64,000 bases of DNA from a virus. The DNA lies in the IMG/VR virus record IMGVR_UViG_2772190613_000004; one strand, written 5' to 3'. Shown piece by piece: positions 1 through 64,000 of the stretch. The translations under genes and the position numbers were made by a program. The notes under the pieces are model-generated. The model saw only the letters and a program-made list of their open reading frames with translations, searched no databases and had not been told where the DNA came from. The number at the start of each line of letters is the position of its first letter. The stretch's first letter is position 1.

Positions 1-178
1 CTGCGGCAGCGGGCGATTGAGAAGGAGTCGACTCGGGCGCTTCCGCAGGTGTGGACGCGGGTGCTTCGGGTGTGGGTTTGGCTTCATCGGCTGACTTCTG
101 GCAGCCCGCCGCGGTGAAGGTGAGGGCCACGGCAGCAATGGCCGCAGGCAACAAAATGCAACGCCTCGAGACTGGCAT
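1..178 (-). CDS. host lipoprotein, 5' part (runs off the window edge)
   Basis: MPVSRRCILLPAAIAAVALTFTAAGC: signal peptide with lipobox, then a P/A/S/T-rich linker; CACAGT-N6-ATG leaderless-type -10. Confidence 0.65.
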   Translation of the reverse strand, partial: MPVSRRCILLPAAIAAVALTFTAAGCQKSADEAKPTPEAPASTPAEAPESTPSQSPAAA

Positions 179-348
179 CAAACCACTGTGCGGCAAAGCC
201 TGGCGAAATGCGCGGAAACAGCAAATTGTGCGGGCGTAAAACGCGGACTTCGTCGCATTGCCGGTGAACCGGGCCAGGTCGCTGGGCGGGGTGCCGGGGT
301 GAGACTCGGAAACTCAGTCCCAACCCAGCGCCGCAACCCTCTCACCAG

Positions 349-406
349 TGTGGCAGGTAGTGGATTCGAACCACTGTAGGCGTAAGCCGACGGATTTACA
401 GTCCGC
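349..406 (-). pseudogene. 3' half of tRNA-Tyr(GUA); att core at the left prophage junction
   Basis: Minus strand GCGGACTGTAAATCCGTCGGCTTACGCCTACAGTGGTTCGAATCCACTACCTGCCACA has the anticodon arm, variable arm and T arm; the D arm and 5' acceptor strand are missing. Confidence 0.9.
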
Positions 407-413
407 CAGATAT

Positions 414-502
414 CGTTCGGGACCGTTCGGCGTTGTCCGGTCAATACCGCCTGACCTGGGCCGATTGTCCGCAACTGTCCGGCATTGTCCGGCGCTGTTC
501 GG
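414..502 (+). repeat. 10-bp-phased YGTYCG repeats (3+4 copies) in the att arm; putative Xis/mIHF sites
   Basis: Copies start at 414, 424, 434 and 466, 476, 486, 496; CCTGACCTGGG lies between the two arrays. Confidence 0.7.
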
Positions 503-504
503 GC

Positions 505-530
505 CAGGTTGTGACAACTCCGTGACAACT
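505..530 (+). promoter_or_regulatory. putative integrase arm-type sites (GTGACAACT x2)
   Basis: Tandem repeat; CAGGTTGTGACAA is identical at 63965-63977. Confidence 0.75.
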
Positions 531-598
531 CTGCGGGCGCCGAATCTTGCCGGGGCAAACTGTCACGGCCGTCAAGACGGTGTCGTACGATTCCGCGC

Positions 599-895
599 AT
601 GCACAGGTGGTTCACAGGTGGGCTGGTCGCGGCCGGGCTCGCGGCGGCTGGCGTTGGGCTCGCAGCGCCGGCCAACGCGGGGTGTGAGACGCAGCCGTTC
701 GCGCAGTACTGCGACGGCCCGGTCCGTCCGGACGGCACCTGGGACCGGTGCTTCTCCAGTCAGCCGCAGGCCATCAACGGCCAGTACGGGCAGATCACCG
801 GGTGGGTGCCGTCGGTCGGCCGCTGCTACCCCGTCGACCCGAACGCGTGGCCACCGACGCCGATCGGTCAGCCCCAGTACCACATCTACCCATAA
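599..895 (+). CDS. secreted CDGP-motif protein
   Basis: Signal peptide ending ANA, GC...YCDGPVRPDGTWDRC motif; TACGAT-N7-ATG leaderless promoter. Confidence 0.8.
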   Translation: MHRWFTGGLVAAGLAAAGVGLAAPANAGCETQPFAQYCDGPVRPDGTWDRCFSSQPQAINGQYGQITGWVPSVGRCYPVDPNAWPPTPIGQPQYHIYP

Positions 896-906
896 TCGAG
901 GTCCCC

Positions 907-1095
907 GTGAGCACGTTCAGATTCATCGCGTCAATCATCGGGTTTGCGCTGCTGACGCTGGCCATACTCGCCGGGTTGGCGTACGCGTTCGCCCCTGCGT
1001 TCCCCGGCCCGCTGCTGTGGATCGCGGTGACACCGGGAGCCTTGTTGCTGGGCCTGACCACCACTGCCGCGCTCGACGATCCCATCGGGCTGTAG
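907..1095 (+). CDS. small two-TM membrane protein
   Basis: GAGGT RBS with GTG start; two hydrophobic stretches. Confidence 0.65.
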   Translation: MSTFRFIASIIGFALLTLAILAGLAYAFAPAFPGPLLWIAVTPGALLLGLTTTAALDDPIGL

Positions 1096-1194
1096 TCCGT
1101 CGGAGCGGTTGCGCCACGCGAGGGTGAACGCCAGCGTGACGCACGCGGTGCTGTACGCGATGCCGGCCCAGCACATCGCGTAGACCGCGGCCAT
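931..1194 (-). CDS. possible membrane peptide after lysin B (overlaps the + strand gene)
   Basis: Starts 4 nt after the lysin B stop; hydrophobic N-terminus. Confidence 0.3.
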   Translation of the reverse strand: MAAVYAMCWAGIAYSTACVTLAFTLAWRNRSDGLQPDGIVERGSGGQAQQQGSRCHRDPQQRAGERRGERVRQPGEYGQRQQRKPDD

Positions 1195-1198
1195 GGTG

Positions 1199-2086
1199 TC
1201 AGGCGGCTGCTGCTGGTGTGGCGGCTGCGATGGCGCCGAGGTGGTCGACGGCGTATTGGATTCCGGTGCGTCCGTCGGCGGTGACCAGTCGCCATTCGTA
1301 GGTGATGTGCGGGCCGGTGGGCGGGTTCTGGGCGACGAACTGCAACGCCACCGCGACGCTCTTCGCCAGGGCGCCGACGTTCAGCGGATTCGAGAGCAGC
1401 TCGAGCACCTGCTCGGCCAGGCCGCCCTTGCCGGTGAGCGCCGACAGGATCGCGGTGGCCGAGTTGATGTCGAGACCGAGCTGGATGGCCGCCATGTAGC
1501 AGGCGGTGATGTTGTCGCCCGCCTGACCGATCGGCACCGAGCCGTACATATCGCCCGGGTTGACGATGTCCACCACGGTGTCCGGGGTGTTCCTGAGGCG
1601 CTTGGCGGCGATGCCGCGGCCGCCGGAGAAGAGCAGCCCGGGTCCGCTGTGGTTCTCTTCGCGCATCGGATTGCCGAGGCTGTAGCCGCCGATGAAGTTC
1701 TGCCGCAGGTGATAGAGCCGCCCTCCCGGGGTGATGATCTCCAGCAGCACCCGCGACATCGCCTCGGCGCCCTGGGAGTAGCCGCCGAGCCCGAATGTCT
1801 GCACCGGGTGAGCCAGGATCCAGGCGATCGCCCATTCCACCGCGATGTCGACGGACTCCGCGTAGCTGGGGGCTTTCGGGTCTGGGGAGCCGATGAACCC
1901 GAACGACCACGGCGCCTGCACGGGCACCTCGAACACGGGAGCGTCGAGGGTGTCCGCTGCGCCGGCCACCACCCACGACGGATAGCCGGTGCCGGGCGCG
2001 GCCCAGGTGCCGGAGAACGTCAGGATGGCGTGCCGGACGAACTCGACGCCGCGGCGCCCGGCCAGCAGCTCCGCCATGCCGGTCAT
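1199..2086 (-). CDS. lysin B (cutinase-like alpha/beta hydrolase)
   Basis: GYSQG nucleophile motif, SGTW, GNPMR, GDMY, HITY; ATGA overlap with the upstream gene. Confidence 0.85.
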   Translation of the reverse strand: MTGMAELLAGRRGVEFVRHAILTFSGTWAAPGTGYPSWVVAGAADTLDAPVFEVPVQAPWSFGFIGSPDPKAPSYAESVDIAVEWAIAWILAHPVQTFGLGGYSQGAEAMSRVLLEIITPGGRLYHLRQNFIGGYSLGNPMREENHSGPGLLFSGGRGIAAKRLRNTPDTVVDIVNPGDMYGSVPIGQAGDNITACYMAAIQLGLDINSATAILSALTGKGGLAEQVLELLSNPLNVGALAKSVAVALQFVAQNPPTGPHITYEWRLVTADGRTGIQYAVDHLGAIAAATPAAAA

Positions 2087-2475
2087 AGCCACACCACCGC
2101 GGCGACGTTGATCAGCATGTGGAGCACGTTGTCGGCGATGATGAGCAGCCACACAGCCAGCCAGTCGGGTCGGTCTGCGCCGTGGCCAGTCGCGGTGTGC
2201 GGCGGCCGGAACGCGCTGGGGGCGAACTGATTCTTGAACCACACGACGTGCCGAGCCAGCCGATACCGGTCGATGACGGCGTGCGTGCTGATGATCACGA
2301 GCAGCGCCAGCAGCGACTGGGTGACGAACAGGAACGGGATGCCGTACGTCAGCGCGTGCGCGACTGCCGGCCACCACCGCTTGGTTTTCTCCTGGGCCAT
2401 CCAGTCGGACTGGATCAGGTAATCGCCGACCATGTGCGCCAGGCCGGCGGTCGCGATGGCCGCCGCGATGCTCAT
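2083..2475 (-). CDS. DUF3307-like membrane protein
   Basis: HMVGDYLIQSDWMAQEK, HAVID and DNVLH motifs with TM helices. Confidence 0.8.
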   Translation of the reverse strand: MSIAAAIATAGLAHMVGDYLIQSDWMAQEKTKRWWPAVAHALTYGIPFLFVTQSLLALLVIISTHAVIDRYRLARHVVWFKNQFAPSAFRPPHTATGHGADRPDWLAVWLLIIADNVLHMLINVAAVVWL

Positions 2476-2477
2476 CG

Positions 2478-4016
2478 CTACTTGGCCTTGAGCGCGTCGC
2501 TGGCCGGGCTGGTGGACTGTCCGGCGGCCTTGCGTCGGGCGATGAGGTCCTCCATCAGCTCGATCATCACGTCCCCGTGGTCCCGGACGATGCCGTCGGA
2601 AAACTCGTTGCGCCAGGCGATCTGCTCACCGATGGTGACGGTCTGCTCGTCGCTGTCGGTGTGGCCGTTCTGCCAGCTGCCGTCCGGCTGGACACGACCC
2701 CACGGGCCGCGCGCCGGGTCCTTCACGATGCTGTTGAACGGGCGAGCAAAACGTGAGAACACGAACCGCCACGGCTGCGGCCAGCCGGACCGCTTGGCGG
2801 GGTCGGACGGTGGGAACACACCGCGGGACTGGGCTTCGAGCTCTTCGGCTGCGGACATGGTGATTTCTCCTGACTGGGGTGAGGTTTCGAGGTTGAGAAG
2901 TTGGCGGAGCTGCGTGGGTGTGCCGCGGAACGCGTTGGCGTCGACCGATTTCCCGGCCACTAGGGCACGGTCGGTGAACTGCAGAATGTCGGGCGTCCGG
3001 CCGCCGTACGCGCCCCACATCGCCCAGGAGTTGCCTGGGTACAGCACCGACGCGTATCCGCTGCCCGAGACGTACTCGGAGCGGATCAGGCCCGGCACCT
3101 GCGACAGGTCCGGCTTGCCGATCGTCTCCCAGTACCAGTCGGGGATATACGACAGCGCGACCCGGACGCCGAGCTTCTCGATCTCGGCCTTGACGGCCCA
3201 GAACTGGCCGATGCCACCGGATCCGGCTTCGAAATCCAGCATCGCTGGGATGGACTTGTCGCCAAGCTGGTCGACGAACAACCGTGCCTGCGCCGCCGGA
3301 TCGTCCGGGCGGACGTAGTGGTAGCCGGCCAGGATCAGGCCGAGCCGTCGGGCGTCGTCGCGAGTCTTGGGCCAGAACGGATCCCGATAGACCGTCCCCT
3401 CGGACACCTTCGCGAACACGAAGTCGAACCCCTCGGCCTTGACGCGGTCGAGGTCCATCACGCCCTGGTGGTTCGAGATGTCGATGCCGTAGGTGACAGC
3501 GTTGGGGTCCGGTGCCACTTCGGTGCCGTCCTCGGTGATCGGGCCGGGTAGGTAGGCCCAGTCGTTCGCGTATCCGGTGTCGTAGACGCTGCGGGCACGA
3601 TCACCGGTGACGCAGCCATCGGTGCCGTTGGATTCCATTCGGACGCCGTCAACTTCGATCCACATGTGCGAGTTGGCACCGCCGCCGGGCCCGTGGTGGA
3701 TCGCGATCTTCACCGCGGCGTCGGCCGGGAAGTCGTTGGGGTGTGCGACGGTGATGGTGCCGAACGGTCCGCGGTCCCCCACCTCGATGGGGCGCCACGA
3801 TTCGGTGGTGATCCATGCGCCGGTCGCCGGGTCGAGGCGCCGCCACTGCATGGCCTCGCCGTAGATCACGCCGTTGAGCCCGTGAGCGGCCAGCGCGGAG
3901 CAGTCGCAGCCCTGCCGCACGTTGGTCTTGGACCACTCGCCGCCGTAGACGTAGTCGTTGCCGACGCGTTCCCGGAACCGGGCCTTGAGATACTCGACCG
4001 CTGCCCGTGTCGGCAT
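2478..4016 (-). CDS. lysin A (N-terminal peptidase + GH25 muramidase + C-terminal domain)
   Basis: YVYGG..DCS..HMW peptidase; GIDISNHQG, KVSEG, GYHY, LDFE and QFTD GH25 motifs. Confidence 0.9.
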   Translation of the reverse strand: MPTRAAVEYLKARFRERVGNDYVYGGEWSKTNVRQGCDCSALAAHGLNGVIYGEAMQWRRLDPATGAWITTESWRPIEVGDRGPFGTITVAHPNDFPADAAVKIAIHHGPGGGANSHMWIEVDGVRMESNGTDGCVTGDRARSVYDTGYANDWAYLPGPITEDGTEVAPDPNAVTYGIDISNHQGVMDLDRVKAEGFDFVFAKVSEGTVYRDPFWPKTRDDARRLGLILAGYHYVRPDDPAAQARLFVDQLGDKSIPAMLDFEAGSGGIGQFWAVKAEIEKLGVRVALSYIPDWYWETIGKPDLSQVPGLIRSEYVSGSGYASVLYPGNSWAMWGAYGGRTPDILQFTDRALVAGKSVDANAFRGTPTQLRQLLNLETSPQSGEITMSAAEELEAQSRGVFPPSDPAKRSGWPQPWRFVFSRFARPFNSIVKDPARGPWGRVQPDGSWQNGHTDSDEQTVTIGEQIAWRNEFSDGIVRDHGDVMIELMEDLIARRKAAGQSTSPASDALKAK

Positions 4017-4351
4017 CAGCGGCCACCGCCGAACAAGCCGCCGAGGTTGGGAAGTCTGCCGACGAATTGCTGCAGCTGGGCCACCACGGTGGTGAGTGCG
4101 CCGAGATCGGGCAGGTGACCGGCGATTATCGGTGCGAGACGACGCGCCAGGCTGTCGAGGACCTGGTCATCGAGCTGGCCGGGGATGACGTTGGTGGCCT
4201 TGTCGACGAGGGACGGCAACACCTCGGCCACCTGCTCCCGCACGAACTTGGTTGCTGAGTCGATGTCGTCGCGGTTGGCGGGGTCCTTCAACCACGCCAC
4301 CGCGGCGTCGAAGATGGCCTGGCCAAGGATGGGCATCAGTTTGGCGAGCAC
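4016..4351 (-). CDS. amphipathic helical protein heading the lysin operon
   Basis: TGATG coupling to lysin A; start placed by the late-promoter motif. Confidence 0.75.
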   Translation of the reverse strand: MLAKLMPILGQAIFDAAVAWLKDPANRDDIDSATKFVREQVAEVLPSLVDKATNVIPGQLDDQVLDSLARRLAPIIAGHLPDLGALTTVVAQLQQFVGRLPNLGGLFGGGR

Positions 4352-4384
4352 GACCACGGACGGTAAAGCCGCAGGGTGCAAGCC

Positions 4385-5092
4385 CTATCCGGCCTCAATC
4401 CAGTCGATACCCGCCGAGAACCGCCGCGGCCCCAGCAGGTCCTTGGAACCATCGACCCGGGCGCCGACGCTCTTGTAGCCGGTGCCGCTGGCGGCCGACG
4501 CGCCGGTGTCGTTCCACTCCCCCGCGAACTGGCCGTTGCGGCGCAGCGTGTGCAGGTTCCCCACCCCGGATAGGCGGATGATGTCGCCGGCGGCGAACGC
4601 GCCGCAGTCCGCAGCCATGATGGTGTCGGTGCTGGCGACGCGGCGCACGATCGCCAACTTGCTGTTCAGCAGCTCGACCCCGACACCGTGAGTGAACGCC
4701 GCATCGGAGACGCGGGCGAACACCTGGGTGCGGTGCTTGGTGCCGGTGATCGAGTCACCCGAACCCTGTGTGCCGACACGGAATTCGACGTAGTAGTCCG
4801 TGCCGGACACCTGGGCGGCGTTGAACCGGATCCGGTCGGTCTTGAGCGCCGCCGAGATCAAACCGTCGGGGACGTCCAGGCGGAGCATGCCGTTGACGAT
4901 GTTCGCGACGTAGTCATTGGCTGGGCCGTAGTGCGTCCACGTGGCACCCAGGGCGCCGTCGGCGCGGTTGAAGTCGTCCCGCACACCAGATTTCGACCAG
5001 ACCAGCGTGCTGCCCTTGTAGAGCTGCTGCACCGGCGTCGAACCGATATAGAGCCCCTGGACCGGTGCGCTGCCGATATACAGGCCGGCCAT
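4385..5092 (-). CDS. minor tail protein, putative carbohydrate-binding
   Basis: GLYIGS repeats, DDFNRAD motif, beta-rich. Confidence 0.8.
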   Translation of the reverse strand: MAGLYIGSAPVQGLYIGSTPVQQLYKGSTLVWSKSGVRDDFNRADGALGATWTHYGPANDYVANIVNGMLRLDVPDGLISAALKTDRIRFNAAQVSGTDYYVEFRVGTQGSGDSITGTKHRTQVFARVSDAAFTHGVGVELLNSKLAIVRRVASTDTIMAADCGAFAAGDIIRLSGVGNLHTLRRNGQFAGEWNDTGASAASGTGYKSVGARVDGSKDLLGPRRFSAGIDWIEAG

Positions 5093-5502
5093 CAGATCAC
5101 CGCGTACATCACGTTCGGGTTCTTGCTGGGCAACGCCCCCCAGTCCGCTGCGGTGATCGGTACGACGTCGAGTGTGATGGCGTTGCCGTCCTTGTCGTGT
5201 GCTGTGACGACCCCGGTGCCGGCCTTGTCGGCGGTGACCGCGTCGTCGTCGAGCTTCGCGGTGGTGACGGCGCCGGGCGCGAGGTTGACGGCCTCCACAC
5301 CGTCGGTGGCGATCTTCTCGGTGGTGACAGCCCCGTCGGCGAGCTTGCCAGTGGTCACGGCTTTCTCGGCCAGCTTCGCTGTGGTGACAGCCCCGTTGGT
5401 CAGCCCGGACGGTGCGACCTCTTCGATCTCCTGCTGCATCTGCGGCGACAGCCGTTCGCCAACCGGCTTTTCCGTATCGAGGTAGGGAACGAGCTTCGCC
5501 AT
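5092..5502 (-). CDS. tail fibre-like protein with 10-aa AVTTAKLA repeats
   Basis: Repeated decapeptides; C-terminal [16 protein letters not shown]. Confidence 0.8.
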
Positions 5503-5530
5503 GCCCGCAGGTTATGGGCTCAGCGTGCAG

Positions 5531-6217
5531 CTACCGCATCCCCGACATCGCTCGGGTGAACGCATCGAACGATGCTTCCACCTCCCCAGGGGTGAAGCCC
5601 TCGGGCGGCTTGACCTGCGCGCGATAGTCCTTGCCGTTCAGGCGTTCCGCCCCCTCGGGTGCCGGTGCATACAGCCGGTCCATCAGGTCCTCGCGGGCAC
5701 GGCGGTCCCGATCCTTGTCTCCCGTGCTGGCCGTGCCCTCCAGGGCGAGGGTTTCGATCTCATCGATGACGGCGTGCATGTGCGGTAATTCGCGCATCGG
5801 GTCGGCGATCCCGTCCGACCGCATCCGCTGCCGAACGGTGCGCCAGTGCGTGCCGGCCATCACCGCCAGGATGATGACGGCGACATAGGGGCGGGCGGTT
5901 CCCCACGTCGCCAACCCGCGGGCCACGAGCGTGGTCGTGTCGCCGGGGAGTTCGTCGGCCATCATGGCGGACAGCAGGCGCTCATACTCCCCGTCATCGA
6001 GGTGGTCCCGGACGAATTGGGTCAGGTAGCGGTGCCGTTCCTCCGGGGTGATCTTCGGGTTGCCTGACATTGCCAGCGCGGCCGCCGATCTCGGCATCGG
6101 TCGCCGGGCGCGCACGACACCGACGTCCGGCACATCGAGGTCCAGCACCGGGCCCGTCAGCGGCGCCAGGGCGGCGTCGCCCAGCATGTCGTCGAAACCC
6201 TCGGGCGGATCAAACAT
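5531..6217 (-). CDS. putative tail assembly chaperone, GT-like form
   Basis: N-terminal half resembles 22340-22891; followed by a C-terminal extension. Confidence 0.6.
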   Translation of the reverse strand: MFDPPEGFDDMLGDAALAPLTGPVLDLDVPDVGVVRARRPMPRSAAALAMSGNPKITPEERHRYLTQFVRDHLDDGEYERLLSAMMADELPGDTTTLVARGLATWGTARPYVAVIILAVMAGTHWRTVRQRMRSDGIADPMRELPHMHAVIDEIETLALEGTASTGDKDRDRRAREDLMDRLYAPAPEGAERLNGKDYRAQVKPPEGFTPGEVEASFDAFTRAMSGMR

Positions 6218-6227
6218 CTGGGCTGGC

Positions 6228-7538
6228 TCAGATGACGGGGGTGCCGGGCACCAGCACCGACAGGGCGATCGCGCGGCCGGACCACTGGGGTTCCTTGGTC
6301 GGGGTGAACGACCGGTCCAGCGTGGGCCGCGGCGGACTGGCCAGCGCGGCGACCGCCATGGTGGAGCCGGTGGCGTCGACGTCGGACAGCGCGGTCATGC
6401 CGGCCGGGGGTGCCTGGTTGATCGGCGCCTGCAGCGGCGTGTGAGCGATGTGGGAGGCGCACAACAGCAGTTGGCCGCGGCTGTCGATGCTGGGGCACAC
6501 GTGGCCGCCGTCGCCGCGTTCCCAGAACCTCCGGGACAGGGTGGAGGCGAATCGCCACTCGGTGAAGTCCGTGGAGGCGTCGCGCAGCACCACGAGCGTG
6601 ACGATCTCCTCGGCCAGCACGCCGGTGGTGAAGTGGTAGGAAGCCGGTTCGGCTGCCGACGCGATGCGGCCGTACACCTTCATGTGGACGTCGCCGATGC
6701 CCATCAGTCCGTCATTGCGGACGTGCAGCTCGGTCCAACCGTCTTCGGATGGGGTGATGTCGGAGGCCAGGCCGATGTTGTTCGCCACGATCGCCAACAT
6801 GGCGTCGCCCGCCGCTGTTCCGGCCGGCACATCGACGTCGGTGGGGAATGTGTTGTTGGTGGAGTGCTCCACCCCCACGACCGTGGGGATTGGACGTGAT
6901 GGCAGCGGACCGCCTGCGACGCTGGGGATTCCGAACAGGTCGATACGGGTGTCGCCGGAGATGAACAGCGACTCGGTGTTCTGGTCGCCGCCGTCGATGG
7001 TGGTGTTCTCCCAGAAGTCGGAGACGAATCGGACGGTCACGCGCGCGAAGAACGTCTCCCCCGGCGCCACTATGGGCCACCCGGGGGTCTGTGGCATCAA
7101 CGGTGCGCTCTGGCTGTTTGCGCGTACCTCGTGCACACCGAAACCAGTGCCCAATGCGAGGGTGCCGCCTTTGCCGATGTCCATGCCGCACCCGAACCGC
7201 GAGACCTCCACCATGTCGAAGCTGCTCGGTGGTGTCGCGGTGGGGCGGATGTCGATGCCGTGCGAGGTGACGAGGTAGCCGCGGGATCGGGCCTGCAACG
7301 TCACCTGCGCGCCGGCCCGGGTCACGAGGCCGTAGACGTGTTGTGGCACTGGGCTGTTGTTCGTCCACTGAATGTCGACGGTGTGCACCAGGTCTGCTTT
7401 GTTGCCGCCACCGCTCGTGTCGTAGCTGCGGGATACCGATGTGGCTGTCCGGCTGGCCAGCTGGCGGTATTGCGTCCATGGCTGCGGTTCGATCGCTTCG
7501 TCGACGATCGCGAAGTGCTCACTGTTGGCGCCGCTCAT
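6228..7538 (-). CDS. minor tail protein (paralog domain + C-terminal beta domain)
   Basis: WTNNSPVPQHV motif shared with two upstream genes; coupled. Confidence 0.8.
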   Translation of the reverse strand: MSGANSEHFAIVDEAIEPQPWTQYRQLASRTATSVSRSYDTSGGGNKADLVHTVDIQWTNNSPVPQHVYGLVTRAGAQVTLQARSRGYLVTSHGIDIRPTATPPSSFDMVEVSRFGCGMDIGKGGTLALGTGFGVHEVRANSQSAPLMPQTPGWPIVAPGETFFARVTVRFVSDFWENTTIDGGDQNTESLFISGDTRIDLFGIPSVAGGPLPSRPIPTVVGVEHSTNNTFPTDVDVPAGTAAGDAMLAIVANNIGLASDITPSEDGWTELHVRNDGLMGIGDVHMKVYGRIASAAEPASYHFTTGVLAEEIVTLVVLRDASTDFTEWRFASTLSRRFWERGDGGHVCPSIDSRGQLLLCASHIAHTPLQAPINQAPPAGMTALSDVDATGSTMAVAALASPPRPTLDRSFTPTKEPQWSGRAIALSVLVPGTPVI

Positions 7539-8134
7539 GCTGACCCCACCGGGGTGGCGAATACCAGCAGGCGGGCCCAGCGGGCGTGCGCTTCCCACCG
7601 TGACTCGAACTCGCTGGCCGACGTCCACACGCCGGGAGTCTGGACCGCGGCGAGGTAGCGGAAGTGCAGCGAATGCTTCGCCGGCAGGACGCCGATCGGC
7701 ACCCACGCCTGCGACGCGTCACCGTCGATGAACAGGCGCCCGTATTTCAGGTCCTCGGCGCGGGTCTCGGGCCGGTCGACCTGGGCGCGGCCACCGAACG
7801 CGTCCTGAACGATGCTGGGGTAGTCGGCGGTGGGGCTGACACCCTGCGCGTGCGACCAGGCGTCGTGGATCACGACGGTTCCGGGGTTCTGCGCGACGAT
7901 GCTGCGCGGTGCTCGATTGACCTGCACGGCAACGACTTGCGGGTCACCGGTGTTGTTGTACCAGTCGATGTCGCCGCTGATCATCGTCACCGGGTCGGGG
8001 GCGCGGCTGATCGTGCCGTCCTTGGTGGATTCGAGGAACCGTTCGGCGACGATGCGGGGAAACCAATGCCGCGCCATGTCGAGCCCATCGACCGTGGCCA
8101 GCATCCCCTCCATGGTGCAGGGTTTGACGGTCAT
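7535..8134 (-). CDS. minor tail protein (paralog)
   Basis: WYNNTGDPQVV..NRAPR; ATGA overlaps. Confidence 0.8.
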   Translation of the reverse strand: MTVKPCTMEGMLATVDGLDMARHWFPRIVAERFLESTKDGTISRAPDPVTMISGDIDWYNNTGDPQVVAVQVNRAPRSIVAQNPGTVVIHDAWSHAQGVSPTADYPSIVQDAFGGRAQVDRPETRAEDLKYGRLFIDGDASQAWVPIGVLPAKHSLHFRYLAAVQTPGVWTSASEFESRWEAHARWARLLVFATPVGSA

Positions 8135-8235
8135 CGCCGGCCCCTCCAGTAGCGGCCCCACGCCACGCCCCAGGACGCGACGTAAACCGCCGTCCAGACC
8201 AAGATCCCGATCAGGATGCCCACGAAGAGGTTCAT
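8131..8235 (-). CDS. 34-aa membrane peptide
   Basis: MNLFVGILIGILVWTAVYVASWGVAWGRYWRGRR; ATGA overlaps at both ends. Confidence 0.7.
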   Translation of the reverse strand: MNLFVGILIGILVWTAVYVASWGVAWGRYWRGRR

Positions 8236-8873
8236 CCGGTCACCACATTTCCTTGCTGTCCGAACGCGATCAGTTGCAGCCGAGCCCAATTCGCTTTCGC
8301 CTCATGCTTCGGGCTGTTCTTGTTCGCGTTGTCCGAGAACGGCGGAGGCGTCCACACGTAGCAGCGATACCAGGCCTTGAACGACTGGCCGGGCCCGATC
8401 GGGTACGGCACCCACTCGTCGACCATGTTGGTGTCGGTCCACATCCACTGCTGCCCCGGCTCCGGCTCGGCGACACTGTTGGTGCCGAGGTCGATCGCAG
8501 AGCCGGTCTGCCCGTTGAAGATCCCCGACGTGATCGGCGGCCCGGGTTCGGCGTCTGTCGCGTAGGTCCAGCGGTCACGGAACTGGATCGCATTCGGGTT
8601 CGACGTCAGCCAGTAGCGTGGGCCGCGCACCACGCGGATCAACACCTGCTGCTCGAGCGGAGTGTCATTGCGCCACCCAGCTTTGATGTCGATCAGCAGC
8701 TTTCCCGGCAGCGCAGTGGTCGGGTACACCTTCCCGTCGCCACCCGAATTGCCACGCACATCAGCGACGAGACGCGGCACCGCCCACGGCTGCAAACGGA
8801 GCTGGCCGGCGTCATCGGTGGTGAGGTTCTCCCCGACGCAAACGTTCGGCTCGGTGTACTCCGTGATCGCCAC
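8232..8873 (-). CDS. minor tail protein (paralog)
   Basis: WRNDTPLEQQV..VRGPR; late-promoter motif upstream. Confidence 0.8.
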   Translation of the reverse strand: MAITEYTEPNVCVGENLTTDDAGQLRLQPWAVPRLVADVRGNSGGDGKVYPTTALPGKLLIDIKAGWRNDTPLEQQVLIRVVRGPRYWLTSNPNAIQFRDRWTYATDAEPGPPITSGIFNGQTGSAIDLGTNSVAEPEPGQQWMWTDTNMVDEWVPYPIGPGQSFKAWYRCYVWTPPPFSDNANKNSPKHEAKANWARLQLIAFGQQGNVVTG

Positions 8874-8899
8874 GAGCGCGAGGTTACGGAGCCCGGGTG

Positions 8900-9004
8900 C
8901 TAGCGCTCGTGCGGTGAGCGGCTGGTCATGATGGCCATCGTGACGGTCCAGCTACCAACCAGCCCACCGAGCATGAACGCGAGAATCAGCAGGTGCCAGG
9001 GCAC
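8900..9004 (-). CDS. 34-aa membrane peptide
   Basis: MPWHLLILAFMLGGLVGSWTVTMAIMTSRSPHER; TAGTG coupling. Confidence 0.65.
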   Translation of the reverse strand: MPWHLLILAFMLGGLVGSWTVTMAIMTSRSPHER

Positions 9005-9435
9005 TACACCCTGGTCCAAATCCTCGCTGGCGCGGTGGCGAGTTCAAAGTCCTTGGCGTACTTGTTGGTCAGGTTGGTCTCTTTGAGCGTCTTGAGCGCG
9101 GCCCGTGCGTCGGCCTCACCGCCGGGCAGGACGGTCAGCGCCGTCTGCCAGCTCGCGGGGTCGGCCAGCGCCTGGTCCACGATGTCCTCGCGCGCTGCCA
9201 CCGCGGCCTCGTAGGTCTTGAGGTCGGCGATGTACTGGTCCTGCAACGCCTGCTGCTCAGGGGTGAGCACCGGTGGGATGGGGTTGCCCGTCGCCGGGTC
9301 ATAGGTCGGCAGCGGCAGCTCGGGCCGGGCCGGCGGGCTCGGTGGCGCGGGTACGGTGCCGTCGTCCGGCAACGTCGCGACCTGCCAGATCACGGCCCAC
9401 TCGTAGTCGGTGCCCTGCGGCGTCGGGGTGCTCAT
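9004..9435 (-). CDS. proline-rich tail-module protein
   Basis: AGGAG RBS; lies in the tail operon. Confidence 0.75.
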   Translation of the reverse strand: MSTPTPQGTDYEWAVIWQVATLPDDGTVPAPPSPPARPELPLPTYDPATGNPIPPVLTPEQQALQDQYIADLKTYEAAVAAREDIVDQALADPASWQTALTVLPGGEADARAALKTLKETNLTNKYAKDFELATAPARIWTRV

Positions 9436-9444
9436 CGAGGTCTC

Positions 9445-9837
9445 CTAGTTGGCGGCGATCGGGCTGAACGACAACGTGTCAGTGGCGATGCGGATGATGT
9501 CGCCGTTCACGCCGCCCTTCGACACGCTGGCCGCGGCGGTCCACAGGCAGTTCCCTCCGGCCGGGCCAGCGGAATCCCAGAACGACACATAGGCAATCGT
9601 CTCGGTCGCGTTGAGGGTCCACTCGGGGGTCGTATTGGCCGAGATGCTGCCGGACGCCGCCGCGGCAAACGAGAGGGCAAGACGGGCGGTCTGAGCCGAG
9701 GCGCCGTTCGCTCCGGCCGCGCCGGGGTCGGTGAGATGTGCCTTGGCGTAGACCGTGGCGGGCGGGGTGTACGCGACGTTGCGGCACACATGGTCAAGCA
9801 GCTTGTTCGCGAGGTACGCGGTGATGCCAACGGTCAC
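9445..9837 (-). CDS. tail fibre-associated protein
   Basis: YLANKLLDH..YTPPATVY..DPG..WDS..GGNCLW pattern; start placed by the promoter motif. Confidence 0.8.
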   Translation of the reverse strand: MTVGITAYLANKLLDHVCRNVAYTPPATVYAKAHLTDPGAAGANGASAQTARLALSFAAAASGSISANTTPEWTLNATETIAYVSFWDSAGPAGGNCLWTAAASVSKGGVNGDIIRIATDTLSFSPIAAN

Positions 9838-9866
9838 GGCGGTGATGTTGTCAGGGCGGGGTGTAG

Positions 9867-11363
9867 CTACTGGCGGGCAAGGTAACTGGCCTGGCCTCGC
9901 GCGCCCGCTCCGCCAGATCCGAATGTGGTCTGCGCTCCCGCGCCTGCGCCGCCCGGCGCATTCCCCGTCCCGCCGTTGGAGTTCTGCTGAGCGCCGCCGA
10001 TCATCGTGAGACTGCCTTGAGTTCGGTTGCCCGGACTGAGCCCCGCGACTCTGCCTGCATCCGAGGTTGTCGACCCTGCACCGCCCGTCCCGGTCAGCGT
10101 CGCGGCACCCGTGCAAACCGAGGTGGTCGACGCTCCACTGCCGCCGTTGCCGGTGCCGCCGGACGCTCCACCAGTCCCGACGGTCCCGGTGATCGCTGTG
10201 ACGGAGTACGGCACGCCGCCGGGGCCGCGTGTGATGGTGTCGCTGGCGTAGCTGCCTGGGGTACCGCCCGCGCCCCAGACGCAGCAGAAGCCGAGACCTT
10301 TACCGGCGCCGCCGCCGCCGAGGACGATGCGGTCGATGATCTCGCTGTTGCGGGGGAACGTGTAGCTGTAGGCGCCGGTGGCTGTCTGGTCGAACTGGAT
10401 CGGCAGGCCGGTCGGCGGGAACGCGGCGGCCACACCAGCGGACAGGGCGACGGCTTGGGCGAAAGCCAGATCCAGGCGTTTGGCCAACTCTTGAGAACTT
10501 GACAGCGACAGCGCCCGAGACAGGCTCAGCGGTCCTATGCCGGTGAACGTCACACCGCCCGCCAGGCCGACGTCGCGCGACGCCGACAGCGGGCCGATCC
10601 GATCCAGATCCACCACCGCAGCGGTGAGGATCTGCCGCTGCAGATCAAGCACGCGCACCTTGTCCAGACCCACCGTGCGGCCAACGGAAAGCGACTGCGC
10701 CAGATCCACACCGGCGACCCGCAGCAACGTCAATGCCCGGTTCACCGTCACGGTCTGCGCCATGTCCAGCATGGCCAGCTTGGTCAGGCTCACCGAGGCA
10801 CTGGCCACCACGGTCCGCGCCAGGTCCAAGAACTTCAGTGCCATCAGGTCCACGACCCGCCCGGCCTGCACCGTCTGCGCGACGTCGGCCGTGCCGATCT
10901 TGGTCAGGTCGACCTGGCGCCCCGCCGTGATCGTGGTGAGCAGACCGAACGCGGTGAATTGGGCGAGCTCCACCGTGCTGGTCGTGACGATGGGGGCGTT
11001 CACGTCGATGGTCGAGATACGGGTCAGCGCCACCGACCGGGCCAGGGCGACCTGGTGGGCGACGTCGAGGCCACCGAGGGTCGACAGGCCAACCGTGCGG
11101 ATGACAGAGAGACTCTGCTGGGCGGCGATCATGCCGAGCTTCTGCAGGGCCACGCTGCGGTCGAGCGCGACGGCGCGCACCACTCCGAGGTTCTGGAGTT
11201 GGCCCAGCTCGACGGCGCTGACCATGTGCAGGGACAGTGCACCGTCGATGCCGAGCACGGCCCACCAGGACGGCGCGACGACCTGGCTACCGGAGTGGTC
11301 CGGTGCAGCGCCCCAGCCGTTGCGTAGCAACGAGGTGTGAGGGCGATCCGGGAACCAGGGCAT
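9867..11363 (-). CDS. minor tail fibre with periodic repeats and Gly-rich C-terminal domain
   Basis: Repeated LDLAQ/VDL units; GGGGAG, GNAPGGAGAG. Confidence 0.8.
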   Translation of the reverse strand: MPWFPDRPHTSLLRNGWGAAPDHSGSQVVAPSWWAVLGIDGALSLHMVSAVELGQLQNLGVVRAVALDRSVALQKLGMIAAQQSLSVIRTVGLSTLGGLDVAHQVALARSVALTRISTIDVNAPIVTTSTVELAQFTAFGLLTTITAGRQVDLTKIGTADVAQTVQAGRVVDLMALKFLDLARTVVASASVSLTKLAMLDMAQTVTVNRALTLLRVAGVDLAQSLSVGRTVGLDKVRVLDLQRQILTAAVVDLDRIGPLSASRDVGLAGGVTFTGIGPLSLSRALSLSSSQELAKRLDLAFAQAVALSAGVAAAFPPTGLPIQFDQTATGAYSYTFPRNSEIIDRIVLGGGGAGKGLGFCCVWGAGGTPGSYASDTITRGPGGVPYSVTAITGTVGTGGASGGTGNGGSGASTTSVCTGAATLTGTGGAGSTTSDAGRVAGLSPGNRTQGSLTMIGGAQQNSNGGTGNAPGGAGAGAQTTFGSGGAGARGQASYLARQ

Positions 11364-11448
11364 GGATGCTCATCTCACTGGCCCAGCGTGCACCGGCTGA
11401 CTGTCGCAGTCGTCAATACATCGAGCCGGTTGATGGCATCATGAGCGC

Positions 11449-11775
11449 GTGGGGAGACCGCCAATCGGATGTCCAATCGACGATTGCGACGGCGCACACC
11501 TGGCTGAGAGGGTGTGTCACTTCGAGGACGGCAAGGTTTACGCCCGCGGGCTGTGCAGTTGGCATTACCACCGGTTCCTCAAGGGCAGACCGTTGGAGCC
11601 TCCGAAACGCCACGAGGGACGCACCCGCGTCCTCACCGCGGATGACGTCGAACAGATCCGCCAATTGCGGGCGAAGCCGGGTTACCAACACCAGGAACTG
11701 GCCGAGATGTTCGGCGTAAGCGAGTCCGCGATCAGTCACATCTTCACCGGCCGAACATGGTCGCGAACGGACTAG
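11449..11775 (+). CDS. Zn-finger + HTH DNA-binding protein, antisense to the tail genes
   Basis: ARGLCSWHY; LTADDVEQIR..ELAEMFGVSESAISHIFTGRTW. Confidence 0.8.
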   Translation: MGRPPIGCPIDDCDGAHLAERVCHFEDGKVYARGLCSWHYHRFLKGRPLEPPKRHEGRTRVLTADDVEQIRQLRAKPGYQHQELAEMFGVSESAISHIFTGRTWSRTD

Positions 11776-12329
11776 AAGAACGCGAAAAACCTTCCCGTAT
11801 CGGCAGGTATCGGCGGGATATCAGTCGGCAAGTTGATGTTGTCAACCTCGGACAGATCACTGCCAACCCCGCTCTGAATTAGCGCCATCCTCACAGTGGA
11901 GGGCAGCGGGTTCGCCGCCGTTCCTCGCGATGTCCAGTTCGATCCGTCTGGCGACGTCTCCAAAATTAGGGTGCCTGACTCGTCTCGCAGCTTCCACCAC
12001 CGGAGCGCCGCCGGGTCAAGAGGCCCTGTGTGGATCAGAAACTCCGTCGCCAACAGGTCGACAACGCCGATGCCGCCGATACCGTCCAACCCGAACTGGA
12101 TTGCCGTCGAGAAGTCAGCCGAATACAGGGTAGGGGCCGGATTGCCTCGAACAATCTCAAGCAGCAGATGCGAGTCGGTGAACTCGTAGTCGCTTTGCGC
12201 TTCCAGGTAGTCGTCTTCGCCGAGGTGCAGTGTGCCGCCGCTGACATACGGGCCACCGCCCAGTATCGCCCACTTGATGGTGGTGTCCAGGGTGGTGAAA
12301 TCATCGGTGAGGGTTTCAAGTTTCGCCAT
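11772..12329 (-). CDS. minor tail protein, lectin-like, ending GRFFAFF
   Basis: LTDDF, WWKLRD, ETSPDGSNW; coupled to the upstream gene. Confidence 0.75.
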   Translation of the reverse strand: MAKLETLTDDFTTLDTTIKWAILGGGPYVSGGTLHLGEDDYLEAQSDYEFTDSHLLLEIVRGNPAPTLYSADFSTAIQFGLDGIGGIGVVDLLATEFLIHTGPLDPAALRWWKLRDESGTLILETSPDGSNWTSRGTAANPLPSTVRMALIQSGVGSDLSEVDNINLPTDIPPIPADTGRFFAFF

Positions 12330-14380
12330 CAGACCTCCTGGCCTACAGCGATCACATCGAGCACGGAGTCGGCGGCGTTCCACTTGCAGCCGACATAGAG
12401 CCATTTCCCGGCAACCGTTGTTGTTGGCAGAGTTACGCCAATAGGTCTAAACCATGAAGCGCCGCCGCCGATAGTGGCCCACCCCAATGGGACCGCGGTT
12501 CCGGTGTCCTTGATCCGAATAAGTAAGGACTGACCGTCAAGGGGAGAACCGGAGAACTGCCAGCCGATACTAGTCCCTACAGGCACGGAGAGGTTCAACT
12601 GCTCGGTGGTATTCAGGTTGATGGTTCCAACAGCTCCGCCTGCGCTTGTCATCGACACCACTTTCGGTGCCGAGACAGGCAACTGCGTCCGCCTCAATAG
12701 CGCGTTGGTGTCCAGCGTCGGAACATTGCTGGCCGTGTCGGTCACCAACAACGACGTTGCAACCTTCCCCGACCCATTCAACCCCGCCACACCATTGTTG
12801 ACGTTCGTCTCCAAATAGCTCGTCGGCACCTTAGACGATGAATTCAGCGGGGCAACGCCATTCGCGGAACCCTTCTGCGACAGCGGAATGGCGTTCGACG
12901 ATCCGCCGCCGAACCATTGATTCCACCAATCTTTCACCGACTGCACGATGGAGTTGACCGGCGTCACAACATTGTTGTTGAAGATGTCGCCGATCTGATT
13001 CAACGTTGTCTGCAACGAACCCAGATCGCTAGGCAGATTAGTGATTATCGACTGCGGGGCTGTCCCATTCGCCGTCGACAATTTCGTGACATCGAACAGA
13101 CCACCGGAAGTCAAGAACTGAATCTTGTTCGTCAAACCAGCAATCAGCGACTGCGGGAGGCTTCCCAACACACTGGCCGGATTATTGGCCAGCGCATTAC
13201 GAAGCGTGTCCCACTGCCCCGACAGCCAGTTGTTCCAGTCACCGATACCAAGTTTGTCGGACAAGGCGCCGAGTGCGTTTTGCGCGTTGGCGAACGCGTC
13301 CTCGGCGGCGTCCTGCAGATCCGACAGGCCATCCTGGAAGTCGAGCAGCTTATCCGCCAGACTGCCCAATGCCGGGATGCCCAGCGCACCCAACCCGGCG
13401 TTGACCGTGGCCTCGATCCACCCGAACAGTGACTGGAGATCCGCGGGCAGATCCTTGACGTACATCTGCAGGAAACTGCCGGTCTTGCGGGCCTCGGCGT
13501 CGTCGAACTTCACAGTTCCCGCTGTGGCGCTGGCCATTACGGTCAGCTCGACGGTGACGAGCACCGCGGTGTCCGGCACCGTGTAGGTGCCGCTGATCGT
13601 GGTGCCCCACCCGTTGGTGCCGCCGCTGTTGCCTGACGGGCTGGCCACCGACGCCACCATCGTGGGGGCGCCGCCGATCATCACGCCGCTTGCGTCGTAG
13701 GCGGCGACGTTGAGCCGGATCGCATCACTGCCTGCCAACGCTGTCAGGCCAACCCATTTCACCGCCACCGACAGGTTGAGCTTGTCGTCCTTGGCGACCT
13801 GGATGTCGTTGCTGTAGATGACGTGCGAGGTGCCGTCGGCCGTTGTGACGGCACAGCCGGGCTGGCTGCGGCCGTCCGTGTCGTCGTGGGCCCAGTCCGG
13901 CAGGCCCAGCAGGGTGTCGCCGGTGTCGAACCCGCCGTCGAGGATCAGGTTGCGGTTGATGTCTCGGATATGCGTCAGCGGTATCAACGGGATCCGGTCG
14001 GCGCTGATCGGGCCGCCCAGTTCGATGCGGAAGAAATCGGACAGGCTCTTGAGCGCATCAACCGGATTCAGCTGCCCGGTGAGCTTCTCGTAAAGCTCCT
14101 GCCACGCCGACGTTTTCGCCTCGTTGACGACCTCTTCACGGTCAGTGCTGGTGAAGCCGCGCAGGCTGCCCAGGTCGACCGACACCGGGCCAGTGGGGTT
14201 GTCCAGGTTGACGGACTGGCCGGGCCGCGTCGCGATCAGTTTCCCGTCGACAGAATTGATCACCCAGTCCGACACTCGCAGTGACCGCGGGTTCTCGAGC
14301 ACGTCGAGCCGACGTGAAATCTGCCGCGCCCATTCCTGATCGGTGCGCGCGGGACGCTGCAGGGTCGCGACGCCGCTCAT
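12329..14380 (-). CDS. large minor tail / receptor-binding protein
   Basis: NLILDGGF..FDDA CBM-like domain, helical stalk, GVAPL/GVAGL repeats. Confidence 0.85.
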   Translation of the reverse strand: MSGVATLQRPARTDQEWARQISRRLDVLENPRSLRVSDWVINSVDGKLIATRPGQSVNLDNPTGPVSVDLGSLRGFTSTDREEVVNEAKTSAWQELYEKLTGQLNPVDALKSLSDFFRIELGGPISADRIPLIPLTHIRDINRNLILDGGFDTGDTLLGLPDWAHDDTDGRSQPGCAVTTADGTSHVIYSNDIQVAKDDKLNLSVAVKWVGLTALAGSDAIRLNVAAYDASGVMIGGAPTMVASVASPSGNSGGTNGWGTTISGTYTVPDTAVLVTVELTVMASATAGTVKFDDAEARKTGSFLQMYVKDLPADLQSLFGWIEATVNAGLGALGIPALGSLADKLLDFQDGLSDLQDAAEDAFANAQNALGALSDKLGIGDWNNWLSGQWDTLRNALANNPASVLGSLPQSLIAGLTNKIQFLTSGGLFDVTKLSTANGTAPQSIITNLPSDLGSLQTTLNQIGDIFNNNVVTPVNSIVQSVKDWWNQWFGGGSSNAIPLSQKGSANGVAPLNSSSKVPTSYLETNVNNGVAGLNGSGKVATSLLVTDTASNVPTLDTNALLRRTQLPVSAPKVVSMTSAGGAVGTINLNTTEQLNLSVPVGTSIGWQFSGSPLDGQSLLIRIKDTGTAVPLGWATIGGGASWFRPIGVTLPTTTVAGKWLYVGCKWNAADSVLDVIAVGQEV

Positions 14381-15426
14381 CGACGGCCCCGCTGCGCCTG
14401 CTGATCAAGCTCAACCAACTCGGGCAGATCGTCGTTCACCGACTCCAGATCGATCCCGACGGTCACCCCGCTCGAAGAGCAGTTCACCGTCACCCCAGCC
14501 AGTTCCATGGTCGACAACAGCCCGTACGCCTCCACATTCAGCCGCACCGACGGCACCAGCAGTTGCATGGAGATTGGCGTGTCACGGTGCAGCGACGAAC
14601 CCGGCGGCACCTTGATGGCGTCACGGATAACCCCGTTGTAACGGGCGTACTTGTACGCCTCCCGATCAGTGTTGGACACCCCGAACATCGAGTCGATGTT
14701 CACGATGCTCTGCAGGCTCAGACCACCCATTTCGACTCGGCCGCGTGACACCGCGTCCGCGGCGCGCAACAGCACATCGTTCGACGTATTGGAGCCGTCG
14801 CGGATCACCGACAGTCCGCCGTCGACGAAGTCGTCCTCGCTCAGCGTCGCGACCGCTTCGAACTTCGCCGGGCCGAGCAGTGGAATGCCGGCCACCACCG
14901 ACCAGTACAGGCCGCGGTCGGTCAGGTCCTTGATGACGTTGTCGGTCATCGCGGTGTCTGCGGTGCAGGAGAATTCGAACCGGTCACCACGCGGGTCGGG
15001 CCGCGAGATCGGTTTGATGTTCAGGCCGTGGTGGTCGATCGCCGCGTCCCACAGTTCCCGCGCGACCTCGGCCGGGTCGGCGGCGTCCCACCGTTTCGTC
15101 AGCGGGCACCGTGTGCGGCCCATCAGCGAGCTCGCGTCGCGCGCCGACAGCGCCAGCCAGTCGCGACCCTGCTCGGCGGACTGGATCGGGCCGGACCAAT
15201 AGAGTTCGCGGCCCTGACCGTCCCACACGTCCACCCAGTGCATCCACGGCGTGATGTCCGGGATCCGCACGTAACCGGCCTTCGGTGGAACACCCAGGTT
15301 GCAGATCGACACTTCCCGCAGCTCCCGGGTCCACTTCAACTGTGAATAGCCACTCGACAGGAACTGGTAGAGCTGCTTGCCGCTGGCGGTGCGGACCGAC
15401 ACGATCTGCTCATCCGAGACGATCAC
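14377..15426 (-). CDS. minor tail protein (baseplate hub-like)
   Basis: WTREL, PWMH, WSGPI motifs; position after the distal tail gene. Confidence 0.8.
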   Translation of the reverse strand: MIVSDEQIVSVRTASGKQLYQFLSSGYSQLKWTRELREVSICNLGVPPKAGYVRIPDITPWMHWVDVWDGQGRELYWSGPIQSAEQGRDWLALSARDASSLMGRTRCPLTKRWDAADPAEVARELWDAAIDHHGLNIKPISRPDPRGDRFEFSCTADTAMTDNVIKDLTDRGLYWSVVAGIPLLGPAKFEAVATLSEDDFVDGGLSVIRDGSNTSNDVLLRAADAVSRGRVEMGGLSLQSIVNIDSMFGVSNTDREAYKYARYNGVIRDAIKVPPGSSLHRDTPISMQLLVPSVRLNVEAYGLLSTMELAGVTVNCSSSGVTVGIDLESVNDDLPELVELDQQAQRGRR

Positions 15427-15430
15427 GGCT

Positions 15431-16921
15431 CTATGCCTCCCGGTCGGTCAGCACCATGTCGACCTCGAATTCAGCGGTGCTGGCGGCCTGGATGATGAAG
15501 TCCCAGCAGCCTTCCCGGTCGATCACCGGTGGCCGCCACGGCGCACCGTTCGGCGTTCCGACCACGCCGATCACCGCGCGGGTCCGTTCGTCGTAGTGCG
15601 CCCAATACCGGCCCGTGATGCCGTCGAGCACCAGTTCCGCCCCGGCCGGCAGACCAGAGATCTGCAGGGGGAACCGGTTGTCCTCGCAGCGGATGTCCGA
15701 GCCGCATTCACGCCAGAACGCCTGCAGCGTCAGGGATGTCTCGCCGGTGTTGCGGATGATCGTCGTCACCACGGTCTCTCGGCAGCGGAACGCGTAATCC
15801 ATCGTCGGCACCCGGAAGCTGTACTTGTCGATCTCCCCGACGGGCAGGCAGCCGCCGCACACCGGCGGCGGCGTCGTGATCGCGGCGATCTCTTCCGGTG
15901 CGCATTCGGTGGAGAACATGACGGGCATGTCGACGCACGTCTCCGGCTTCTCGCAGTCGGCGGCGTGAATCCAGTTGATCGACTGGCGGGTGATCTCGTC
16001 CCAATCCACCGATACCGAAACGCCGGGAAGGTAGGCGTAGGGGCTCAGAACGGTCATCTCCCAGGAGATCCGGTAGAGGGTGGCCTGTTGGTGCTGGCGG
16101 GGCTCTGTGTTGACCTCCTCGACGATCGTGGGGGCTTTCGTCAGGACGACGCCGTGCACCTCACGCACCAGGCCGGCCGGGTCCACCGCGGAGTGCGATG
16201 GCGACGCCGCCAGGTACCGCAGCGTGCTGGTGGTGTTGTCCGTGGTGTCGCGCAGTAGGCACGACAGCCACTGCAGCCCGTACTCCACGCCGGCGTGGGT
16301 GCAGGCGATCAGCAGCGCCTCGAACGTCAGCGTGCGGGCTGTGTCGCGGCTCGGCCCGGCCGCCGAGCCCGGCCCTGCCATCGGGGTGATGGACCGCTCC
16401 ACCGGTGTCGGGCCCAGGCCGTCGAGGCGTGTCAGCCACACACCGCCGAACTCGCCCGACTCCGGCAGTTGGGTGGTGTACCACGGCGCCAACTCGGGCC
16501 GATACTCCGTGTCGCCCAGGAACTCCCGCAGACCGGGCCAGGTGTCGTCGTAGACCACCGCGGTGGAGCACGACGAACAGATCGCGGCGGGCCCCCAGCA
16601 GGTGCCGTCGACCTCGAACAGGCCGGGCCCGTAGCGGCGAGCACCGTTGGGTGGCGTCAGCAGCCCGGGTGACACCTCGACAGAGCTGTCGGGGATCTCG
16701 AACATGCCCGGGTAGTCGACGGACTCGACCAACGCGCACGGCCCGCCGCCGGGGTTCAGGTCATCGCCGGGGTACACGTCCCCGCCGGGATACGTGGCCC
16801 CCGAGTCGGTGATGAAGATCCCGACGTCGCTGGTCGGTGTCTCGGCGCCCAGGTGGGCGATCAGCCGTGAGGTGTTGGCGATCTCGACGCCGTTGAGTCC
16901 GATCCATCCTCTGTAGGCCAT
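15431..16921 (-). CDS. minor tail protein (distal tail-like)
   Basis: MAYRGWIGLNGVEIAN, APWY..PESGEFGG; follows the tape measure gene. Confidence 0.85.
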   Translation of the reverse strand: MAYRGWIGLNGVEIANTSRLIAHLGAETPTSDVGIFITDSGATYPGGDVYPGDDLNPGGGPCALVESVDYPGMFEIPDSSVEVSPGLLTPPNGARRYGPGLFEVDGTCWGPAAICSSCSTAVVYDDTWPGLREFLGDTEYRPELAPWYTTQLPESGEFGGVWLTRLDGLGPTPVERSITPMAGPGSAAGPSRDTARTLTFEALLIACTHAGVEYGLQWLSCLLRDTTDNTTSTLRYLAASPSHSAVDPAGLVREVHGVVLTKAPTIVEEVNTEPRQHQQATLYRISWEMTVLSPYAYLPGVSVSVDWDEITRQSINWIHAADCEKPETCVDMPVMFSTECAPEEIAAITTPPPVCGGCLPVGEIDKYSFRVPTMDYAFRCRETVVTTIIRNTGETSLTLQAFWRECGSDIRCEDNRFPLQISGLPAGAELVLDGITGRYWAHYDERTRAVIGVVGTPNGAPWRPPVIDREGCWDFIIQAASTAEFEVDMVLTDREA

Positions 16922-19900
16922 CAGCTCATCAACTCCAGTAGCGAGTCGCGGACGCGGCGGCCGGCTTCGGGTCCGCCGTCAACGTGAATCTGGGCCTGCA
17001 CCAACGTCTGGCCGGACTGACCACCACCGCCGTTGCGTTCGAGCGCGGAGACCATCCGCGCGAACAGGGCAGTCTGTTCAGGGTTGAGCACCCGCTCAGG
17101 TCGGATCGTCGCCTTCGGCATCATGCCCACACCGTTGGCGACACCCCCGTTGTCGAACGACGCGCCACCGACGATCGCGGCCAACGGTGCGAACAGTCCC
17201 GACAGTCCGCCGGTGAGTGCGCCGATCATCGCCAACGGCATCGCCAGCGCCGCGGTGATCGGCGCCGCGATGAGGTTCTCCATCATGGCGCCACCGAAAA
17301 TGCCGGTCATCACGCCGGGGAACGATGACTGCAGACTCTCGGCCGTGATGTTGATCAGCTGCTCGCTGATCGCCAACGCCAGATCGGTTCCCACCTCAGC
17401 GGCGATATCCACACCAGCCGAACCTGCCGACGAAATCAGCGACGACACCACACTGCCCGCGCCCGGGGCCTGACTGTTGACCGCGGCGCCGGCGGCCGAT
17501 GCGCCAGCATTGATGGCCGCGTTGGCGACCGCCTTGCTCAGCGGGACGATGACCTTTTCGATGATGTACTTGATCAGCGCCTGGATGACGATCTTGAGGA
17601 TCCGGATGCGTTCCTGCGCAGCGATTTCCTCGCTCGACTGCGACCGGTCCATCAACGCGCTCGTGTCGTTGAGCAGGCGGCCCGACGCGTCGAACGCCTG
17701 GAAATCCCCACGGAACTTGCGGAATTCGTCGGTCATCTCGTTGAGGGTGTCGCGGGCCTCGATCTGCACACCGAGCACCTGCAGCAGCACCCGCACGAGC
17801 AGGTTTACGATCGCGCCGAGGATCGGGACCTGGGACACCCCAAAGAACTCTGCGCCCACGGTGTCGTTCACGATGACACCGCCACCGGTGGCGAACCCGG
17901 GGGCATTGTGCAACGCGCGGCGGAACGCGTAGACGCCTGCGTGGCCGCCCATCGCGTTCACGTCGTCGACGGTGAGCATGTGCTCGCCGGGCATGGCCAT
18001 GATGGGTACCGAGTCCTTGCCTGGCACACCGCCCCAGATCGGGCCGCCCGTGGCCTTGCCGGCTGCGGCTTGCACACCGTTGACGGCGTCGGCGGCCAGG
18101 CTCGTGCCGGTGGAGTTGCTCGGGATGGCCGACCTGACAGCGTCGGCGATAGGCGGGGCCGCGGCCTGGCCCATCGCGGTGCCGATCGCCGCGCTCACAC
18201 TGTCTTTCAGGCCCTCGAGAGCGTTCTGCACACCGGTCTTGACGATCGGCTCCAGTGCCTCGTCGTTGAGTTTCTTGTTGGTCTGCTCGATCACGCCAAC
18301 CAATTGCTCACGCATGGCTACCAGCTGAGCGTTGAGATTGCTGAACGTGCGGTCCAGCAGTGACGACGTATCGGAGAACACCCGCCCGGTGGAGTCGAAC
18401 GCCGGTCCGTCGTTCTTCATGACGTCGCCGCCGTCGCCGCCCTGGCGGGTGAAGTCCTCCACGTTGAGGCCGAGCGCCTTGGCCAGTGCGAGCGGGTTAC
18501 GTTCCCGCACGAGCTTGTTCAGCTCGGCGTAGGTGGCGTTTTTCGTGTTCCACGGTTCCTGGCCAAGGCCGGCGACGGCGCTCATCGCATCGCCGGTCAC
18601 GTTGGCTGCTGCTTGGCCGCCGCCCTGGCCGAGCGCGTCGAGGATCGACCCGCCCAGGCCGGTCATCTTGCCGTCGAAGTTGGTGACGTACACGGGCACC
18701 ACACCGCCCGCGCCACCCAGTCCAGCAGTTGACAGACCCATGGGCACAGCGCCATTCACCGGCAGTGACCAGTGTTCGGTGAACTGCTTGTCGCCCGCCC
18801 CGACTGCGTTGCCGCCGTACGTTGCGCCCTGGCCAGTACCGCCGCCGGACTCGAAGTTCACACCGTTGGGCAGGGTCGCCGCCATGTGCCCCGAGTTGAA
18901 ACCGATCTGCAGAGTGCCCGGGATCAGGCCGGGCGTCGCACCGAGGGACTTGAGCACGCTGGCGGCGTCAGCCGTGGAGAACAATCGCTCTGGCCCAGCC
19001 TGGCCCTTCGTGATCAGCTCCACCAGATCGGACACCGCACCGGAGCAATCGGACAGGCCCTTGGCGAGATCGGAAGCTCCCCAGCTGTACTGGCCGCCGC
19101 TCGTCTGCTGAGCAAAGGCGCTGACCGCGTCCATGGGCAGCCCGGACATGGGTACACCCGTCGGGCCCGCCACGTTCGCGTAGCCGCCCCGCGCGCTGGT
19201 GGATCGGCCGGGTCCCTTGGCCAGCTTGTCGCGGAACGTCTGAAGGGAGCTGATTAGGCTGCTGTTCGAACTGTCGAGTGTGCCGGTGTATCCGCCGCCG
19301 CCGACCACCTGCGTGACGAGGTCGGCGATCGCGTCGCCGCCGAGCGCGCCCTTTTTCTTGTTCCGCGCCGTCGTGATCGCCTTGACGACAGGATCGTTCG
19401 CGTCGAGACCCAAGCTGGTCAGGTCGGAGCCGAGGTTGCCCGATCGTGCGAATGCTGACAGCACCGCCGCATACTTCGCGAAGTCCGCGCCACCACCCGG
19501 CAGGCCAGCAGCGGTCATGATGGGATTCGGCAGGATGCCGCCCTGCGCCACGGTCAGCGTCGCCGGATCGGCGCCCAGCCACTTTTCCGGGTCGCCGCCA
19601 AGCGCCTGAATCGCCGCCGCAGCAGCCTCGTAGCCGCGGTGACGCGGCTTGATCGGAGTACCGAACGGGCCGAGCTGCTGGCCGGTGGCCCCGGCCTTGT
19701 CGACCGCGGTGCTCATGTTGCTGGTGTTCGCAGCCGTCGCCGCCAACGGATTGCTGGCCGTGCCGCCCTTGCCGGCCAACAGATCCCGTATCTGAGTCAG
19801 CAGCCCCAGCACAGTGGTGTCCTCGGGCAGTCCCGGCATTCCGCCGACCACACCGCCGTCGGCGTAGCCGCTGCGCGAGATGCCATTGCGGAACGACGAG

Positions 19901-22314
19901 TTCAGGTTGTACAGCCACGCCGGGCCCAGGGCACGCATGGCCTCCGGGATGATGACGCCCTCACCGCCGGACATCGGCACCAGCATGTTGTCCACGCCCG
20001 GCGAATAGCCAGGCAGCACACCACCATCGGCGCGACCGCCCTTCGGGACCGTGGTGTCCCCAGGGAAGGCCGGAATGAAGCCTGGGGTGCGGAGCTGCGA
20101 CGGGTCGATCGGGTTGCCGTTCGGATCCCGGAACACCACCCGCACGGTGACGTTTCCGTCTGGCAGCTTCTGCACCTCGTAGCCGAGGTCCTTGACCCGC
20201 TGGATCGCCTCGGGGGTGTCCTCTTTGAGCACCACCTGGCCATCGGGCAACGTCTTGATGTCGTTGGCCAGCAGCTCGGTGTTCTTCCGCGCGTTGGCTG
20301 CTTGCTCCGCAATCTGCGCGAATGTCGCGTCCGCATTGGCGGGGTCGACGCCGGGGATCTGAAACTTGCCGTCCTTGACGTCCTGCAGCATCTGGTCGTA
20401 AAGCAGCGACCCTTTCTCAGGCATGCCCAGGTTGGCCGGATCGGAAGCGTTGGGGAGCCGACCCAGATCGGGGTAGAACTTCTGGACGGTGGCCTGGTCC
20501 TTGACCTCCTGCGGCACGTTCGGATCGCCCTGCAACTTCACGTACTCGTTGTCGGACTTGATCTTCTCGACCAGCATGGTGATCGTCGTGAACAGCGCAG
20601 TGAGCCCCAGCGTGACGGGATTGAACGCAGAGGCGAACCCCGTCGCCGAACCCTTTGCCTTGCCCGGCATTCCGTCGAGCAGGCCACCCATGTTGGTCAA
20701 ATGGCCGATCACATCGGTGATGCCGGTGATGGTCTTCCACGCCAGGAACGCCGTTACAACACCAGTCACTCCACCGGGCATCGCGGCAATGACGTCCGTC
20801 ACGGTCTTGAGGATCGGCAGCAACACATCCGCCCACTGCTTCACACCGTTGTAGACGTCGACCACGCTGGACGCGATATTCTTGAGAATCTCGATCCACC
20901 TGCTCAGCTGCTCTTTGCCCTCACGGAAGAACTCAGTGAGCTTGGTCTGCCCCTCGGTGCTGGTCAGGAACGCGTGCAGGTTTGTGGTGGCGTCCTCCAG
21001 CCACTTCAAGAATCCGCCGTCACCACCGGCCGCGGTGGTGAGGTCATTGAGGATCTTGCCGATGTTCAGGAACGTCTCACCGAGGTGGCCGGCGGCGTCG
21101 ATGCCCTCGTTGATCCACTTGTCGAGGTTGCCGTTTTCGACCGACTTGGTGATCCAATTGTCGAACCGGGTGGTGAGGCCCTTGAACCCATCAGCGAGAC
21201 GCGGCAGGAAATCGCTCGACTCCGACGTGAGTGTGCCGATCGCGTGGATCAGTGGTTCGATCGCCGCGTTGGCGCGGGTCTGCGCCTCCGCGGTGTTGCC
21301 GAACAACTTGTCCAGGAACGACTGTGTGGTGTCCAGGCCACCGACGCGGCCCAGTTCCTTGAACGTGCCGTTCCACGCCTTCGAGATGCCGCCGAGACCC
21401 TTCTCCAAGGTAGGCATCGACTTATTCGTCAGGTCCGTGATGGTCTGATCGATGCCCTCGAACATGTTCTGCTGCACGATGTCGCGCTGCAGATGCTCGA
21501 CCTGCGGCCGGACCGCCACGATGGCCTGGACGGTCGCCTTCGCGGAGTCGGCGAGGTCCTTTTGCGCCTCGACGGCCTTCAGGAGGTCTTTCGGGTCGCC
21601 TGACTTGGCTGCTTCCCAGGCGGCCGAGATCGCATCGGACATGCCCAAGAAACCAAGCTTCGCGGTGCCGACGGACGACACGATGCCACCGATCACGCCG
21701 GGCACCAGGCCGCCGACCTGGATGAGCTGCTGGATCGCGCCCGTGAGGTTCACGACCGCAGTCGCTGCGGCAGGGAAGCTACCGACCCCGAGCGCGATGG
21801 AGTTCAAACCCAATGGGCTGGTGAGGAATCCACCGAGACCACCACGACCGCCACCACCGCTGCGGCCGCGGGAACCTCCCCCGCCACCACCGCCGCCTGG
21901 TGTCCGGGGCGGCGGAGGTGGTGCCGTAGGCTTCGGCGCCGCAGCAGCCGCGGCCTGAGCCGCAGCCAGCCGAGACCACGCCGCGGCCTGCTTATCCACT
22001 GCACGGGTGACGGCGTTGATCTGCCGAGTCGTCATCGTCGCCGACGCCTTGGCCTTCGCTGCCGTCTTGGTGTGCTCGTCGCCGACGTGCTCGACAGCTT
22101 CGGCCACAGCCTCGTTCGCTGCGGTCTGCTTGGCGGCACCCTTCTCGGTTTCCCGCGTCAGGTGCTGCTCCGCGCGTTCGACCGCTTCGAGCCGGCGCTG
22201 GATGTCCGCCAGGACCGGCGCCAACGCGCTCTGGATCTCGCGCAGCGTCTCAGCCGGTATCGCTGACCCGTCGATCTTCAGGTCAAGCTTGATCGATCCG
22301 ACGGGCGTGGTCAC
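16921..22314 (-). CDS. tape measure protein
   Basis: 1797 aa, helical and Ala/Gly-rich; embedded DCSG..HMA peptidase motif. Confidence 0.95.
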   Translation of the reverse strand: MTTPVGSIKLDLKIDGSAIPAETLREIQSALAPVLADIQRRLEAVERAEQHLTRETEKGAAKQTAANEAVAEAVEHVGDEHTKTAAKAKASATMTTRQINAVTRAVDKQAAAWSRLAAAQAAAAAAPKPTAPPPPPRTPGGGGGGGGSRGRSGGGGRGGLGGFLTSPLGLNSIALGVGSFPAAATAVVNLTGAIQQLIQVGGLVPGVIGGIVSSVGTAKLGFLGMSDAISAAWEAAKSGDPKDLLKAVEAQKDLADSAKATVQAIVAVRPQVEHLQRDIVQQNMFEGIDQTITDLTNKSMPTLEKGLGGISKAWNGTFKELGRVGGLDTTQSFLDKLFGNTAEAQTRANAAIEPLIHAIGTLTSESSDFLPRLADGFKGLTTRFDNWITKSVENGNLDKWINEGIDAAGHLGETFLNIGKILNDLTTAAGGDGGFLKWLEDATTNLHAFLTSTEGQTKLTEFFREGKEQLSRWIEILKNIASSVVDVYNGVKQWADVLLPILKTVTDVIAAMPGGVTGVVTAFLAWKTITGITDVIGHLTNMGGLLDGMPGKAKGSATGFASAFNPVTLGLTALFTTITMLVEKIKSDNEYVKLQGDPNVPQEVKDQATVQKFYPDLGRLPNASDPANLGMPEKGSLLYDQMLQDVKDGKFQIPGVDPANADATFAQIAEQAANARKNTELLANDIKTLPDGQVVLKEDTPEAIQRVKDLGYEVQKLPDGNVTVRVVFRDPNGNPIDPSQLRTPGFIPAFPGDTTVPKGGRADGGVLPGYSPGVDNMLVPMSGGEGVIIPEAMRALGPAWLYNLNSSFRNGISRSGYADGGVVGGMPGLPEDTTVLGLLTQIRDLLAGKGGTASNPLAATAANTSNMSTAVDKAGATGQQLGPFGTPIKPRHRGYEAAAAAIQALGGDPEKWLGADPATLTVAQGGILPNPIMTAAGLPGGGADFAKYAAVLSAFARSGNLGSDLTSLGLDANDPVVKAITTARNKKKGALGGDAIADLVTQVVGGGGYTGTLDSSNSSLISSLQTFRDKLAKGPGRSTSARGGYANVAGPTGVPMSGLPMDAVSAFAQQTSGGQYSWGASDLAKGLSDCSGAVSDLVELITKGQAGPERLFSTADAASVLKSLGATPGLIPGTLQIGFNSGHMAATLPNGVNFESGGGTGQGATYGGNAVGAGDKQFTEHWSLPVNGAVPMGLSTAGLGGAGGVVPVYVTNFDGKMTGLGGSILDALGQGGGQAAANVTGDAMSAVAGLGQEPWNTKNATYAELNKLVRERNPLALAKALGLNVEDFTRQGGDGGDVMKNDGPAFDSTGRVFSDTSSLLDRTFSNLNAQLVAMREQLVGVIEQTNKKLNDEALEPIVKTGVQNALEGLKDSVSAAIGTAMGQAAAPPIADAVRSAIPSNSTGTSLAADAVNGVQAAAGKATGGPIWGGVPGKDSVPIMAMPGEHMLTVDDVNAMGGHAGVYAFRRALHNAPGFATGGGVIVNDTVGAEFFGVSQVPILGAIVNLLVRVLLQVLGVQIEARDTLNEMTDEFRKFRGDFQAFDASGRLLNDTSALMDRSQSSEEIAAQERIRILKIVIQALIKYIIEKVIVPLSKAVANAAINAGASAAGAAVNSQAPGAGSVVSSLISSAGSAGVDIAAEVGTDLALAISEQLINITAESLQSSFPGVMTGIFGGAMMENLIAAPITAALAMPLAMIGALTGGLSGLFAPLAAIVGGASFDNGGVANGVGMMPKATIRPERVLNPEQTALFARMVSALERNGGGGQSGQTLVQAQIHVDGGPEAGRRVRDSLLELMS

Positions 22315-22339
22315 CGGGCCAAGCTAGCGAGACAGGGTG

Positions 22340-22891
22340 CTACGCCTTGGTTTTGCCGCTCTGCACCGCGAGGAGCGCCTCAGCGTCGCGGGTGGCGCGA
22401 TCCCCACCGATCTTGGCGATGATCCGCAGCAGGTCACCCCATACACCGATCTCCACAGCCGCGTACTCTTCGTCGTCCGGGTCCGACATGCGCTCGAGCA
22501 CTCGCTCGATGCTCTCCTGGGAGATGTGGCGCTTCACGAACTTCTGTGTGAGGTCGGCCTGGAATTCGGGGCTGCACTGCTGGCCCGCTTGGAACAGTGC
22601 GGTGAGCGCGTTCTGGTGGGGGACGCGGATCGCGAGCTTGTCGCCCTTGTAGTCGAGCCAGTCGTACTTCCATTCGGACTGGTGCACCCACTTCTCATCG
22701 GCAGCGGGTTCGTCGTCGGCCACGACGACTTCGGCGTCGTGAATCGCATCATCGTCGTCGCGCACCACCGCCAGCGAATCCGACTCCACAACTTCGGGTT
22801 CGACGACGACGGCCGCGTCCGGCTCGACGACAGGCGGTTCAGGGACAGCGGGGCTGGTCAGTTCAGTTCCATCCGAGGCGAAAGTAGACAT
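22340..22891 (-). CDS. tail assembly chaperone (G-like)
   Basis: Directly upstream of the tape measure gene; acidic; start placed by the promoter motif. Confidence 0.7.
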   Translation of the reverse strand: MSTFASDGTELTSPAVPEPPVVEPDAAVVVEPEVVESDSLAVVRDDDDAIHDAEVVVADDEPAADEKWVHQSEWKYDWLDYKGDKLAIRVPHQNALTALFQAGQQCSPEFQADLTQKFVKRHISQESIERVLERMSDPDDEEYAAVEIGVWGDLLRIIAKIGGDRATRDAEALLAVQSGKTKA

Positions 22892-22928
22892 GCCGAGCAT
22901 GGTGCTAATCCCCGGTGCAAACCACCGG

Positions 22929-23333
22929 TCAGCGTTCGCGGGATGCGATGCGCAGACCCGCATTACGCAGGAACGGCCGTGCCTTCGTGCCCGGGTGCCG
23001 CACCAGCTTCGCGAACACCGTGCGACCACCGATCTGGAATCGCAACGCCTGCGCGTTGCGGGGCCGGATCAGGTGCGGCCGACTGCCCTCGTGAACCGGG
23101 GCCGCGTACTTCGCCAGCGCGTGGACGCTGCCCTCCACGGTGCGCGGCCCGGTGAAACGGATCTGCCCCTCACCGATCGACTGCCCAAGGTGCCCGGTGT
23201 CGACCGGGACGTCAGCGCGCGCCTGATTGGCGATACGCCGCTGCAGCGACGCCATACGGCGCCGCTCGAACGTCCGCACCTGGTCGTTGAGCTCGCGTTC
23301 GTCGAGTTCGACGTGCGCTCTAACCATCGCCAT
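22929..23333 (-). CDS. HK97 gp10-like tail completion protein
   Basis: PVDTGHL, YAAPVHEG, HPGTKARPFL. Confidence 0.85.
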   Translation of the reverse strand: MAMVRAHVELDERELNDQVRTFERRRMASLQRRIANQARADVPVDTGHLGQSIGEGQIRFTGPRTVEGSVHALAKYAAPVHEGSRPHLIRPRNAQALRFQIGGRTVFAKLVRHPGTKARPFLRNAGLRIASRER

Positions 23334-23673
23334 TTGCCTGCTGCCAGATCTCACGCAGCTCGTCGCGGGACTTGCCCTCGGTCACCCCGAGGCCCTGGCT
23401 GGCGATGAACTCGGCCCAGTCCTCGCGGCTGGCATTACCTGCCGGCACCGGGTACCCGGGGACCTCGCGCACCTCGGCGACCTCGCCGACGGCGTCGTCG
23501 CTGTCACCGTAGGCCACAGTGTCGGGCTCATCGAGGCTGCCGGCCACCACGATGGCGCCGCCGATGGCCACGAGCTTGCGGATGTCCTCGGTCACCTCGA
23601 CGGTGCGCCGCACACCGCGGGGCAGCCAATCAGTCGGGGTAAAACTGCCTTCGATAGTCACGTGATGCGCCAC
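23320..23673 (-). CDS. virion morphogenesis protein
   Basis: GAGG RBS; PAGNASREDWAEF..SRDEL C-terminal motif. Confidence 0.7.
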   Translation of the reverse strand: MAHHVTIEGSFTPTDWLPRGVRRTVEVTEDIRKLVAIGGAIVVAGSLDEPDTVAYGDSDDAVGEVAEVREVPGYPVPAGNASREDWAEFIASQGLGVTEGKSRDELREIWQQANGDG

Positions 23674-23686
23674 AGCACAACCTCTC

Positions 23687-24217
23687 TCAGAGTTGGACGT
23701 AGGCCATTCCGGTCCACGCGATGATGCCGCCGGCCGGCCCGTACGGCGCCACGGTATCGGTGGCCACTGCACGGTCCGGGCCGCGTAGACGGCGAGTGAC
23801 GGCCTGCAACGTCTGTTCGATGCGCCACGAGTCGTCGAGGCTCATGATTGCCTCGTTGTCGAGGGTGTCCCAGTCGGGTTCGGCGTCCATCGTGGTGCAG
23901 CGGCCGACGCCGATCTCCACGGCCAGCACGCGGATCGGCTGGACCGTGCAGTCAGCGGTGTTCCCTGTGAATGGATCCGGGAACGTCCGGGGCAGTGAGT
24001 GGTACCGGTGCGCGGCCCGCACCCATAGGAACGGTGCATCGCAGTCGTCGCCAGCGTTCCACGCGGGGAGCGCGCCGTCGCCGGCGAAGAACCGCACCGT
24101 GATGCTGCCGCCGCCGTCGGGTGGGCACGGTCCCGCTGGGTCGAACCCCTGCCGCAATCCCTTGGCGAAGGCGGCGATGACCTCCACTGCCGGGTCGACA
24201 CACTGCGGTCTGCTCAC
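23687..24217 (-). CDS. tail terminator-like protein
   Basis: PFLWVR, EIGVGRC, PYGPAGGIIAW; GTGA overlap. Confidence 0.7.
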   Translation of the reverse strand: MSRPQCVDPAVEVIAAFAKGLRQGFDPAGPCPPDGGGSITVRFFAGDGALPAWNAGDDCDAPFLWVRAAHRYHSLPRTFPDPFTGNTADCTVQPIRVLAVEIGVGRCTTMDAEPDWDTLDNEAIMSLDDSWRIEQTLQAVTRRLRGPDRAVATDTVAPYGPAGGIIAWTGMAYVQL

Positions 24218-24972
24218 AGCACCTCCGGGGCCTCGGCCAGACGGTTCGGGTTCACCGCGGCCAACCACAGGTCGACCTCGGCCAGACCGGTCTTGCCGTT
24301 GGCGTAGATGTCGCGCGGGTCGTACACCTCGTAGGTGACCCCTTGCCGCGCCACATTGCGAACATTGCGGGGCAGTCGGCATTTCCCGCCACCGCAGGCC
24401 GCCAGGAATTCTTTGGCCAACAGGCCACCGAGGCGGTCGACACCCGCCGGGACGGGGTTGCCGCGCGTGTAGGTCACCGACCACGTGCTGGACTCACCCA
24501 GCGGTCGGCCGAGGTCTTGACGTGGCCACGGTGTGCCCTTGCGGTACAGGACGTTTCCCTCCAGCTGGTACTCGCTGAGGTCGAGTGTCACGCCGTCGAT
24601 GGTCACCGCGGTGATCTCGTCGACCGGTCCGGGTAGGTGCACCACGCGGGGCCCGCTGAGTGTGCAGCTTCCGACGCAGCCGCACGGCCAGTTGAACCAA
24701 TGGCCCTCGTCGAGGGTCAGGACGAACGGTGCCGCCCAGGGCATTTCGTAGCCGGCCAGGCTCACGTTGGTCGGGCAGGGCCGCACGGTCGTTTCCCAAG
24801 TGCCGAACTGCCGTCCGGACAACGCCCACAGCACCTGCACTGCGAGATCCTCGGCGCCGTTGCGTTGCGCCAGCGCGACGTCGTAAGCGGCCTGCTCGTC
24901 GGCGGTCGGAGTGTCCGGCAGCACCGGAAGCTCCGGCAAGCATTCTCGCGCGATTGGCCAGACGAAGGACAT
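24214..24972 (-). CDS. head-to-tail adaptor
   Basis: LWALSGRQFG, TVRPC, CRLP, RQGV, TGLAEVDLW..NP. Confidence 0.85.
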   Translation of the reverse strand: MSFVWPIARECLPELPVLPDTPTADEQAAYDVALAQRNGAEDLAVQVLWALSGRQFGTWETTVRPCPTNVSLAGYEMPWAAPFVLTLDEGHWFNWPCGCVGSCTLSGPRVVHLPGPVDEITAVTIDGVTLDLSEYQLEGNVLYRKGTPWPRQDLGRPLGESSTWSVTYTRGNPVPAGVDRLGGLLAKEFLAACGGGKCRLPRNVRNVARQGVTYEVYDPRDIYANGKTGLAEVDLWLAAVNPNRLAEAPEVL

Positions 24973-24973
24973 G

Positions 24974-26452
24974 TCAGTAGCCAGCCGTGTTCGCGATGGT
25001 CCCTGCCCACTTGGCCGCCGCCGCGTCGTACCGGTACGTGCACACGTGGGTCTTGCCTGCAACCGTGGTGGTGAGCAGTGTTCCGACGAAACTGGCTCCG
25101 TGCGCGATGGCCTGCGCGGTGCCGTTGTCCTTGAACCGAATCGTCAGCTCTTGTCCATCCCGCGGGGTTCCGGTGACCGTGATGCCGGTTATCGGCACGG
25201 CCTGTGCGGTGATGTTCAGCTGATCGGTGGTGTCGCAGTTGATCGACGGGGTGGCGCTGGAGGCGATGGACGCGGTGCGCTGCGCGCGGGTTGCTATCTC
25301 GTCATGGAAGATCGCCGCGTCGGTGGAGTCCCCGCCGGTCCGGCGTGCCGTGACCTGGCCCAGGTCCATGTGGTTGATCAGCGCGGAACTGTTGGTGGCC
25401 GTACCGAAGTCGATGGCAGGGCGTGACGGGGTGGTGCGGGTGTTGGAGTTGTCGACCCAGTTGTTGACGACCAGTCTCGACGTGCCGAACATGCGGAACA
25501 CCGGATTCGACGCTGACCCCGAGAACGTGTTGAAACGCGCCGTCCCGGAGTTGATCACGGCCCGCGAATTCGACAGGTACAGCAGGGCCGCGCCGTTGAA
25601 GCTCGAGGTGATCTTCTCGAAATGCAGATCGTTGACCACCAGGTTGTTTACTCGGATCAGACCGAAAACGTCTGTGGTGTTGACGGTTCCATGCTCGATG
25701 TTCAGCTGATTGAACACCACCTCGTCCCAGTCGCGCAGCAGAACTGCATACGACGAGCACGCGGTGCCGTCGGAGGTGTTGTTGATGTAGACGTTCTGGA
25801 AGACGCAACCGGTCGCGTAGGCGCCGACGTCGTTGCCGCCGGTGAGGCTGATCGCCGAAATGCTGTAGCTGGGAATGTCGATGCCGAAGAACATGCACGA
25901 AAACAGGCCCGCCACTGTCGCGATGTCCGGGTTCATCGCCAACGCGGTGGCGCAGTTCACGAACCGCAGATCGCGGAACTCGCTGGCGAAGCACGAGCCG
26001 ACGGTGTCGTCTCCGAATGCCATGCCGATCGCGGAGGTCTGGACACTGGTCTGCTGTGAGGTGTACCGGAACCCGAGACCGCGGATCAGTTGGTGCTGGC
26101 CAGCCACCTTCACGATCGGAATGTTGTTGGTGCCCTGTAGGATCTGCGACTGGCGGGAGCCATCACCGATGACGACCAGGTCGTTGACCATCCAGTCCAG
26201 CGTGCTGGTGACCTTGTAGGTGCCCTTCGGGATGTAGAGCGGCAGACCCGCCGCCACCGCTGCCGACTTGGCGTTGTTCAGCGCCGTGGTGTCGTCTGCG
26301 GTGCCGTCACCCTTCGCCCCATACGCCCGGTCCTTGACGTTGACGAACGACGTCAGCGCCACAACGCCTTGCTCGATCCGATTCAGCTCCGCAGCAGTGA
26401 TCGGTGTCGACCTGTCAGGGATGTCATGCCAAGTCTTCGGGGTGAAAGTCAC
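24974..26452 (-). CDS. beta-helix (pectate lyase-like) virion protein, putative depolymerase
   Basis: VNVKD..YGAKGDGTADDT..YIPKGTY; N-terminal WHDIP..TPITAAELNRIEQGV. Confidence 0.85.
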   Translation of the reverse strand: MTFTPKTWHDIPDRSTPITAAELNRIEQGVVALTSFVNVKDRAYGAKGDGTADDTTALNNAKSAAVAAGLPLYIPKGTYKVTSTLDWMVNDLVVIGDGSRQSQILQGTNNIPIVKVAGQHQLIRGLGFRYTSQQTSVQTSAIGMAFGDDTVGSCFASEFRDLRFVNCATALAMNPDIATVAGLFSCMFFGIDIPSYSISAISLTGGNDVGAYATGCVFQNVYINNTSDGTACSSYAVLLRDWDEVVFNQLNIEHGTVNTTDVFGLIRVNNLVVNDLHFEKITSSFNGAALLYLSNSRAVINSGTARFNTFSGSASNPVFRMFGTSRLVVNNWVDNSNTRTTPSRPAIDFGTATNSSALINHMDLGQVTARRTGGDSTDAAIFHDEIATRAQRTASIASSATPSINCDTTDQLNITAQAVPITGITVTGTPRDGQELTIRFKDNGTAQAIAHGASFVGTLLTTTVAGKTHVCTYRYDAAAAKWAGTIANTAGY

Positions 26453-26479
26453 GCGGCGCTCCGATCAACCATGGGGAAG

Positions 26480-26535
26480 GTGAAAGACCCTGGGCGGGTG
26501 GCACCCCCCAAGCTGTGAGTGCCACCCACGACCAG
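26480..26535 (-). terminator. hairpin after the major tail gene
   Basis: GGGTGGCAC/GTGCCACCC stem followed by GTCTTTC. Confidence 0.55.
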
Positions 26536-26541
26536 AACTGC

Positions 26542-27609
26542 CTACAGGGGCGTGACGGTCACAGTGCCGCCGGTCAGGCCCGTGCTGTCCGCGGTCAGCG
26601 CAGGCAGCGACGGATCCAGCGTGACGGTGTAGTTCCCCGCAGTACCGACCACCTGCACCTGGCCCACCTCGACGTTGGACAGTGCCTCGATCGCCGACTG
26701 CACAGCGGAGGCCAGTGCCGTGTGCGCGATGTTCGCCGACGGGACGGTGCCGACCTTCGCCTGCCAGTTGCCGGTGCCGCTGACCGCGACGGTGTACTTC
26801 TTGCCGTTGCAGATCGGCTGCGGCGGAGCGACATCCGCGGCCGGCTCGGACGCCGGGCCACCGAAGTAGTAGTTTGGCGCCGCGAACACCGACGAGATGT
26901 TCAGCTCGCACGCACCATCGGTCGGCTTGGGCGGCTCGACGGGGGTGCGGAAGAACAGCAGGTGGTTGTCGTCTTCCTTGCTGTACGCCGGCACCAGCAG
27001 ACGACCCGGCGTACCGGAGCTGTCGATAGCGGCGACGTTGTAGGGGCCGCGGCCCCAGTTCTTCGGCGCGATGGTCCGACCGGTCAGGGTGAACGTAGAC
27101 ACCTGGGCACCGACGGGGATAGCTCCCGACACGAACTCGGAGCCGGCGAAAGCCAGGTAGCCGTACTGCTTTCCAGTCGACGCCGCGGTGAAGATCGAAT
27201 CGTCGGTCGGGGCCGGGCAGTCGTCGTCGCCCTCACCGCCGGTCCAGATCTCGAACATGACACCGGTGTCTGCGTCGACGGACTTGCGGTCGCGGACACC
27301 GATCGGGTTGCCGTCGTAGTCGAGGATCCGGGCCCAGGACAGCATCATCGACCACAGGTCCGGGTCGACGCCACAGAGCTGCAGTTCGGTGTTCCACCAA
27401 CGACGCTCGGGCGGGGTGCGGTCGGACACGCATTCCTTGCCGGCCGCGTTTTCCTGCGTCAGCTCGTTGGCGTCCTTCATGTTCGGGTCCAGGTTGGCCT
27501 GGATGAACCCGTCGGTGACGATGCGATTCGCGAGGCCGGGCAGCGGGGTGCCGCAGCGGTCCACCTTGGTCGCGCGAAGTGAGAGTCCTTTTACGACTGC
27601 GAATGCCAT
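26542..27609 (-). CDS. major tail protein with C-terminal accessory domain
   Basis: RATKVDRCG, NAAGKECV, LCGVDP, WGRGPYNV; AGGAGG RBS. Confidence 0.9.
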   Translation of the reverse strand: MAFAVVKGLSLRATKVDRCGTPLPGLANRIVTDGFIQANLDPNMKDANELTQENAAGKECVSDRTPPERRWWNTELQLCGVDPDLWSMMLSWARILDYDGNPIGVRDRKSVDADTGVMFEIWTGGEGDDDCPAPTDDSIFTAASTGKQYGYLAFAGSEFVSGAIPVGAQVSTFTLTGRTIAPKNWGRGPYNVAAIDSSGTPGRLLVPAYSKEDDNHLLFFRTPVEPPKPTDGACELNISSVFAAPNYYFGGPASEPAADVAPPQPICNGKKYTVAVSGTGNWQAKVGTVPSANIAHTALASAVQSAIEALSNVEVGQVQVVGTAGNYTVTLDPSLPALTADSTGLTGGTVTVTPL

Positions 27610-27741
27610 GAGCTGGCCTTCCTCCTGCTATCAGGCGCTTCGCGCCGGTCGGTATCCGAGGCTGCGCCGAACAGTAAGAGCAGTGGGTGCACCAGCAATC
27701 CGAGCGGAACCATCCACGCTGGCGCTGCGTCTAAACCGGTT

Positions 27742-27906
27742 GTGAGAGCACTCCACGCCATCGAGGCCGAACTGCGCGTCCTGGCTACCTACCGGGCACT
27801 GTGCGCCGAGTCCGGCCGACCTGTTCGGTCGACAACCGTGCCAGACCAACTGCTCGACGAACGTGCTGCTGTCACAGCGGATCCTCACCGGGATGTACCC
27901 GCTTGA
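27742..27906 (+). CDS. 54-aa antisense small protein
   Basis: MRALHAIEAELRVLATYR..DQLLDER; fills the gap; absent from the ORF track. Confidence 0.6.
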   Translation: MRALHAIEAELRVLATYRALCAESGRPVRSTTVPDQLLDERAAVTADPHRDVPA

Positions 27907-28300
27907 TGAACCCGTTGACGCCGGCCTTGAATTCACGCAGGTTGGTGCGGTCGTCGCGCAGTTCGCCACGGAGGCCGCCGACATCGTCACGCACGGCGCC
28001 GACGTCCTCGCGGAGACCGCTGATGTCGCGGCCGTGCGCGAGCTGTCGCCGGCTCATTTCGGTGATATGGGCTTCCATGCGGTCGAGCTGGTCCCGCAGA
28101 TTCTCTTCGTCAGGATGATCGTTCTTCACCTGGTACCGGACGACGTCGGTGTTGGCCTTGACGTCGCTCAGCACCTCGCGGTCCTCGTCGCGGCGTTTGA
28201 TACCGCGGCGCTGGCCAATGATCATGATCACCAGATTGGTCACAAGGCCTGCTAGCACAGCGAGGAATGCCCAGGCGTTGTCGATCTCACCCCAGTTCAC
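27872..28300 (-). CDS. DUF2746-like membrane/coiled-coil protein (holin-associated)
   Basis: N-terminal TM, QVKNDH..NLRDQLD. Confidence 0.8.
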   Translation of the reverse strand: MNWGEIDNAWAFLAVLAGLVTNLVIMIIGQRRGIKRRDEDREVLSDVKANTDVVRYQVKNDHPDEENLRDQLDRMEAHITEMSRRQLAHGRDISGLREDVGAVRDDVGGLRGELRDDRTNLREFKAGVNGFIKRVHPGEDPL

Positions 28301-28515
28301 AGCTCGTCAACCGCGTCGATAAGCGGCGCGTTCTTCGTTAGAAACACACCTATCGCGGCGACGAACGCTATGCCGCTGGCGATAGGCCCCGCCCACCCCG
28401 CCGGAATCCACGTGGTGAAGACGTCGACCGCGGATGTGGCCAGTGTGCCTACCACGCCAACACCGGCGACGGCGGCCTTGCGGATTTGGCTGGGCTTGTA
28501 CTTGCCGATCCGCAT
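28297..28515 (-). CDS. holin
   Basis: 72 aa, two TM helices, RKAAVAG..IGVF pattern. Confidence 0.75.
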   Translation of the reverse strand: MRIGKYKPSQIRKAAVAGVGVVGTLATSAVDVFTTWIPAGWAGPIASGIAFVAAIGVFLTKNAPLIDAVDEL

Positions 28516-28518
28516 GCG

Positions 28519-28911
28519 CTACTTCGCTTCCTGGATCGCGGCGAGCACCTCAGCCTTGTTCGACAGCTTGCTGGTGTCGATGCCGTGCGCCGCGGCGTAG
28601 GCGTCCAACTGTGGCCGCTTCCAGTCGTCGTCTGGCTCACCGTCGGGCCACGCCTTCTGTAGGACGTCGTCGTCATCGTCCCCAACGATCGTGTCCTGCA
28701 CATCGGCTTCGTCGAGCAGTCCGGCCTCGCGGGCGTTGCCCTCCGGCACCACATACACGGCGCGCGGCCCCGACCGGGTCAGCTTCTCGATCGCATCGGG
28801 AGGTGTCCCGATCTCGAACAGCTTCGCCAGCGCCGGGCCCCGCTTGGCCTTGTCGACGAAATCGATCGTGGCGAAGCCATTCTCAACCACAACCAGCACA
28901 CCAGCAGGCAT
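28519..28911 (-). CDS. virion/head-module protein
   Basis: MPAGV..VPEGNAREAGL; C-terminal WPDGEP..LDAYA..KAEVL. Confidence 0.75.
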   Translation of the reverse strand: MPAGVLVVVENGFATIDFVDKAKRGPALAKLFEIGTPPDAIEKLTRSGPRAVYVVPEGNAREAGLLDEADVQDTIVGDDDDDVLQKAWPDGEPDDDWKRPQLDAYAAAHGIDTSKLSNKAEVLAAIQEAK

Positions 28912-28913
28912 GA

Positions 28914-29762
28914 CTATCCTCCGCTCGGGAAATTCGTGCTACCAGGGAAATTCAGCAGCCCAGGGAAGCCGTCGCCAGCGACCGGCGCAGTCACCTTGAC
29001 AGCACCGACCAGGGCCTCGTAGCCAACGACAAGGCTCCGTTCAGCGACCGCCACAAACTCGTCGAACCCCGCAGTGGGGGCGTCGCGCAGCGCCACCGGC
29101 CCGCGCCAACCAAACGTCGGTGATGTCGCCACCAGAGTCGAACCCAGACCCCCGACGTAGCCGCCACCAAACACCCACTGATGCCCCAGGGGAGTCACCA
29201 GCTTGCTGCCGTTGTAGCGCACCAGATTCGCGTACGCCGCGAACGTCGCCCACTCCGCCGACGCGTGAATCTGGCCGACCGTGTTGGTCTTCGCCAACAG
29301 CCCCTCCAGGAATGCCACCGCGGCCACCACGCCCGCAGCGCTGCCCGGCGTGCCCGCGTCGGCCAGCATTCGAGTGGCCAGTTTGGCTTCAACCGCGTTG
29401 GGTTCCTGCAGCCGGTGCACCTGCTGTGCCCGTACACGGACCTCGTCGCGGCTCCGCTGCGTCAGATCGCACTCGTCCGACGCCCACGACGTGAACGCCA
29501 TGAACGTGTCCGGAAACTCGGGCCGGACACCGCGTTTGGCGTCCGTGTCGGGATCGAGATCGTCCTCCGACACACACCACGGGTGTTCCCACACACCGAA
29601 CTGCGCTCCGCCACCGTAGTTGAACACCCGGACGTCGACACCGGACGCCAACCAGCGCAGCGGCCCATCCTCGTCCGTCCACTGGGTAGCACCGAACAAG
29701 CCGTTCGGCGCCGGGTTCACCAGCGGAGCGTCGAACACCACCGGAGAAAATGCAGTGGTCAT
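28914..29762 (-). CDS. second capsid protein (pentamer-type candidate)
   Basis: Follows the major capsid gene; TPLGHQWVFGGGY, AVAER; two capsid proteins are known in B-like phages. Confidence 0.7.
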   Translation of the reverse strand: MTTAFSPVVFDAPLVNPAPNGLFGATQWTDEDGPLRWLASGVDVRVFNYGGGAQFGVWEHPWCVSEDDLDPDTDAKRGVRPEFPDTFMAFTSWASDECDLTQRSRDEVRVRAQQVHRLQEPNAVEAKLATRMLADAGTPGSAAGVVAAVAFLEGLLAKTNTVGQIHASAEWATFAAYANLVRYNGSKLVTPLGHQWVFGGGYVGGLGSTLVATSPTFGWRGPVALRDAPTAGFDEFVAVAERSLVVGYEALVGAVKVTAPVAGDGFPGLLNFPGSTNFPSGG

Positions 29763-29784
29763 GGCGTGCGGTCCTCTCTACCGG

Positions 29785-29838
29785 GGAAGGCGGGCAGCGT
29801 GAGAAAGCCTCGGATGCTGTTCACGCCGCCCGCCTCGT
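29785..29838 (-). terminator. hairpin after the major capsid gene
   Basis: AGGCGGGCGGCGTGA/TCACGCTGCCCGCCT stem. Confidence 0.6.
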
Positions 29839-29861
29839 CCATTGCGATACCCGGGCCTCGA

Positions 29862-31916
29862 CTAGGAGATGTTCACGCCAGCGCCGGGCTGGGTGCCACC
29901 CGTCAACGAGTTGACGGCCAGCTGCAGGTCTCCCAGCTTCGCCGGGTAGGTCACCACCAGCGGAGCGCCCGGCAGCGGGCCACCCGCAACGGTGATGTCG
30001 CCCGCCTGGGTGACGCCATCGTCGATGGCGGTCAGCGCCGTGTCCGCGTTGGCCGCGGACGAGTTGAACGCGATCGACCCGGACGGGATGTTGTTGGCGG
30101 AGAACTTCAGCGTCATCCCGCCACCGGTCGGGGTACCGGGCACGGCGACCGTCTTCGTCACCGTGGCCGACTGGCACACGATGGTCTCGCGCGCACCGAC
30201 CGCACCGTTCGTGCACAGCGGCACCCGGATCAGATCCGACGGGCCGCAACGCTTCCCGACAAGGAACGAGTCCTCCAAGAACCCATGGGTGTAGCGGTTG
30301 AGCTGCACCTGCTCGATCGGGTACTGGACACCGAGGGTGATGACGTTGTCCAGTGACCGGAAGAACGTGCCCGCCGGGTACAGGATCACGTCGACACTGC
30401 CAGGCCACCACGAGGTGTCCAGGTGGCCGGGCTGTCCGGTGCCGAGGGACTGCCAGGTGCCCTCGTACTGCAGGTAGATCCCGCGGACCGCCAGCCAGTT
30501 GTCGATCTCGGCGTCAGACACCGACAGCATGTCCTTGCCGTCCCGCATCGCCAGATCGGCGCGCAGCACGTCGCGGAACCACACCGGCGCAACACCTTCA
30601 ATGGTGTCCCGGCGGGTCTTAAGCTGAATGTTGCGGGCCCGCACGTGCAGACCGTTCAGGACGCCGGTGGTGGCGCCCAGCACCGCGTCGGTGGGCACGA
30701 CCTTGGCGGCGCTGGACTCGCCGAGCATCTTCTGCACGGTCTTCGCCGAAACGCGGTACTGGTGGGCCACCAGGAACTCGTCGACGAACTTTTCGATCAG
30801 CTCCGGCCACGCCTGCCGCTGCAGGATGCCGGCCTTGACCGCCCAGCCGATCGCCTCGAGTCGGTATTCGATCATGTCGTCGGGGCAAGGGATCTCGACG
30901 AATTCCTTGACCGCGGTCGGGTTGCCGTTACCGTCGGTGGCTTCCAACTGCGGCTCGGTGTAGTGGAAACCGGTCTGCAGCGCGGTGAAATCCGGCTCGG
31001 CGGGGAACCGGATACCGCCACGCTTGATCGCGATCTCCGGCAGCGACAGCAGGTTGGCCGCCGCGGGGGTGGGGCAGAAGTCGTACAGCTGCTCCGACGG
31101 GGCGCACCAGCCACCGGCGGCGACGAGCGCCTCAGCGGAAACCTTGCCGCGCCCGGGGATCTCGTCGACGATGAGGTCCAGTTCGGCCCACAGGTCCTGC
31201 GCGTTCTCGATGACCTTGCCCTGCGGCCGAGCCATCTTGGCCAGCGCCTGGGTAGCGAACGCCTGACCACCAAGGGTGGTCTCGCCGGTCGGCTGGCGAC
31301 CGGTCCGCTGACCAGCCTGCACCGAATCGATCGCCTCAGCGATCTCGCGGGAGCTGACGTTGGCGCCGCCGAACTCGGCGAACTTCGGCATCGACGCCAG
31401 CGGCGTCCACCGCTTCGGCTTCTCACCGGCCGGGGCGTCGGCTGGGATGTCACTGTTGCGGACGGCGCCACCGAAACTCACCCCGGCGCCGGCGGTCACG
31501 GCAGCACTGGATTCGGCGGCTTCCGCTGTCGCGGCCTCAGCCTCGGCGACTACCTCGGCAGCGGCAGTGTCGGCGTCGGCGGCTGGCACTTCTGCCTCGG
31601 TGCCGGATTCCGCATCGGCGTCGGCGGCCGGCGCCGGGTCGGTGGCTTTCTTGGTGGCACTGGTCGAACGCTCGATGAGGCCCTTGACCTTGTCGGCCTG
31701 GGTCTGCTCGGCGGCGGCGAGGGTGTCGCGCTCGGTGGTGACCTTCTCGTGCGCCTCGGTGACGTATTCGAACCGGGCCACTTCGTCCTCGGTGAACTCG
31801 TCACCGGCCGCATAGCGGGCCTGGAAGACGTTGATCTCGGCGGCGACGGCCGCGGCCAGTTCTTCCAGTTCGGTGACGGTGGCGGGCAGCTGATCGGGCA
31901 GCGTCGTGAACTTCAC
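29862..31916 (-). CDS. major capsid protein (N-terminal scaffold, C-terminal accessory domain)
   Basis: LVAAGGWCAPSEQLYD, RGGIRF, WPEL. Confidence 0.9.
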   Translation of the reverse strand: MKFTTLPDQLPATVTELEELAAAVAAEINVFQARYAAGDEFTEDEVARFEYVTEAHEKVTTERDTLAAAEQTQADKVKGLIERSTSATKKATDPAPAADADAESGTEAEVPAADADTAAAEVVAEAEAATAEAAESSAAVTAGAGVSFGGAVRNSDIPADAPAGEKPKRWTPLASMPKFAEFGGANVSSREIAEAIDSVQAGQRTGRQPTGETTLGGQAFATQALAKMARPQGKVIENAQDLWAELDLIVDEIPGRGKVSAEALVAAGGWCAPSEQLYDFCPTPAAANLLSLPEIAIKRGGIRFPAEPDFTALQTGFHYTEPQLEATDGNGNPTAVKEFVEIPCPDDMIEYRLEAIGWAVKAGILQRQAWPELIEKFVDEFLVAHQYRVSAKTVQKMLGESSAAKVVPTDAVLGATTGVLNGLHVRARNIQLKTRRDTIEGVAPVWFRDVLRADLAMRDGKDMLSVSDAEIDNWLAVRGIYLQYEGTWQSLGTGQPGHLDTSWWPGSVDVILYPAGTFFRSLDNVITLGVQYPIEQVQLNRYTHGFLEDSFLVGKRCGPSDLIRVPLCTNGAVGARETIVCQSATVTKTVAVPGTPTGGGMTLKFSANNIPSGSIAFNSSAANADTALTAIDDGVTQAGDITVAGGPLPGAPLVVTYPAKLGDLQLAVNSLTGGTQPGAGVNIS

Positions 31917-32044
31917 TGCAATGGCTCCTGTCTCGGATCAAAAGGGGTACTGCCTGTTTCCGATCGCTCCCCGGCACATAGCGCATGGCAGGAACTCTCT
32001 GGCGCCGGACAGTAAGAGGGCACGGTGCACCGACCCGGGCACGC

Positions 32045-32073
32045 GAAAGCCCCGGCGGAGACCGGGGGCTTTC
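32045..32073. terminator. intrinsic terminator
   Basis: GAAAGCCCCGG-loop-CCGGGGGCTTTC. Confidence 0.75.
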
Positions 32074-32096
32074 GGCAGCCTTTCTGCAGCTATCGG

Positions 32097-32282
32097 CTAT
32101 GCGCTGCTGGTAATCGTTTTGATCGTGCCGCCGCCGTTGCGGAGCTGCTCTTTCTTCGCTTCCAGGTAGATCAGGAACGTCTTCACCGTCTTGTCAGGCG
32201 CGGTGTACTCGTAGCCCTCCACCGTCGAGCCCGTCGACGTCTTGGCTCCGGCACGCCGACCGCCCCTGCAGCTGCACCCCAT
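32097..32282 (-). CDS. small MGCSC head-module protein
   Basis: TGATG coupling to the protease gene. Confidence 0.75.
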   Translation of the reverse strand: MGCSCRGGRRAGAKTSTGSTVEGYEYTAPDKTVKTFLIYLEAKKEQLRNGGGTIKTITSSA

Positions 32283-34765
32283 CAGGCACGCCCCGCGAGC
32301 ATCTGACCGATCCGCTCTGTTGGCGTCAGCTCAGCAGGCGGATCACCAACTGCGGCGAAAGCCCGCGCCAACACGGCGTCACGACGCTGCGCCAACTCCG
32401 CAGCCCGCTGGGAATCTGCCAACGCCTCCGCGACGGCCGCCTTGATGTCCTCCCGCGACAACACCGGCCGAGCCGGCGCGCCTGGTCGCGGCGACATCGA
32501 CGCGACCAACGACAGCGGGTTACCTCGCGAGTCGGTCGTGGCCCGGCACAGGAACCCTGGAGTGTTCACCGCGAGCGCGGCGACCAGTTCGAGCGCACCA
32601 CCGTACGGACGCCAGTCACCGGACAGCGGTGCCGCCAAACCCATTTCGATCTTCTCCGGCGTGGCCCACGGAGCAGCGACACCCGACACCCAGATGCCGT
32701 GCGCGTCCTCACCCGCGCGGACCAGCGCGAAGCAGGCCTCAGTGTTGTCGTAGTGCGCTTGCGCCTCGGCGTTGCTGATCCCCGAGGTCGGGGCGTGCCC
32801 GATCCCCACGGTGAGCCGGCCGACCGGCAGGCGACTGCCGTCCGACAGGTGCACCGGCGGGCTGGTGTGAAAGTGCGCGTACCCGGTCTGAGAGTGCGGC
32901 GGCGAGATGTGGCCCAGCCCCACAGAGCGGTGCTTTTCCTTGAAATCCGCGATGTGCCCGTAGATCCGACCTGTCTGGGGGTTCATCGTCAGCATCGTCG
33001 GCCCGGGCAGCTTCGGATCGGAGAACAACGCCGGGTCGTACACGCGGGGCTGGAATTTCGCGGCGGCTGACGCCACCAGCGCCGTGTCCCGGGATTCCCG
33101 TTCGGCGTTCAGCGCGATGCGCGTCTGCCCAAACGCCGGGATCGCCACGATGGTCGCCGCCGTCAGCGTGGCCTCGGTGACCGTCTCATAGATCGGCAGT
33201 TCTGGGTCGTAATTCTCGTCCGTGACGATCGTGCCGTCTTCGTAGGTCCACGTCGCGGTGGCGTTGGCCAGATCGACCGACGGGTTGCACACACCGTGCG
33301 CAACGAGATCCATCGCCTTGAGCGCGTTCTCGTTGTTCAGCATGTAGCCCGACGCGAGCACCTGGCCGTTCTTGAAGTCGATCGACTCGATGACACCGAC
33401 GGTGACGGATCCGTAGTGGCCGCCCTCCATCTTCTCGCACCACTGCAGCGGCATCGGGGTGTCGCGCATCGACAGTGCGATGTCCGCGGCGAGCATGCGG
33501 CGGTCATCGGTGGGGGTGCCGGTCACCGCGAACAGTGCGTCGGTGAAGGTCAGATAGGTCTCCGAGTCGGTGGTGTCGCCACCGTCGGCGGCGAAGGCCG
33601 ACAGTTCGGCCTTGGTGGGTCCGCCAATCACTGGGGTCGTCATGTCGTACTCCTGTTCACTTGGTGCGGCCCAGCCGCCGGATGCCACTTGCCCAATACC
33701 GTTCGGATCGTCTCGGGCCCGGACGTTCCCGCTGTCGGCCCGCCGCCGGATCTCGTCGGCCTGGCTACCTTGACGGTTGACCTGCACGCTGTCGCGACCG
33801 TTGAGACGCTCGGTGTGCCGGTCCACCTCGTCGGGAATCTCCTCGTCGACGGCGAGAATGCCGACACGGCAACGGCAGTTCTTCACCTCAGCCGGCGAGC
33901 CCGCCGGGTCACCGGGCACGAACAGTTGGTCAGCGCCGACGGAGAACCGCCCGGCGAGCGGCACCCGCTGCCCATCAGCAGCCCAATGCGTCGGCCTCGT
34001 CTTCCCGTCGATCGTGCAGATCCACGTCTTCTCCAGTTCCTCACCGGACTCACGCGCCGACGCCACCGCCGCAGCGACGACCGCGTGGTTCATCACGCCA
34101 GCCGCCTGGTACCCGCCGCCACGGGCGATCTCCCGCATCACAGCCGACGACGGCTGCAACACCTTGGCCGCCTCCGCCTGCAGCACCGCGGGCCGATCCT
34201 CGGGGATCACCGACACCGTCAGCACCGGATCGGAGATCGCCGCAGTGACCTTGGCGCGGACCGCTTTCGGGGTGCTGGTGAAAATGTCCTCACGTTTTGA
34301 GGACAGGAAATCGTCGCGCGCAGCAGCCAGCGACGGCGTGGCCTGCACATATGCGACAGCGTCGTTCACCTCCGCACGGGACTGCCGCACCGATGCCGAA
34401 ATAATGTCGATCACCGCGTCGTCGATCTCGGGCACCGGCGGACGCTCGTCGCCGCCGTCGCCACCTATCGAGGGAACGACGCCAGCGAGGCCCGACAGGG
34501 TTTCGTAGACCGCGACCGCCCACAGGACCGCAAGGCCGGCGACGATCACCGCCGTGGCGGCTGTCTCCCACGACGGCTGCTGCTGCGCGACAGCATCGGG
34601 GTCCGGCGGCAGCTGCTCTCCCGCGGCCGAGGCCGTCAGCGACGGCAACACCGCGGCCTGCACATCCGGCGCCCACCGGCGGATCGCCTCCGCGTACAGG
34701 TCACTGATCGCCGTCTCCGCTTTGATGGTGTGCGACAACGCTTCATCACGCCCAGGGAAGAACAT
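32282..34765 (-). CDS. MuF-like minor capsid protein fused to capsid maturation protease
   Basis: KTW..DGKTRPTH..DGQ..PGDP..NCRC, then protease region with LSGDWR. Confidence 0.9.
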   Translation of the reverse strand: MFFPGRDEALSHTIKAETAISDLYAEAIRRWAPDVQAAVLPSLTASAAGEQLPPDPDAVAQQQPSWETAATAVIVAGLAVLWAVAVYETLSGLAGVVPSIGGDGGDERPPVPEIDDAVIDIISASVRQSRAEVNDAVAYVQATPSLAAARDDFLSSKREDIFTSTPKAVRAKVTAAISDPVLTVSVIPEDRPAVLQAEAAKVLQPSSAVMREIARGGGYQAAGVMNHAVVAAAVASARESGEELEKTWICTIDGKTRPTHWAADGQRVPLAGRFSVGADQLFVPGDPAGSPAEVKNCRCRVGILAVDEEIPDEVDRHTERLNGRDSVQVNRQGSQADEIRRRADSGNVRARDDPNGIGQVASGGWAAPSEQEYDMTTPVIGGPTKAELSAFAADGGDTTDSETYLTFTDALFAVTGTPTDDRRMLAADIALSMRDTPMPLQWCEKMEGGHYGSVTVGVIESIDFKNGQVLASGYMLNNENALKAMDLVAHGVCNPSVDLANATATWTYEDGTIVTDENYDPELPIYETVTEATLTAATIVAIPAFGQTRIALNAERESRDTALVASAAAKFQPRVYDPALFSDPKLPGPTMLTMNPQTGRIYGHIADFKEKHRSVGLGHISPPHSQTGYAHFHTSPPVHLSDGSRLPVGRLTVGIGHAPTSGISNAEAQAHYDNTEACFALVRAGEDAHGIWVSGVAAPWATPEKIEMGLAAPLSGDWRPYGGALELVAALAVNTPGFLCRATTDSRGNPLSLVASMSPRPGAPARPVLSREDIKAAVAEALADSQRAAELAQRRDAVLARAFAAVGDPPAELTPTERIGQMLAGRA

Positions 34766-34908
34766 CAGCCCCGCTCCTCCACTGGCTCGGCGGCCCTCAG
34801 ACGGCAGTAGGTGTAATCGCCCATCCCGCCGGAAACGTGAACCCACTTCGGCCCAAGCAAGAAGTTCCGGTGCTCAATCTGTTCGCCACAGTGCTTGCAG
34901 ACGTGCAT
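34765..34908 (-). CDS. 47-aa Zn-finger microprotein
   Basis: MHVCKHCGEQI..WVH..YC..AEP; TGATG coupling at both ends. Confidence 0.75.
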   Translation of the reverse strand: MHVCKHCGEQIEHRNFLLGPKWVHVSGGMGDYTYCRLRAAEPVEERG

Positions 34909-36821
34909 CAGACCACCTGCCCGTCGACCACCTGGGCGGTGAGCTCGCGGCGCGCGATACGCCGCACCGCCGCCCGAACGCGCTCAGGGTCCAGACCGTG
35001 CGCCGCGGCGAAATCACCGTCGAGCACATCGTCAAATCCCTTGATCAACCTGCCGACTTCACCGTCGTCGACCGGCGGCATGAACCGGTGATAGTCCCGG
35101 GTCGCGACGTCACGCAGACGCGCGTGCTGCACACGGTCGTTCGTTCGAACCCTGCGCTTGCCGGCCAACTCCAGTGCCCGGCCGACGAGCAGGTCCACAA
35201 CGGCCAGTTCGACATCGCCACGCAGGCCCGCGGCCTGGTCGCCGCTGTTGTCCTCGGTGGCCGGTTCCTGCTGCCCATCCGCGCCCGACTCGTCATCGGA
35301 TTGCTGGTTGTCGGCCGGCGGCGGCAACGCAGGCTGCGGCTCAGGGAAATCGATGGCCTGCACGCTCGCGTCGAGCAGCGGCAGCAACGTCGGCAACAGC
35401 GTCGGATCCTGCGAAACCTTGTCCTGCGCCCACTGTTTCCAGCCATCCAAACTGGTGAAGTCGTAGAGCGCATCATCCGGCAGCCCGTACTGACGGACCA
35501 ACGCCTCGGCCGTGATAGCGCCGCGGTCGAACGCGTCGCGGGCCTCGTCGGTCTTGTCCGGGTCGGCGGTCAGGCGACTCGCGTCGTACCACAGGACATA
35601 CTTGTCCGGATCGATCCCAGCCGCGACCAGCATGTGGCGCAGCACGCTGTCATAGATGGCCTGGCAGATCGTTTCCAGCACCGGCGACACGTGCAGCTGC
35701 ACATCGTTGTCCGACATCAGCCACGCAGACCAGTGGTTCGAGTTGCCGAGCCCGAGCAACTGTTCCGGCGACATGTCCAGGCCCATCGCGAGCCGCGCGA
35801 TCGCCTCCGTGCGCGTCTTGAGCGCAATGTCGGTAACGTCCTTGCCGATCTCCTGGTGATGGATCTTCGACAGGTGCTCGCCCGGGGCCGCGACCACGAC
35901 AGGCACCAGGGCCGCCATGCTGTCCGGATCCTTGGCTGCCGTCTCACCGACGCGAACGATCATGTGCTGCACCTTCTCCGCGACACCCTGCCGGCGAGCT
36001 GGTGACGTCGGTGACCCGGCCGGCTTGTCCGCCGATACCGGGGCCTGCGAATCTGGCAGGCTCGCCTCCGACGGCACAAACAGCAGCCCGTTGTTCAGCA
36101 GCCGCGAATTATCAGCGTTGCGGATCTTCTTTGTCGTGCGGACGATCTCACGCAGCGGATCCAGGCACGCCTGCACCGGCGACGTCGGCTCGGATGCGTC
36201 CTCAGCGTCCTGATTCCACACCCGAAACATGCCATCCCCGGCCGCGGCGTCGAACTCGTGCTTGGACCCATCCGGCAGTTTGATCACGACGCTGTTCCGC
36301 CGCGCACCCTTCTCGATTTCCTTGCGGCTGACCACAAACCACCGCTCAGGCAGCAGTGACCCATCCGCCCAACCCGCCGCCGGCCGCACAAGGATCGCGA
36401 TCCAATGCTCCCCCGGCACCGTGAGGCACTCAGCCGCGCGTTTGATGATCTTCGCCTGCCCCAGTGGGCCGCCGGCGATCTCGCGTACGATCTCCGCGAA
36501 CCGCATACCCTCGGCGTTGTCGGGATCGATGCTGCCGGTCGGCAACCCAGTGTCGGGATCAATCTCCGACGCGACGAGCCGCACACGGGAGCACGAGTTG
36601 GCGCGCCAACGCACGTAATAGCCGAGCTCACCAACAGCGCGGTACATCTCCCAGGCTTCGGCCTGCCAGTTGTTGCGGCGACCCATCGTCGCGGAACCGA
36701 ACACCTTGCTCGGGTCACTCACTGGTGCGCTGGCTGCCGTCAGCGCGACAGGACGCGCACCGGACGCGACCAGCGCGGTGCCCTTACGGCGTCGAACGAC
36801 GCGCAAATCCGGAGCTGCCAC
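34908..36821 (-). CDS. portal protein
   Basis: WQAEAW, VGEL, SRLLNNGLLFVP, NHWSAW; start reassigned using the promoter motif. Confidence 0.9.
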   Translation of the reverse strand: MAAPDLRVVRRRKGTALVASGARPVALTAASAPVSDPSKVFGSATMGRRNNWQAEAWEMYRAVGELGYYVRWRANSCSRVRLVASEIDPDTGLPTGSIDPDNAEGMRFAEIVREIAGGPLGQAKIIKRAAECLTVPGEHWIAILVRPAAGWADGSLLPERWFVVSRKEIEKGARRNSVVIKLPDGSKHEFDAAAGDGMFRVWNQDAEDASEPTSPVQACLDPLREIVRTTKKIRNADNSRLLNNGLLFVPSEASLPDSQAPVSADKPAGSPTSPARRQGVAEKVQHMIVRVGETAAKDPDSMAALVPVVVAAPGEHLSKIHHQEIGKDVTDIALKTRTEAIARLAMGLDMSPEQLLGLGNSNHWSAWLMSDNDVQLHVSPVLETICQAIYDSVLRHMLVAAGIDPDKYVLWYDASRLTADPDKTDEARDAFDRGAITAEALVRQYGLPDDALYDFTSLDGWKQWAQDKVSQDPTLLPTLLPLLDASVQAIDFPEPQPALPPPADNQQSDDESGADGQQEPATEDNSGDQAAGLRGDVELAVVDLLVGRALELAGKRRVRTNDRVQHARLRDVATRDYHRFMPPVDDGEVGRLIKGFDDVLDGDFAAAHGLDPERVRAAVRRIARRELTAQVVDGQVV

Positions 36822-36848
36822 GAGCGAGACGGTAGCCAAGCTGGGTGT

Positions 36849-37265
36849 TTACTCGTCGTTCTCGACGATCTCGATGTCCTCGTCCGCCGACAGCGGCGCC
36901 GCCAGCCCGACGAGGTGACTGGTGGCCAACGCAACTCCGAACGCCGCCCACCACGGCCACCCGACGAGCACCACCGGCACGATCGCAGTCGCCAGCGACA
37001 GCCAGAACCCCACGCACCACGGGCATCCGATGAAGTACGCCAGGGTGTTCCACCGCGCCATCGTCCGCAGATGCAGCTCCGCCGCGATGGGCTGCATGTT
37101 CACCTCCGCCTCTTCACCGGCCGACTTCGCGGTCTGGGCCCGGCGTGCGATACGGATCCGCAACGGGTCCAGCACGGTGTCGAAGTTGACCAGGCGAACG
37201 AGCCGCATCACCGCCAGCACGTAGACGATGAGAATCAGAATCGTCACACCGAGGTCGTGACTCAT
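36849..37265 (-). CDS. DUF1360-like membrane protein
   Basis: RLVRLVNFD, CPWCVGFW, TM helices. Confidence 0.8.
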   Translation of the reverse strand: MSHDLGVTILILIVYVLAVMRLVRLVNFDTVLDPLRIRIARRAQTAKSAGEEAEVNMQPIAAELHLRTMARWNTLAYFIGCPWCVGFWLSLATAIVPVVLVGWPWWAAFGVALATSHLVGLAAPLSADEDIEIVENDE

Positions 37266-37786
37266 ATGGTCACCGCTTCCTGCTTGCTGATGAGTTCCCG
37301 TTGGATCCGAACGTATTCGGGGACCTTGCGCGGCTTTGGCCGGACGCTCGCGATGTATTCGAGGATGTCCGTGGTCAACTTGAACCACTCGCCGCGCACC
37401 CGATGTTCAGCAAACCGTCGATGAAGTTCCCGCTCCAACTTCGGGCCGCCGGGCATCTCCAGCACAATGGTCAGTTCCGACGCATTCGCCACTTGAAGAT
37501 CAGCGAAACGAGCCTGGACCGAAGTGGCGTAACCAATCTTGACGTTCCCATGCTCATCGGAGATGAAATAAACCGACTGGGCCGGCTGCTCCATCCGCTC
37601 AAGATTGATGAACCCAGCCTCCACACATTTTCGGCAGTAGTCCTTGTTGCCACGCCGCACGACGTTCGCGCCCCGTACCCGATGGCCTTCCGCGCAGATT
37701 CCCGGACATCTCCCGCCCGTCTTGGCGTACAGCTTTTTCAGTTGTTCTTGTTCCGTGATATGCGGTGCTGTGAATCCGAGGCTCAT
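37262..37786 (-). CDS. Zn-ribbon + GIY-YIG (T5orf172-like) nuclease
   Basis: VYFI..VKIGY..R..LQ..ERELHRRF..RGEWF. Confidence 0.85.
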   Translation of the reverse strand: MSLGFTAPHITEQEQLKKLYAKTGGRCPGICAEGHRVRGANVVRRGNKDYCRKCVEAGFINLERMEQPAQSVYFISDEHGNVKIGYATSVQARFADLQVANASELTIVLEMPGGPKLERELHRRFAEHRVRGEWFKLTTDILEYIASVRPKPRKVPEYVRIQRELISKQEAVTI

Positions 37787-38367
37787 GACGCGGAAGCTAC
37801 GGCGGCAGCGTGCAAAACCGTCACACGATTGGTGTGATTGCCATTCTGGCCAGCGGTTTTTCGGCGCGCCCTGTACTGAGATGCACGCTCCCGGTTGCAC
37901 TCCCGGCAATAGTCGCGGCCCTGGTGACGATACAAGTTCCACTTAACCTTGGGATGCCCGCAGGTACGGAACGTCTCGATCCGCTCGCCAACCCTCAAGA
38001 CGTCCAGCAGCTGATCCACCTGGGCCCGCAGACGTTCCGCTTCCGTGCGTGATTCTCTGAGCTCCCGCCGTGTCAGCGCGTGATCTGATCGTTCAGTGCG
38101 CAGATCGTCGCCGAGCGCACGGGTTTCGGTCTGCGCGACGACGGCCATCTGGGTGATGTCCTCCGCGCGGATTGACCGCACCAGCCGCAACGAACAGCTC
38201 ATCCGGTCAGCGATGTCTTGCGCCGTCACCCCGGCGAGCGTGAGGCCGGCGACGATCCAGGCGCGGTCAGCGTCGGACAGTTCGGTCATCTTCCGCGAGG
38301 CTTTCGGCGTCGACAGCACCGCGGCCACCATGTGCTCGTCGGGCTGCCAGCGTTGCGGCGCCGTCAA
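37783..38367 (-). CDS. HTH + coiled coil + Zn-ribbon DNA-binding protein
   Basis: GVTAQDIADRMSCSLRLVRSI; CGH..YCREC. Confidence 0.8.
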   Translation of the reverse strand: MTAPQRWQPDEHMVAAVLSTPKASRKMTELSDADRAWIVAGLTLAGVTAQDIADRMSCSLRLVRSIRAEDITQMAVVAQTETRALGDDLRTERSDHALTRRELRESRTEAERLRAQVDQLLDVLRVGERIETFRTCGHPKVKWNLYRHQGRDYCRECNRERASQYRARRKTAGQNGNHTNRVTVLHAAAVASAS

Positions 38368-38520
38368 TGCCGATACCCGTTCGTCCCCACGGGGCCAAGG
38401 TAAGCCCGCTGCCAGCAACTACCCAGGCACGCACGCGAATGACACCTAAACCGTTACGCTGCAAGTGATCCTAGACACGGGAATGGTGGAGCCTCGGTAA
38501 CTATCGCTAGTGGACTGCCG

Positions 38521-38736
38521 CTACCTCTCTGGTCGGAAATTGAATTTGGCGAGTTCCTCCCGAAGATCGACGCCAAGGTCAGCTCCGAGGCGGTCAAATA
38601 CGGCGAGCATGGAAGCCGACAACGACATGACGAGATCATGCATTCTGGCCGGGTCGTCCTGCTCGGAGCAGTACCACTCCACCCGCGAGCGGAGATCTTG
38701 TGCAACTGCCGTGAGGAATTCGATGTCCTTGTTCAT
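38521..38736 (-). CDS. hypothetical protein
   Basis: TACGTT-N7-ATG leaderless start; helical. Confidence 0.65.
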   Translation of the reverse strand: MNKDIEFLTAVAQDLRSRVEWYCSEQDDPARMHDLVMSLSASMLAVFDRLGADLGVDLREELAKFNFRPER

Positions 38737-38821
38737 GAGGCCGAACGTAGACGGTTCGCGGTCACACCGCGGCAGTTTCGCCTTGTCCCTTCGGCGCGAG
38801 GACGCGGTACGAACACGTCCC

Positions 38822-40363
38822 TCAACTGATCTTGCGCGACATCCAATCGCCCAGGTCCACCACCGAGCCACCGCCACCGAACGCGCCCGGCATCGCCTGG
38901 CCAGTGCCACTGCCGAATTGTTCCCCGCCCGGTGCCGCGATGTCCCACTCCAGCCCAGCCGCGTGCACGCACTCATCATGGCCAATCACCAGCGCCGCCA
39001 GGTTGTCCGGCTGATGCTGGCCCGCCTGCCACGCCACCGCTTTGGTCTCGAAATCAGGGAAATGCCCCGCCAGACGGCAGGTTCCGGTTTCCAGCGCCTG
39101 CAGCAATGCCGCCGAACGGGCCACCGCATCCCCCACCCGCGCGCGGCCTTTCGGCGGCCACGACGTCACCCGAATCTCACGGCCCAACGTGCCTGCCTCG
39201 ACCGCCCGCCCGATCGCCGCCCGAACCACCCGCACATACGTCTCCCGCGCGGAAAACCCCTCCACCGTGATCTGACTCGCCCCCACCTTCACCGCGAGGT
39301 CCACCGCAGCCACGGCCCACGCGTCCGACGTCATCGGCGCCGAAATGTCCGCGATCATCGCCACCACACCGCCAGCCGTCATCGACGTCGCCACCAAACC
39401 GCACGAGTCGCCCTCACCCGAATCGCTCGGGTCCACCGCCACCACCGTGAACACCGGGGAGCTCGGCGCAACCGGCAACCGCCAGCGTTCCAACCACGCC
39501 GCCTTCACCAAGCTGCCCGCCGGGGTCTTCGGCTCACCGCAATACAGCGCGAACCACACCCGCTCCCCCACCATGCGGCGCGTCGCCGCGAAATCCGCTG
39601 CCGTGTAGCCCAGCGCCGAGATCATCGCAACGCCCGGAGGCCGACCCAACGCGTCAGGAATCTTCGCGTCGCTCACGGCGGGAATGTTGGTGCGCCGCCA
39701 CCGCTTCGGATCCTGCTTCAACAACGCGCCAGCCAAATCCTCCTCATGCCACCGCGTCATCACCAACAGGATCGAGCCGCCCGGATGCACACGCGTCGAC
39801 AACGTCGACTGAAACTCGTTCAGCACACGCTTGCGGTGCGCCTTCGAATCCGCCTCCGCCGCATCCTTAACCGGGTCATCGATGATCATCAGATCCGCAC
39901 CGAAACCCGTCACACCCGAGTTGATGCCCGTCGCCAGGACGCCACCCTCGTGGCCCTCGACGCGCCACTGCCCTACCGCCGTCTTGTCCCGCGCCAACCG
40001 GAAGCCGAGAAAGTCGCCGTGCTCGTTGATGATCTTGCGGACCTCACGAGAATGCACCTGCGCCAACTCATCCGAGTAGGACACGATCACGATTTCGAGG
40101 TCAGGGTTTTCCATCAGCGCCCAGACGGACGTCCAGATGGCCAGCATGCGGGACTTGCCGGTCCGCGGCGGAGTCGACACCGCGTCACGCTCGTCAGGCT
40201 GTGTGACCGATCGGACCGCGAGGTCGGACAGCAGCCGAATCGTCGGCGTCACACGGAACTTCGGGTCCAGCAGACGCGCCAGTTCGGCGGGTGACTTCGG
40301 CCGGCGTTGAGCACGCGTCGCCCGCACGTGCCGGATGGCCGTGAGCACCTGGACTGGATCCAC
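38822..40363 (-). CDS. terminase large subunit
   Basis: PPRTGKS Walker A, IIDDP, TRWH, VAVDP nuclease motif. Confidence 0.95.
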   Translation of the reverse strand: MDPVQVLTAIRHVRATRAQRRPKSPAELARLLDPKFRVTPTIRLLSDLAVRSVTQPDERDAVSTPPRTGKSRMLAIWTSVWALMENPDLEIVIVSYSDELAQVHSREVRKIINEHGDFLGFRLARDKTAVGQWRVEGHEGGVLATGINSGVTGFGADLMIIDDPVKDAAEADSKAHRKRVLNEFQSTLSTRVHPGGSILLVMTRWHEEDLAGALLKQDPKRWRRTNIPAVSDAKIPDALGRPPGVAMISALGYTAADFAATRRMVGERVWFALYCGEPKTPAGSLVKAAWLERWRLPVAPSSPVFTVVAVDPSDSGEGDSCGLVATSMTAGGVVAMIADISAPMTSDAWAVAAVDLAVKVGASQITVEGFSARETYVRVVRAAIGRAVEAGTLGREIRVTSWPPKGRARVGDAVARSAALLQALETGTCRLAGHFPDFETKAVAWQAGQHQPDNLAALVIGHDECVHAAGLEWDIAAPGGEQFGSGTGQAMPGAFGGGGSVVDLGDWMSRKIS

Positions 40364-40394
40364 GGCGACCAGAGTGGCAGGGCGCGGTGAGCGC

Positions 40395-40988
40395 TCAGCC
40401 GACGATCCTTACCTTCCGAACACCCTCGACAACGTCTGCGATCACCTGATCCACCGAAAGCCCACTCCGTTCGGCGGAATGCTCAGCGAGCGTGCGCGCC
40501 ACATTTGCCAGGCCCGTGATGATGTCCGGAGCCACCTTCGCAAACGCTGCATCCGTCGCACGGGGCCCACCTGGGACCAACTTCGCGACCTCCATAGTCG
40601 CTGCGGCGGCGCTCTCCTCCGGATCGCTGCTACTGACCGCGGCCCGCACGATATCGACAGCTTTCAACGCATTCACCTGCTGCTCGAGAGTCCATTCCGG
40701 CGCTGCATCCTCCCTGAGCATCTTCAACAGCCGGTCACGCGCCACGGTCGACGCAGGCAATCCCCGCCGCTCCGCTGCCCGCTCGACAGCTTCGAACTCG
40801 TCGGGGTTCAGTCGGACCTGCAGCACCTTGCTGCGCGCCCGGTTCGGCCGGCTCACGGTCACATGCGGGGGCAGCGGCGCCCCGTCGTCCTCGTCGTCGT
40901 AGGCGGCAGCCTCTGCGGCCCGGGCCTCTTCGTCCATCAGGTCGCGGAGCTCTTCGTTGCTCATCTTGTGCTGGTCCATCGTGATCAC
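40395..40988 (-). CDS. RHH (CopG-like) antitoxin with C-terminal extension
   Basis: Acidic N-terminus, SKVLQVRLNPDEFEAVERAA..STVAR. Confidence 0.75.
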   Translation of the reverse strand: MITMDQHKMSNEELRDLMDEEARAAEAAAYDDEDDGAPLPPHVTVSRPNRARSKVLQVRLNPDEFEAVERAAERRGLPASTVARDRLLKMLREDAAPEWTLEQQVNALKAVDIVRAAVSSSDPEESAAAATMEVAKLVPGGPRATDAAFAKVAPDIITGLANVARTLAEHSAERSGLSVDQVIADVVEGVRKVRIVG

Positions 40989-41263
40989 TCCTGTCCGAAG
41001 TAGTAGCGGCGGTCTTTACGGTTGGCGCGGAACGCGGTGGTGCCCTGCTGGACACCGTCGTTGTCGAAGTAGCTCAGAACGCTGAGCAGGTCGCCGTAGC
41101 TGGCGGAGTAGCCGATGGTGCGGATGCCGAGGCCGGACTTGCTGTTGTAGTCGGGGTTGATGGTGAGCGCGTCCTCGTGGGCGAACGCTTCGTCGGCCTG
41201 GGCGGTGGTGACACCGTGGCGGGCCAGATGTTCGTCGCGGTCCGTGTCCCAGTGCAGCGCCAT
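40985..41263 (-). CDS. BrnT-like RNase toxin
   Basis: W..HLARHGV..E..RTIGYS..TAFRA; sits upstream of the RHH gene. Confidence 0.75.
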   Translation of the reverse strand: MALHWDTDRDEHLARHGVTTAQADEAFAHEDALTINPDYNSKSGLGIRTIGYSASYGDLLSVLSYFDNDGVQQGTTAFRANRKDRRYYFGQE

Positions 41264-41298
41264 ACCAAGAGTGTATTACAGATGTAATACAGATGCAA
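41264..41298 (-). promoter_or_regulatory. SigA-type leaderless promoter with palindromic operator
   Basis: TTGCAT-N17-TACACT-N6-ATG; TGTATTACA-N2-TGTAATACA at 41272-41291. Confidence 0.85.
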
Positions 41299-41301
41299 GG
41301 G

Positions 41302-41472
41302 TTAGGACGCGCTGCCTGCGGTCTCCGCGATGAACGCCTGCCGAGCTTCCTCGAACGAGCAGTACGTGCCATGCCGGCCCGCATAAATCCGATCCGGCGG
41401 GAACACATCCCACCGGCACCCAACCGTGCGTGCGATCACCCACCTACCGCCGTCACCCCACACTCCGGCCAT
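41302..41472 (-). CDS. hypothetical protein
   Basis: TGATG coupling. Confidence 0.55.
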   Translation of the reverse strand: MAGVWGDGGRWVIARTVGCRWDVFPPDRIYAGRHGTYCSFEEARQAFIAETAGSAS

Positions 41473-41792
41473 CACCCGTCGAGCCGCCATTCATCGAGCA
41501 CCCGCGGATTGCCGCAGTGGTCACACACCGCCACCACGCGCCACCGATTCCACGACTCCGCACCCTCACTGGTGTTCCGGATCTCCGACCACACCAACGT
41601 CTGCGCGGCCCGTCGCCACTCATGGTCCAGGCCCTCGACGCACGGCGGATCCATGAACACCCCGACGGCACGCTGCGCCAGCTCCAGGACGGCCTCGACG
41701 TCGTCCGCGTCCGCGTCGCTGTCCATCACCAGCTCGTCCATCAGCGCCTCGTGAACCTTGGCAGTCAGCTCGGCACGCACGTCGTCACTCAT
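41472..41792 (-). CDS. hypothetical Zn-binding protein
   Basis: C..H.W..CDHCG. Confidence 0.65.
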   Translation of the reverse strand: MSDDVRAELTAKVHEALMDELVMDSDADADDVEAVLELAQRAVGVFMDPPCVEGLDHEWRRAAQTLVWSEIRNTSEGAESWNRWRVVAVCDHCGNPRVLDEWRLDG

Positions 41793-42033
41793 CGCCACCT
41801 ACCTCATCGTCGGGGATCTCCGGCAGCTCACCGAACCGGTCCGCATCGGCCGCGAGCGCTAGGTACATCGTCGCCAGCGAAGCCGCCAAGATCGCCTCCG
41901 CCGGATTATCGTCAGCAGCCTTCTGCGCGGCCCGCGCTTCCTCACGGGCATACCTCCGCCACCGCACAATCCGCTCAGGAATCGAGAAGTCCACGATCGG
42001 GCGGTCAGCCTCACCCGAACTGTCGCCCATCAC
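41785..42033 (-). CDS. hypothetical protein
   Basis: GTGA overlap with the resolvase stop. Confidence 0.65.
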   Translation of the reverse strand: MMGDSSGEADRPIVDFSIPERIVRWRRYAREEARAAQKAADDNPAEAILAASLATMYLALAADADRFGELPEIPDDEVGGDE

Positions 42034-42599
42034 TCGCTCCCCTCGGCCAATGTCCGGTAGAGCGTCGCACGCGACACCCCGAGCTGCGCCGCGATATCCG
42101 GCATCGGCTGGCCCGCAGACCGCAGCTGCTCCGCCATCTCGACCTGCTGCGCCGTCAACGCTTTCGGCCGGCCGATCGGCAGGCCACGTGCCCGCCGGGC
42201 CGACTTCGACGCGGCCCGGCGTTCCCGCTGCAACTCCAGCTCCAGCTCGGCGAGTGAGGCCAGGACGCCGGCGATCATGCGGCCCGTCGCGTTGGAGGTG
42301 TCGATGCCCTCACGGAGCGATCGCAGCACGATGCCCCGTTCCCCGAGGTCTCGGATGGTCATCATCACCTCGGCAGCGTTGCGGCCCAGGCGGTCGATGC
42401 CGACGACCACGATGGTGTCGCCCTCGCGGGCGTAGTCGAGCAGGGCAGCGAGGCCGGGTCGCTGCTCCCGTGTGCTGGTGCCGGTCAGCTTGTCGTCGTA
42501 GACCTTGGTGACCCCGACGGCCTCCAGTGCGTCGTGCTGCTGGTCGAGGGACTGGTGTCCGGTGGAGACTCGGGCGTAGCCGAGCAGCGCGCCGTCCAT
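42030..42599 (-). CDS. small serine recombinase (resolvase/invertase family)
   Basis: GYARVST, RPGL, DRLGR, GRPK, C-terminal HTH GVSRATLYR. Confidence 0.95.
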   Translation of the reverse strand: MDGALLGYARVSTGHQSLDQQHDALEAVGVTKVYDDKLTGTSTREQRPGLAALLDYAREGDTIVVVGIDRLGRNAAEVMMTIRDLGERGIVLRSLREGIDTSNATGRMIAGVLASLAELELELQRERRAASKSARRARGLPIGRPKALTAQQVEMAEQLRSAGQPMPDIAAQLGVSRATLYRTLAEGSE

Positions 42600-42832
42600 C
42601 AGGCCGCCCCGAGCCATTCCGGGGTGGCGTACGGGTCGGGGTGGCCGCTGATCTTCCAGGCCGCGACGCTGGCGGCGTCGGTGCGGGCCATCTCCGCGAT
42701 CGCCACCCATACCGGGTGGTGGGCGGTGAGCTTGGCGGCGTACTCGCATTTGAAGTCGTGATAGTCGAGTCCGGCGGCGACGATGGTCTGGATGACCTCG
42801 TCGCTGGTGATCGGGGCGGTGGTCTCGGGCAT
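42599..42832 (-). CDS. hypothetical protein co-transcribed with the resolvase
   Basis: TAGGCT-N6-ATG; TGATG coupling. Confidence 0.7.
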   Translation of the reverse strand: MPETTAPITSDEVIQTIVAAGLDYHDFKCEYAAKLTAHHPVWVAIAEMARTDAASVAAWKISGHPDPYATPEWLGAA

Positions 42833-42842
42833 GACCCAAGCC

Positions 42843-42963
42843 TATCTCAAAAGTTTTCGAGACACCATATCGATACGCGACAACTTTTGAGAAAATTGAC
42901 CAGCGGATACACCGCACCCAGCGCCACCCTAGACGGTCGTCCCGAAACTAAAGTTCTGAGACA
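42843..42963. promoter_or_regulatory. putative res site (three subsites)
   Basis: AT-rich imperfect palindromes TCTCAAAAGTTTTCGAGA, AACTTTTGAGA, GTCCCGAAAC-TAAA-GTTCTGAGAC. Confidence 0.75.
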
Positions 42964-43421
42964 TCCTCAGGCGGCCCATCACGCACCTCGACCGGCTCGC
43001 CGGTGTCGTTGACCATCGACTCACCCGGCGGCAGCTCGCCGCCCGCATCGAACGGCTGCACCGGCCAGGCCAGTACCTCGTCGCACGCCTCCGCCGTCCA
43101 CTCCCCCGCGTCGGCGTCCGGCTCAGCCTCGACGCCTTCGGCCGCGCGGGTCACCGCCAGCCACTCCGCCAGCTCACCGGCCGGGATGCCACCACCGACG
43201 GCGAGCACCTGGCGCGCCACGTCCACATGCAGATCCCACAGCGGATCGTCGGGGCCCTCGACACGACCGAACAGCGCCCGAGCCTCAGCGGCCGCAGCGG
43301 CGTCGAGCGCGGCCGGGTCGAGCCGGCCCGTCGCGATGTCCTCGGCCAGCGACATCGCCGCATCCACGCCGGCCTTTTTCGCGGCCTTCGTCGCGGCCTT
43401 GAGCTGCTCCACGGTCGTCAT
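42948..43421 (-). CDS. hypothetical protein coupled to TerS
   Basis: ATGA overlap. Confidence 0.75.
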   Translation of the reverse strand: MTTVEQLKAATKAAKKAGVDAAMSLAEDIATGRLDPAALDAAAAAEARALFGRVEGPDDPLWDLHVDVARQVLAVGGGIPAGELAEWLAVTRAAEGVEAEPDADAGEWTAEACDEVLAWPVQPFDAGGELPPGESMVNDTGEPVEVRDGPPEDVSEL

Positions 43422-43888
43422 CGCTCCAGCTCCTCAGGTAGCGGCACGATCTCGGCGTCGATCGCGGCCTGCAGCTTCGCCCGGGTGTCGGTGATCATCT
43501 CCACCACCGTCTGCGTCACGTTCAGATCCACCACCTGCGGCACCGCGATGTGCAGGCCTTCGAGCTTCGCGCGCTTGTCGACGCCGTCGAGCACCACCTT
43601 GCCCAGCTCGGCCGCGTCACGGAACTTGCCCGCCTCGATCGCGTCGACCATGCAGTCGTGAAGCCGGGCCGTCGTGTCCGCCAGGAGATCCCCTCGGGCG
43701 CGCCGCATGGTGTCGATGTCGGCCGGCGGGTTCTTCTCCAGGTAGGACTTCACGGCCTTGTTGGCTGACTGCCGCGATTTGAACCCGAGCTCGTCGGCGA
43801 TCTCCTGCCACGTCCTCCCACGCACGTGGAGCCGCCAGGCCTCAGCGGCGCGGGCTGTGCTGCTTTTGCGGTCCATGACTGGGGGCAT
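43418..43888 (-). CDS. terminase small subunit (HTH)
   Basis: GRTWQEIADELGF, RAKLEGL; position. Confidence 0.75.
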   Translation of the reverse strand: MPPVMDRKSSTARAAEAWRLHVRGRTWQEIADELGFKSRQSANKAVKSYLEKNPPADIDTMRRARGDLLADTTARLHDCMVDAIEAGKFRDAAELGKVVLDGVDKRAKLEGLHIAVPQVVDLNVTQTVVEMITDTRAKLQAAIDAEIVPLPEELER

Positions 43889-44018
43889 GTGGTGGATTTT
43901 CTGGGGTGGGGGTGCTGGGTGTGTGGACTGTGGTCCGGTTGCGGTTGGGCCGTTTTGGGGTGTCGGGCTGAATCACAAGCGTGTGCTTTTGGGGCCGGAA
44001 TGCGATTCTGCGGGACTT

Positions 44019-44285
44019 TTAGGGTGTGCCTGGTGTCTTGGTGGCGGGCCAGCCCATTTGGGCTCTGATTTCGTTGATGTGTCGGCGTGCTGCTGCGCGG
44101 TGGTCGGTGTGGTCGCAGACGTGGGTGTCTCGGTAGCCGTCGGTGTCGCAGAGCGGGCAGTTGGCGATGGCGGCGAGTCGGTCGGCGTGGCGTCGGCGGT
44201 TTTGTTCGGATGACCAGATTTGGTCGGGTGTGGGGCCGGTGGCTTGGCGTTCGTCGGCGTGGGGGTCGTAGGGGTCGCGCATCAC
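44019..44285 (-). CDS. Zn-finger hypothetical protein
   Basis: CPLCDTDGY..CDH; coupled. Confidence 0.7.
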   Translation of the reverse strand: MMRDPYDPHADERQATGPTPDQIWSSEQNRRRHADRLAAIANCPLCDTDGYRDTHVCDHTDHRAAARRHINEIRAQMGWPATKTPGTP

Positions 44286-44653
44286 TCGATGGCCTTTCCG
44301 AATCCGCTTGTGATGGCGGCGAGTTTGGCGTGGTTGCGTGCTTCGAGGGCAGCGTCTTGGCGGTCTTCGCGGGCTTCGCGTTCGGCTCGGGATTCGGCTT
44401 GGCAGCGTTGGGCGCGGTATTCGCGTGCGGCGGTGATGATCTCTGCGGGCTCTGGGGCTTCGGCGTTTCCGAGTGCGCGGCGCTTGACTCCGGCGAGTAG
44501 GTCGGGCAGTTCGAGCCCGTACTGGCTGAACAGTTCGGCCCAGATGGTGGCGGTCGCGATGGTGGCTTCTCGGTCGTCCATGCGGGGTGCGGTGCGGTGG
44601 TGGCAGGCGACGATGAGGGTCATGACTTCGAGGGCGTCGGCGACGGTGGTCAT
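44282..44653 (-). CDS. helicase loader/inhibitor-like protein
   Basis: Follows the initiator; WAELF..PAEII. Confidence 0.6.
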   Translation of the reverse strand: MTTVADALEVMTLIVACHHRTAPRMDDREATIATATIWAELFSQYGLELPDLLAGVKRRALGNAEAPEPAEIITAAREYRAQRCQAESRAEREAREDRQDAALEARNHAKLAAITSGFGKAIE

Positions 44654-45714
44654 GGGGTGAGTTCCTTCCGCTGAGTGGATTCGATGTCGGCTTGCTGTTC
44701 TTGGGCGCGGACTTGTTGTGCGAGTTCGGCGAGTCCGCGCATTTTGTGGACGGGGCGGCCGTTGTTGCCGGGGGTGGCGCGTTGGTTCTTGACGAGGTCG
44801 CCGAGGACGGTGGGGAGCCATTCGGGGCGTGCGTCGGTGCGCTTGTCCCATTCGGTGAGTGCTTGGCGGATGAGTGCGTCGGGGTGTCCTTCGCGGGTGA
44901 GGTTTTCGACTTGGCGGGCGAGGCGGTCGACGAATGTGCGGGGGTAGGCGGCGAGGCCGGTGTTGCCGAGGGTTTGGCGGACGACGGTCTTGGCGGCCTG
45001 GCTGGGTTGGCGCGGTGTGGGCTTCGCTGCGGCGTTGTCGATGTGCTGGGGCACGGTCCCGTAGTCGTCGTCTGGCTCCGGCTCGGGTGGCAGCGGGATG
45101 TCGTTGTTGCCGCTCGGATTACTTACGTAAGAGTCGTCATTTAGGTGAGTAGAGATCTCTTTAGTTGGGTTGGTGTTGGGTAATACCCGGGACTCCCCGG
45201 GGGACATTTGGGTGGTTGCGCTGGTGGGGGCGCTTTCGGTATGCGCGTTTTCGTCTATGTACCGCCCGTTGTATTGCGTCTGTACCGTGCGTTGTGTCGC
45301 GTCTTTTTGGGTGCTTCCGTTCCGGCTGTCCCCTGGGGACACTTCGGGGTTGTCCCCTGGGGACTCCCCTTGGGACGCGGCGCGCTGCGCGGCCTTCTTC
45401 TTCCGCCACTTCTCGCGGTCGGCTTCGATCTGCGCACGGGAGTCCTGGCGGCCCGGTCCGGTGAATTCGTGGAACTGGTAGCCCTTCTCGCCGTCGCGCT
45501 CGGCGCCGCCGTGCCACAGTCCGGCCGCGATCAGGCGCTTGGCCTTCGCCACGCCCTTCGGCTGCTGCTTCACCCACCAGTCCGGCACGAATCCGTCGGT
45601 GAGGTAGGCCATGCAGAACGATCCGGCGCGCACCCACATGCCGATCGCGTCGTCGCCGGCGCGCTGCGCCTTCGGGTGCCCGTGCAGTGCGTCATCGACG
45701 CGGAAGTGCGGCAC
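44650..45714 (-). CDS. replication initiator protein
   Basis: FRVDD..HPK..AIGMW..TDGFVP..LIAAGLW; internal iterons. Confidence 0.8.
   Translation of the reverse strand: MPHFRVDDALHGHPKAQRAGDDAIGMWVRAGSFCMAYLTDGFVPDWWVKQQPKGVAKAKRLIAAGLWHGGAERDGEKGYQFHEFTGPGRQDSRAQIEADREKWRKKKAAQRAASQGESPGDNPEVSPGDSRNGSTQKDATQRTVQTQYNGRYIDENAHTESAPTSATTQMSPGESRVLPNTNPTKEISTHLNDDSYVSNPSGNNDIPLPPEPEPDDDYGTVPQHIDNAAAKPTPRQPSQAAKTVVRQTLGNTGLAAYPRTFVDRLARQVENLTREGHPDALIRQALTEWDKRTDARPEWLPTVLGDLVKNQRATPGNNGRPVHKMRGLAELAQQVRAQEQQADIESTQRKELTP
45117..45376. repeat. putative origin: palindromic iterons plus AT-rich tract
   Basis: GTCCCCTGGGGAC at 45328 and 45352; variants at 45362 and 45191; AT-rich 45117-45185. Confidence 0.7.
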
Positions 45715-45908
45715 TACCTCACCGCCGATTCAGGGTTGGTGGGTGTGAGCATGGCGTCGATCTCGTTGAGGTCGTAGCGGATCAGGCGCGGGCCGACGTT
45801 ATGGGCGGTGAGTTCGCCGCGGGCGGTCATGCGTTGGACGGTCTTGACGCTGACGCGGATGTGTTCGGCCACTTCCTCTTTGGTGGCCCATCGCCGGGTG
45901 TTCGTCAC
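45714..45908 (-). CDS. excisionase-like HTH protein
   Basis: EVAEHIRVSVKTVQR..GEL..LIRY. Confidence 0.8.
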   Translation of the reverse strand: MTNTRRWATKEEVAEHIRVSVKTVQRMTARGELTAHNVGPRLIRYDLNEIDAMLTPTNPESAVR

Positions 45909-46096
45909 CTGTCCCCCTGCGGTCGTGTCATGTCCCGTTGTGTACCCGGTTGGGGTGCAGCGTCGGGATCGCTGTCCCACGTTGGACATTCGGGGTGGTG
46001 GCCCTGGGTGGGCTCGTGCCATCCGCAGTCGGCGCAGCGCTTCATAGCGATGAGTTGGGCGCGGGTGAACAGCAGGCGGATCTTCGGGTCGGTCAT
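45905..46096 (-). CDS. small Zn-binding protein
   Basis: RCADCGWHEPTQGHHPEC. Confidence 0.7.
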   Translation of the reverse strand: MTDPKIRLLFTRAQLIAMKRCADCGWHEPTQGHHPECPTWDSDPDAAPQPGTQRDMTRPQGDR

Positions 46097-46515
46097 CGGG
46101 GGGCTTCTGCATCGAGTTGCCCCGTCCGATACGACGCCTCAGCCACCGCGTCCTCACGTGCCTTCAGCCGTTCGACCTCGGCGCCGAGTTCAGCCAGCCT
46201 CTCCCATATCAATCCCCAGTCACCGTCGCCGTCCTCGTCGATCAGGTGGTGTAGACCGGACGCATCGAGAGCCATCCGGCATTGGCTCTCCACCACCTCG
46301 CCGAGCCTCCTGCATGCGCGCCGCGCTCGCTCCAACTCGGCGACCAGCTCAGGTACGAGAGTGCGCGCAGCGGCTATGAAATCGGCGTCCTGAGGCCTGA
46401 TTGCGCCGAGGCCGCATCGGATGGCGAGCGGGTAGATGAACCCATCTCGCACGTCCCACGGCTCCGGCGTGACGCCTTCCAGCGCGGCCTTCGCGCGCTC
46501 AACAACATCGCTCAT
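46093..46515 (-). CDS. Ead/Ea22-like protein
   Basis: TPEPW..DADFIAAARTLVPELVAE. Confidence 0.7.
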   Translation of the reverse strand: MSDVVERAKAALEGVTPEPWDVRDGFIYPLAIRCGLGAIRPQDADFIAAARTLVPELVAELERARRACRRLGEVVESQCRMALDASGLHHLIDEDGDGDWGLIWERLAELGAEVERLKAREDAVAEASYRTGQLDAEAPR

Positions 46516-46793
46516 CGTGTGTTCCTTCCGATTCGGTAGCCGCCTTTGGGCATGGGGCCGGGTGGTCGACGGGCGCGGCCCTTGTCCGTGCGTTCGAATC
46601 CGCCCCAGATGCCGTGGCGTTCGCGGCGAGCGTTGGCGTCGGCGAGGCATTGGAAGGTGACGGGGCACGCGGCGCAGATGGCTTTGGCTCGGGCTTCGGC
46701 GTGCACGTCGGAGGGGTTGGGGTACCAGATGTCCGGGTTGGGGTGGCCGCGGCATTCCGCCCGGGATCGCCATGTCGGGTCGGTGGTGGTCAT
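46512..46793 (-). CDS. whiB: WhiB family transcription factor
   Basis: Four Cys (AEC, CAACPV..C) and GIWGG. Confidence 0.9.
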   Translation of the reverse strand: MTTTDPTWRSRAECRGHPNPDIWYPNPSDVHAEARAKAICAACPVTFQCLADANARRERHGIWGGFERTDKGRARRPPGPMPKGGYRIGRNTR

Positions 46794-47062
46794 GAGGCTT
46801 CTCGCTCCCGCTCTTGGGCCGCGGCTGCTGCTGCTTGGGCGGCGATGCGGGCTCTGATGCGGGCCTGCAGCGCGGGGCTTTGGTGGGTGAGGTGCCAGTG
46901 CTCGCCGCACGGGCATAGGTAGGGGTAGAGGCGGTCTTTCTTCTCCCCGGCGGGAGGCCGTCGACGCCGTTGGTAGCGGTTGGCTTTGGCTTTCGATCGG
47001 TAAGTGCGTTTGTCCGGCGTCGGGCAGGTGATCTCGTCGCCGTCGCGCTCAGGCGCGGTCAT
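46790..47062 (-). CDS. Zn-finger hypothetical protein
   Basis: CPTPDK..YLCPCGEHWHLT. Confidence 0.75.
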   Translation of the reverse strand: MTAPERDGDEITCPTPDKRTYRSKAKANRYQRRRRPPAGEKKDRLYPYLCPCGEHWHLTHQSPALQARIRARIAAQAAAAAAQEREREAS

Positions 47063-48015
47063 AGCGGGATCTCGCTGAACAGGTCTGGTGACGGCGGGGC
47101 ACCATCGGGCGGCGGAGACTCCACTGCCGCGGCTGGTGCTGGCGGTGGTTTGGCTGGGCGGCCGGCCTTGCCGAGTTCGGTGAGCGCCGCGCCGAGCCGG
47201 TCGAGTGCGCCTTGGGTGTTCTTGACGGGGTTGGCCCACCGGTCGGTCAGTGCCGACATGGCCCGCTGCACGTCGCCGAACGCGCGGACCGCTGTGGCGA
47301 TCTCGCGGATCTGCGCGAGCGTGACTTCGCCGCTCCACCCGTACCGACCCGACGACCGATCAGTCGCGCCGGCGGTGAAATCGATCTTGGCGCCGAGTGC
47401 CTGTTCGACCTGGGCGAGGCGCTCGCGGATCTGGGCGGCGTCGTGCAGGCCACCGGCGGCCAGGCGGCGGTCGACGGCAGCCTGCACCTGCTTGTCGAAG
47501 TCGCGGCGCGCGTCTTCACGGGCGTCGCGGCGCACGGCTTCGGCGGCCTGGGCGCGAAGGGTGTCTTGGCGGGCCATGATGCTGCGCACCGCATTCCAGC
47601 CCGGCCGGTGCACGCGGGGGTCCTTGCGGTGGGCCTGGGTGTGGACCTGCATGCGGTTCTTCGACCGCGGTGACGGGCTCATGAGGCCCCACCCGGCGGG
47701 TAGTTCGCCGTCGTGCACAATCGCGGGATCGCTGACGACGAGCCACCATTCGTGGCATTCGTCGGCCCAGGCATCAGCCTTGCCGGGCTTGCTCAGTTCG
47801 TTGAGCCAGTCGCTGCGGCTGATCTTAAGTTCGTGGCCAATGAGGATTCTGCCGCTGCTGCTGGTGAATCCGACGTAGATGGCGTCGCAGCGGCTGCCGC
47901 TGCCCCAGCCGCCGTTCTGCCCGACTTCGGGGAGGAACACGCCGCCAGGCATCGGCGCCGAGGGTTTGATGTAGTGCCGCTCGAGCTGAGCGAGCAGGTC
48001 GCTCGAGGCGCTCAC
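47059..48015 (-). CDS. PD-(D/E)XK (MmcB-like) nuclease
   Basis: EV..RCDA..GHELKISRSDW..ELPAGWGL. Confidence 0.8.
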   Translation of the reverse strand: MSASSDLLAQLERHYIKPSAPMPGGVFLPEVGQNGGWGSGSRCDAIYVGFTSSSGRILIGHELKISRSDWLNELSKPGKADAWADECHEWWLVVSDPAIVHDGELPAGWGLMSPSPRSKNRMQVHTQAHRKDPRVHRPGWNAVRSIMARQDTLRAQAAEAVRRDAREDARRDFDKQVQAAVDRRLAAGGLHDAAQIRERLAQVEQALGAKIDFTAGATDRSSGRYGWSGEVTLAQIREIATAVRAFGDVQRAMSALTDRWANPVKNTQGALDRLGAALTELGKAGRPAKPPPAPAAAVESPPPDGAPPSPDLFSEIPL

Positions 48016-48359
48016 CTGTCAAGCTCCGGTGTGTAGAGCACGCGCACGGGCAGCACGATGGCGGTCGCCGGTTCCTCGACTTCGGACCCAGTCGCCCACC
48101 ACGGTTCATTGCGCGTGTATCTACCGTCTTTCATCCATGCGACGTCGCGGTGCGACTCGTGAACGATGCTGCGGTCAGGCAGCGCGTCGAGCTGCTCCAC
48201 GGTCTCGATGAGCGTCGGGCGCAGACGCCGCACCTCGGCGATCAGCAGTCGGTGCGCGTCGACGATGCGGCCCAGCTTCTCGCTCGCCCGGGTGCCATCG
48301 GACATGTACACCAGTCCGCGGGTTGCGTTTTCGAGTTCATCGAGGTCGAGTTCAGACAT
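48012..48359 (-). CDS. hypothetical protein
   Basis: TVEQLDALP module; coupled. Confidence 0.7.
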   Translation of the reverse strand: MSELDLDELENATRGLVYMSDGTRASEKLGRIVDAHRLLIAEVRRLRPTLIETVEQLDALPDRSIVHESHRDVAWMKDGRYTRNEPWWATGSEVEEPATAIVLPVRVLYTPELDR

Positions 48360-48693
48360 AGCGCCACTCGATTCGGGTGACCATCGAGTCGGGCCGGCAG
48401 CCCTTGTGGGAGTCGCAGAAGAACCGCACGAACTCGTCGGGTGTCAGCTCGGGGAAGCCTTCGCGGGCAACGTCATCGACGTCGATGCGGTTCAGCGGCT
48501 CCCGCCGGACGCTGACCACCTCCACATCGGTGATCCGCACCAGCGGCTCACCCTTGCGGCGGCCCATCACTTTGCGGCACAGGGTCAAACGGTCGCCGGG
48601 CTTGAGGATCAGCCACCCCATGCGGCGCGTCACGTCCTTCGTGCGGGCGACCACCTGCACCTCGGTGAGCGACACCGACATCAACCGCGCCAT
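48352..48693 (-). CDS. ASCH-domain protein
   Basis: KDVTRR..KPGD..REPL..AREGF..RIEW. Confidence 0.8.
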   Translation of the reverse strand: MARLMSVSLTEVQVVARTKDVTRRMGWLILKPGDRLTLCRKVMGRRKGEPLVRITDVEVVSVRREPLNRIDVDDVAREGFPELTPDEFVRFFCDSHKGCRPDSMVTRIEWRYV

Positions 48694-48842
48694 CAGCAGG
48701 CCCCGTCGCAGTAGCAGCCACCGCATTCGCAGCAGCAGCCGTCGTTGTCGGTGCCGAATCGTCCGGCCGCGCAGTCGGTCGTCGAGGTGCCGTCGTCCTC
48801 GACACCACCGCCACAGGTCTTGCAGGTGTTTGGGTCAGCCAT
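48693..48842 (-). CDS. 49-aa Cys-rich microprotein
   Basis: 10 Cys; GAGGAGG RBS; TGATG coupling. Confidence 0.75.
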   Translation of the reverse strand: MADPNTCKTCGGGVEDDGTSTTDCAAGRFGTDNDGCCCECGGCYCDGAC

Positions 48843-48843
48843 G

Positions 48844-49002
48844 TCAGTCCTCCTCGTCGTCAGCGGGTGGTTCCCAGCCGGGGCAGTCGCACATCTCGTC
48901 GATAGCGGCGCCGGGCGGTAGGTGGCAGCAGGCGGTGTGCACCACGCCGTCGCCGTGGTCGTCCCGTGGGTGATCGCAGAGCGCGCACACGATTTCGTCC
49001 AT
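48844..49002 (-). CDS. 52-aa Cys/His-rich protein
   Basis: CALCDH..H..CC..CDC; coupled. Confidence 0.7.
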   Translation of the reverse strand: MDEIVCALCDHPRDDHGDGVVHTACCHLPPGAAIDEMCDCPGWEPPADDEED

Positions 49003-49364
49003 CAGCCCGTCACCTCGAATAGTGGGTCCATCTGTTCCTCCAGTGCGGCGCGGCGGGTGGCCGCTGCGGTCTGCTTGTGGTGCTCGATGTCGTAGTGCAG
49101 GTGGCAGCCCTGGCACATCGCGCGGAGGTTGTCGTCGCGGCAGTCCTCGGGCGTGTGGTTGAGGTGGGCGACGGTGAGCACGACCTTGCTGCCGGTGCCA
49201 TATGCGGGCTGCCCGTGGCGGTTTGGGCACCGGCCGGTGTGGGTGCCGCGGCCGCACTCACCGTGGCATTCGCAGCGGCCCTTGGCGCGCTCGAACCGGA
49301 TCCGCCGGCTGATCTCCCGCCAGTCGGCTGGGTAGCGGTCACGGTTCTCGGGTCGGATCGGCAT
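49002..49364 (-). CDS. HNH endonuclease-like protein
   Basis: YPADW..RCE..LTVAHLNH..NL..CQGCH. Confidence 0.85.
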   Translation of the reverse strand: MPIRPENRDRYPADWREISRRIRFERAKGRCECHGECGRGTHTGRCPNRHGQPAYGTGSKVVLTVAHLNHTPEDCRDDNLRAMCQGCHLHYDIEHHKQTAAATRRAALEEQMDPLFEVTG

Positions 49365-49789
49365 CAGGACCGCCCGGGATCGGCGTCCGGGTCGTGCACC
49401 GGTTGCCACTCTGGGCATGCGTCTGGCTGCGCGGTGCGTTGCGTCGACTCCGCAGCGTCGGCGGCGGCAAGCACGTCCGCGGCGAACACGCGTGCCTCGA
49501 GAACGTTGGCGCGGAACACGTACTCGCACCGCGCGCCGATCTCGATCTCGTCGCCGTCAACCCTGGTGTACGGGTAGTGATTCCACTGCGGCTGGTGCTC
49601 TGGCCCCCAGTACTCGGACGGCGACTTGGGCAGCTTCACGAGCGCGTACCCGTTGGTCTTGAGGGCATCGAGGTGAGCGGCGATAGCAGCATCGGCGAGG
49701 TGATCGGTGTAGCCGAAGCCATGCTCTGGCTTCCAGCCGCGCGCAGCCCGGATCGCTTCGGCGACCTTCTCGCGTGCGGTGTCGGTCAT
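49364..49789 (-). CDS. hypothetical protein
   Basis: Coupled; GGAGG RBS. Confidence 0.7.
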   Translation of the reverse strand: MTDTAREKVAEAIRAARGWKPEHGFGYTDHLADAAIAAHLDALKTNGYALVKLPKSPSEYWGPEHQPQWNHYPYTRVDGDEIEIGARCEYVFRANVLEARVFAADVLAAADAAESTQRTAQPDACPEWQPVHDPDADPGRS

Positions 49790-50046
49790 TTCGTGCCTCC
49801 TAGGGCAAGTTGTTGGGCGCGGATCATGGCCCGTGCGTGGGCGTTGGGCCAGGCGGTGACGCGGTAGAAGTTGAGTTCCCGGTTACCTCGGTTGATGGCC
49901 CAGCCCTGGATGCGTCCATTGGCGGCGCGGACCGGCACGACCCTGATGCGGTTCGGGCACCGAGGATTTCCCTTGCATGTGCAGTCGTACCCGCCACCAG
50001 CGATTGGTGGGCACACACCGCAACATCCGATCGGTCGGTCAGTCAT
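49786..50046 (-). CDS. Cys-rich hypothetical protein
   Basis: CCGVCP..CTC..RCP. Confidence 0.65.
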   Translation of the reverse strand: MTDRPIGCCGVCPPIAGGGYDCTCKGNPRCPNRIRVVPVRAANGRIQGWAINRGNRELNFYRVTAWPNAHARAMIRAQQLALGGTK

Positions 50047-50440
50047 GGCCAGCCTCCAGCGCGGCGATGATGCGTTCAGGCTTCACAGCTACTACGCCCG
50101 TACCCGAATAGGTTGCGGGATTCTCGGCCAGTTCCCGCACCCGCTCAACGATCGCCCGTAGCCGCTCGTTGTCGGTGCCCAGCTCGGCAAGCCTCTCCCA
50201 CACCAGTCCCCAGTCACCGTCGCCGTCCTCGTCGATCAGGTGGTGCAGGCCACTCGCATCCAGGGCCATCCGACATTGGCCTTCCACGACCCCGCCGAGT
50301 GTCTTGCATGCACCGCGCAGCTTCTCCACTTCGGCGACCAGTTCGGGACCGTGGTCCAGTGCCACATGACGCGCCATCTCCGGTGATCTGGCAGCCATCT
50401 CAATGTCAGCGCGGATAGCGTCTAGGTCGATGTCACTCAT
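50039..50440 (-). CDS. hypothetical protein carrying a duplicated module
   Basis: QCRMALDASGLHHLIDEDGDGDWGL. Confidence 0.7.
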   Translation of the reverse strand: MSDIDLDAIRADIEMAARSPEMARHVALDHGPELVAEVEKLRGACKTLGGVVEGQCRMALDASGLHHLIDEDGDGDWGLVWERLAELGTDNERLRAIVERVRELAENPATYSGTGVVAVKPERIIAALEAGHD

Positions 50441-50687
50441 GGCCCAACTCCTCGGTGGTGTAGGCCAATCTGGCTGTTGCACACGGCCATACCTTCGGAC
50501 CGAGGCAGTGGTTGCACACCACGTCATGCGGCGAACGTGGATCGTTCGTGGCGAAGGGGCGATGTAGATCCCGGATCGGGGCCAACGCCTCACGGGCAGC
50601 GTCGACCGACAACCTTGTGACCTCGCCGGACTCGTCTCCACGAACTGCCCACGCCCTTCGAGCAGCTTCGATTGCTGGGTCGCTCAT
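50433..50687 (-). CDS. hypothetical protein
   Basis: LH..CNHC..WPCAT; AGGAGG RBS. Confidence 0.7.
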   Translation of the reverse strand: MSDPAIEAARRAWAVRGDESGEVTRLSVDAAREALAPIRDLHRPFATNDPRSPHDVVCNHCLGPKVWPCATARLAYTTEELGHE

Positions 50688-50757
50688 CGTGTCCTCCTGG
50701 TCCACATTGATCCGGTGATGCGTCGTCGATTTCGGTGGGCGAGCATCGATTCCGCGT

Positions 50758-51120
50758 TCACTGGTCGGCCTCGGGGTTGTAGAGAACGGTTGCTGGAAGC
50801 GGAACCTCACCGGGGTACTGGCCGTCCTCGCACCCCGCGTCGTACCAAACAGCCGAGGGCAAACGTGGATTCGGTGAGTGCTTCGCCCAGGCGAAGCCCC
50901 GCGCGCATCGAACAATCGACCTCATCGGCAGTGCGTCGAGTTGCTCAACGGTGGTGATCGTGCGGGCCTTCACTACAGCCGCACGCTGCTCCTCGGCTAC
51001 GTGTCGGGCCCACTCGTCGGCGGTCAGCACGATCCGCCGACACCCACACCGCGAATGCGTGCCATGAAAGAACGGGCCCTGATGCACACGCAGGACCGCC
51101 GCCAACTCATCGATGGTCAT
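50758..51120 (-). CDS. hypothetical protein
   Basis: TVEQLDALP module. Confidence 0.7.
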   Translation of the reverse strand: MTIDELAAVLRVHQGPFFHGTHSRCGCRRIVLTADEWARHVAEEQRAAVVKARTITTVEQLDALPMRSIVRCARGFAWAKHSPNPRLPSAVWYDAGCEDGQYPGEVPLPATVLYNPEADQ

Positions 51121-51127
51121 CGGAAGC

Positions 51128-51454
51128 TCAGAAGGACACAACGGTCAGCGGGAATGCTCCCGATGTCTCAGCGGTGCACCAACTGAACCTCTCGGCGTTG
51201 TGATCTACGAACTTGGCGTAGACGTGCTCAACTCCGGTTCCATCGATGTCGTCGAAGTCGCCCGACGGGATCATGTGGTTCAGGTAGCGGGTGACCTCGG
51301 CCAACATCTGGACTTCGGGCACGTGGCCATATGCGTAGAAGCGTTCTCCGTCCTCGTCTTCCGTGACGGTGAACACTGCGCCGCAGTCCTCGGTGTTGAA
51401 GTCACCCTGCTCGGCGACGGGCCAGTTGATCTGATCGATGGTGATGGTCTTCAT
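51128..51454 (-). CDS. acidic hypothetical protein
   Basis: AGGA RBS; YAYGH. Confidence 0.7.
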   Translation of the reverse strand: MKTITIDQINWPVAEQGDFNTEDCGAVFTVTEDEDGERFYAYGHVPEVQMLAEVTRYLNHMIPSGDFDDIDGTGVEHVYAKFVDHNAERFSWCTAETSGAFPLTVVSF

Positions 51455-51514
51455 GGCATTCCTAACCTTGAGATTTTTCGTGGCCTGTCGCCACCCGGCG
51501 GTACGGTGCCGTCC

Positions 51515-51760
51515 ATGTCCCGCCCCACCACCACTGACTGGTCCTGGTACCAGTCCGCGATGGTGCAAATCCGCCCCGACGCGTGGATCGCCACACTCCC
51601 CATGAGCTGCCCACGCTGCCTACTCCCCTGGTCCGACGACGGGCTGACACCGATCCGAGGACACGTCCACCGCGGCCGAGGACACCCACCCCAAGCGCAG
51701 GTATCCACCACCAGCTATCGGTGCGCCCAGTGCGGACACACCGCCTACGAACAGAAGTGA
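51515..51760 (+). CDS. antisense Zn-ribbon protein
   Basis: CPRC..CAQCG; TACGGT-N7-ATG; stop abuts the MTase stop. Confidence 0.7.
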   Translation: MSRPTTTDWSWYQSAMVQIRPDAWIATLPMSCPRCLLPWSDDGLTPIRGHVHRGRGHPPQAQVSTTSYRCAQCGHTAYEQK

Positions 51761-53197
51761 TCACGCGGCCACCGCCGACACTGGAAGTAGCCAGCGCAAA
51801 GCAGCGATGGCCTGCTGCGGGCAGACACCGTTGCCGATGATGCGCAGCGCGTCGTTGCGGCTCACCCCAGGGACATCAGTGACCCAGCCAGCCGGCCAGC
51901 CCATCATCCACTCCGGAAAATGCGCTGCCAGCCTTGGGTTTCCGAATGTGTTCGGCTCAGTTGGCGAAGGCGCTGGTCGGGTCACCGCCTCCCAACGTTT
52001 GATGGCCGGGGCGTACTTGCCCCACTGCTGAGCCATCTCCACGGCCTGGCCCGGTAGCAGGGGCTCGTTGCCCCGGTCCCCGCCACGCGCCTTCCTGCTT
52101 CCATCGCCGTCAGCAGCTCTGGGCGTTTGCAGCAGCCGAATGACCCTGGTCTCAACGTCGTCCATCCGCTCGGCGCGAGACAGCGGGTTAGCCCCGCCAT
52201 CGCCATCGCTTCGCCTCGGCGTCGGTAGAAGATCCGTGATGCTGTCCAGTGACGGGCGAACCGCTGCACCCGGCGACGCCGACTGATTGTTGCCCGACCG
52301 CGCAGCGCACGGGGTAGCAAGCAGATCTACGGCTGCCAGCTCGGCGGCAGCTGCTCCCATGTCTCGAATTCCCGCGGCAGCTTCCCGGCTGCGATCTCGA
52401 TCGCCTGCTCCAGCGACGGCGACGACATGCTGTCCCGCCGTGTCGCCGCTCCGCGCGATGTCCGCTCCGCGCACCCTCGTGGAGTCGGCATCAACTGCGA
52501 GGATGATGACTCGCTCGCGCTTGTGGGGTGCGCCGACGCTGGCAGCGGAAATAGTCGTCCATTGCGCGTCATACCCGAGGTTGGCCAGGTCGGCAACAAC
52601 TGTCCCGATGGCTCGTTGAACAAGTCGACGCTTGAGGGTTCGGAATCGAGCCAATGCCCGGTCTCGGAGTCGAGCCATCCGATGCAGCTCGAATTGCTTG
52701 CGCTGCTTGTACTGTCCATGCCACCAGTCCTCTCGCATGGCTCGGTTGATCTTGCTGTGGATGAGGGCGACGACGCGAGCAAGGCGCGCCCACTCGGCGT
52801 CGGCGGCGACCACTTCAGCCGGCCACGCCTCACCGTCAGCGCTGAGCAGGTTCCTTACGTTCTCGATGACCACCAGACGCGGCCGGAGCGCTGCGATGGC
52901 ACGGGCGAACTCGGACCACAGGCCCGAGCGGGTACCGGCGCCCATCCCGGCCTGACGGCCAGCGCTACTGATGTCCTGGCATGGGAACCCGCCGCACAGG
53001 ATGTCGATGGCCTCGACGGTCGACCAGTCGACGGCGGTGATGTCGCCGTGGTTAGGTACGCCCGGCCATCGATGAGCGAGCACCTTCGACGCCGCCGCAT
53101 CGAGCTCGCAGTGCCACACTGTGCGGCCGCCGAAGAACTGCTCGACGGCCATGTCCAGGCCACCGGCTCCTGAGAAGAGCGATCCGACCCTCAGCAT
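51761..53197 (-). CDS. DNA cytosine-C5 methyltransferase
   Basis: SLFSGAGG, GFPCQ, ENV, HKRER, EWMMG, GNGV. Confidence 0.95.
   Translation of the reverse strand: MLRVGSLFSGAGGLDMAVEQFFGGRTVWHCELDAAASKVLAHRWPGVPNHGDITAVDWSTVEAIDILCGGFPCQDISSAGRQAGMGAGTRSGLWSEFARAIAALRPRLVVIENVRNLLSADGEAWPAEVVAADAEWARLARVVALIHSKINRAMREDWWHGQYKQRKQFELHRMARLRDRALARFRTLKRRLVQRAIGTVVADLANLGYDAQWTTISAASVGAPHKRERVIILAVDADSTRVRGADIARSGDTAGQHVVAVAGAGDRDRSREAAAGIRDMGAAAAELAAVDLLATPCAARSGNNQSASPGAAVRPSLDSITDLLPTPRRSDGDGGANPLSRAERMDDVETRVIRLLQTPRAADGDGSRKARGGDRGNEPLLPGQAVEMAQQWGKYAPAIKRWEAVTRPAPSPTEPNTFGNPRLAAHFPEWMMGWPAGWVTDVPGVSRNDALRIIGNGVCPQQAIAALRWLLPVSAVAA
52327..52719 (-). CDS. nested out-of-frame ORF, candidate MTase second subunit
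   Basis: GAGAGGA RBS; WPTSGMTRNG..LMPTP..SPSL. Confidence 0.6.
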   Translation of the reverse strand: MDSTSSASNSSCIGWLDSETGHWLDSEPSSVDLFNEPSGQLLPTWPTSGMTRNGRLFPLPASAHPTSASESSSSQLMPTPRGCAERTSRGAATRRDSMSSPSLEQAIEIAAGKLPREFETWEQLPPSWQP

Positions 53198-53565
53198 GGG
53201 TAATGCGGCATCAGTTCGTCGGCGCGCAGCGTTTCCACTGGTCCGCCGGGTTGACCTTGGAACGAGACCAGGCAGTCAGGGCCGCCGAGTTCGAAAATCC
53301 AGTCGAGGCAGCTACCGCACGGGGTGAATCGCTCACGCGCAGCAGCGATCACGATCGCCACAGCCGGGCCGTCGCCAGCGGCTGTCATCGACGTGAGCGC
53401 GTTCACTTCGGCGTGCACGTCGTGGGCGCGGAACCGGTGCTCGACGTTGCAGCCCGAGTACATGTTGCCTTGCGCCGACAGTGCGGCGGCGCCGACAGCG
53501 GTCTTCCCGTGGAGGTGCGCGTTTTCGCGTGCACCCCACGCAGCATCTGAGAGGACGGTGATCAT
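53191..53565 (-). CDS. cytidine deaminase
   Basis: VGAA, GCNVE, HAE, PCGSC, ELMP. Confidence 0.9.
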   Translation of the reverse strand: MITVLSDAAWGARENAHLHGKTAVGAAALSAQGNMYSGCNVEHRFRAHDVHAEVNALTSMTAAGDGPAVAIVIAAARERFTPCGSCLDWIFELGGPDCLVSFQGQPGGPVETLRADELMPHYPC

Positions 53566-53849
53566 GCGCCCGCCTCATTGATAGCCCTGATGGTCGGGCA
53601 CGGCCATTTATCGGCGCATTCGATGCACAGCGTGGTCTCGCGCTCGTGCAGTTCCCGGATGGCGTTGAGCGCCTGGGTTTGTCGTTCGGCGAGTTGCTTG
53701 GTGGCAAGCACCGCGTCGGCCGCCCCGAGGACACCGATCACGGAGCCGCGTTCGATCGCTTCCAGCAGGGTGCCGATGCCGGCGTCGTAGCGGGCCGGGA
53801 CGTCGGGGTTCTCGCCGAGCGGTTCGGACTGGTCTTCGCAGGTGTTCAT
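53562..53849 (-). CDS. hypothetical protein
   Basis: LH..CIEC..WPCPT. Confidence 0.7.
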   Translation of the reverse strand: MNTCEDQSEPLGENPDVPARYDAGIGTLLEAIERGSVIGVLGAADAVLATKQLAERQTQALNAIRELHERETTLCIECADKWPCPTIRAINEAGA

Positions 53850-54091
53850 GAGCCACTCACCTGCGGCTCGACTGAGCGCACGCGGTCCAGTTCGCCGGCC
53901 CACGTCTTCGCCGAGTCCAGCGACGCGAACGCCTTCCCCTCGACCGGGATGGCGAGCATCGTGAGACCGTCGTGGCCCTGGCCCTGCAGGATCCACTCCG
54001 GGCCGACTCGTTGCACGCTGTACACGCCGCGCATCCCAACCGCGGTCTGGGTGCCGATGATGTGGTCGTGGGATGTCCACTGCAGCATCAC
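53846..54091 (-). CDS. hypothetical protein
   Basis: Coupled at both ends. Confidence 0.7.
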   Translation of the reverse strand: MMLQWTSHDHIIGTQTAVGMRGVYSVQRVGPEWILQGQGHDGLTMLAIPVEGKAFASLDSAKTWAGELDRVRSVEPQVSGS

Positions 54092-54522
54092 AGTTCGTCG
54101 CCTTCCACTCGGATCTCGACGCCCGCCGTCTCCCCGATCTCAGCGAGCCGCTTGTACGCGGATAGGCCGATGACCTGCGAATCGTCGGAAAAACATACGT
54201 CCGTCAAGGCATCGAGACAGGCCCTCGAGAGCTTGTCGATATCCGGCCTTCTCACCGCCGCCGGGGTCCTGGTCTTCGGCGCCGACTTCGGGCGCGGCAT
54301 CACGAAGTTCAGCGACACCGTCACTGCGCCGCCGAACAGCGGCCGGCCAGCCATCGCCTGGTGCGCGGCCAGGGCGACGCGTTCACGCCACGGCCCAACC
54401 TCTTTCGACGACTCGACCAAGATGCCGCGCCCGACGTGCCGCTTGCTGCCCTGCGGGGCGGCCTTCCCCGGCACGAAGAACCGCACCGAGGCGTCGGCCC
54501 CTGGCAGTGTCGGGGCGGTCAC
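54088..54522 (-). CDS. rusA: RusA-like Holliday junction resolvase
   Basis: PQGSK, PDIDKL, DAL, DDSQV. Confidence 0.9.
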   Translation of the reverse strand: MTAPTLPGADASVRFFVPGKAAPQGSKRHVGRGILVESSKEVGPWRERVALAAHQAMAGRPLFGGAVTVSLNFVMPRPKSAPKTRTPAAVRRPDIDKLSRACLDALTDVCFSDDSQVIGLSAYKRLAEIGETAGVEIRVEGDEL

Positions 54523-55355
54523 TGGTCGCTCACCTTCGCGGCGGCGTCGGCGATGATCCCGCCCAGCTCCGTCTGTGGGTTCTCCACCGACACGGACACA
54601 CCGCTCGCCTTCATGTCGCGCAGCGCCGCAACCAGATCGGCGTCAGCGGCCAGGACGGGCTCGATGCTGGGGCCGTCCGTCGCATCGCCGGGCACAGGCG
54701 TGCCCGGCATCGCGATGCCGATCCACGTGTCGCCGATCTGCACGATCTGCAGCAGTCGAGTCGGCGACCGGAACATCTGGATCTGCATGTTGCGGCGCCT
54801 GGCTACGGCCACCAGCGGAGCCAGCACTGTCGCCGACCAAAGGGTCAGCGGTACCTCGGCGTAGTCCTCTTTCGTGACGAACGTGTCGGTGCCGATCCGG
54901 TGCACGATGCTGATCGGGAACTTCGTTTCGTGGTGCGCGTGGAACTGAAACTCATTGTCCGAGTCGAACAATGCTGGCGTCTCAGCGAGTGTGACCGTCC
55001 AGCCGGGGTGCTCGTCGTCCTTGCCGTCCTCCGGTGGATCGGCGAGCACCAGGCTGATGTCGACGGTGTGCTGGTCGCCCTTGATTTTCTTCCATGACTT
55101 GATCAGCGACAGCACGTTGGCGACCGACTCGCACGGCCACACCATGGGGTCGATGCGGCCATCGCAGGGAATCCACGTGTGCCCGAGCACGTACCTGTTG
55201 GTGGACGATGCGGCGAGCAGGTCGACGTCGCTGGGTTCGTCGCGCCAGGGCGCCCTCGTGGTGGTCAGGTGGACGCCGCCGACGTCGTTGCTGGCGGTCT
55301 GCAACGCGTCGGACAGGATGTCGATCAGCTTCGTGGTCTGGACAGTGATGCCCAT
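54519..55355 (-). CDS. sliding-clamp (DnaN)-like protein
   Basis: ASSTNRYVLG resembles the DnaN ATDRYRL motif; IAMP near the C-terminus. Confidence 0.5.
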   Translation of the reverse strand: MGITVQTTKLIDILSDALQTASNDVGGVHLTTTRAPWRDEPSDVDLLAASSTNRYVLGHTWIPCDGRIDPMVWPCESVANVLSLIKSWKKIKGDQHTVDISLVLADPPEDGKDDEHPGWTVTLAETPALFDSDNEFQFHAHHETKFPISIVHRIGTDTFVTKEDYAEVPLTLWSATVLAPLVAVARRRNMQIQMFRSPTRLLQIVQIGDTWIGIAMPGTPVPGDATDGPSIEPVLAADADLVAALRDMKASGVSVSVENPQTELGGIIADAAAKVSDQ

Positions 55356-55380
55356 GCTTGTTCCTTTCCGAGGATGGGGA

Positions 55381-55671
55381 TTACAGGCGGTCGCCTGTGG
55401 CCTTGCGGGTGTCGATGGGGTGGCGGCCAAGGATCAGCTGCGTGAGCCGGTGGCGCTGGGCGCCCGGGTCCAGGTCGTCAAAGTCGGCATAGTCCGGCTC
55501 GTCGACTAGTCCGGGCCACCACGGGGATTGGGCGAACTGAGCGTGCAGTTCGGCCAGCCGGAGCTTGAATGCGACGTGGGGCAACTTCGGCGCCACCTGC
55601 GGGTCGGCGTGCTCCAACTCAGCCAGCAGCTCGTCAGCACGCTGGTAGTGCTCAGCGGGGGTCAGGGTCAT
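55381..55671 (-). CDS. hypothetical protein
   Basis: TPAEHYQRADELL; coupled. Confidence 0.7.
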   Translation of the reverse strand: MTLTPAEHYQRADELLAELEHADPQVAPKLPHVAFKLRLAELHAQFAQSPWWPGLVDEPDYADFDDLDPGAQRHRLTQLILGRHPIDTRKATGDRL

Positions 55672-55733
55672 CGGAAGACCCACCCGAAGACGACGAACAA
55701 CGCGATCCACGTCGCCGCCTCAGCCCACGTCAT
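55668..55733 (-). CDS. 21-aa membrane peptide
   Basis: MTWAEAATWIALFVVFGWVFR; ATGA overlap at both ends; GGAGG RBS. Confidence 0.6.
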   Translation of the reverse strand: MTWAEAATWIALFVVFGWVFR

Positions 55734-56116
55734 TTCGACGCCTCCGCGAACTCCGGGTGCTTGTTGGCCATGTGCTGACCGAGATTCGCGAAAGACCGGT
55801 TGCAGCAGGGGCACACACCCTTGGCGATCCGGTTGCGCGTCTTGGTCAACTTGCCCTTCGTTACCGCGTGCGCCGCCTTCGCCGCGCGCAGATCCTCATC
55901 CCGGTTGGCCAACTGCCGCTCGAGCCGAGCCACTGCAGCCTTCGCCACCTCGGTCTCGTTTTTCTCGGGGTAGTAGCGGCTGTGGCCGTTCGGGCAGTAC
56001 CACGTCCGGTGGTCCCTCCTGCGCTCGCGGATGAAGTCATCGTTGAGCGCGAACGGCACACCGCATTCCCCGCAGTGGACGATGGAGTACGCCTCCACCA
56101 CGCTCAGGGCCGTCAC
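55730..56116 (-). CDS. Zn-finger coiled-coil protein
   Basis: CGECG, YCPNGH, CPCCNRSF..H..H. Confidence 0.8.
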   Translation of the reverse strand: MTALSVVEAYSIVHCGECGVPFALNDDFIRERRRDHRTWYCPNGHSRYYPEKNETEVAKAAVARLERQLANRDEDLRAAKAAHAVTKGKLTKTRNRIAKGVCPCCNRSFANLGQHMANKHPEFAEASK

Positions 56117-57111
56117 TGCTCCGGCCCGTCGAACAGCGAAATAACCGCGGCGGCTTCGTCGTACGTCACATCAGCCGTACGCCTAGCCTTCACCCCAGCC
56201 GCATCACCGAGGTAGGAAAACCACTCGTCGTCGGAGTCGTACTTCTCCGACTTCTGGATCTGCGCCAGCCTGGTGAGTTGCGCCTTCGTGGCCATGCGGA
56301 TCTGGGTCGGCTCGCCGTCAACCATCTGCGGGTCATCGGCGGGAGTCTCGGCCGACGCGGCGATCTCCGGCTGCCCGGACGGAACCACCTCGCCGTCGAT
56401 GAACTCCGTCTGCGCATCCACCAGTGGGCCCACATCGGTGCGGACCGTGCCGTCCAGCGACACAGCGCTATTGAACTCCGCCGACAACGGCAACCACTTC
56501 GACAACTGCCGCACCGCGGTCTTCTTGGCCATCGCTTCCCAGTCCGTCACCCACGGACCGTTATTCGCCGCCATCGACCGCCTGCGGATCGCCTCGACCT
56601 CGTTGACCGTCATCGTGACGAACGTGGTGGTCCCGTCCTTGAACTTCGCCACCGCGTACACGTCAGTCGGCTTGCCGCGGTTGTTGCGGTCGGCCGCTTC
56701 CTCATGCTCGATGTTGCGCTGCAGACCACGCGTGACCTTGAACTTGTCGTTGGCGTAGACGATTTCGGCGTAGATGTCGGACACCTGACCCGACTGGCGG
56801 GCCAGCTTGATCAAGCCCCGATAACCCGGGATGAACGTGCACGTCTGCTTGTACGGCACGAAATACGCCTCACCAGTCGGGCCCGGCTCCAACCCCAGCT
56901 GGCTGGCCGTGAGCAGCGCACCCAGGAACGACGCGGGCGAGCACTCCGCCAGCTTCGGTGTCGCCCGCACAACCGTGACGGCGATGCGCGCCATACGTTC
57001 GGGGGTGACGTGCCTCGGCAACGCCTTCGCCAACTCTGGCGTCATGTCGGTGATGAGCTTGGCGAGCGTCTTCTGCTGCGGTGTCTGGCGAACCACTTCG
57101 GCGCTTGTCAC
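56113..57111 (-). CDS. recT: RecT-like single-strand annealing protein
   Basis: LGLEP, AYFVPY, GYRG, MAKKT. Confidence 0.92.
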   Translation of the reverse strand: MTSAEVVRQTPQQKTLAKLITDMTPELAKALPRHVTPERMARIAVTVVRATPKLAECSPASFLGALLTASQLGLEPGPTGEAYFVPYKQTCTFIPGYRGLIKLARQSGQVSDIYAEIVYANDKFKVTRGLQRNIEHEEAADRNNRGKPTDVYAVAKFKDGTTTFVTMTVNEVEAIRRRSMAANNGPWVTDWEAMAKKTAVRQLSKWLPLSAEFNSAVSLDGTVRTDVGPLVDAQTEFIDGEVVPSGQPEIAASAETPADDPQMVDGEPTQIRMATKAQLTRLAQIQKSEKYDSDDEWFSYLGDAAGVKARRTADVTYDEAAAVISLFDGPEQ

Positions 57112-58025
57112 TGATAGATCCCTTCCAATTCGGCAATGAGGTGTTCTGCTTCTTGTTGCGTCACTGCGGCCTCGGCCTCACGGGCGGCCCAGCCGGGCAG
57201 GCTGATGGTCACGACGTCGTCGCTGTAGCCCGGCCACACACCGCGCTCCTGGCACTCGGCATAGAGGCGGATGGCCTCACGGTTGAGCCGCTGCCCCTCG
57301 GCGATGGCCTGGTCGTCGTACTCCACGACCGTCACGACGAACGGCGGTTCTTTCTCCACCACCACGAACCGGAACCGCGGGTTCTCCGCGATACCCAGCG
57401 CGATGACGAGATCCCGGTACCAGGCCGCCTGCATGAAGTAGCTGAGCGTCCAGAACTTCCGGACCAACTCGGCCGGGTTTGCGGTGGTGCTGGTCTTCAC
57501 GTCGTCGATGTCGCCGTTTGGTTCGAGCCAGTCGACCCGGCCCCGCTTCTGCACACCGGTCTCCGGATCGGTGTGGTAGAGGCTGACTTCGGCGTCACCG
57601 TCACGGAAGATCGGGCCGGCCGCCGGGTGCTGCAGCACGCTGGCGGCCAGCATTTCGGCTGCGCTGTGGTCACTCAGCGAGATCGGGACCTGGCCACGCT
57701 CGCGCGCCTCGGCGGCCGCGTTCCTCCACTTGGTGGTCGCCGTCGGTTTCTCCGACATCGTGCCGTCGGCTTTGAGCCCGTGCACCGCTGGATCCAGCAC
57801 CGCGAACTCGGCGCCCTTGCCGAGGATCAAATGGTGGGCGACGTGCCCGAAGTCCCATTCCTTCTTGGGTTTCCGCTCGTTGTCCATGGCCCACCGGAAT
57901 TTGGCCGGGCAGCTGGGCGGCAGCAGCAGCTTCGCGCCCGACACCGAGAGCGATCCACGGTCAGCGTGGTAGACCTCTTCCGGAACGACCCGGTGGAGAC
58001 CGTCTTTCATGGTCGCGGCGGTCAT
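57108..58025 (-). CDS. recE: RecE-like exonuclease
   Basis: YHAD..LSVSG, GRVD, DVKT, YFMQAAWY, EKEPP. Confidence 0.88.
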   Translation of the reverse strand: MTAATMKDGLHRVVPEEVYHADRGSLSVSGAKLLLPPSCPAKFRWAMDNERKPKKEWDFGHVAHHLILGKGAEFAVLDPAVHGLKADGTMSEKPTATTKWRNAAAEARERGQVPISLSDHSAAEMLAASVLQHPAAGPIFRDGDAEVSLYHTDPETGVQKRGRVDWLEPNGDIDDVKTSTTANPAELVRKFWTLSYFMQAAWYRDLVIALGIAENPRFRFVVVEKEPPFVVTVVEYDDQAIAEGQRLNREAIRLYAECQERGVWPGYSDDVVTISLPGWAAREAEAAVTQQEAEHLIAELEGIYQ

Positions 58026-58387
58026 CGGTAGTCGGCTCCCCCGTATCGCACGTCGTCCAGGTCGCCGCACATCCCGACCGACTGGCGGGTGCTGATCGCC
58101 GTTGTGGCGCGGTCCATCTCGGACAGCTGGTGGTTGGCCCTCGCCCACTCGTCGGACTCGAATTCGTACGCCATCACCGATTCACCCCTTGCTTGTTCTT
58201 CCGATTCGTCTGTCCACCACTCGTCGTTGGCCCATTCGTCGGGGTCCGGGTGGACACGGAAACCCCACGCCAATACCGATGCGGCGGAAAGGATCGCGGC
58301 CGTCACGAACAGCGGCAGACACACCGCCAGCCCGATGTAGGCCAGCGCGCCGAAGACCCAAGCGGCGAGCCACAACGCGCGCGTCAC
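58022..58387 (-). CDS. membrane protein with acidic tail
   Basis: Two TM helices; coupled at both ends. Confidence 0.65.
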   Translation of the reverse strand: MTRALWLAAWVFGALAYIGLAVCLPLFVTAAILSAASVLAWGFRVHPDPDEWANDEWWTDESEEQARGESVMAYEFESDEWARANHQLSEMDRATTAISTRQSVGMCGDLDDVRYGGADYR

Positions 58388-58662
58388 GACGCCACCGCCG
58401 ACATGTGCCGCCCCACGCGCGACTCCGTGATGGCCTCCACGCGCTCCTGCAGCGCAACCGTGCCCTCATCGGGATTTACGAAAGCCGCGAGCGCCATGGT
58501 GATCTGGGCGTATTTCGCCGGATAGCGTTGCGCCAACAACCGCAACTCCTCGAACAGCCGACGAGGGTCGTCGTCGCGGATCTTCACCGCCAACCCCAGC
58601 GCCACCTCGGCGACGCGATCGAGGTTCGAGTCCAGCGTCTGGTCAACCACCGGCGGCTTCAC
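58384..58662 (-). CDS. hypothetical protein
   Basis: Coupled. Confidence 0.7.
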   Translation of the reverse strand: MKPPVVDQTLDSNLDRVAEVALGLAVKIRDDDPRRLFEELRLLAQRYPAKYAQITMALAAFVNPDEGTVALQERVEAITESRVGRHMSAVAS

Positions 58663-58913
58663 TGCGCACCGCCTGGTCTGAGCGACCTGAGAACGAAGGC
58701 CAGGTTTCGTCTGAACTCGTCGTACGCCTGCTCCTCCCGGATCTCGGTCTGCAGGTCGGTGACTCGTCGGCTGAACCTATTGGCGCGGTGCCTGCCCCGG
58801 TATCGGCGGCCACGCGTCGCGGCAGGGACCGCTGCGACCGGCTCGTGCAGCGCGGCGGCCGCAACGGTGGCGTCGAAATCGGCCGGCGTCCACACCGGTT
58901 GCAGTGCCGTCAT
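58659..58913 (-). CDS. hypothetical protein
   Basis: Coupled; YRGRHR. Confidence 0.65.
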   Translation of the reverse strand: MTALQPVWTPADFDATVAAAALHEPVAAVPAATRGRRYRGRHRANRFSRRVTDLQTEIREEQAYDEFRRNLAFVLRSLRPGGAQ

Positions 58914-59296
58914 CGGATGACCACCGATCCGGTTGGCAGCCAACCAGGTTCATCCGGTAGGACCGTGGCGTCGGTGACCGCGTACTCCTCGTAGCGTGCG
59001 ACGCTGTCACCGACCGGGTAGCCACCCGAGCAGGACCACCGGTAGCACGACACCGGCACGTAATGCGCCGGCGTCCAATACTGCCGGGTGCGCCACCAGC
59101 TGCCGTCCGCGTTGCGGGGCGAGTCGCAGATGGTGCGTTTCTGCCCCCAGGCAAGCAGGCCCGGCGCGGCGATCGTCTCGCAACCCACGTTCGGCGAGGC
59201 CTTCGCTGTGCCTGCGGCCCACAGGGTTCCGACGCCGGCGAGGATCGCGCCGTAGACGATGAGCGCCAGGCCTCGGCGCACTGCTCGCGCCGTCAC
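58910..59296 (-). CDS. secreted CDGP-motif protein
   Basis: Signal peptide; GCET..ICDSPRNADGSWWR. Confidence 0.8.
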   Translation of the reverse strand: MTARAVRRGLALIVYGAILAGVGTLWAAGTAKASPNVGCETIAAPGLLAWGQKRTICDSPRNADGSWWRTRQYWTPAHYVPVSCYRWSCSGGYPVGDSVARYEEYAVTDATVLPDEPGWLPTGSVVIR

Positions 59297-59574
59297 GCCG
59301 ACACCGCCGCATTCTCACGGGCCTCGACGAGACGCGCCACCAGGGCAGCGTGAAAATCCAAGACCTGTAACGCCGCTGCCCGGTCCTCGGCGAGAAAGTC
59401 AGCGCTGCCAGCGTTCTCGTCCCAGACGATCACGAGCCAGCGTTCGCCGGACGGGTGCGGCATCGCCACACCGACCTGCCTCGGCACCTCGGGCCACTCC
59501 GGGCGCTCGACGGTGGCGACCAACGCGCCGTCCTCGCGCTCGTTGATCTGATAGGTAGACTCTGCGGTTGGCAC
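59293..59574 (-). CDS. hypothetical protein
   Basis: GAAAGGA RBS with GTG start. Confidence 0.7.
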   Translation of the reverse strand: MPTAESTYQINEREDGALVATVERPEWPEVPRQVGVAMPHPSGERWLVIVWDENAGSADFLAEDRAAALQVLDFHAALVARLVEARENAAVSA

Positions 59575-59640
59575 TGGCGTTCCTTTCGATGGGGTGTTGC
59601 TGGTGTCGTGGGCTCCGAGCTGGTGACGCAGCACGGGGCC

Positions 59641-60375
59641 CTACTTGCTTCGGAGAGCGATGGAGTGGTCGGCGAGAAGGCCACTGGCGATGAAGTCGGC
59701 GGCATCTTCGAAGTTCCCTGCGTGGGACATCCGGAACTCGCGAATCGACGCGGCGACGTGCGCGGCCAGGTCCTCGTGGGACACCGAGACAGGTGCGTTG
59801 GGCCACCGGACGATCGCCCGGTCGGGGTGCTTGTACGAGATGTGTTCTCCCGCATGCGCTGCGGGAAGCTCGCAGAAAATTGGGTTAGCAGGTCGAATCG
59901 GCAGAGCATCACCGGCGAGATAGACGCCGCACGGTGGCACATCCTCGGCCCGCCGGTCCCCCTGCTGCTGCCACCGCGACTCTGCCGAGCCCGTGTCCAG
60001 ATCAGCACCACCCGATCGACCACAACCATCGGCAGCAGCAGGGGAAGTAAATCCGTCGCGGACCGTCGCGCACCCCCAGGTGATCGGCGAATCGTCGTCG
60101 CTGTGGAACCAATACGTCGGGCCGTCGGGACCTTCGGGCTCGCTATAGATCTCGCGGCCGCACCCGCAGTACGACGGGCACTTGCAACCAGGGCAGTGCA
60201 CCTCGGCGTCGACCACATCGTCGGCGAACTCGTCTGGCACCATCGAGTCGGCCAGCCCGGCGGCGTCGAGATAGTCGCCGGCCTCACGCTCAGAGAAGCC
60301 CGCGCGACGTTCCTCGAGCGCCTGGTTGACCGCGTCGATGAAATCGGCTGCGCCACGCATCAGGTCGGTGATCAC
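59641..60375 (-). CDS. Cys-rich modular hypothetical protein
   Basis: Coupled; several C/H motifs. Confidence 0.65.
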   Translation of the reverse strand: MITDLMRGAADFIDAVNQALEERRAGFSEREAGDYLDAAGLADSMVPDEFADDVVDAEVHCPGCKCPSYCGCGREIYSEPEGPDGPTYWFHSDDDSPITWGCATVRDGFTSPAAADGCGRSGGADLDTGSAESRWQQQGDRRAEDVPPCGVYLAGDALPIRPANPIFCELPAAHAGEHISYKHPDRAIVRWPNAPVSVSHEDLAAHVAASIREFRMSHAGNFEDAADFIASGLLADHSIALRSK

Positions 60376-60785
60376 GGCGTCACCGCCGCACGGTCGCGAG
60401 ACGACGGCACGGGTTCCTTACCGAGGAAGTCCAGTCTCTCCCGCACCTCCTCCAGTTCGGCAGTCAGTTCGTCGACGCGGACCTGCAGCTCATCTCGCTC
60501 ATCGCGGACCTGCTCGCGGTCCCCTAGCAGTTCGGTGAACTCGCGTGCGATGGCGGCGTTCGCCTCGCACGCCGACCGGAGTAGCGGCCCGAAATTGTGA
60601 TGCTCGGCCAGAACCTCGTTGAGTTCCTCACGGGTGGCGTGCAACTCAGCGATCGCCGCGTCGTAGGTGGCCGGGATCGGCCAGTGCCTGGACGACATGT
60701 TGAGACGGCGGTGCGCCTCGCCGCCAGTGAACGGACGATTGTGCTCCGCGGCAGCGTCAGCCAGATCAGTGATGCAGGCGGTCAT
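60372..60785 (-). CDS. coiled-coil hypothetical protein
   Basis: ATGA overlap with xis. Confidence 0.7.
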   Translation of the reverse strand: MTACITDLADAAAEHNRPFTGGEAHRRLNMSSRHWPIPATYDAAIAELHATREELNEVLAEHHNFGPLLRSACEANAAIAREFTELLGDREQVRDERDELQVRVDELTAELEEVRERLDFLGKEPVPSSRDRAAVTP

Positions 60786-60985
60786 GCGGACACCTGGGTG
60801 TGCTCGGCGATGAACCGGTCGATCTCCGTCACGGGGACGAACCGTCGGCCCGCCACCTGTAGTGAGCCGAGCAGCCCGGTTTTGAACAGCTCGTACACCG
60901 TGGTTCGTCCGACGCGCAGCGCGGCGGCGGCCTCGGGGATGGTGAGCAGCTTCCTCAACGGGCTGCTCGGCTCTTCTTGTGGCAC
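60782..60985 (-). CDS. excisionase
   Basis: LLTIPEAAAALRVGRTTVYEL..GRRFV; GAAAGG RBS. Confidence 0.85.
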   Translation of the reverse strand: MPQEEPSSPLRKLLTIPEAAAALRVGRTTVYELFKTGLLGSLQVAGRRFVPVTEIDRFIAEHTQVSA

Positions 60986-61024
60986 AGACCTTTCCTTTCT
61001 GCTGATGTCGCCAGGTTTCGGCGG

Positions 61025-61342
61025 TCAGGCGGATTGACTGGTGACACATGCACCAGTTGTCACATCGGACGGCAAAGAATCCTCACGGGCCTCGAAGAGG
61101 TCCTCCCACGGCACGTCGAGCCGTGCAGCGAGAGCCAACGCCAGGTCCTCGCTGATGGCCCGCAGCTTCCCGGTTTCGATGAGGTAGATCGTCGACTGGG
61201 TACGCCGCACCAGGAACGCGAGCTCTCGCTGGGAGTAGTGACGTTGCTTGCGCCACCGGCGGATCCGGGCTCCGTCTATGACGTGCATCCACACGTCCTT
61301 TCTTCGCTGCGGGGGCTTACGCCGTTGTGATTTAGCCATCAT
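61025..61342 (-). CDS. Cro-like XRE HTH protein
   Basis: SQRELA..QSTIYLIETG..WEDLF; GGAGG RBS. Confidence 0.9.
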   Translation of the reverse strand: MMAKSQRRKPPQRRKDVWMHVIDGARIRRWRKQRHYSQRELAFLVRRTQSTIYLIETGKLRAISEDLALALAARLDVPWEDLFEAREDSLPSDVTTGACVTSQSA

Positions 61343-61512
61343 GGCCTCCAATCTTCGGGTTGACAAGTGAAGCGTGCACCAAGAACCATCTACTCGTCAA
61401 GATGACAACTGGATAGATTGCTGGTTGTCGCATCGCGGAGCGTGATTCACTTGTCACAAATTTCGTGCGCGTGTCTGGCACGACTGAACGAGAGAGGCAC
61501 ATCATTTCTGGC
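61343..61512. promoter_or_regulatory. lysis-lysogeny switch region
   Basis: Leftward TTGACG-N18-CACGCT; inverted TGACAAGTGAA at 61361 and 61446. Confidence 0.7.
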
Positions 61513-62367
61513 GTGACCGAGAAACACACGCTCCCCGAGCTCATCGAGCAGGCGAGCGGCAAGCACAACGGGGCGTCCGGTCGACGCCTCGCGGACATCG
61601 CAGCCGAAGCCGGTTTCGATGTGTCACACACCACCCTCAACCGAATCCGTAGCGGCACATACCAAGGAGTCCCAACACCCACAACGATCAAAGCCATCGC
61701 CTGGCTGGCCGGCATCACAGACGAGGAGGCGTTCGCCGCGGCCGGCCAGGGTGTCCCCGGCGCCCCGTTCGCCAGCGTCCTGCCACCAGGGGTCGACAAC
61801 CTCGGACCGAGCGAACGCCGCGCCGTCGTCGAGCTGCTCCGAGTGTTCACCCAGTACCACCAACGAGATTGGGATCGGTCGCAGCGCGAATGGGCCCGAA
61901 TCAGAGACCTGACGGCCAACGTCGCCGCGTCACTGCGGGCCGGCGCCGACCTTCACGAATGGGCAAAGGAGCAGCTGCCCGACGGCCAACAGGACGAGCT
62001 CGATCGGCTCATGCTCGCCGTCGCGCAACCACTGCTCCACATCGCCACCTGGTGGGGAGAGCACGCCCAAACGCTGGCCAAGGAACGCAACGCATCAATC
62101 GCCGCGCGCTCCGAGATCGACGAAATGTTCAACGCCGTTGCTGCAGTGCAGCACCTTCACAGAGGAGAACGCGATGACCTGGAAACTACGACGCAACCGG
62201 ATGCATCGGCGGAAGGCCAGCAAGGCCAGGAGGCCGGCGCAGACGATGCCGGCGAGGAGGCAGTCAGGACGTCAGGCCCTGAGCCGCCGCCTGGATCGCA
62301 CGAGCCCTCCGCGGCACGGACGGCTCGGGCGTTCCGACGGAAGGCTGCCAAGAAAGTCGGCGACTAG
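61513..62367 (+). CDS. immunity repressor
   Basis: SGRRLA..VSHTTLNRIRSG HTH, LPPGVDNL; divergent from cro. Confidence 0.85.
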   Translation: MTEKHTLPELIEQASGKHNGASGRRLADIAAEAGFDVSHTTLNRIRSGTYQGVPTPTTIKAIAWLAGITDEEAFAAAGQGVPGAPFASVLPPGVDNLGPSERRAVVELLRVFTQYHQRDWDRSQREWARIRDLTANVAASLRAGADLHEWAKEQLPDGQQDELDRLMLAVAQPLLHIATWWGEHAQTLAKERNASIAARSEIDEMFNAVAAVQHLHRGERDDLETTTQPDASAEGQQGQEAGADDAGEEAVRTSGPEPPPGSHEPSAARTARAFRRKAAKKVGD

Positions 62368-62454
62368 CCGGGCTTGCAACAATGTCCAGACCTCCGGCGG
62401 GTACGCCGCTAAGGCGTCCTGAATCTGGTCGTGAACCCGGTCTAGCTCGTCCAT
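62272..62454 (-). CDS. small protein convergent with the repressor
   Basis: GAGGGG RBS; AT-rich upstream region. Confidence 0.5.
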   Translation of the reverse strand: MDELDRVHDQIQDALAAYPPEVWTLLQARLVADFLGSLPSERPSRPCRGGLVRSRRRLRA

Positions 62455-62797
62455 TCCCCTCTAATCCCCTCGGCTGAAAAGTCCCTGTGAGACCACACAG
62501 TAGGTCCTTCCCCCGACAAGTTTTTGACGACCTAGCAAATTACATATGTGTTGTTCAAACAAGCGTTTGACCCCGTATCCCACCCGCGAAGAAACCCAGG
62601 TTAGCGACATCAGCAAAATCGCGGGGGGGGGCGTCCAGGCAATCTTTTTTCACCAGCTATCCGCAGATGCAGGGCGAAAATCGTCAGCTAACACCGGCTG
62701 CGGGTAACCCGGTTTCTCGCACCCAATGCCCACACAAACATGCGTTGCAGGGCAGGCCCCCAGCAATCATCACCTCGCCAGAAAGGGCGGCTTCACC

Positions 62798-64000
62798 ATG
62801 GCTGAACGACGGCAGCTTCCGCCGCAGATCAAACGCGTCGAACTTGCTGCGCGCCGCGGCGGCCGCCCCGTCGTGCGCTACCAGCTCACCGTCGACGTCG
62901 GCCAGGTCGACGGGAAACGCAAGCAGTTGCGGAAGCGGTACCGCACCGAGGCCGAAGCCCGGGACGCGCTCGACACGATCCGCGGCGACGTCGCCAAGGG
63001 CACCTATGTCCACCCAACCGAGCGCACCGTCAAGGCGGCCATCGATGACTGGCTCGCCGGGAAGCGTGCAGCAGACAGGGCAGAGTCCACCGTCGACGGG
63101 TACGCCGAGAAGTTCTCAGTGGTGATCGACCAGCTCGGCGATGTCCAGGTGCAGAAGCTGACGAAACGACATGTCGCCGACCTCGTCATCGCGCTGCGCG
63201 CCGGCGGGCTGCTCTCCCCCACGGGCAAGGCCCGCAAGCCGTGGTCGCCGCGCTCGGTCAACTACCTACTGGGAATCCTCGAAAGCGTTCTGGACAGCGA
63301 GGTCAAGCAGGGTCACGTGGTGCGCAACGTCGTCGCGCTCGTCGACCGCATCGACGGTGACGCGAAGCCACCAGACCCACTCACAGAGGCGGAAGTGGAA
63401 ACCCTGCTGGCGCACATCGAGGGTGACAGATACGCCATCGCATGGCACCTCGCGCTGGCCGGGCTGCGGCTCGGCGAGATCTGCGGGATGCGGTGGTCCG
63501 CCATAGATCTTGACGCGAAGACCATCACGGTTGAGAACACACGCCTACAGCGCGGCAAGAAACAGATCGAGAAGACGCCGAAGTCGCGCGCCGGGCGCCG
63601 CAAGTTGCCGTTGCCGGACCACCTCGTTGCGGTCCTCAAGGCCACCCGGAAGATCCAGGCGGCTGATCGGTTGAAGCTGGGCGAGGCGTACGAACCGAGC
63701 GGGTATGTCGTCGTCAACGAGGCTGGCGCGGCACTGACCCCGAACGCCGTCGAGGATCGTTGGCCCCGGGTCCTGAAAGCCGCCGGCCTGCGTCATCACC
63801 GCCTTCACGATGCCCGGCATACCTGCGGGACGCTGATGCATCTGAAAGGTGTTCCGATAGCGGTCATTTCAGCGTGGCTAGGTCACGCGTCGAAGGCGTT
63901 CACGCTGCAGACGTACGTGAATCCGAAGCCGGAAGCGCTGGCGGTGGCCGCGCAGAGTTTCGCGCAGGTTGTGACAATCCGTGACAAATCCGGATCCTAG
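62798..64000 (+). CDS. int: tyrosine integrase
   Basis: GLRLGE, PKS, HDARHT, LGH, TLQTY. Confidence 0.97.
   Translation: MAERRQLPPQIKRVELAARRGGRPVVRYQLTVDVGQVDGKRKQLRKRYRTEAEARDALDTIRGDVAKGTYVHPTERTVKAAIDDWLAGKRAADRAESTVDGYAEKFSVVIDQLGDVQVQKLTKRHVADLVIALRAGGLLSPTGKARKPWSPRSVNYLLGILESVLDSEVKQGHVVRNVVALVDRIDGDAKPPDPLTEAEVETLLAHIEGDRYAIAWHLALAGLRLGEICGMRWSAIDLDAKTITVENTRLQRGKKQIEKTPKSRAGRRKLPLPDHLVAVLKATRKIQAADRLKLGEAYEPSGYVVVNEAGAALTPNAVEDRWPRVLKAAGLRHHRLHDARHTCGTLMHLKGVPIAVISAWLGHASKAFTLQTYVNPKPEALAVAAQSFAQVVTIRDKSGS
63965..63989 (+). promoter_or_regulatory. putative arm-type sites inside the int 3' end
   Basis: GTGACAA x2, matching 505-530. Confidence 0.75.

What the first reader, a model, noticed from the sequence alone, without database searches (positions are those of the whole stretch)
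4349..43915. Twelve-copy fixed-spacing late-promoter motif driving mostly leaderless structural genes
Seen on the minus strand as (G/A/T)CACSSNN-N6-(-10 hexamer)-N6-8-start. TerS 43915 GCACCCCC/GAAAAT; TerL 40390 TCACCGCG/CACTCT; portal 36848 ACACCCAG/TACCGT; capsid 32028 GCACCGTG/TACTGT; major tail 27690 GCACCCAC/TACTGT; chaperone 22918 GCACCGGG/CACCAT; TMP 22340 GCACCCTG/TAGCTT; 11391 GCACGCTG/TGAGAT (weakest); 9864 ACACCCCG/CAACAT; 8900 GCACCCGG/TAACCT; 5528 GCACGCTG/TAACCT; lysis 4379 GCACCCTG/TACCGT. Ten are followed directly by a start codon; only capsid and major tail have leaders with an RBS. The box is absent from the leaderless promoters of non-late genes (599, 41263, 42832, 51515). 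Inference: instead of one long late operon, the phage uses many small activator-dependent units read through an element near -26 to -23. Candidate activators are the phage WhiB (host WhiA/WhiB use a GACAC motif in the promoter spacer), the HTH protein at 37783 or the one at 11449. The motif also corrects several start codons.
Basis: partly seen in the sequence, partly recalled or inferred. Interest (0 to 1): 0.85.

Follow-up and report, generated by a model that had tools for sequence, protein, structure and literature searches.

The report
Repeated late-promoter box in mycobacterial prophage
A short two-part DNA signal repeated thirteen times in front of the virion and lysis genes of this mycobacterial prophage, and kept at the same places in related phages, is most likely an undescribed type of late promoter that starts the messages right at the start codon.

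Summary
All 12 sites are in the sequence as written. A 13th, at 37813, was missed.

**The element.** It reads t-GCAC(C/G)(C/G)nG, 6 nt, (T/C)AnnnT.
- It lies only on the late-gene strand and at one fixed spacing: 8 hits at 6 nt, 0 at the 14 other spacings, about 0.5 expected.
- At 11 genes it sits 6-8 nt before ATG/GTG, with no Shine-Dalgarno site.
- At the capsid and major-tail genes it sits about 60-90 nt upstream. These two have AGGAG sites.
- No -35 is conserved.

**Conservation.** The element stands at orthologous positions in M. abscessus prophages, in phages Dori, Taptic and Nigel, and in Gordonia phages Evaa and Sour. In these records 24 of 53 sites lie exactly 26-28 nt before the deposited start codon. 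A distant phage and 31 genomes of the host genus show no enrichment.

**Best reading.** This is a lineage-specific class of late promoters giving leaderless mRNAs. Its box near -24 stands in for the -35 and is read by an unidentified factor.

**Limits.** No RNA data were available, so start sites are inferred. Six literature searches found no description.

The parts
43896..43915 (-). Site 1: GCACCCCC-ACCCCA-GAAAAT, 7 nt, ATG 43888. The gene 43418..43888 belongs to phrog_645 (HTH plus long helices, TerS-like).
   Evidence: Kept upstream of the homologues in Dori (GCACCCAC CAAGGA CAAAAT) and prophi88-1 (GCACCCCC AACAAA GAAAAT). Leave-one-out score 6.1.
40371..40390 (-). Site 2: TCACCGCG-CCCTGC-CACTCT, 7 nt, GTG 40363 (large terminase, 38822..40363).
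   Evidence: Relatives L009 and L010 keep GCACCGGG GCGTGA CACTCT before the terminase gene. PWM score 11.3; leave-one-out score 1.8.
37794..37813 (-). The T5orf172/MUG113 gene 37262..37786 is followed by the DUF1360 gene, joined by an ATGA overlap.
   Evidence: Dori, prophi88-1, L009 and L010 have a site at the same place before their DUF1360 gene.
36829..36848 (-). Site 4: ACACCCAG-CTTGGC-TACCGT, 7 nt, GTG 36821 (portal, 34908..36821).
   Evidence: PHROG portal profile aligned from residue 1. The orthologous site is present in prophi88-1, T49-1, Dori, Evaa, Taptic, Sour, Nigel and Yoshand.
32009..32028 (-). Site 5: GCACCGTG-CCCTCT-TACTGT, then a leader of about 85 nt starting CAGAGAGTT, AGGAG, GTG 31916 (major capsid, 29862..31916). 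A hairpin with a UUUCG tail lies just upstream.
   Evidence: Orthologous sites with the CAGAGAGT / CAGATAGTC leader start are in Dori, T49-1, Evaa, Nigel and Sour.
27671..27690 (-). Site 6: GCACCCAC-TGCTCT-TACTGT, then a leader of about 55 nt starting AGCCTCGGA, AGGAGG, ATG 27609 (major tail, 26542..27609).
   Evidence: Alignment A2 of 8 phages: box and hexamer are kept in 7, the discriminator varies, and conservation resumes at the predicted +1.
22899..22918 (-). Site 7: GCACCGGG-GATTAG-CACCAT, 7 nt, ATG 22891 (tail assembly chaperone, 22340..22891).
   Evidence: profile aligned from residue 1. Dori has GCACGGTG GGATTG CACGCT, 7 nt, then the deposited ATG 16796. prophi88-1 has GCACCCCT GCTCGG CACGCT.
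22321..22340 (-). Site 8: GCACCCTG-TCTCGC-TAGCTT, 6 nt, GTG 22314 (tape measure, 16921..22314).
   Evidence: The deposited tape-measure starts in Dori, prophi88-1, T49-1 and Taptic lie exactly 26 nt after the box start.
11372..11391 (-). Site 9, the weakest: GCACGCTG-GGCCAG-TGAGAT, 8 nt, ATG 11363 (minor tail protein, 9867..11363).
   Evidence: Leave-one-out score 6.6. No orthologous site was found in relatives.
9845..9864 (-). Site 10: ACACCCCG-CCCTGA-CAACAT, 7 nt, GTG 9837 (Gp80-like protein, 9445..9837).
   Evidence: The Dori orthologue gp30 has TCACCCAC GGTCGA TAGTAT, with the deposited start 27 nt after the box start.
8881..8900 (-). Site 11: GCACCCGG-GCTCCG-TAACCT, 7 nt, GTG 8873 (DUF7172 protein, 8232..8873).
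   Evidence: Orthologous sites in Dori (30851), prophi88-1 (35705) and T49-1 (35916) have exact deposited starts.
5509..5528 (-). Site 12: GCACGCTG-AGCCCA-TAACCT, 6 nt, ATG 5502 (tail-tip-like protein, 5092..5502).
   Evidence: Orthologous sites in Dori (34091), prophi88-1 (38951) and T49-1 (39162) have exact deposited starts.
4360..4379 (-). Site 13: GCACCCTG-CGGCTT-TACCGT, 8 nt, GTG 4351. The small gene 4016..4351 is followed by lysin A (2478..4016, GH25).
   Evidence: Dori (35466), Evaa (35066) and Sour (38762) have a site exactly 27 nt before their deposited lysin A start.
14571..14590 (-). Doubtful PWM hit inside the minor tail gene 14377..15426: GCACCGTG-ACACGC-CAATCT.
   Evidence: 15.5 bits. 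There is no start codon at the right distance, and Dori and prophi88-1 have no hit of at least 12 bits at the matching tail gene. Probably chance.

Best explanation
The 13 elements are late promoters of one class peculiar to this phage lineage.

How it most likely works:
- Host RNA polymerase with its main sigma factor recognises the (T/C)AnnnT hexamer as a -10 element (inferred).
- Transcription starts 6-8 nt downstream. At 11 genes that is the A or G of the start codon, so the mRNA is leaderless. At the capsid and major-tail genes it is the first base of a conserved leader that carries a Shine-Dalgarno site (inferred from geometry and conservation; not mapped).
- There is no -35 element (shown).
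- Its place is taken by the box t-GCAC(C/G)(C/G)nG, held at an invariant 6-nt distance from the hexamer, at about -27 to -19 (shown).
- The box is read by a component that the uninfected host does not use on its own genes. This would be a phage-encoded or phage-modified factor that docks on the polymerase (inferred; the factor is not identified).

This splits the roughly 40-kb virion and lysis region into many short units instead of one long operon.

My odds: the elements are promoters, about 0.8. The box is a positive element that needs a phage function, about 0.5.
For: Shown directly:
- Composite motif on the late strand only: 8 hits against 0.53 expected, 0 on the antisense strand.
- Only the 6-nt spacing is populated in the window (8), prophi88-1 (10), Dori (12), Evaa (5), Taptic (6), Sour (5) and Nigel (4). 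The distant phage Fireball has 0.
- PWM hits of at least 12 bits, sense against antisense: window 13/0, prophi88-1 7/1, T49-1 8/0, Dori 9/0.
- Across 20 portal-anchored loci the count is 80/2. Many of these loci are near-identical to one another. Three distant loci of similar G+C had 0.
- In seven deposited annotations, 24 of 53 sites lie exactly 26-28 nt before a deposited start codon and 15 lie before leaders of 35-81 nt.
- 0 of 11 leaderless-type starts have a Shine-Dalgarno-like 4-mer, whereas 2 of 2 leadered starts have AGGAG(G).
- There is no information at the -35 position, and no site was called as a sigma-70 -35/-10 pair.
- In the orthologous portal, capsid and tail sites the box and hexamer are kept while the spacer and discriminator vary. 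Conservation of the tail leader resumes at the predicted +1.
- Strong hairpins follow the capsid and major-tail genes and precede the capsid site.
- The host genome has 23 strict matches in 8.08 Mb, 6 of them in this late region, against 39 for a reversed control pattern. Thirty genomes of the same genus have 4-17 matches each, not more than their controls in 29 of 30.

From the literature (passages read): in M. tuberculosis TANNNT lies 7-12 bp upstream of 73% of primary start sites, no -35 consensus is found, and leaderless transcripts are abundant (PMC3898074).
Against: - No transcription start site has been mapped. No RNA run was listed for this DNA.
- Five of the 13 second hexamers are not TAnnnT: GAAAAT, CACTCT, CACCAT, TGAGAT and CAACAT.
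- Leave-one-out scores of four sites are low.
- Because a bare TANNNT often suffices for mycobacterial polymerase (PMC3898074), the box may not be needed for initiation. It could be negative, or read by the host enzyme itself.
- No phage protein family was found that is present in all motif-bearing phages and absent from the motif-less control. phrog_645 is in all nine, but also in Fireball. phrog_955 is missing from Dori and prophi88-1. WhiB is missing from Evaa and Yoshand.
- Yoshand (cluster B1) keeps the hexamer-to-start geometry, but its box is degenerate at several sites.
Confidence: 0.6

Rival explanations
1. The hexamers are ordinary host-type -10 elements of leaderless promoters. The box is an operator for a phage repressor that silences these internal promoters in the lysogen, in the manner of the stoperators of cluster A mycobacteriophages.
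For: - The sites are asymmetric, all in the direction of transcription, and sit in very short intergenic gaps of 25-37 nt.
- A bare TANNNT can suffice in mycobacteria (PMC3898074), and lysis genes must be off in a lysogen.
- Phages with an annotated integrase, repressor or Cro-like gene (window, Dori, prophi88-1, T49-1, Taptic) have 6-13 sites. Phages with no such gene in the parts read (Evaa, Sour, Nigel, Yoshand) have 2-5.
Against: - The box keeps one exact distance to the hexamer in every genome. That is expected for a part of the promoter and is not required of an operator.
- Only about 6 positions are conserved. The stoperators have 13-14 (recalled).
- The box is retained at the portal, capsid, tail and lysin A genes of Evaa and Sour. 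Evaa, read whole, has no annotated repressor or integrase; none is annotated in the 45 of 61.7 kb of Sour that I read.
Confidence: 0.1
2. The box is read by host RNA polymerase or by a general host factor without any phage function. It simply strengthens promoters that lack a -35, and late timing comes from something else, such as gene dosage or read-through control.
For: - The motif works across two host genera, Mycobacterium and Gordonia.
- No universal phage-encoded candidate was found.
- No sigma-70 region 2 match lies in the window.
Against: - The composite is not enriched in the host genome or in 30 genomes of the genus. Counts are not above a reversed-pattern control in 29 of the 30 other genomes, and the host's own count is below its control. 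The host therefore does not use it for its own genes.
- Thirteen constitutive promoters, including one before the lysis genes, would be hard to reconcile with stable lysogeny (inference).
Confidence: 0.15
3. The element acts in RNA, as a translation-initiation or processing signal within one long late transcript, like the start-associated sequences of cluster K phages.
For: It sits directly before start codons that lack Shine-Dalgarno sites at 11 genes.
Against: - At the capsid and tail genes the same element lies about 60-90 nt before the start codon (35-81 nt of predicted leader in the related phages), and a normal Shine-Dalgarno site lies next to that codon.
- The second half fits the -10 consensus and the distance typical of mycobacterial leaderless starts.
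- The box has the same sense as the 3' end of 16S rRNA, not its complement (recalled sequence of the 16S end; not tested).
Confidence: 0.05
4. The pattern arises from chance or base composition, picked out by a flexible pattern and free choice of start codons.
For: The loosest pattern is not enriched (33 hits against 26), and GCACCC alone is common.
Against: - Shuffle, strand and spacing controls all argue against chance.
- The elements are conserved at orthologous sites in nine phages.
- 24 sites coincide exactly with start codons annotated by others.
Confidence: 0.01

Closest known systems
Mycobacterial leaderless promoters of the main sigma factor (TANNNT -10, no -35 consensus; PMC3898074, passages read)
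   Same: A TAnnnT-type hexamer lies 6-8 nt before an ATG/GTG that would be +1. There is no Shine-Dalgarno site and no conserved -35.
   Different: Host promoters carry no conserved box upstream. Here an 8-nt box sits at a fixed 6-nt distance, and the composite is not enriched in host genomes.
Phage T4 middle promoters (MotA box plus -10, with AsiA remodelling sigma region 4). T4 details are recalled; AsiA is mentioned in PMC4124052.
   Same: The host polymerase and its -10 element are kept, and the -35 is replaced by a phage-specific box read through a phage function. Many copies are spread through the genome.
   Different: The T4 box is centred near -30, about 12 bp from the -10 (recalled). 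Here the box spans about -27 to -19. MotA and AsiA homologues were not sought.
Thermus phage P23-45 late promoter with gp39 (PMC4124052, passages read)
   Same: Late genes use a promoter class independent of the -35, while a phage protein shifts sigma region 4 so that -35/-10 promoters are lost.
   Different: P23-45 uses one extended -10 late promoter for 39 genes, with antitermination. Here there are 13 promoters, with a box rather than an extended -10.
Phage Mu late promoters dependent on the C/Mor activator (recalled; also named as closest known in earlier scan notes)
   Same: Several dispersed late promoters share an activator box in place of a good -35, and some probably give leaderless mRNAs.
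   Different: The Mu box is a dyad placed further upstream and overlapping the -35 region (recalled). Here the box is asymmetric and lies inside the spacer region. No Mor/C-type gene was identified, though none was specifically searched for.
Stoperators of cluster A mycobacteriophages (recalled; a section heading in PMC9262239 was seen)
   Same: Many asymmetric sites, oriented with transcription, lie in short intergenic gaps of the virion genes.
   Different: Stoperators are 13-14 bp repressor sites with no fixed relation to a -10 (recalled). Here the conserved core is shorter, is locked to a -10-like hexamer, and also occurs in Evaa, whose whole record has no annotated repressor.
WhiA/WhiB-activated promoters (GACAC; PMC10243135, PMC13473873)
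   Same: An actinobacterial system with an asymmetric short motif containing CAC. The sepX target is leaderless.
   Different: The WhiA motif is GACAC (GACACGCC in M. tuberculosis). It lies upstream of the -35, at variable spacing and on either strand. Here the box is tGCACss at a fixed place inside the spacer region, on one strand only.

Membership tests
Mycobacterial leaderless promoter (TANNNT -10) | TANNNT hexamer ending 6-8 nt before the start site, which is the start codon | tested here: met
   8 of 13 hexamers are TAnnnT and 12 of 13 are NAnnnT. 11 of 13 are followed by ATG/GTG after 6-8 nt.
Mycobacterial leaderless promoter (TANNNT -10) | No Shine-Dalgarno site before the start codon | tested here: met
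   0 of 11 leaderless-type starts have a 4-mer or longer of AAGGAGGTG at -20..-3. 2 of 2 leadered starts do.
Mycobacterial leaderless promoter (TANNNT -10) | Mapped 5'-triphosphate end at the start codon | not testable with these tools
   No RNA run was listed.
Sigma-70-type -35/-10 promoter | TTGACA-like hexamer 16-18 bp upstream of the -10 | tested here: not met
   Information at that position is 0.4 bit or less per column over 33 sites. None of the 13 sites was called by the consensus scan.
WhiA/WhiB-dependent promoter | GACAC (GACACGCC) motif bound by WhiA upstream of the -35 | tested here: not met
   0 of 13 boxes read GACAC. The box lies downstream of the -35 position, and the papers place WhiA upstream of it.
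WhiA/WhiB-dependent promoter | A phage WhiB is needed wherever the motif occurs | tested here: not met
   The Pfam Whib family is found in the window, Dori and prophi88-1, but not in the whole records of Evaa and Yoshand. Evaa has 5 motif sites.
Cluster A stoperator-type repressor sites | 13-14 bp near-identical asymmetric sites, oriented with transcription | tested here: inconclusive
   Orientation is met: 13 sense against 0 antisense. Only about 6 box positions are conserved. The fixed 6-nt link to a -10-like hexamer is not a stoperator feature (recalled).
Cluster K start-associated sequence | Motif with a GGAG-like core 3-8 bp before start codons | tested here: not met
   There is no Shine-Dalgarno-like core. 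The two leadered sites lie about 60-90 nt before their start codons.
T4-type middle promoter (sigma appropriation) | Activator box replaces the -35 while the host -10 is kept | tested here: met
   A box plus a -10-like hexamer, with no -35. This shows a like architecture only.
T4-type middle promoter (sigma appropriation) | MotA and AsiA homologues; box centred near -30 | not tested
   No search for MotA or AsiA families was run. The box position here is about -27 to -19, from the geometry.
Sigma-54 -24/-12 promoter | GG and GC doublets 10 bp apart (TGGCAC-N5-TTGC) | tested here: not met
   The box shares GCAC only. There is no GG, the second element is TAnnnT, and the distance differs. The absence of rpoN in Actinobacteria is recalled, not tested.

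The most novel reading that the evidence does not exclude
Phages of this lineage carry an unrecognised switch of polymerase specificity. The lineage includes cluster B, Dori, Taptic, the M. abscessus prophages and the Gordonia phages Evaa and Sour. A phage factor, or a phage DNA modification made by one of the methyltransferases these genomes carry, would retarget the actinobacterial main holoenzyme. It would move from -35/-10 promoters to promoters with a box near -24 plus a -10. This would be an actinobacterial counterpart of T4 AsiA/MotA, with a new geometry and with leaderless output.
Probability: 0.3. Interest if true: 0.8.

Novelty: new variant of a known kind. Interest (0 to 1): 0.63.

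Why it matters

- This finding gives a concrete, testable consensus for a large group of phages of Mycobacterium and Gordonia.
- It predicts 13 start sites in this prophage and similar sets in Dori, Taptic and others.
- It corrects or supports start codons, for example portal, chaperone and adaptor starts that differ between the deposited prophi88-1 and T49-1 records.
- It points to a reader of the box that has still to be found.

Tried and rejected
- **RNA evidence.** No RNA holder was listed for window:22200-32100.
- **Structure of the phrog_645 protein.** The model has pLDDT 76 and shows an N-terminal three-helix unit plus a long helical hairpin. The fold search against the PDB gave only ferritin-like helical bundles with E above 0.08. 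A profile search of PDB sequences gave nothing below E 0.06. Whether it is a small terminase or a regulator stays open.
- **Search for a universal candidate reader.**
  - phrog_645 is in all nine motif phages, but also in the motif-less Fireball.
  - phrog_955 is in five phages, but not in Dori or prophi88-1.
  - phrog_597 was found in only four: Evaa, Yoshand, Sour and Nigel.
  - phrog_27872 was not found in Evaa, Yoshand, Taptic or Sour. The only match was a weak one inside the Nigel tape-measure gene.
  - No Sigma70_r2 match lies inside the window; all 32 matches in the genome lie elsewhere.
- **Octamer GCCTCGGA.** It occurs just after three sites but is not enriched overall: 5 hits against 4.5 expected.
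- **Genome-contig scan with the portal.** It gave only two close relatives.
- **Literature.** Six searches found no description of this motif. A preprint on B1 phages lists only generic SigA-like predictions.
- **Supplementary tables.** None were consulted. Those of the start-site papers would not bear on phage DNA.

Full report
**What the window is**

The window has about 66% G+C. It holds a nearly complete mycobacterial prophage.

- The virion and lysis genes run on the minus strand from about 44000 down to about 1200.
- A tyrosine integrase lies at 62726..64000.
- A WhiB gene lies at 46512..46916 (Pfam Whib, E 1.7e-16).
- PHROG and Pfam scans confirm the large terminase, portal, major capsid, major tail, tail chaperone, minor tail proteins and a GH25 lysin A.
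- The nearest deposited relatives are the M. abscessus prophages prophi88-1 and prophiT49-1, and the M. smegmatis phage Dori.
- The host genome is 8.08 Mb.

The element is t-GCAC(C/G)(C/G)nG, six bases, then (T/C)AnnnT.

Taken loosely it is not special. The most degenerate pattern gives 33 hits against 26.2 +/- 5.2, and GCACCC alone is common on both strands. The combination is special:

| Test on the sense strand of 2001..44000 | Observed | Shuffles (200) | Antisense |
|---|---|---|---|
| box + 6 nt + TAnnnT | 8 | 0.53 +/- 0.73, maximum 3 | 0 |
| box + NAnnnT + 6-8 nt + ATG/GTG | 10 | 0.97 +/- 0.99, maximum 6 | 1 |

When the distance between box and hexamer is varied from 0 to 14 nt, only 6 nt is populated. 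The count is 8 at 6 nt and 0 elsewhere. It is 0 at 6 nt on the antisense strand and in the early region.

A matrix built from the sites gives 13 hits of at least 12 bits on the minus strand and none on the plus strand. These include the training sites by construction. Site 40390 itself reaches only 11.3 bits.

Two corrections to the count:
- A 13th site was missed, at 37794..37813 before ATG 37786.
- A hit at 14590 lies inside a tail gene, has no counterpart in relatives, and is probably chance.

The one at 41263 has a TTGCAT hexamer 17 nt upstream of TACACT. This can be read from the sequence printed.

**Conservation**

The same composite stands on the coding strand of the virion genes in related phages:

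| Phage | Sites at 6-nt spacing |
|---|---|
| prophi88-1 | 10 |
| Dori | 12, plus a CAnnnT site at 16769 |
| Gordonia phage Evaa | 5 |
| Taptic | 6 |
| Gordonia phage Sour | 5 |
| Nigel | 4 |
| Yoshand | 2 |
| Gordonia phage Fireball (portal about 30% identical) | 0 |

Other spacings hold 0-2 hits in these genomes.

In 20 loci anchored on the portal gene, the matrix finds 80 sense and 2 antisense hits. Many of these loci are near-copies of one another, and L027 is Dori itself. Three distant loci of similar G+C have none.

The sites fall before the same genes:
- the portal gene in all nine phages;
- the capsid and major-tail genes;
- the tape-measure gene;
- the DUF1360, DUF7172 and tail-tip genes;
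- the lysin A gene.

Across the orthologous portal sites the box stays (A/T)CACCC(A/T)G and the hexamer stays TA(C/A)CGT. The spacer (CTTGGC, CACAGT, TCCGGT) and the discriminator change.

The odd hexamers are also kept:
- CACTCT before the terminase gene in L009 and L010;
- CAC..T before the chaperone gene in Dori and prophi88-1;
- (G/C)AAAAT before the phrog_645 gene in Dori and prophi88-1.

Annotators who did not know the motif placed a start codon exactly 26-28 nt after the box start at 24 of 53 sites in seven records. Fifteen more sites precede leaders of 35-81 nt. Of the 14 others, most have a deposited start 7-18 nt after the box start, meaning that a longer reading frame was chosen. 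CAnnnT sites were counted there only when exact, which adds one site.

**Why a promoter**

1. The second half fits the mycobacterial -10. In M. tuberculosis, TANNNT lies 7-12 bp upstream of 73% of primary start sites, no -35 consensus exists, and leaderless transcripts are abundant (PMC3898074, passages read).
2. Here 11 sites put an ATG/GTG 6-8 nt after the hexamer. None of these 11 starts has a Shine-Dalgarno-like sequence.
3. The two most highly needed genes, capsid and major tail, instead have leaders ending in AGGAG(G).
4. In an alignment of the major-tail upstream region from eight phages, seven share the box and hexamer. The seven bases after the hexamer vary freely, and conservation resumes with AGCCTCGGA exactly where transcription should start.
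5. No information is present where a -35 would lie. The consensus scan calls none of the sites.
6. Strong hairpins follow the capsid and major-tail genes, and one lies directly before the capsid site. This fits separate units, although the consensus scan did not find terminator-like sites above chance.

**Phage-specific, not host**

- A strict form of the composite occurs 23 times in the 8.08-Mb host genome. Six of these lie in the roughly 42-kb late region. A reversed control pattern occurs 39 times.
- Thirty other genomes of the genus have 4-17 hits each, not more than their controls in 29 of 30.
- The host therefore does not use this arrangement for its own genes.
- No sigma-70 region 2 match lies in the window.

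**Who reads the box: open**

- **WhiB.** It is encoded by the window, Dori and prophi88-1, but not by Evaa or Yoshand.
- **WhiA analogy.** It does not fit. WhiA binds GACAC (GACACGCC in M. tuberculosis) upstream of the -35, at variable spacing and on either strand (PMC10243135 and PMC13473873, passages read).
- **Protein at 37783..38418.** It is a phrog_928 protein with a C-terminal HNH match. Its homologues lie between the terminase and portal genes in Dori and prophi88-1. A packaging role is likely (inference).
- **HTH protein at 11449.** It lies on the other strand and has no homologue in four relatives.
- **Gene after site 1 (phrog_645).** It is present in all nine motif-bearing phages but also in Fireball, where it is gene 1, near the terminase gene. 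Its model shows an N-terminal helix-turn-helix unit followed by a long helical hairpin. That resembles small terminases (recalled), but fold and sequence searches were uninformative.
- **phrog_955 HTH proteins.** They are in Evaa, Yoshand, Nigel, Sour and Taptic, but not in Dori or prophi88-1.

**Rivals**

- *A repressor site of the stoperator kind.* This would explain the orientation, the placement, and the larger number of sites in phages that carry an integrase, repressor or Cro-like gene. It does not explain the invariant link to the hexamer. It also does not explain retention in Evaa, whose whole record has no annotated repressor or integrase.
- *A box read by host polymerase alone.* This is hard to square with the lack of enrichment in host genomes and with stable lysogeny.
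- *An RNA-level signal.* This is contradicted by the two leadered sites.
- *Chance.* This is excluded by the strand, spacing and annotation tests.

**Literature**

Six full-text searches found no description of this motif. The 2022 review by Hatfull says that few late promoters have been characterised. A preprint on B1 phages reports only generic SigA-like predictions.

Earlier notes of this scan describe analogous leaderless late promoters in unrelated prophages. They pointed me to the Thermus phage P23-45 system, which I read in part.

**Verdict**

The promoter and leaderless reading is well supported by comparison but unproven by RNA. Dependence on an activator is plausible, and none of the named activators is supported.

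I class it as a new variant of a known kind, namely phage late promoters in which a specific box replaces the -35. It is shared by a large actinobacteriophage lineage and appears to be undescribed.

Noticed in passing
window 37262..37813: A T5orf172/MUG113 gene (37262..37786) sits between the conserved promoter site and the DUF1360 gene. It overlaps the upstream gene by ATGA, and the DUF1360 gene also by ATGA. In Dori and prophi88-1 the same promoter position drives the DUF1360 gene directly. This looks like an insertion of a mobile nuclease-type gene just behind a late promoter.
   Followed up: partly
window 24974..26452: A 492-aa gene with a pectate-lyase-like N-terminal match (PF12708, E 2e-10) lies between the major tail gene and the head-to-tail adaptor gene. 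The adaptor ATG follows its TGA after one base (TGACATG). In Dori, prophi88-1 and T49-1 a motif site stands before the adaptor gene instead.
   Followed up: partly
window 40395..41263: Two small genes lie just upstream of the terminase gene. One is a weak BrnT-toxin match (E 3.8e-4, below the Pfam cut-off). The other is a 197-aa protein with a weak NikA-like ribbon-helix-helix match. They are preceded by a box-less leaderless-type promoter with TTGCAT, 17 nt, then TACACT. This may be a toxin-antitoxin pair expressed from the prophage.
   Followed up: partly
window 44001..46000: The strand composition is strongly skewed (GC skew +0.205, AT skew -0.458 on the plus strand). The minus strand is therefore rich in C and A just upstream of site 1. 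The sequence before site 1 has almost no G.
   Followed up: no
window 11400..14000: G+C is lower here (0.61 for 12001..14000). An HTH gene at 11449..11775 on the opposite strand matches HNH-endonuclease-associated PHROGs and is absent from four relatives. This is probably a mobile insertion among the tail genes.
   Followed up: partly
L031 18590..18680, L004 19095..19175, L030 21630..21710: In Nigel, Yoshand and Sour the chaperone gene is preceded by TGGTAnnnT, an extended -10 form, followed by a leader with a CTCGGGAGG-type ribosome site (Nigel, Yoshand) or GAAGGG (Sour). There is no box-type site. The promoter type therefore differs at an orthologous position.
   Followed up: no
L003 8393..8430 (Dori): The deposited start of the Dori major capsid gene (8393) lies upstream of the motif site at 8402. 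If the site is the promoter, the true start codon lies further downstream, as in the window and in T49-1.
   Followed up: no
G022:C1:506150-522628: Three strict motif matches lie on one strand within 16.5 kb of another genome of the same genus. One is nearly identical to the Dori site before the adaptor gene. This is probably another prophage of the lineage.
   Followed up: no
window 22872, 27655, 37775 (minus strand): The octamer GCCTCGGA follows three of the sites within 20 nt of the predicted start. Overall it is not enriched in the window (5 hits against 4.5 expected).
   Followed up: yes
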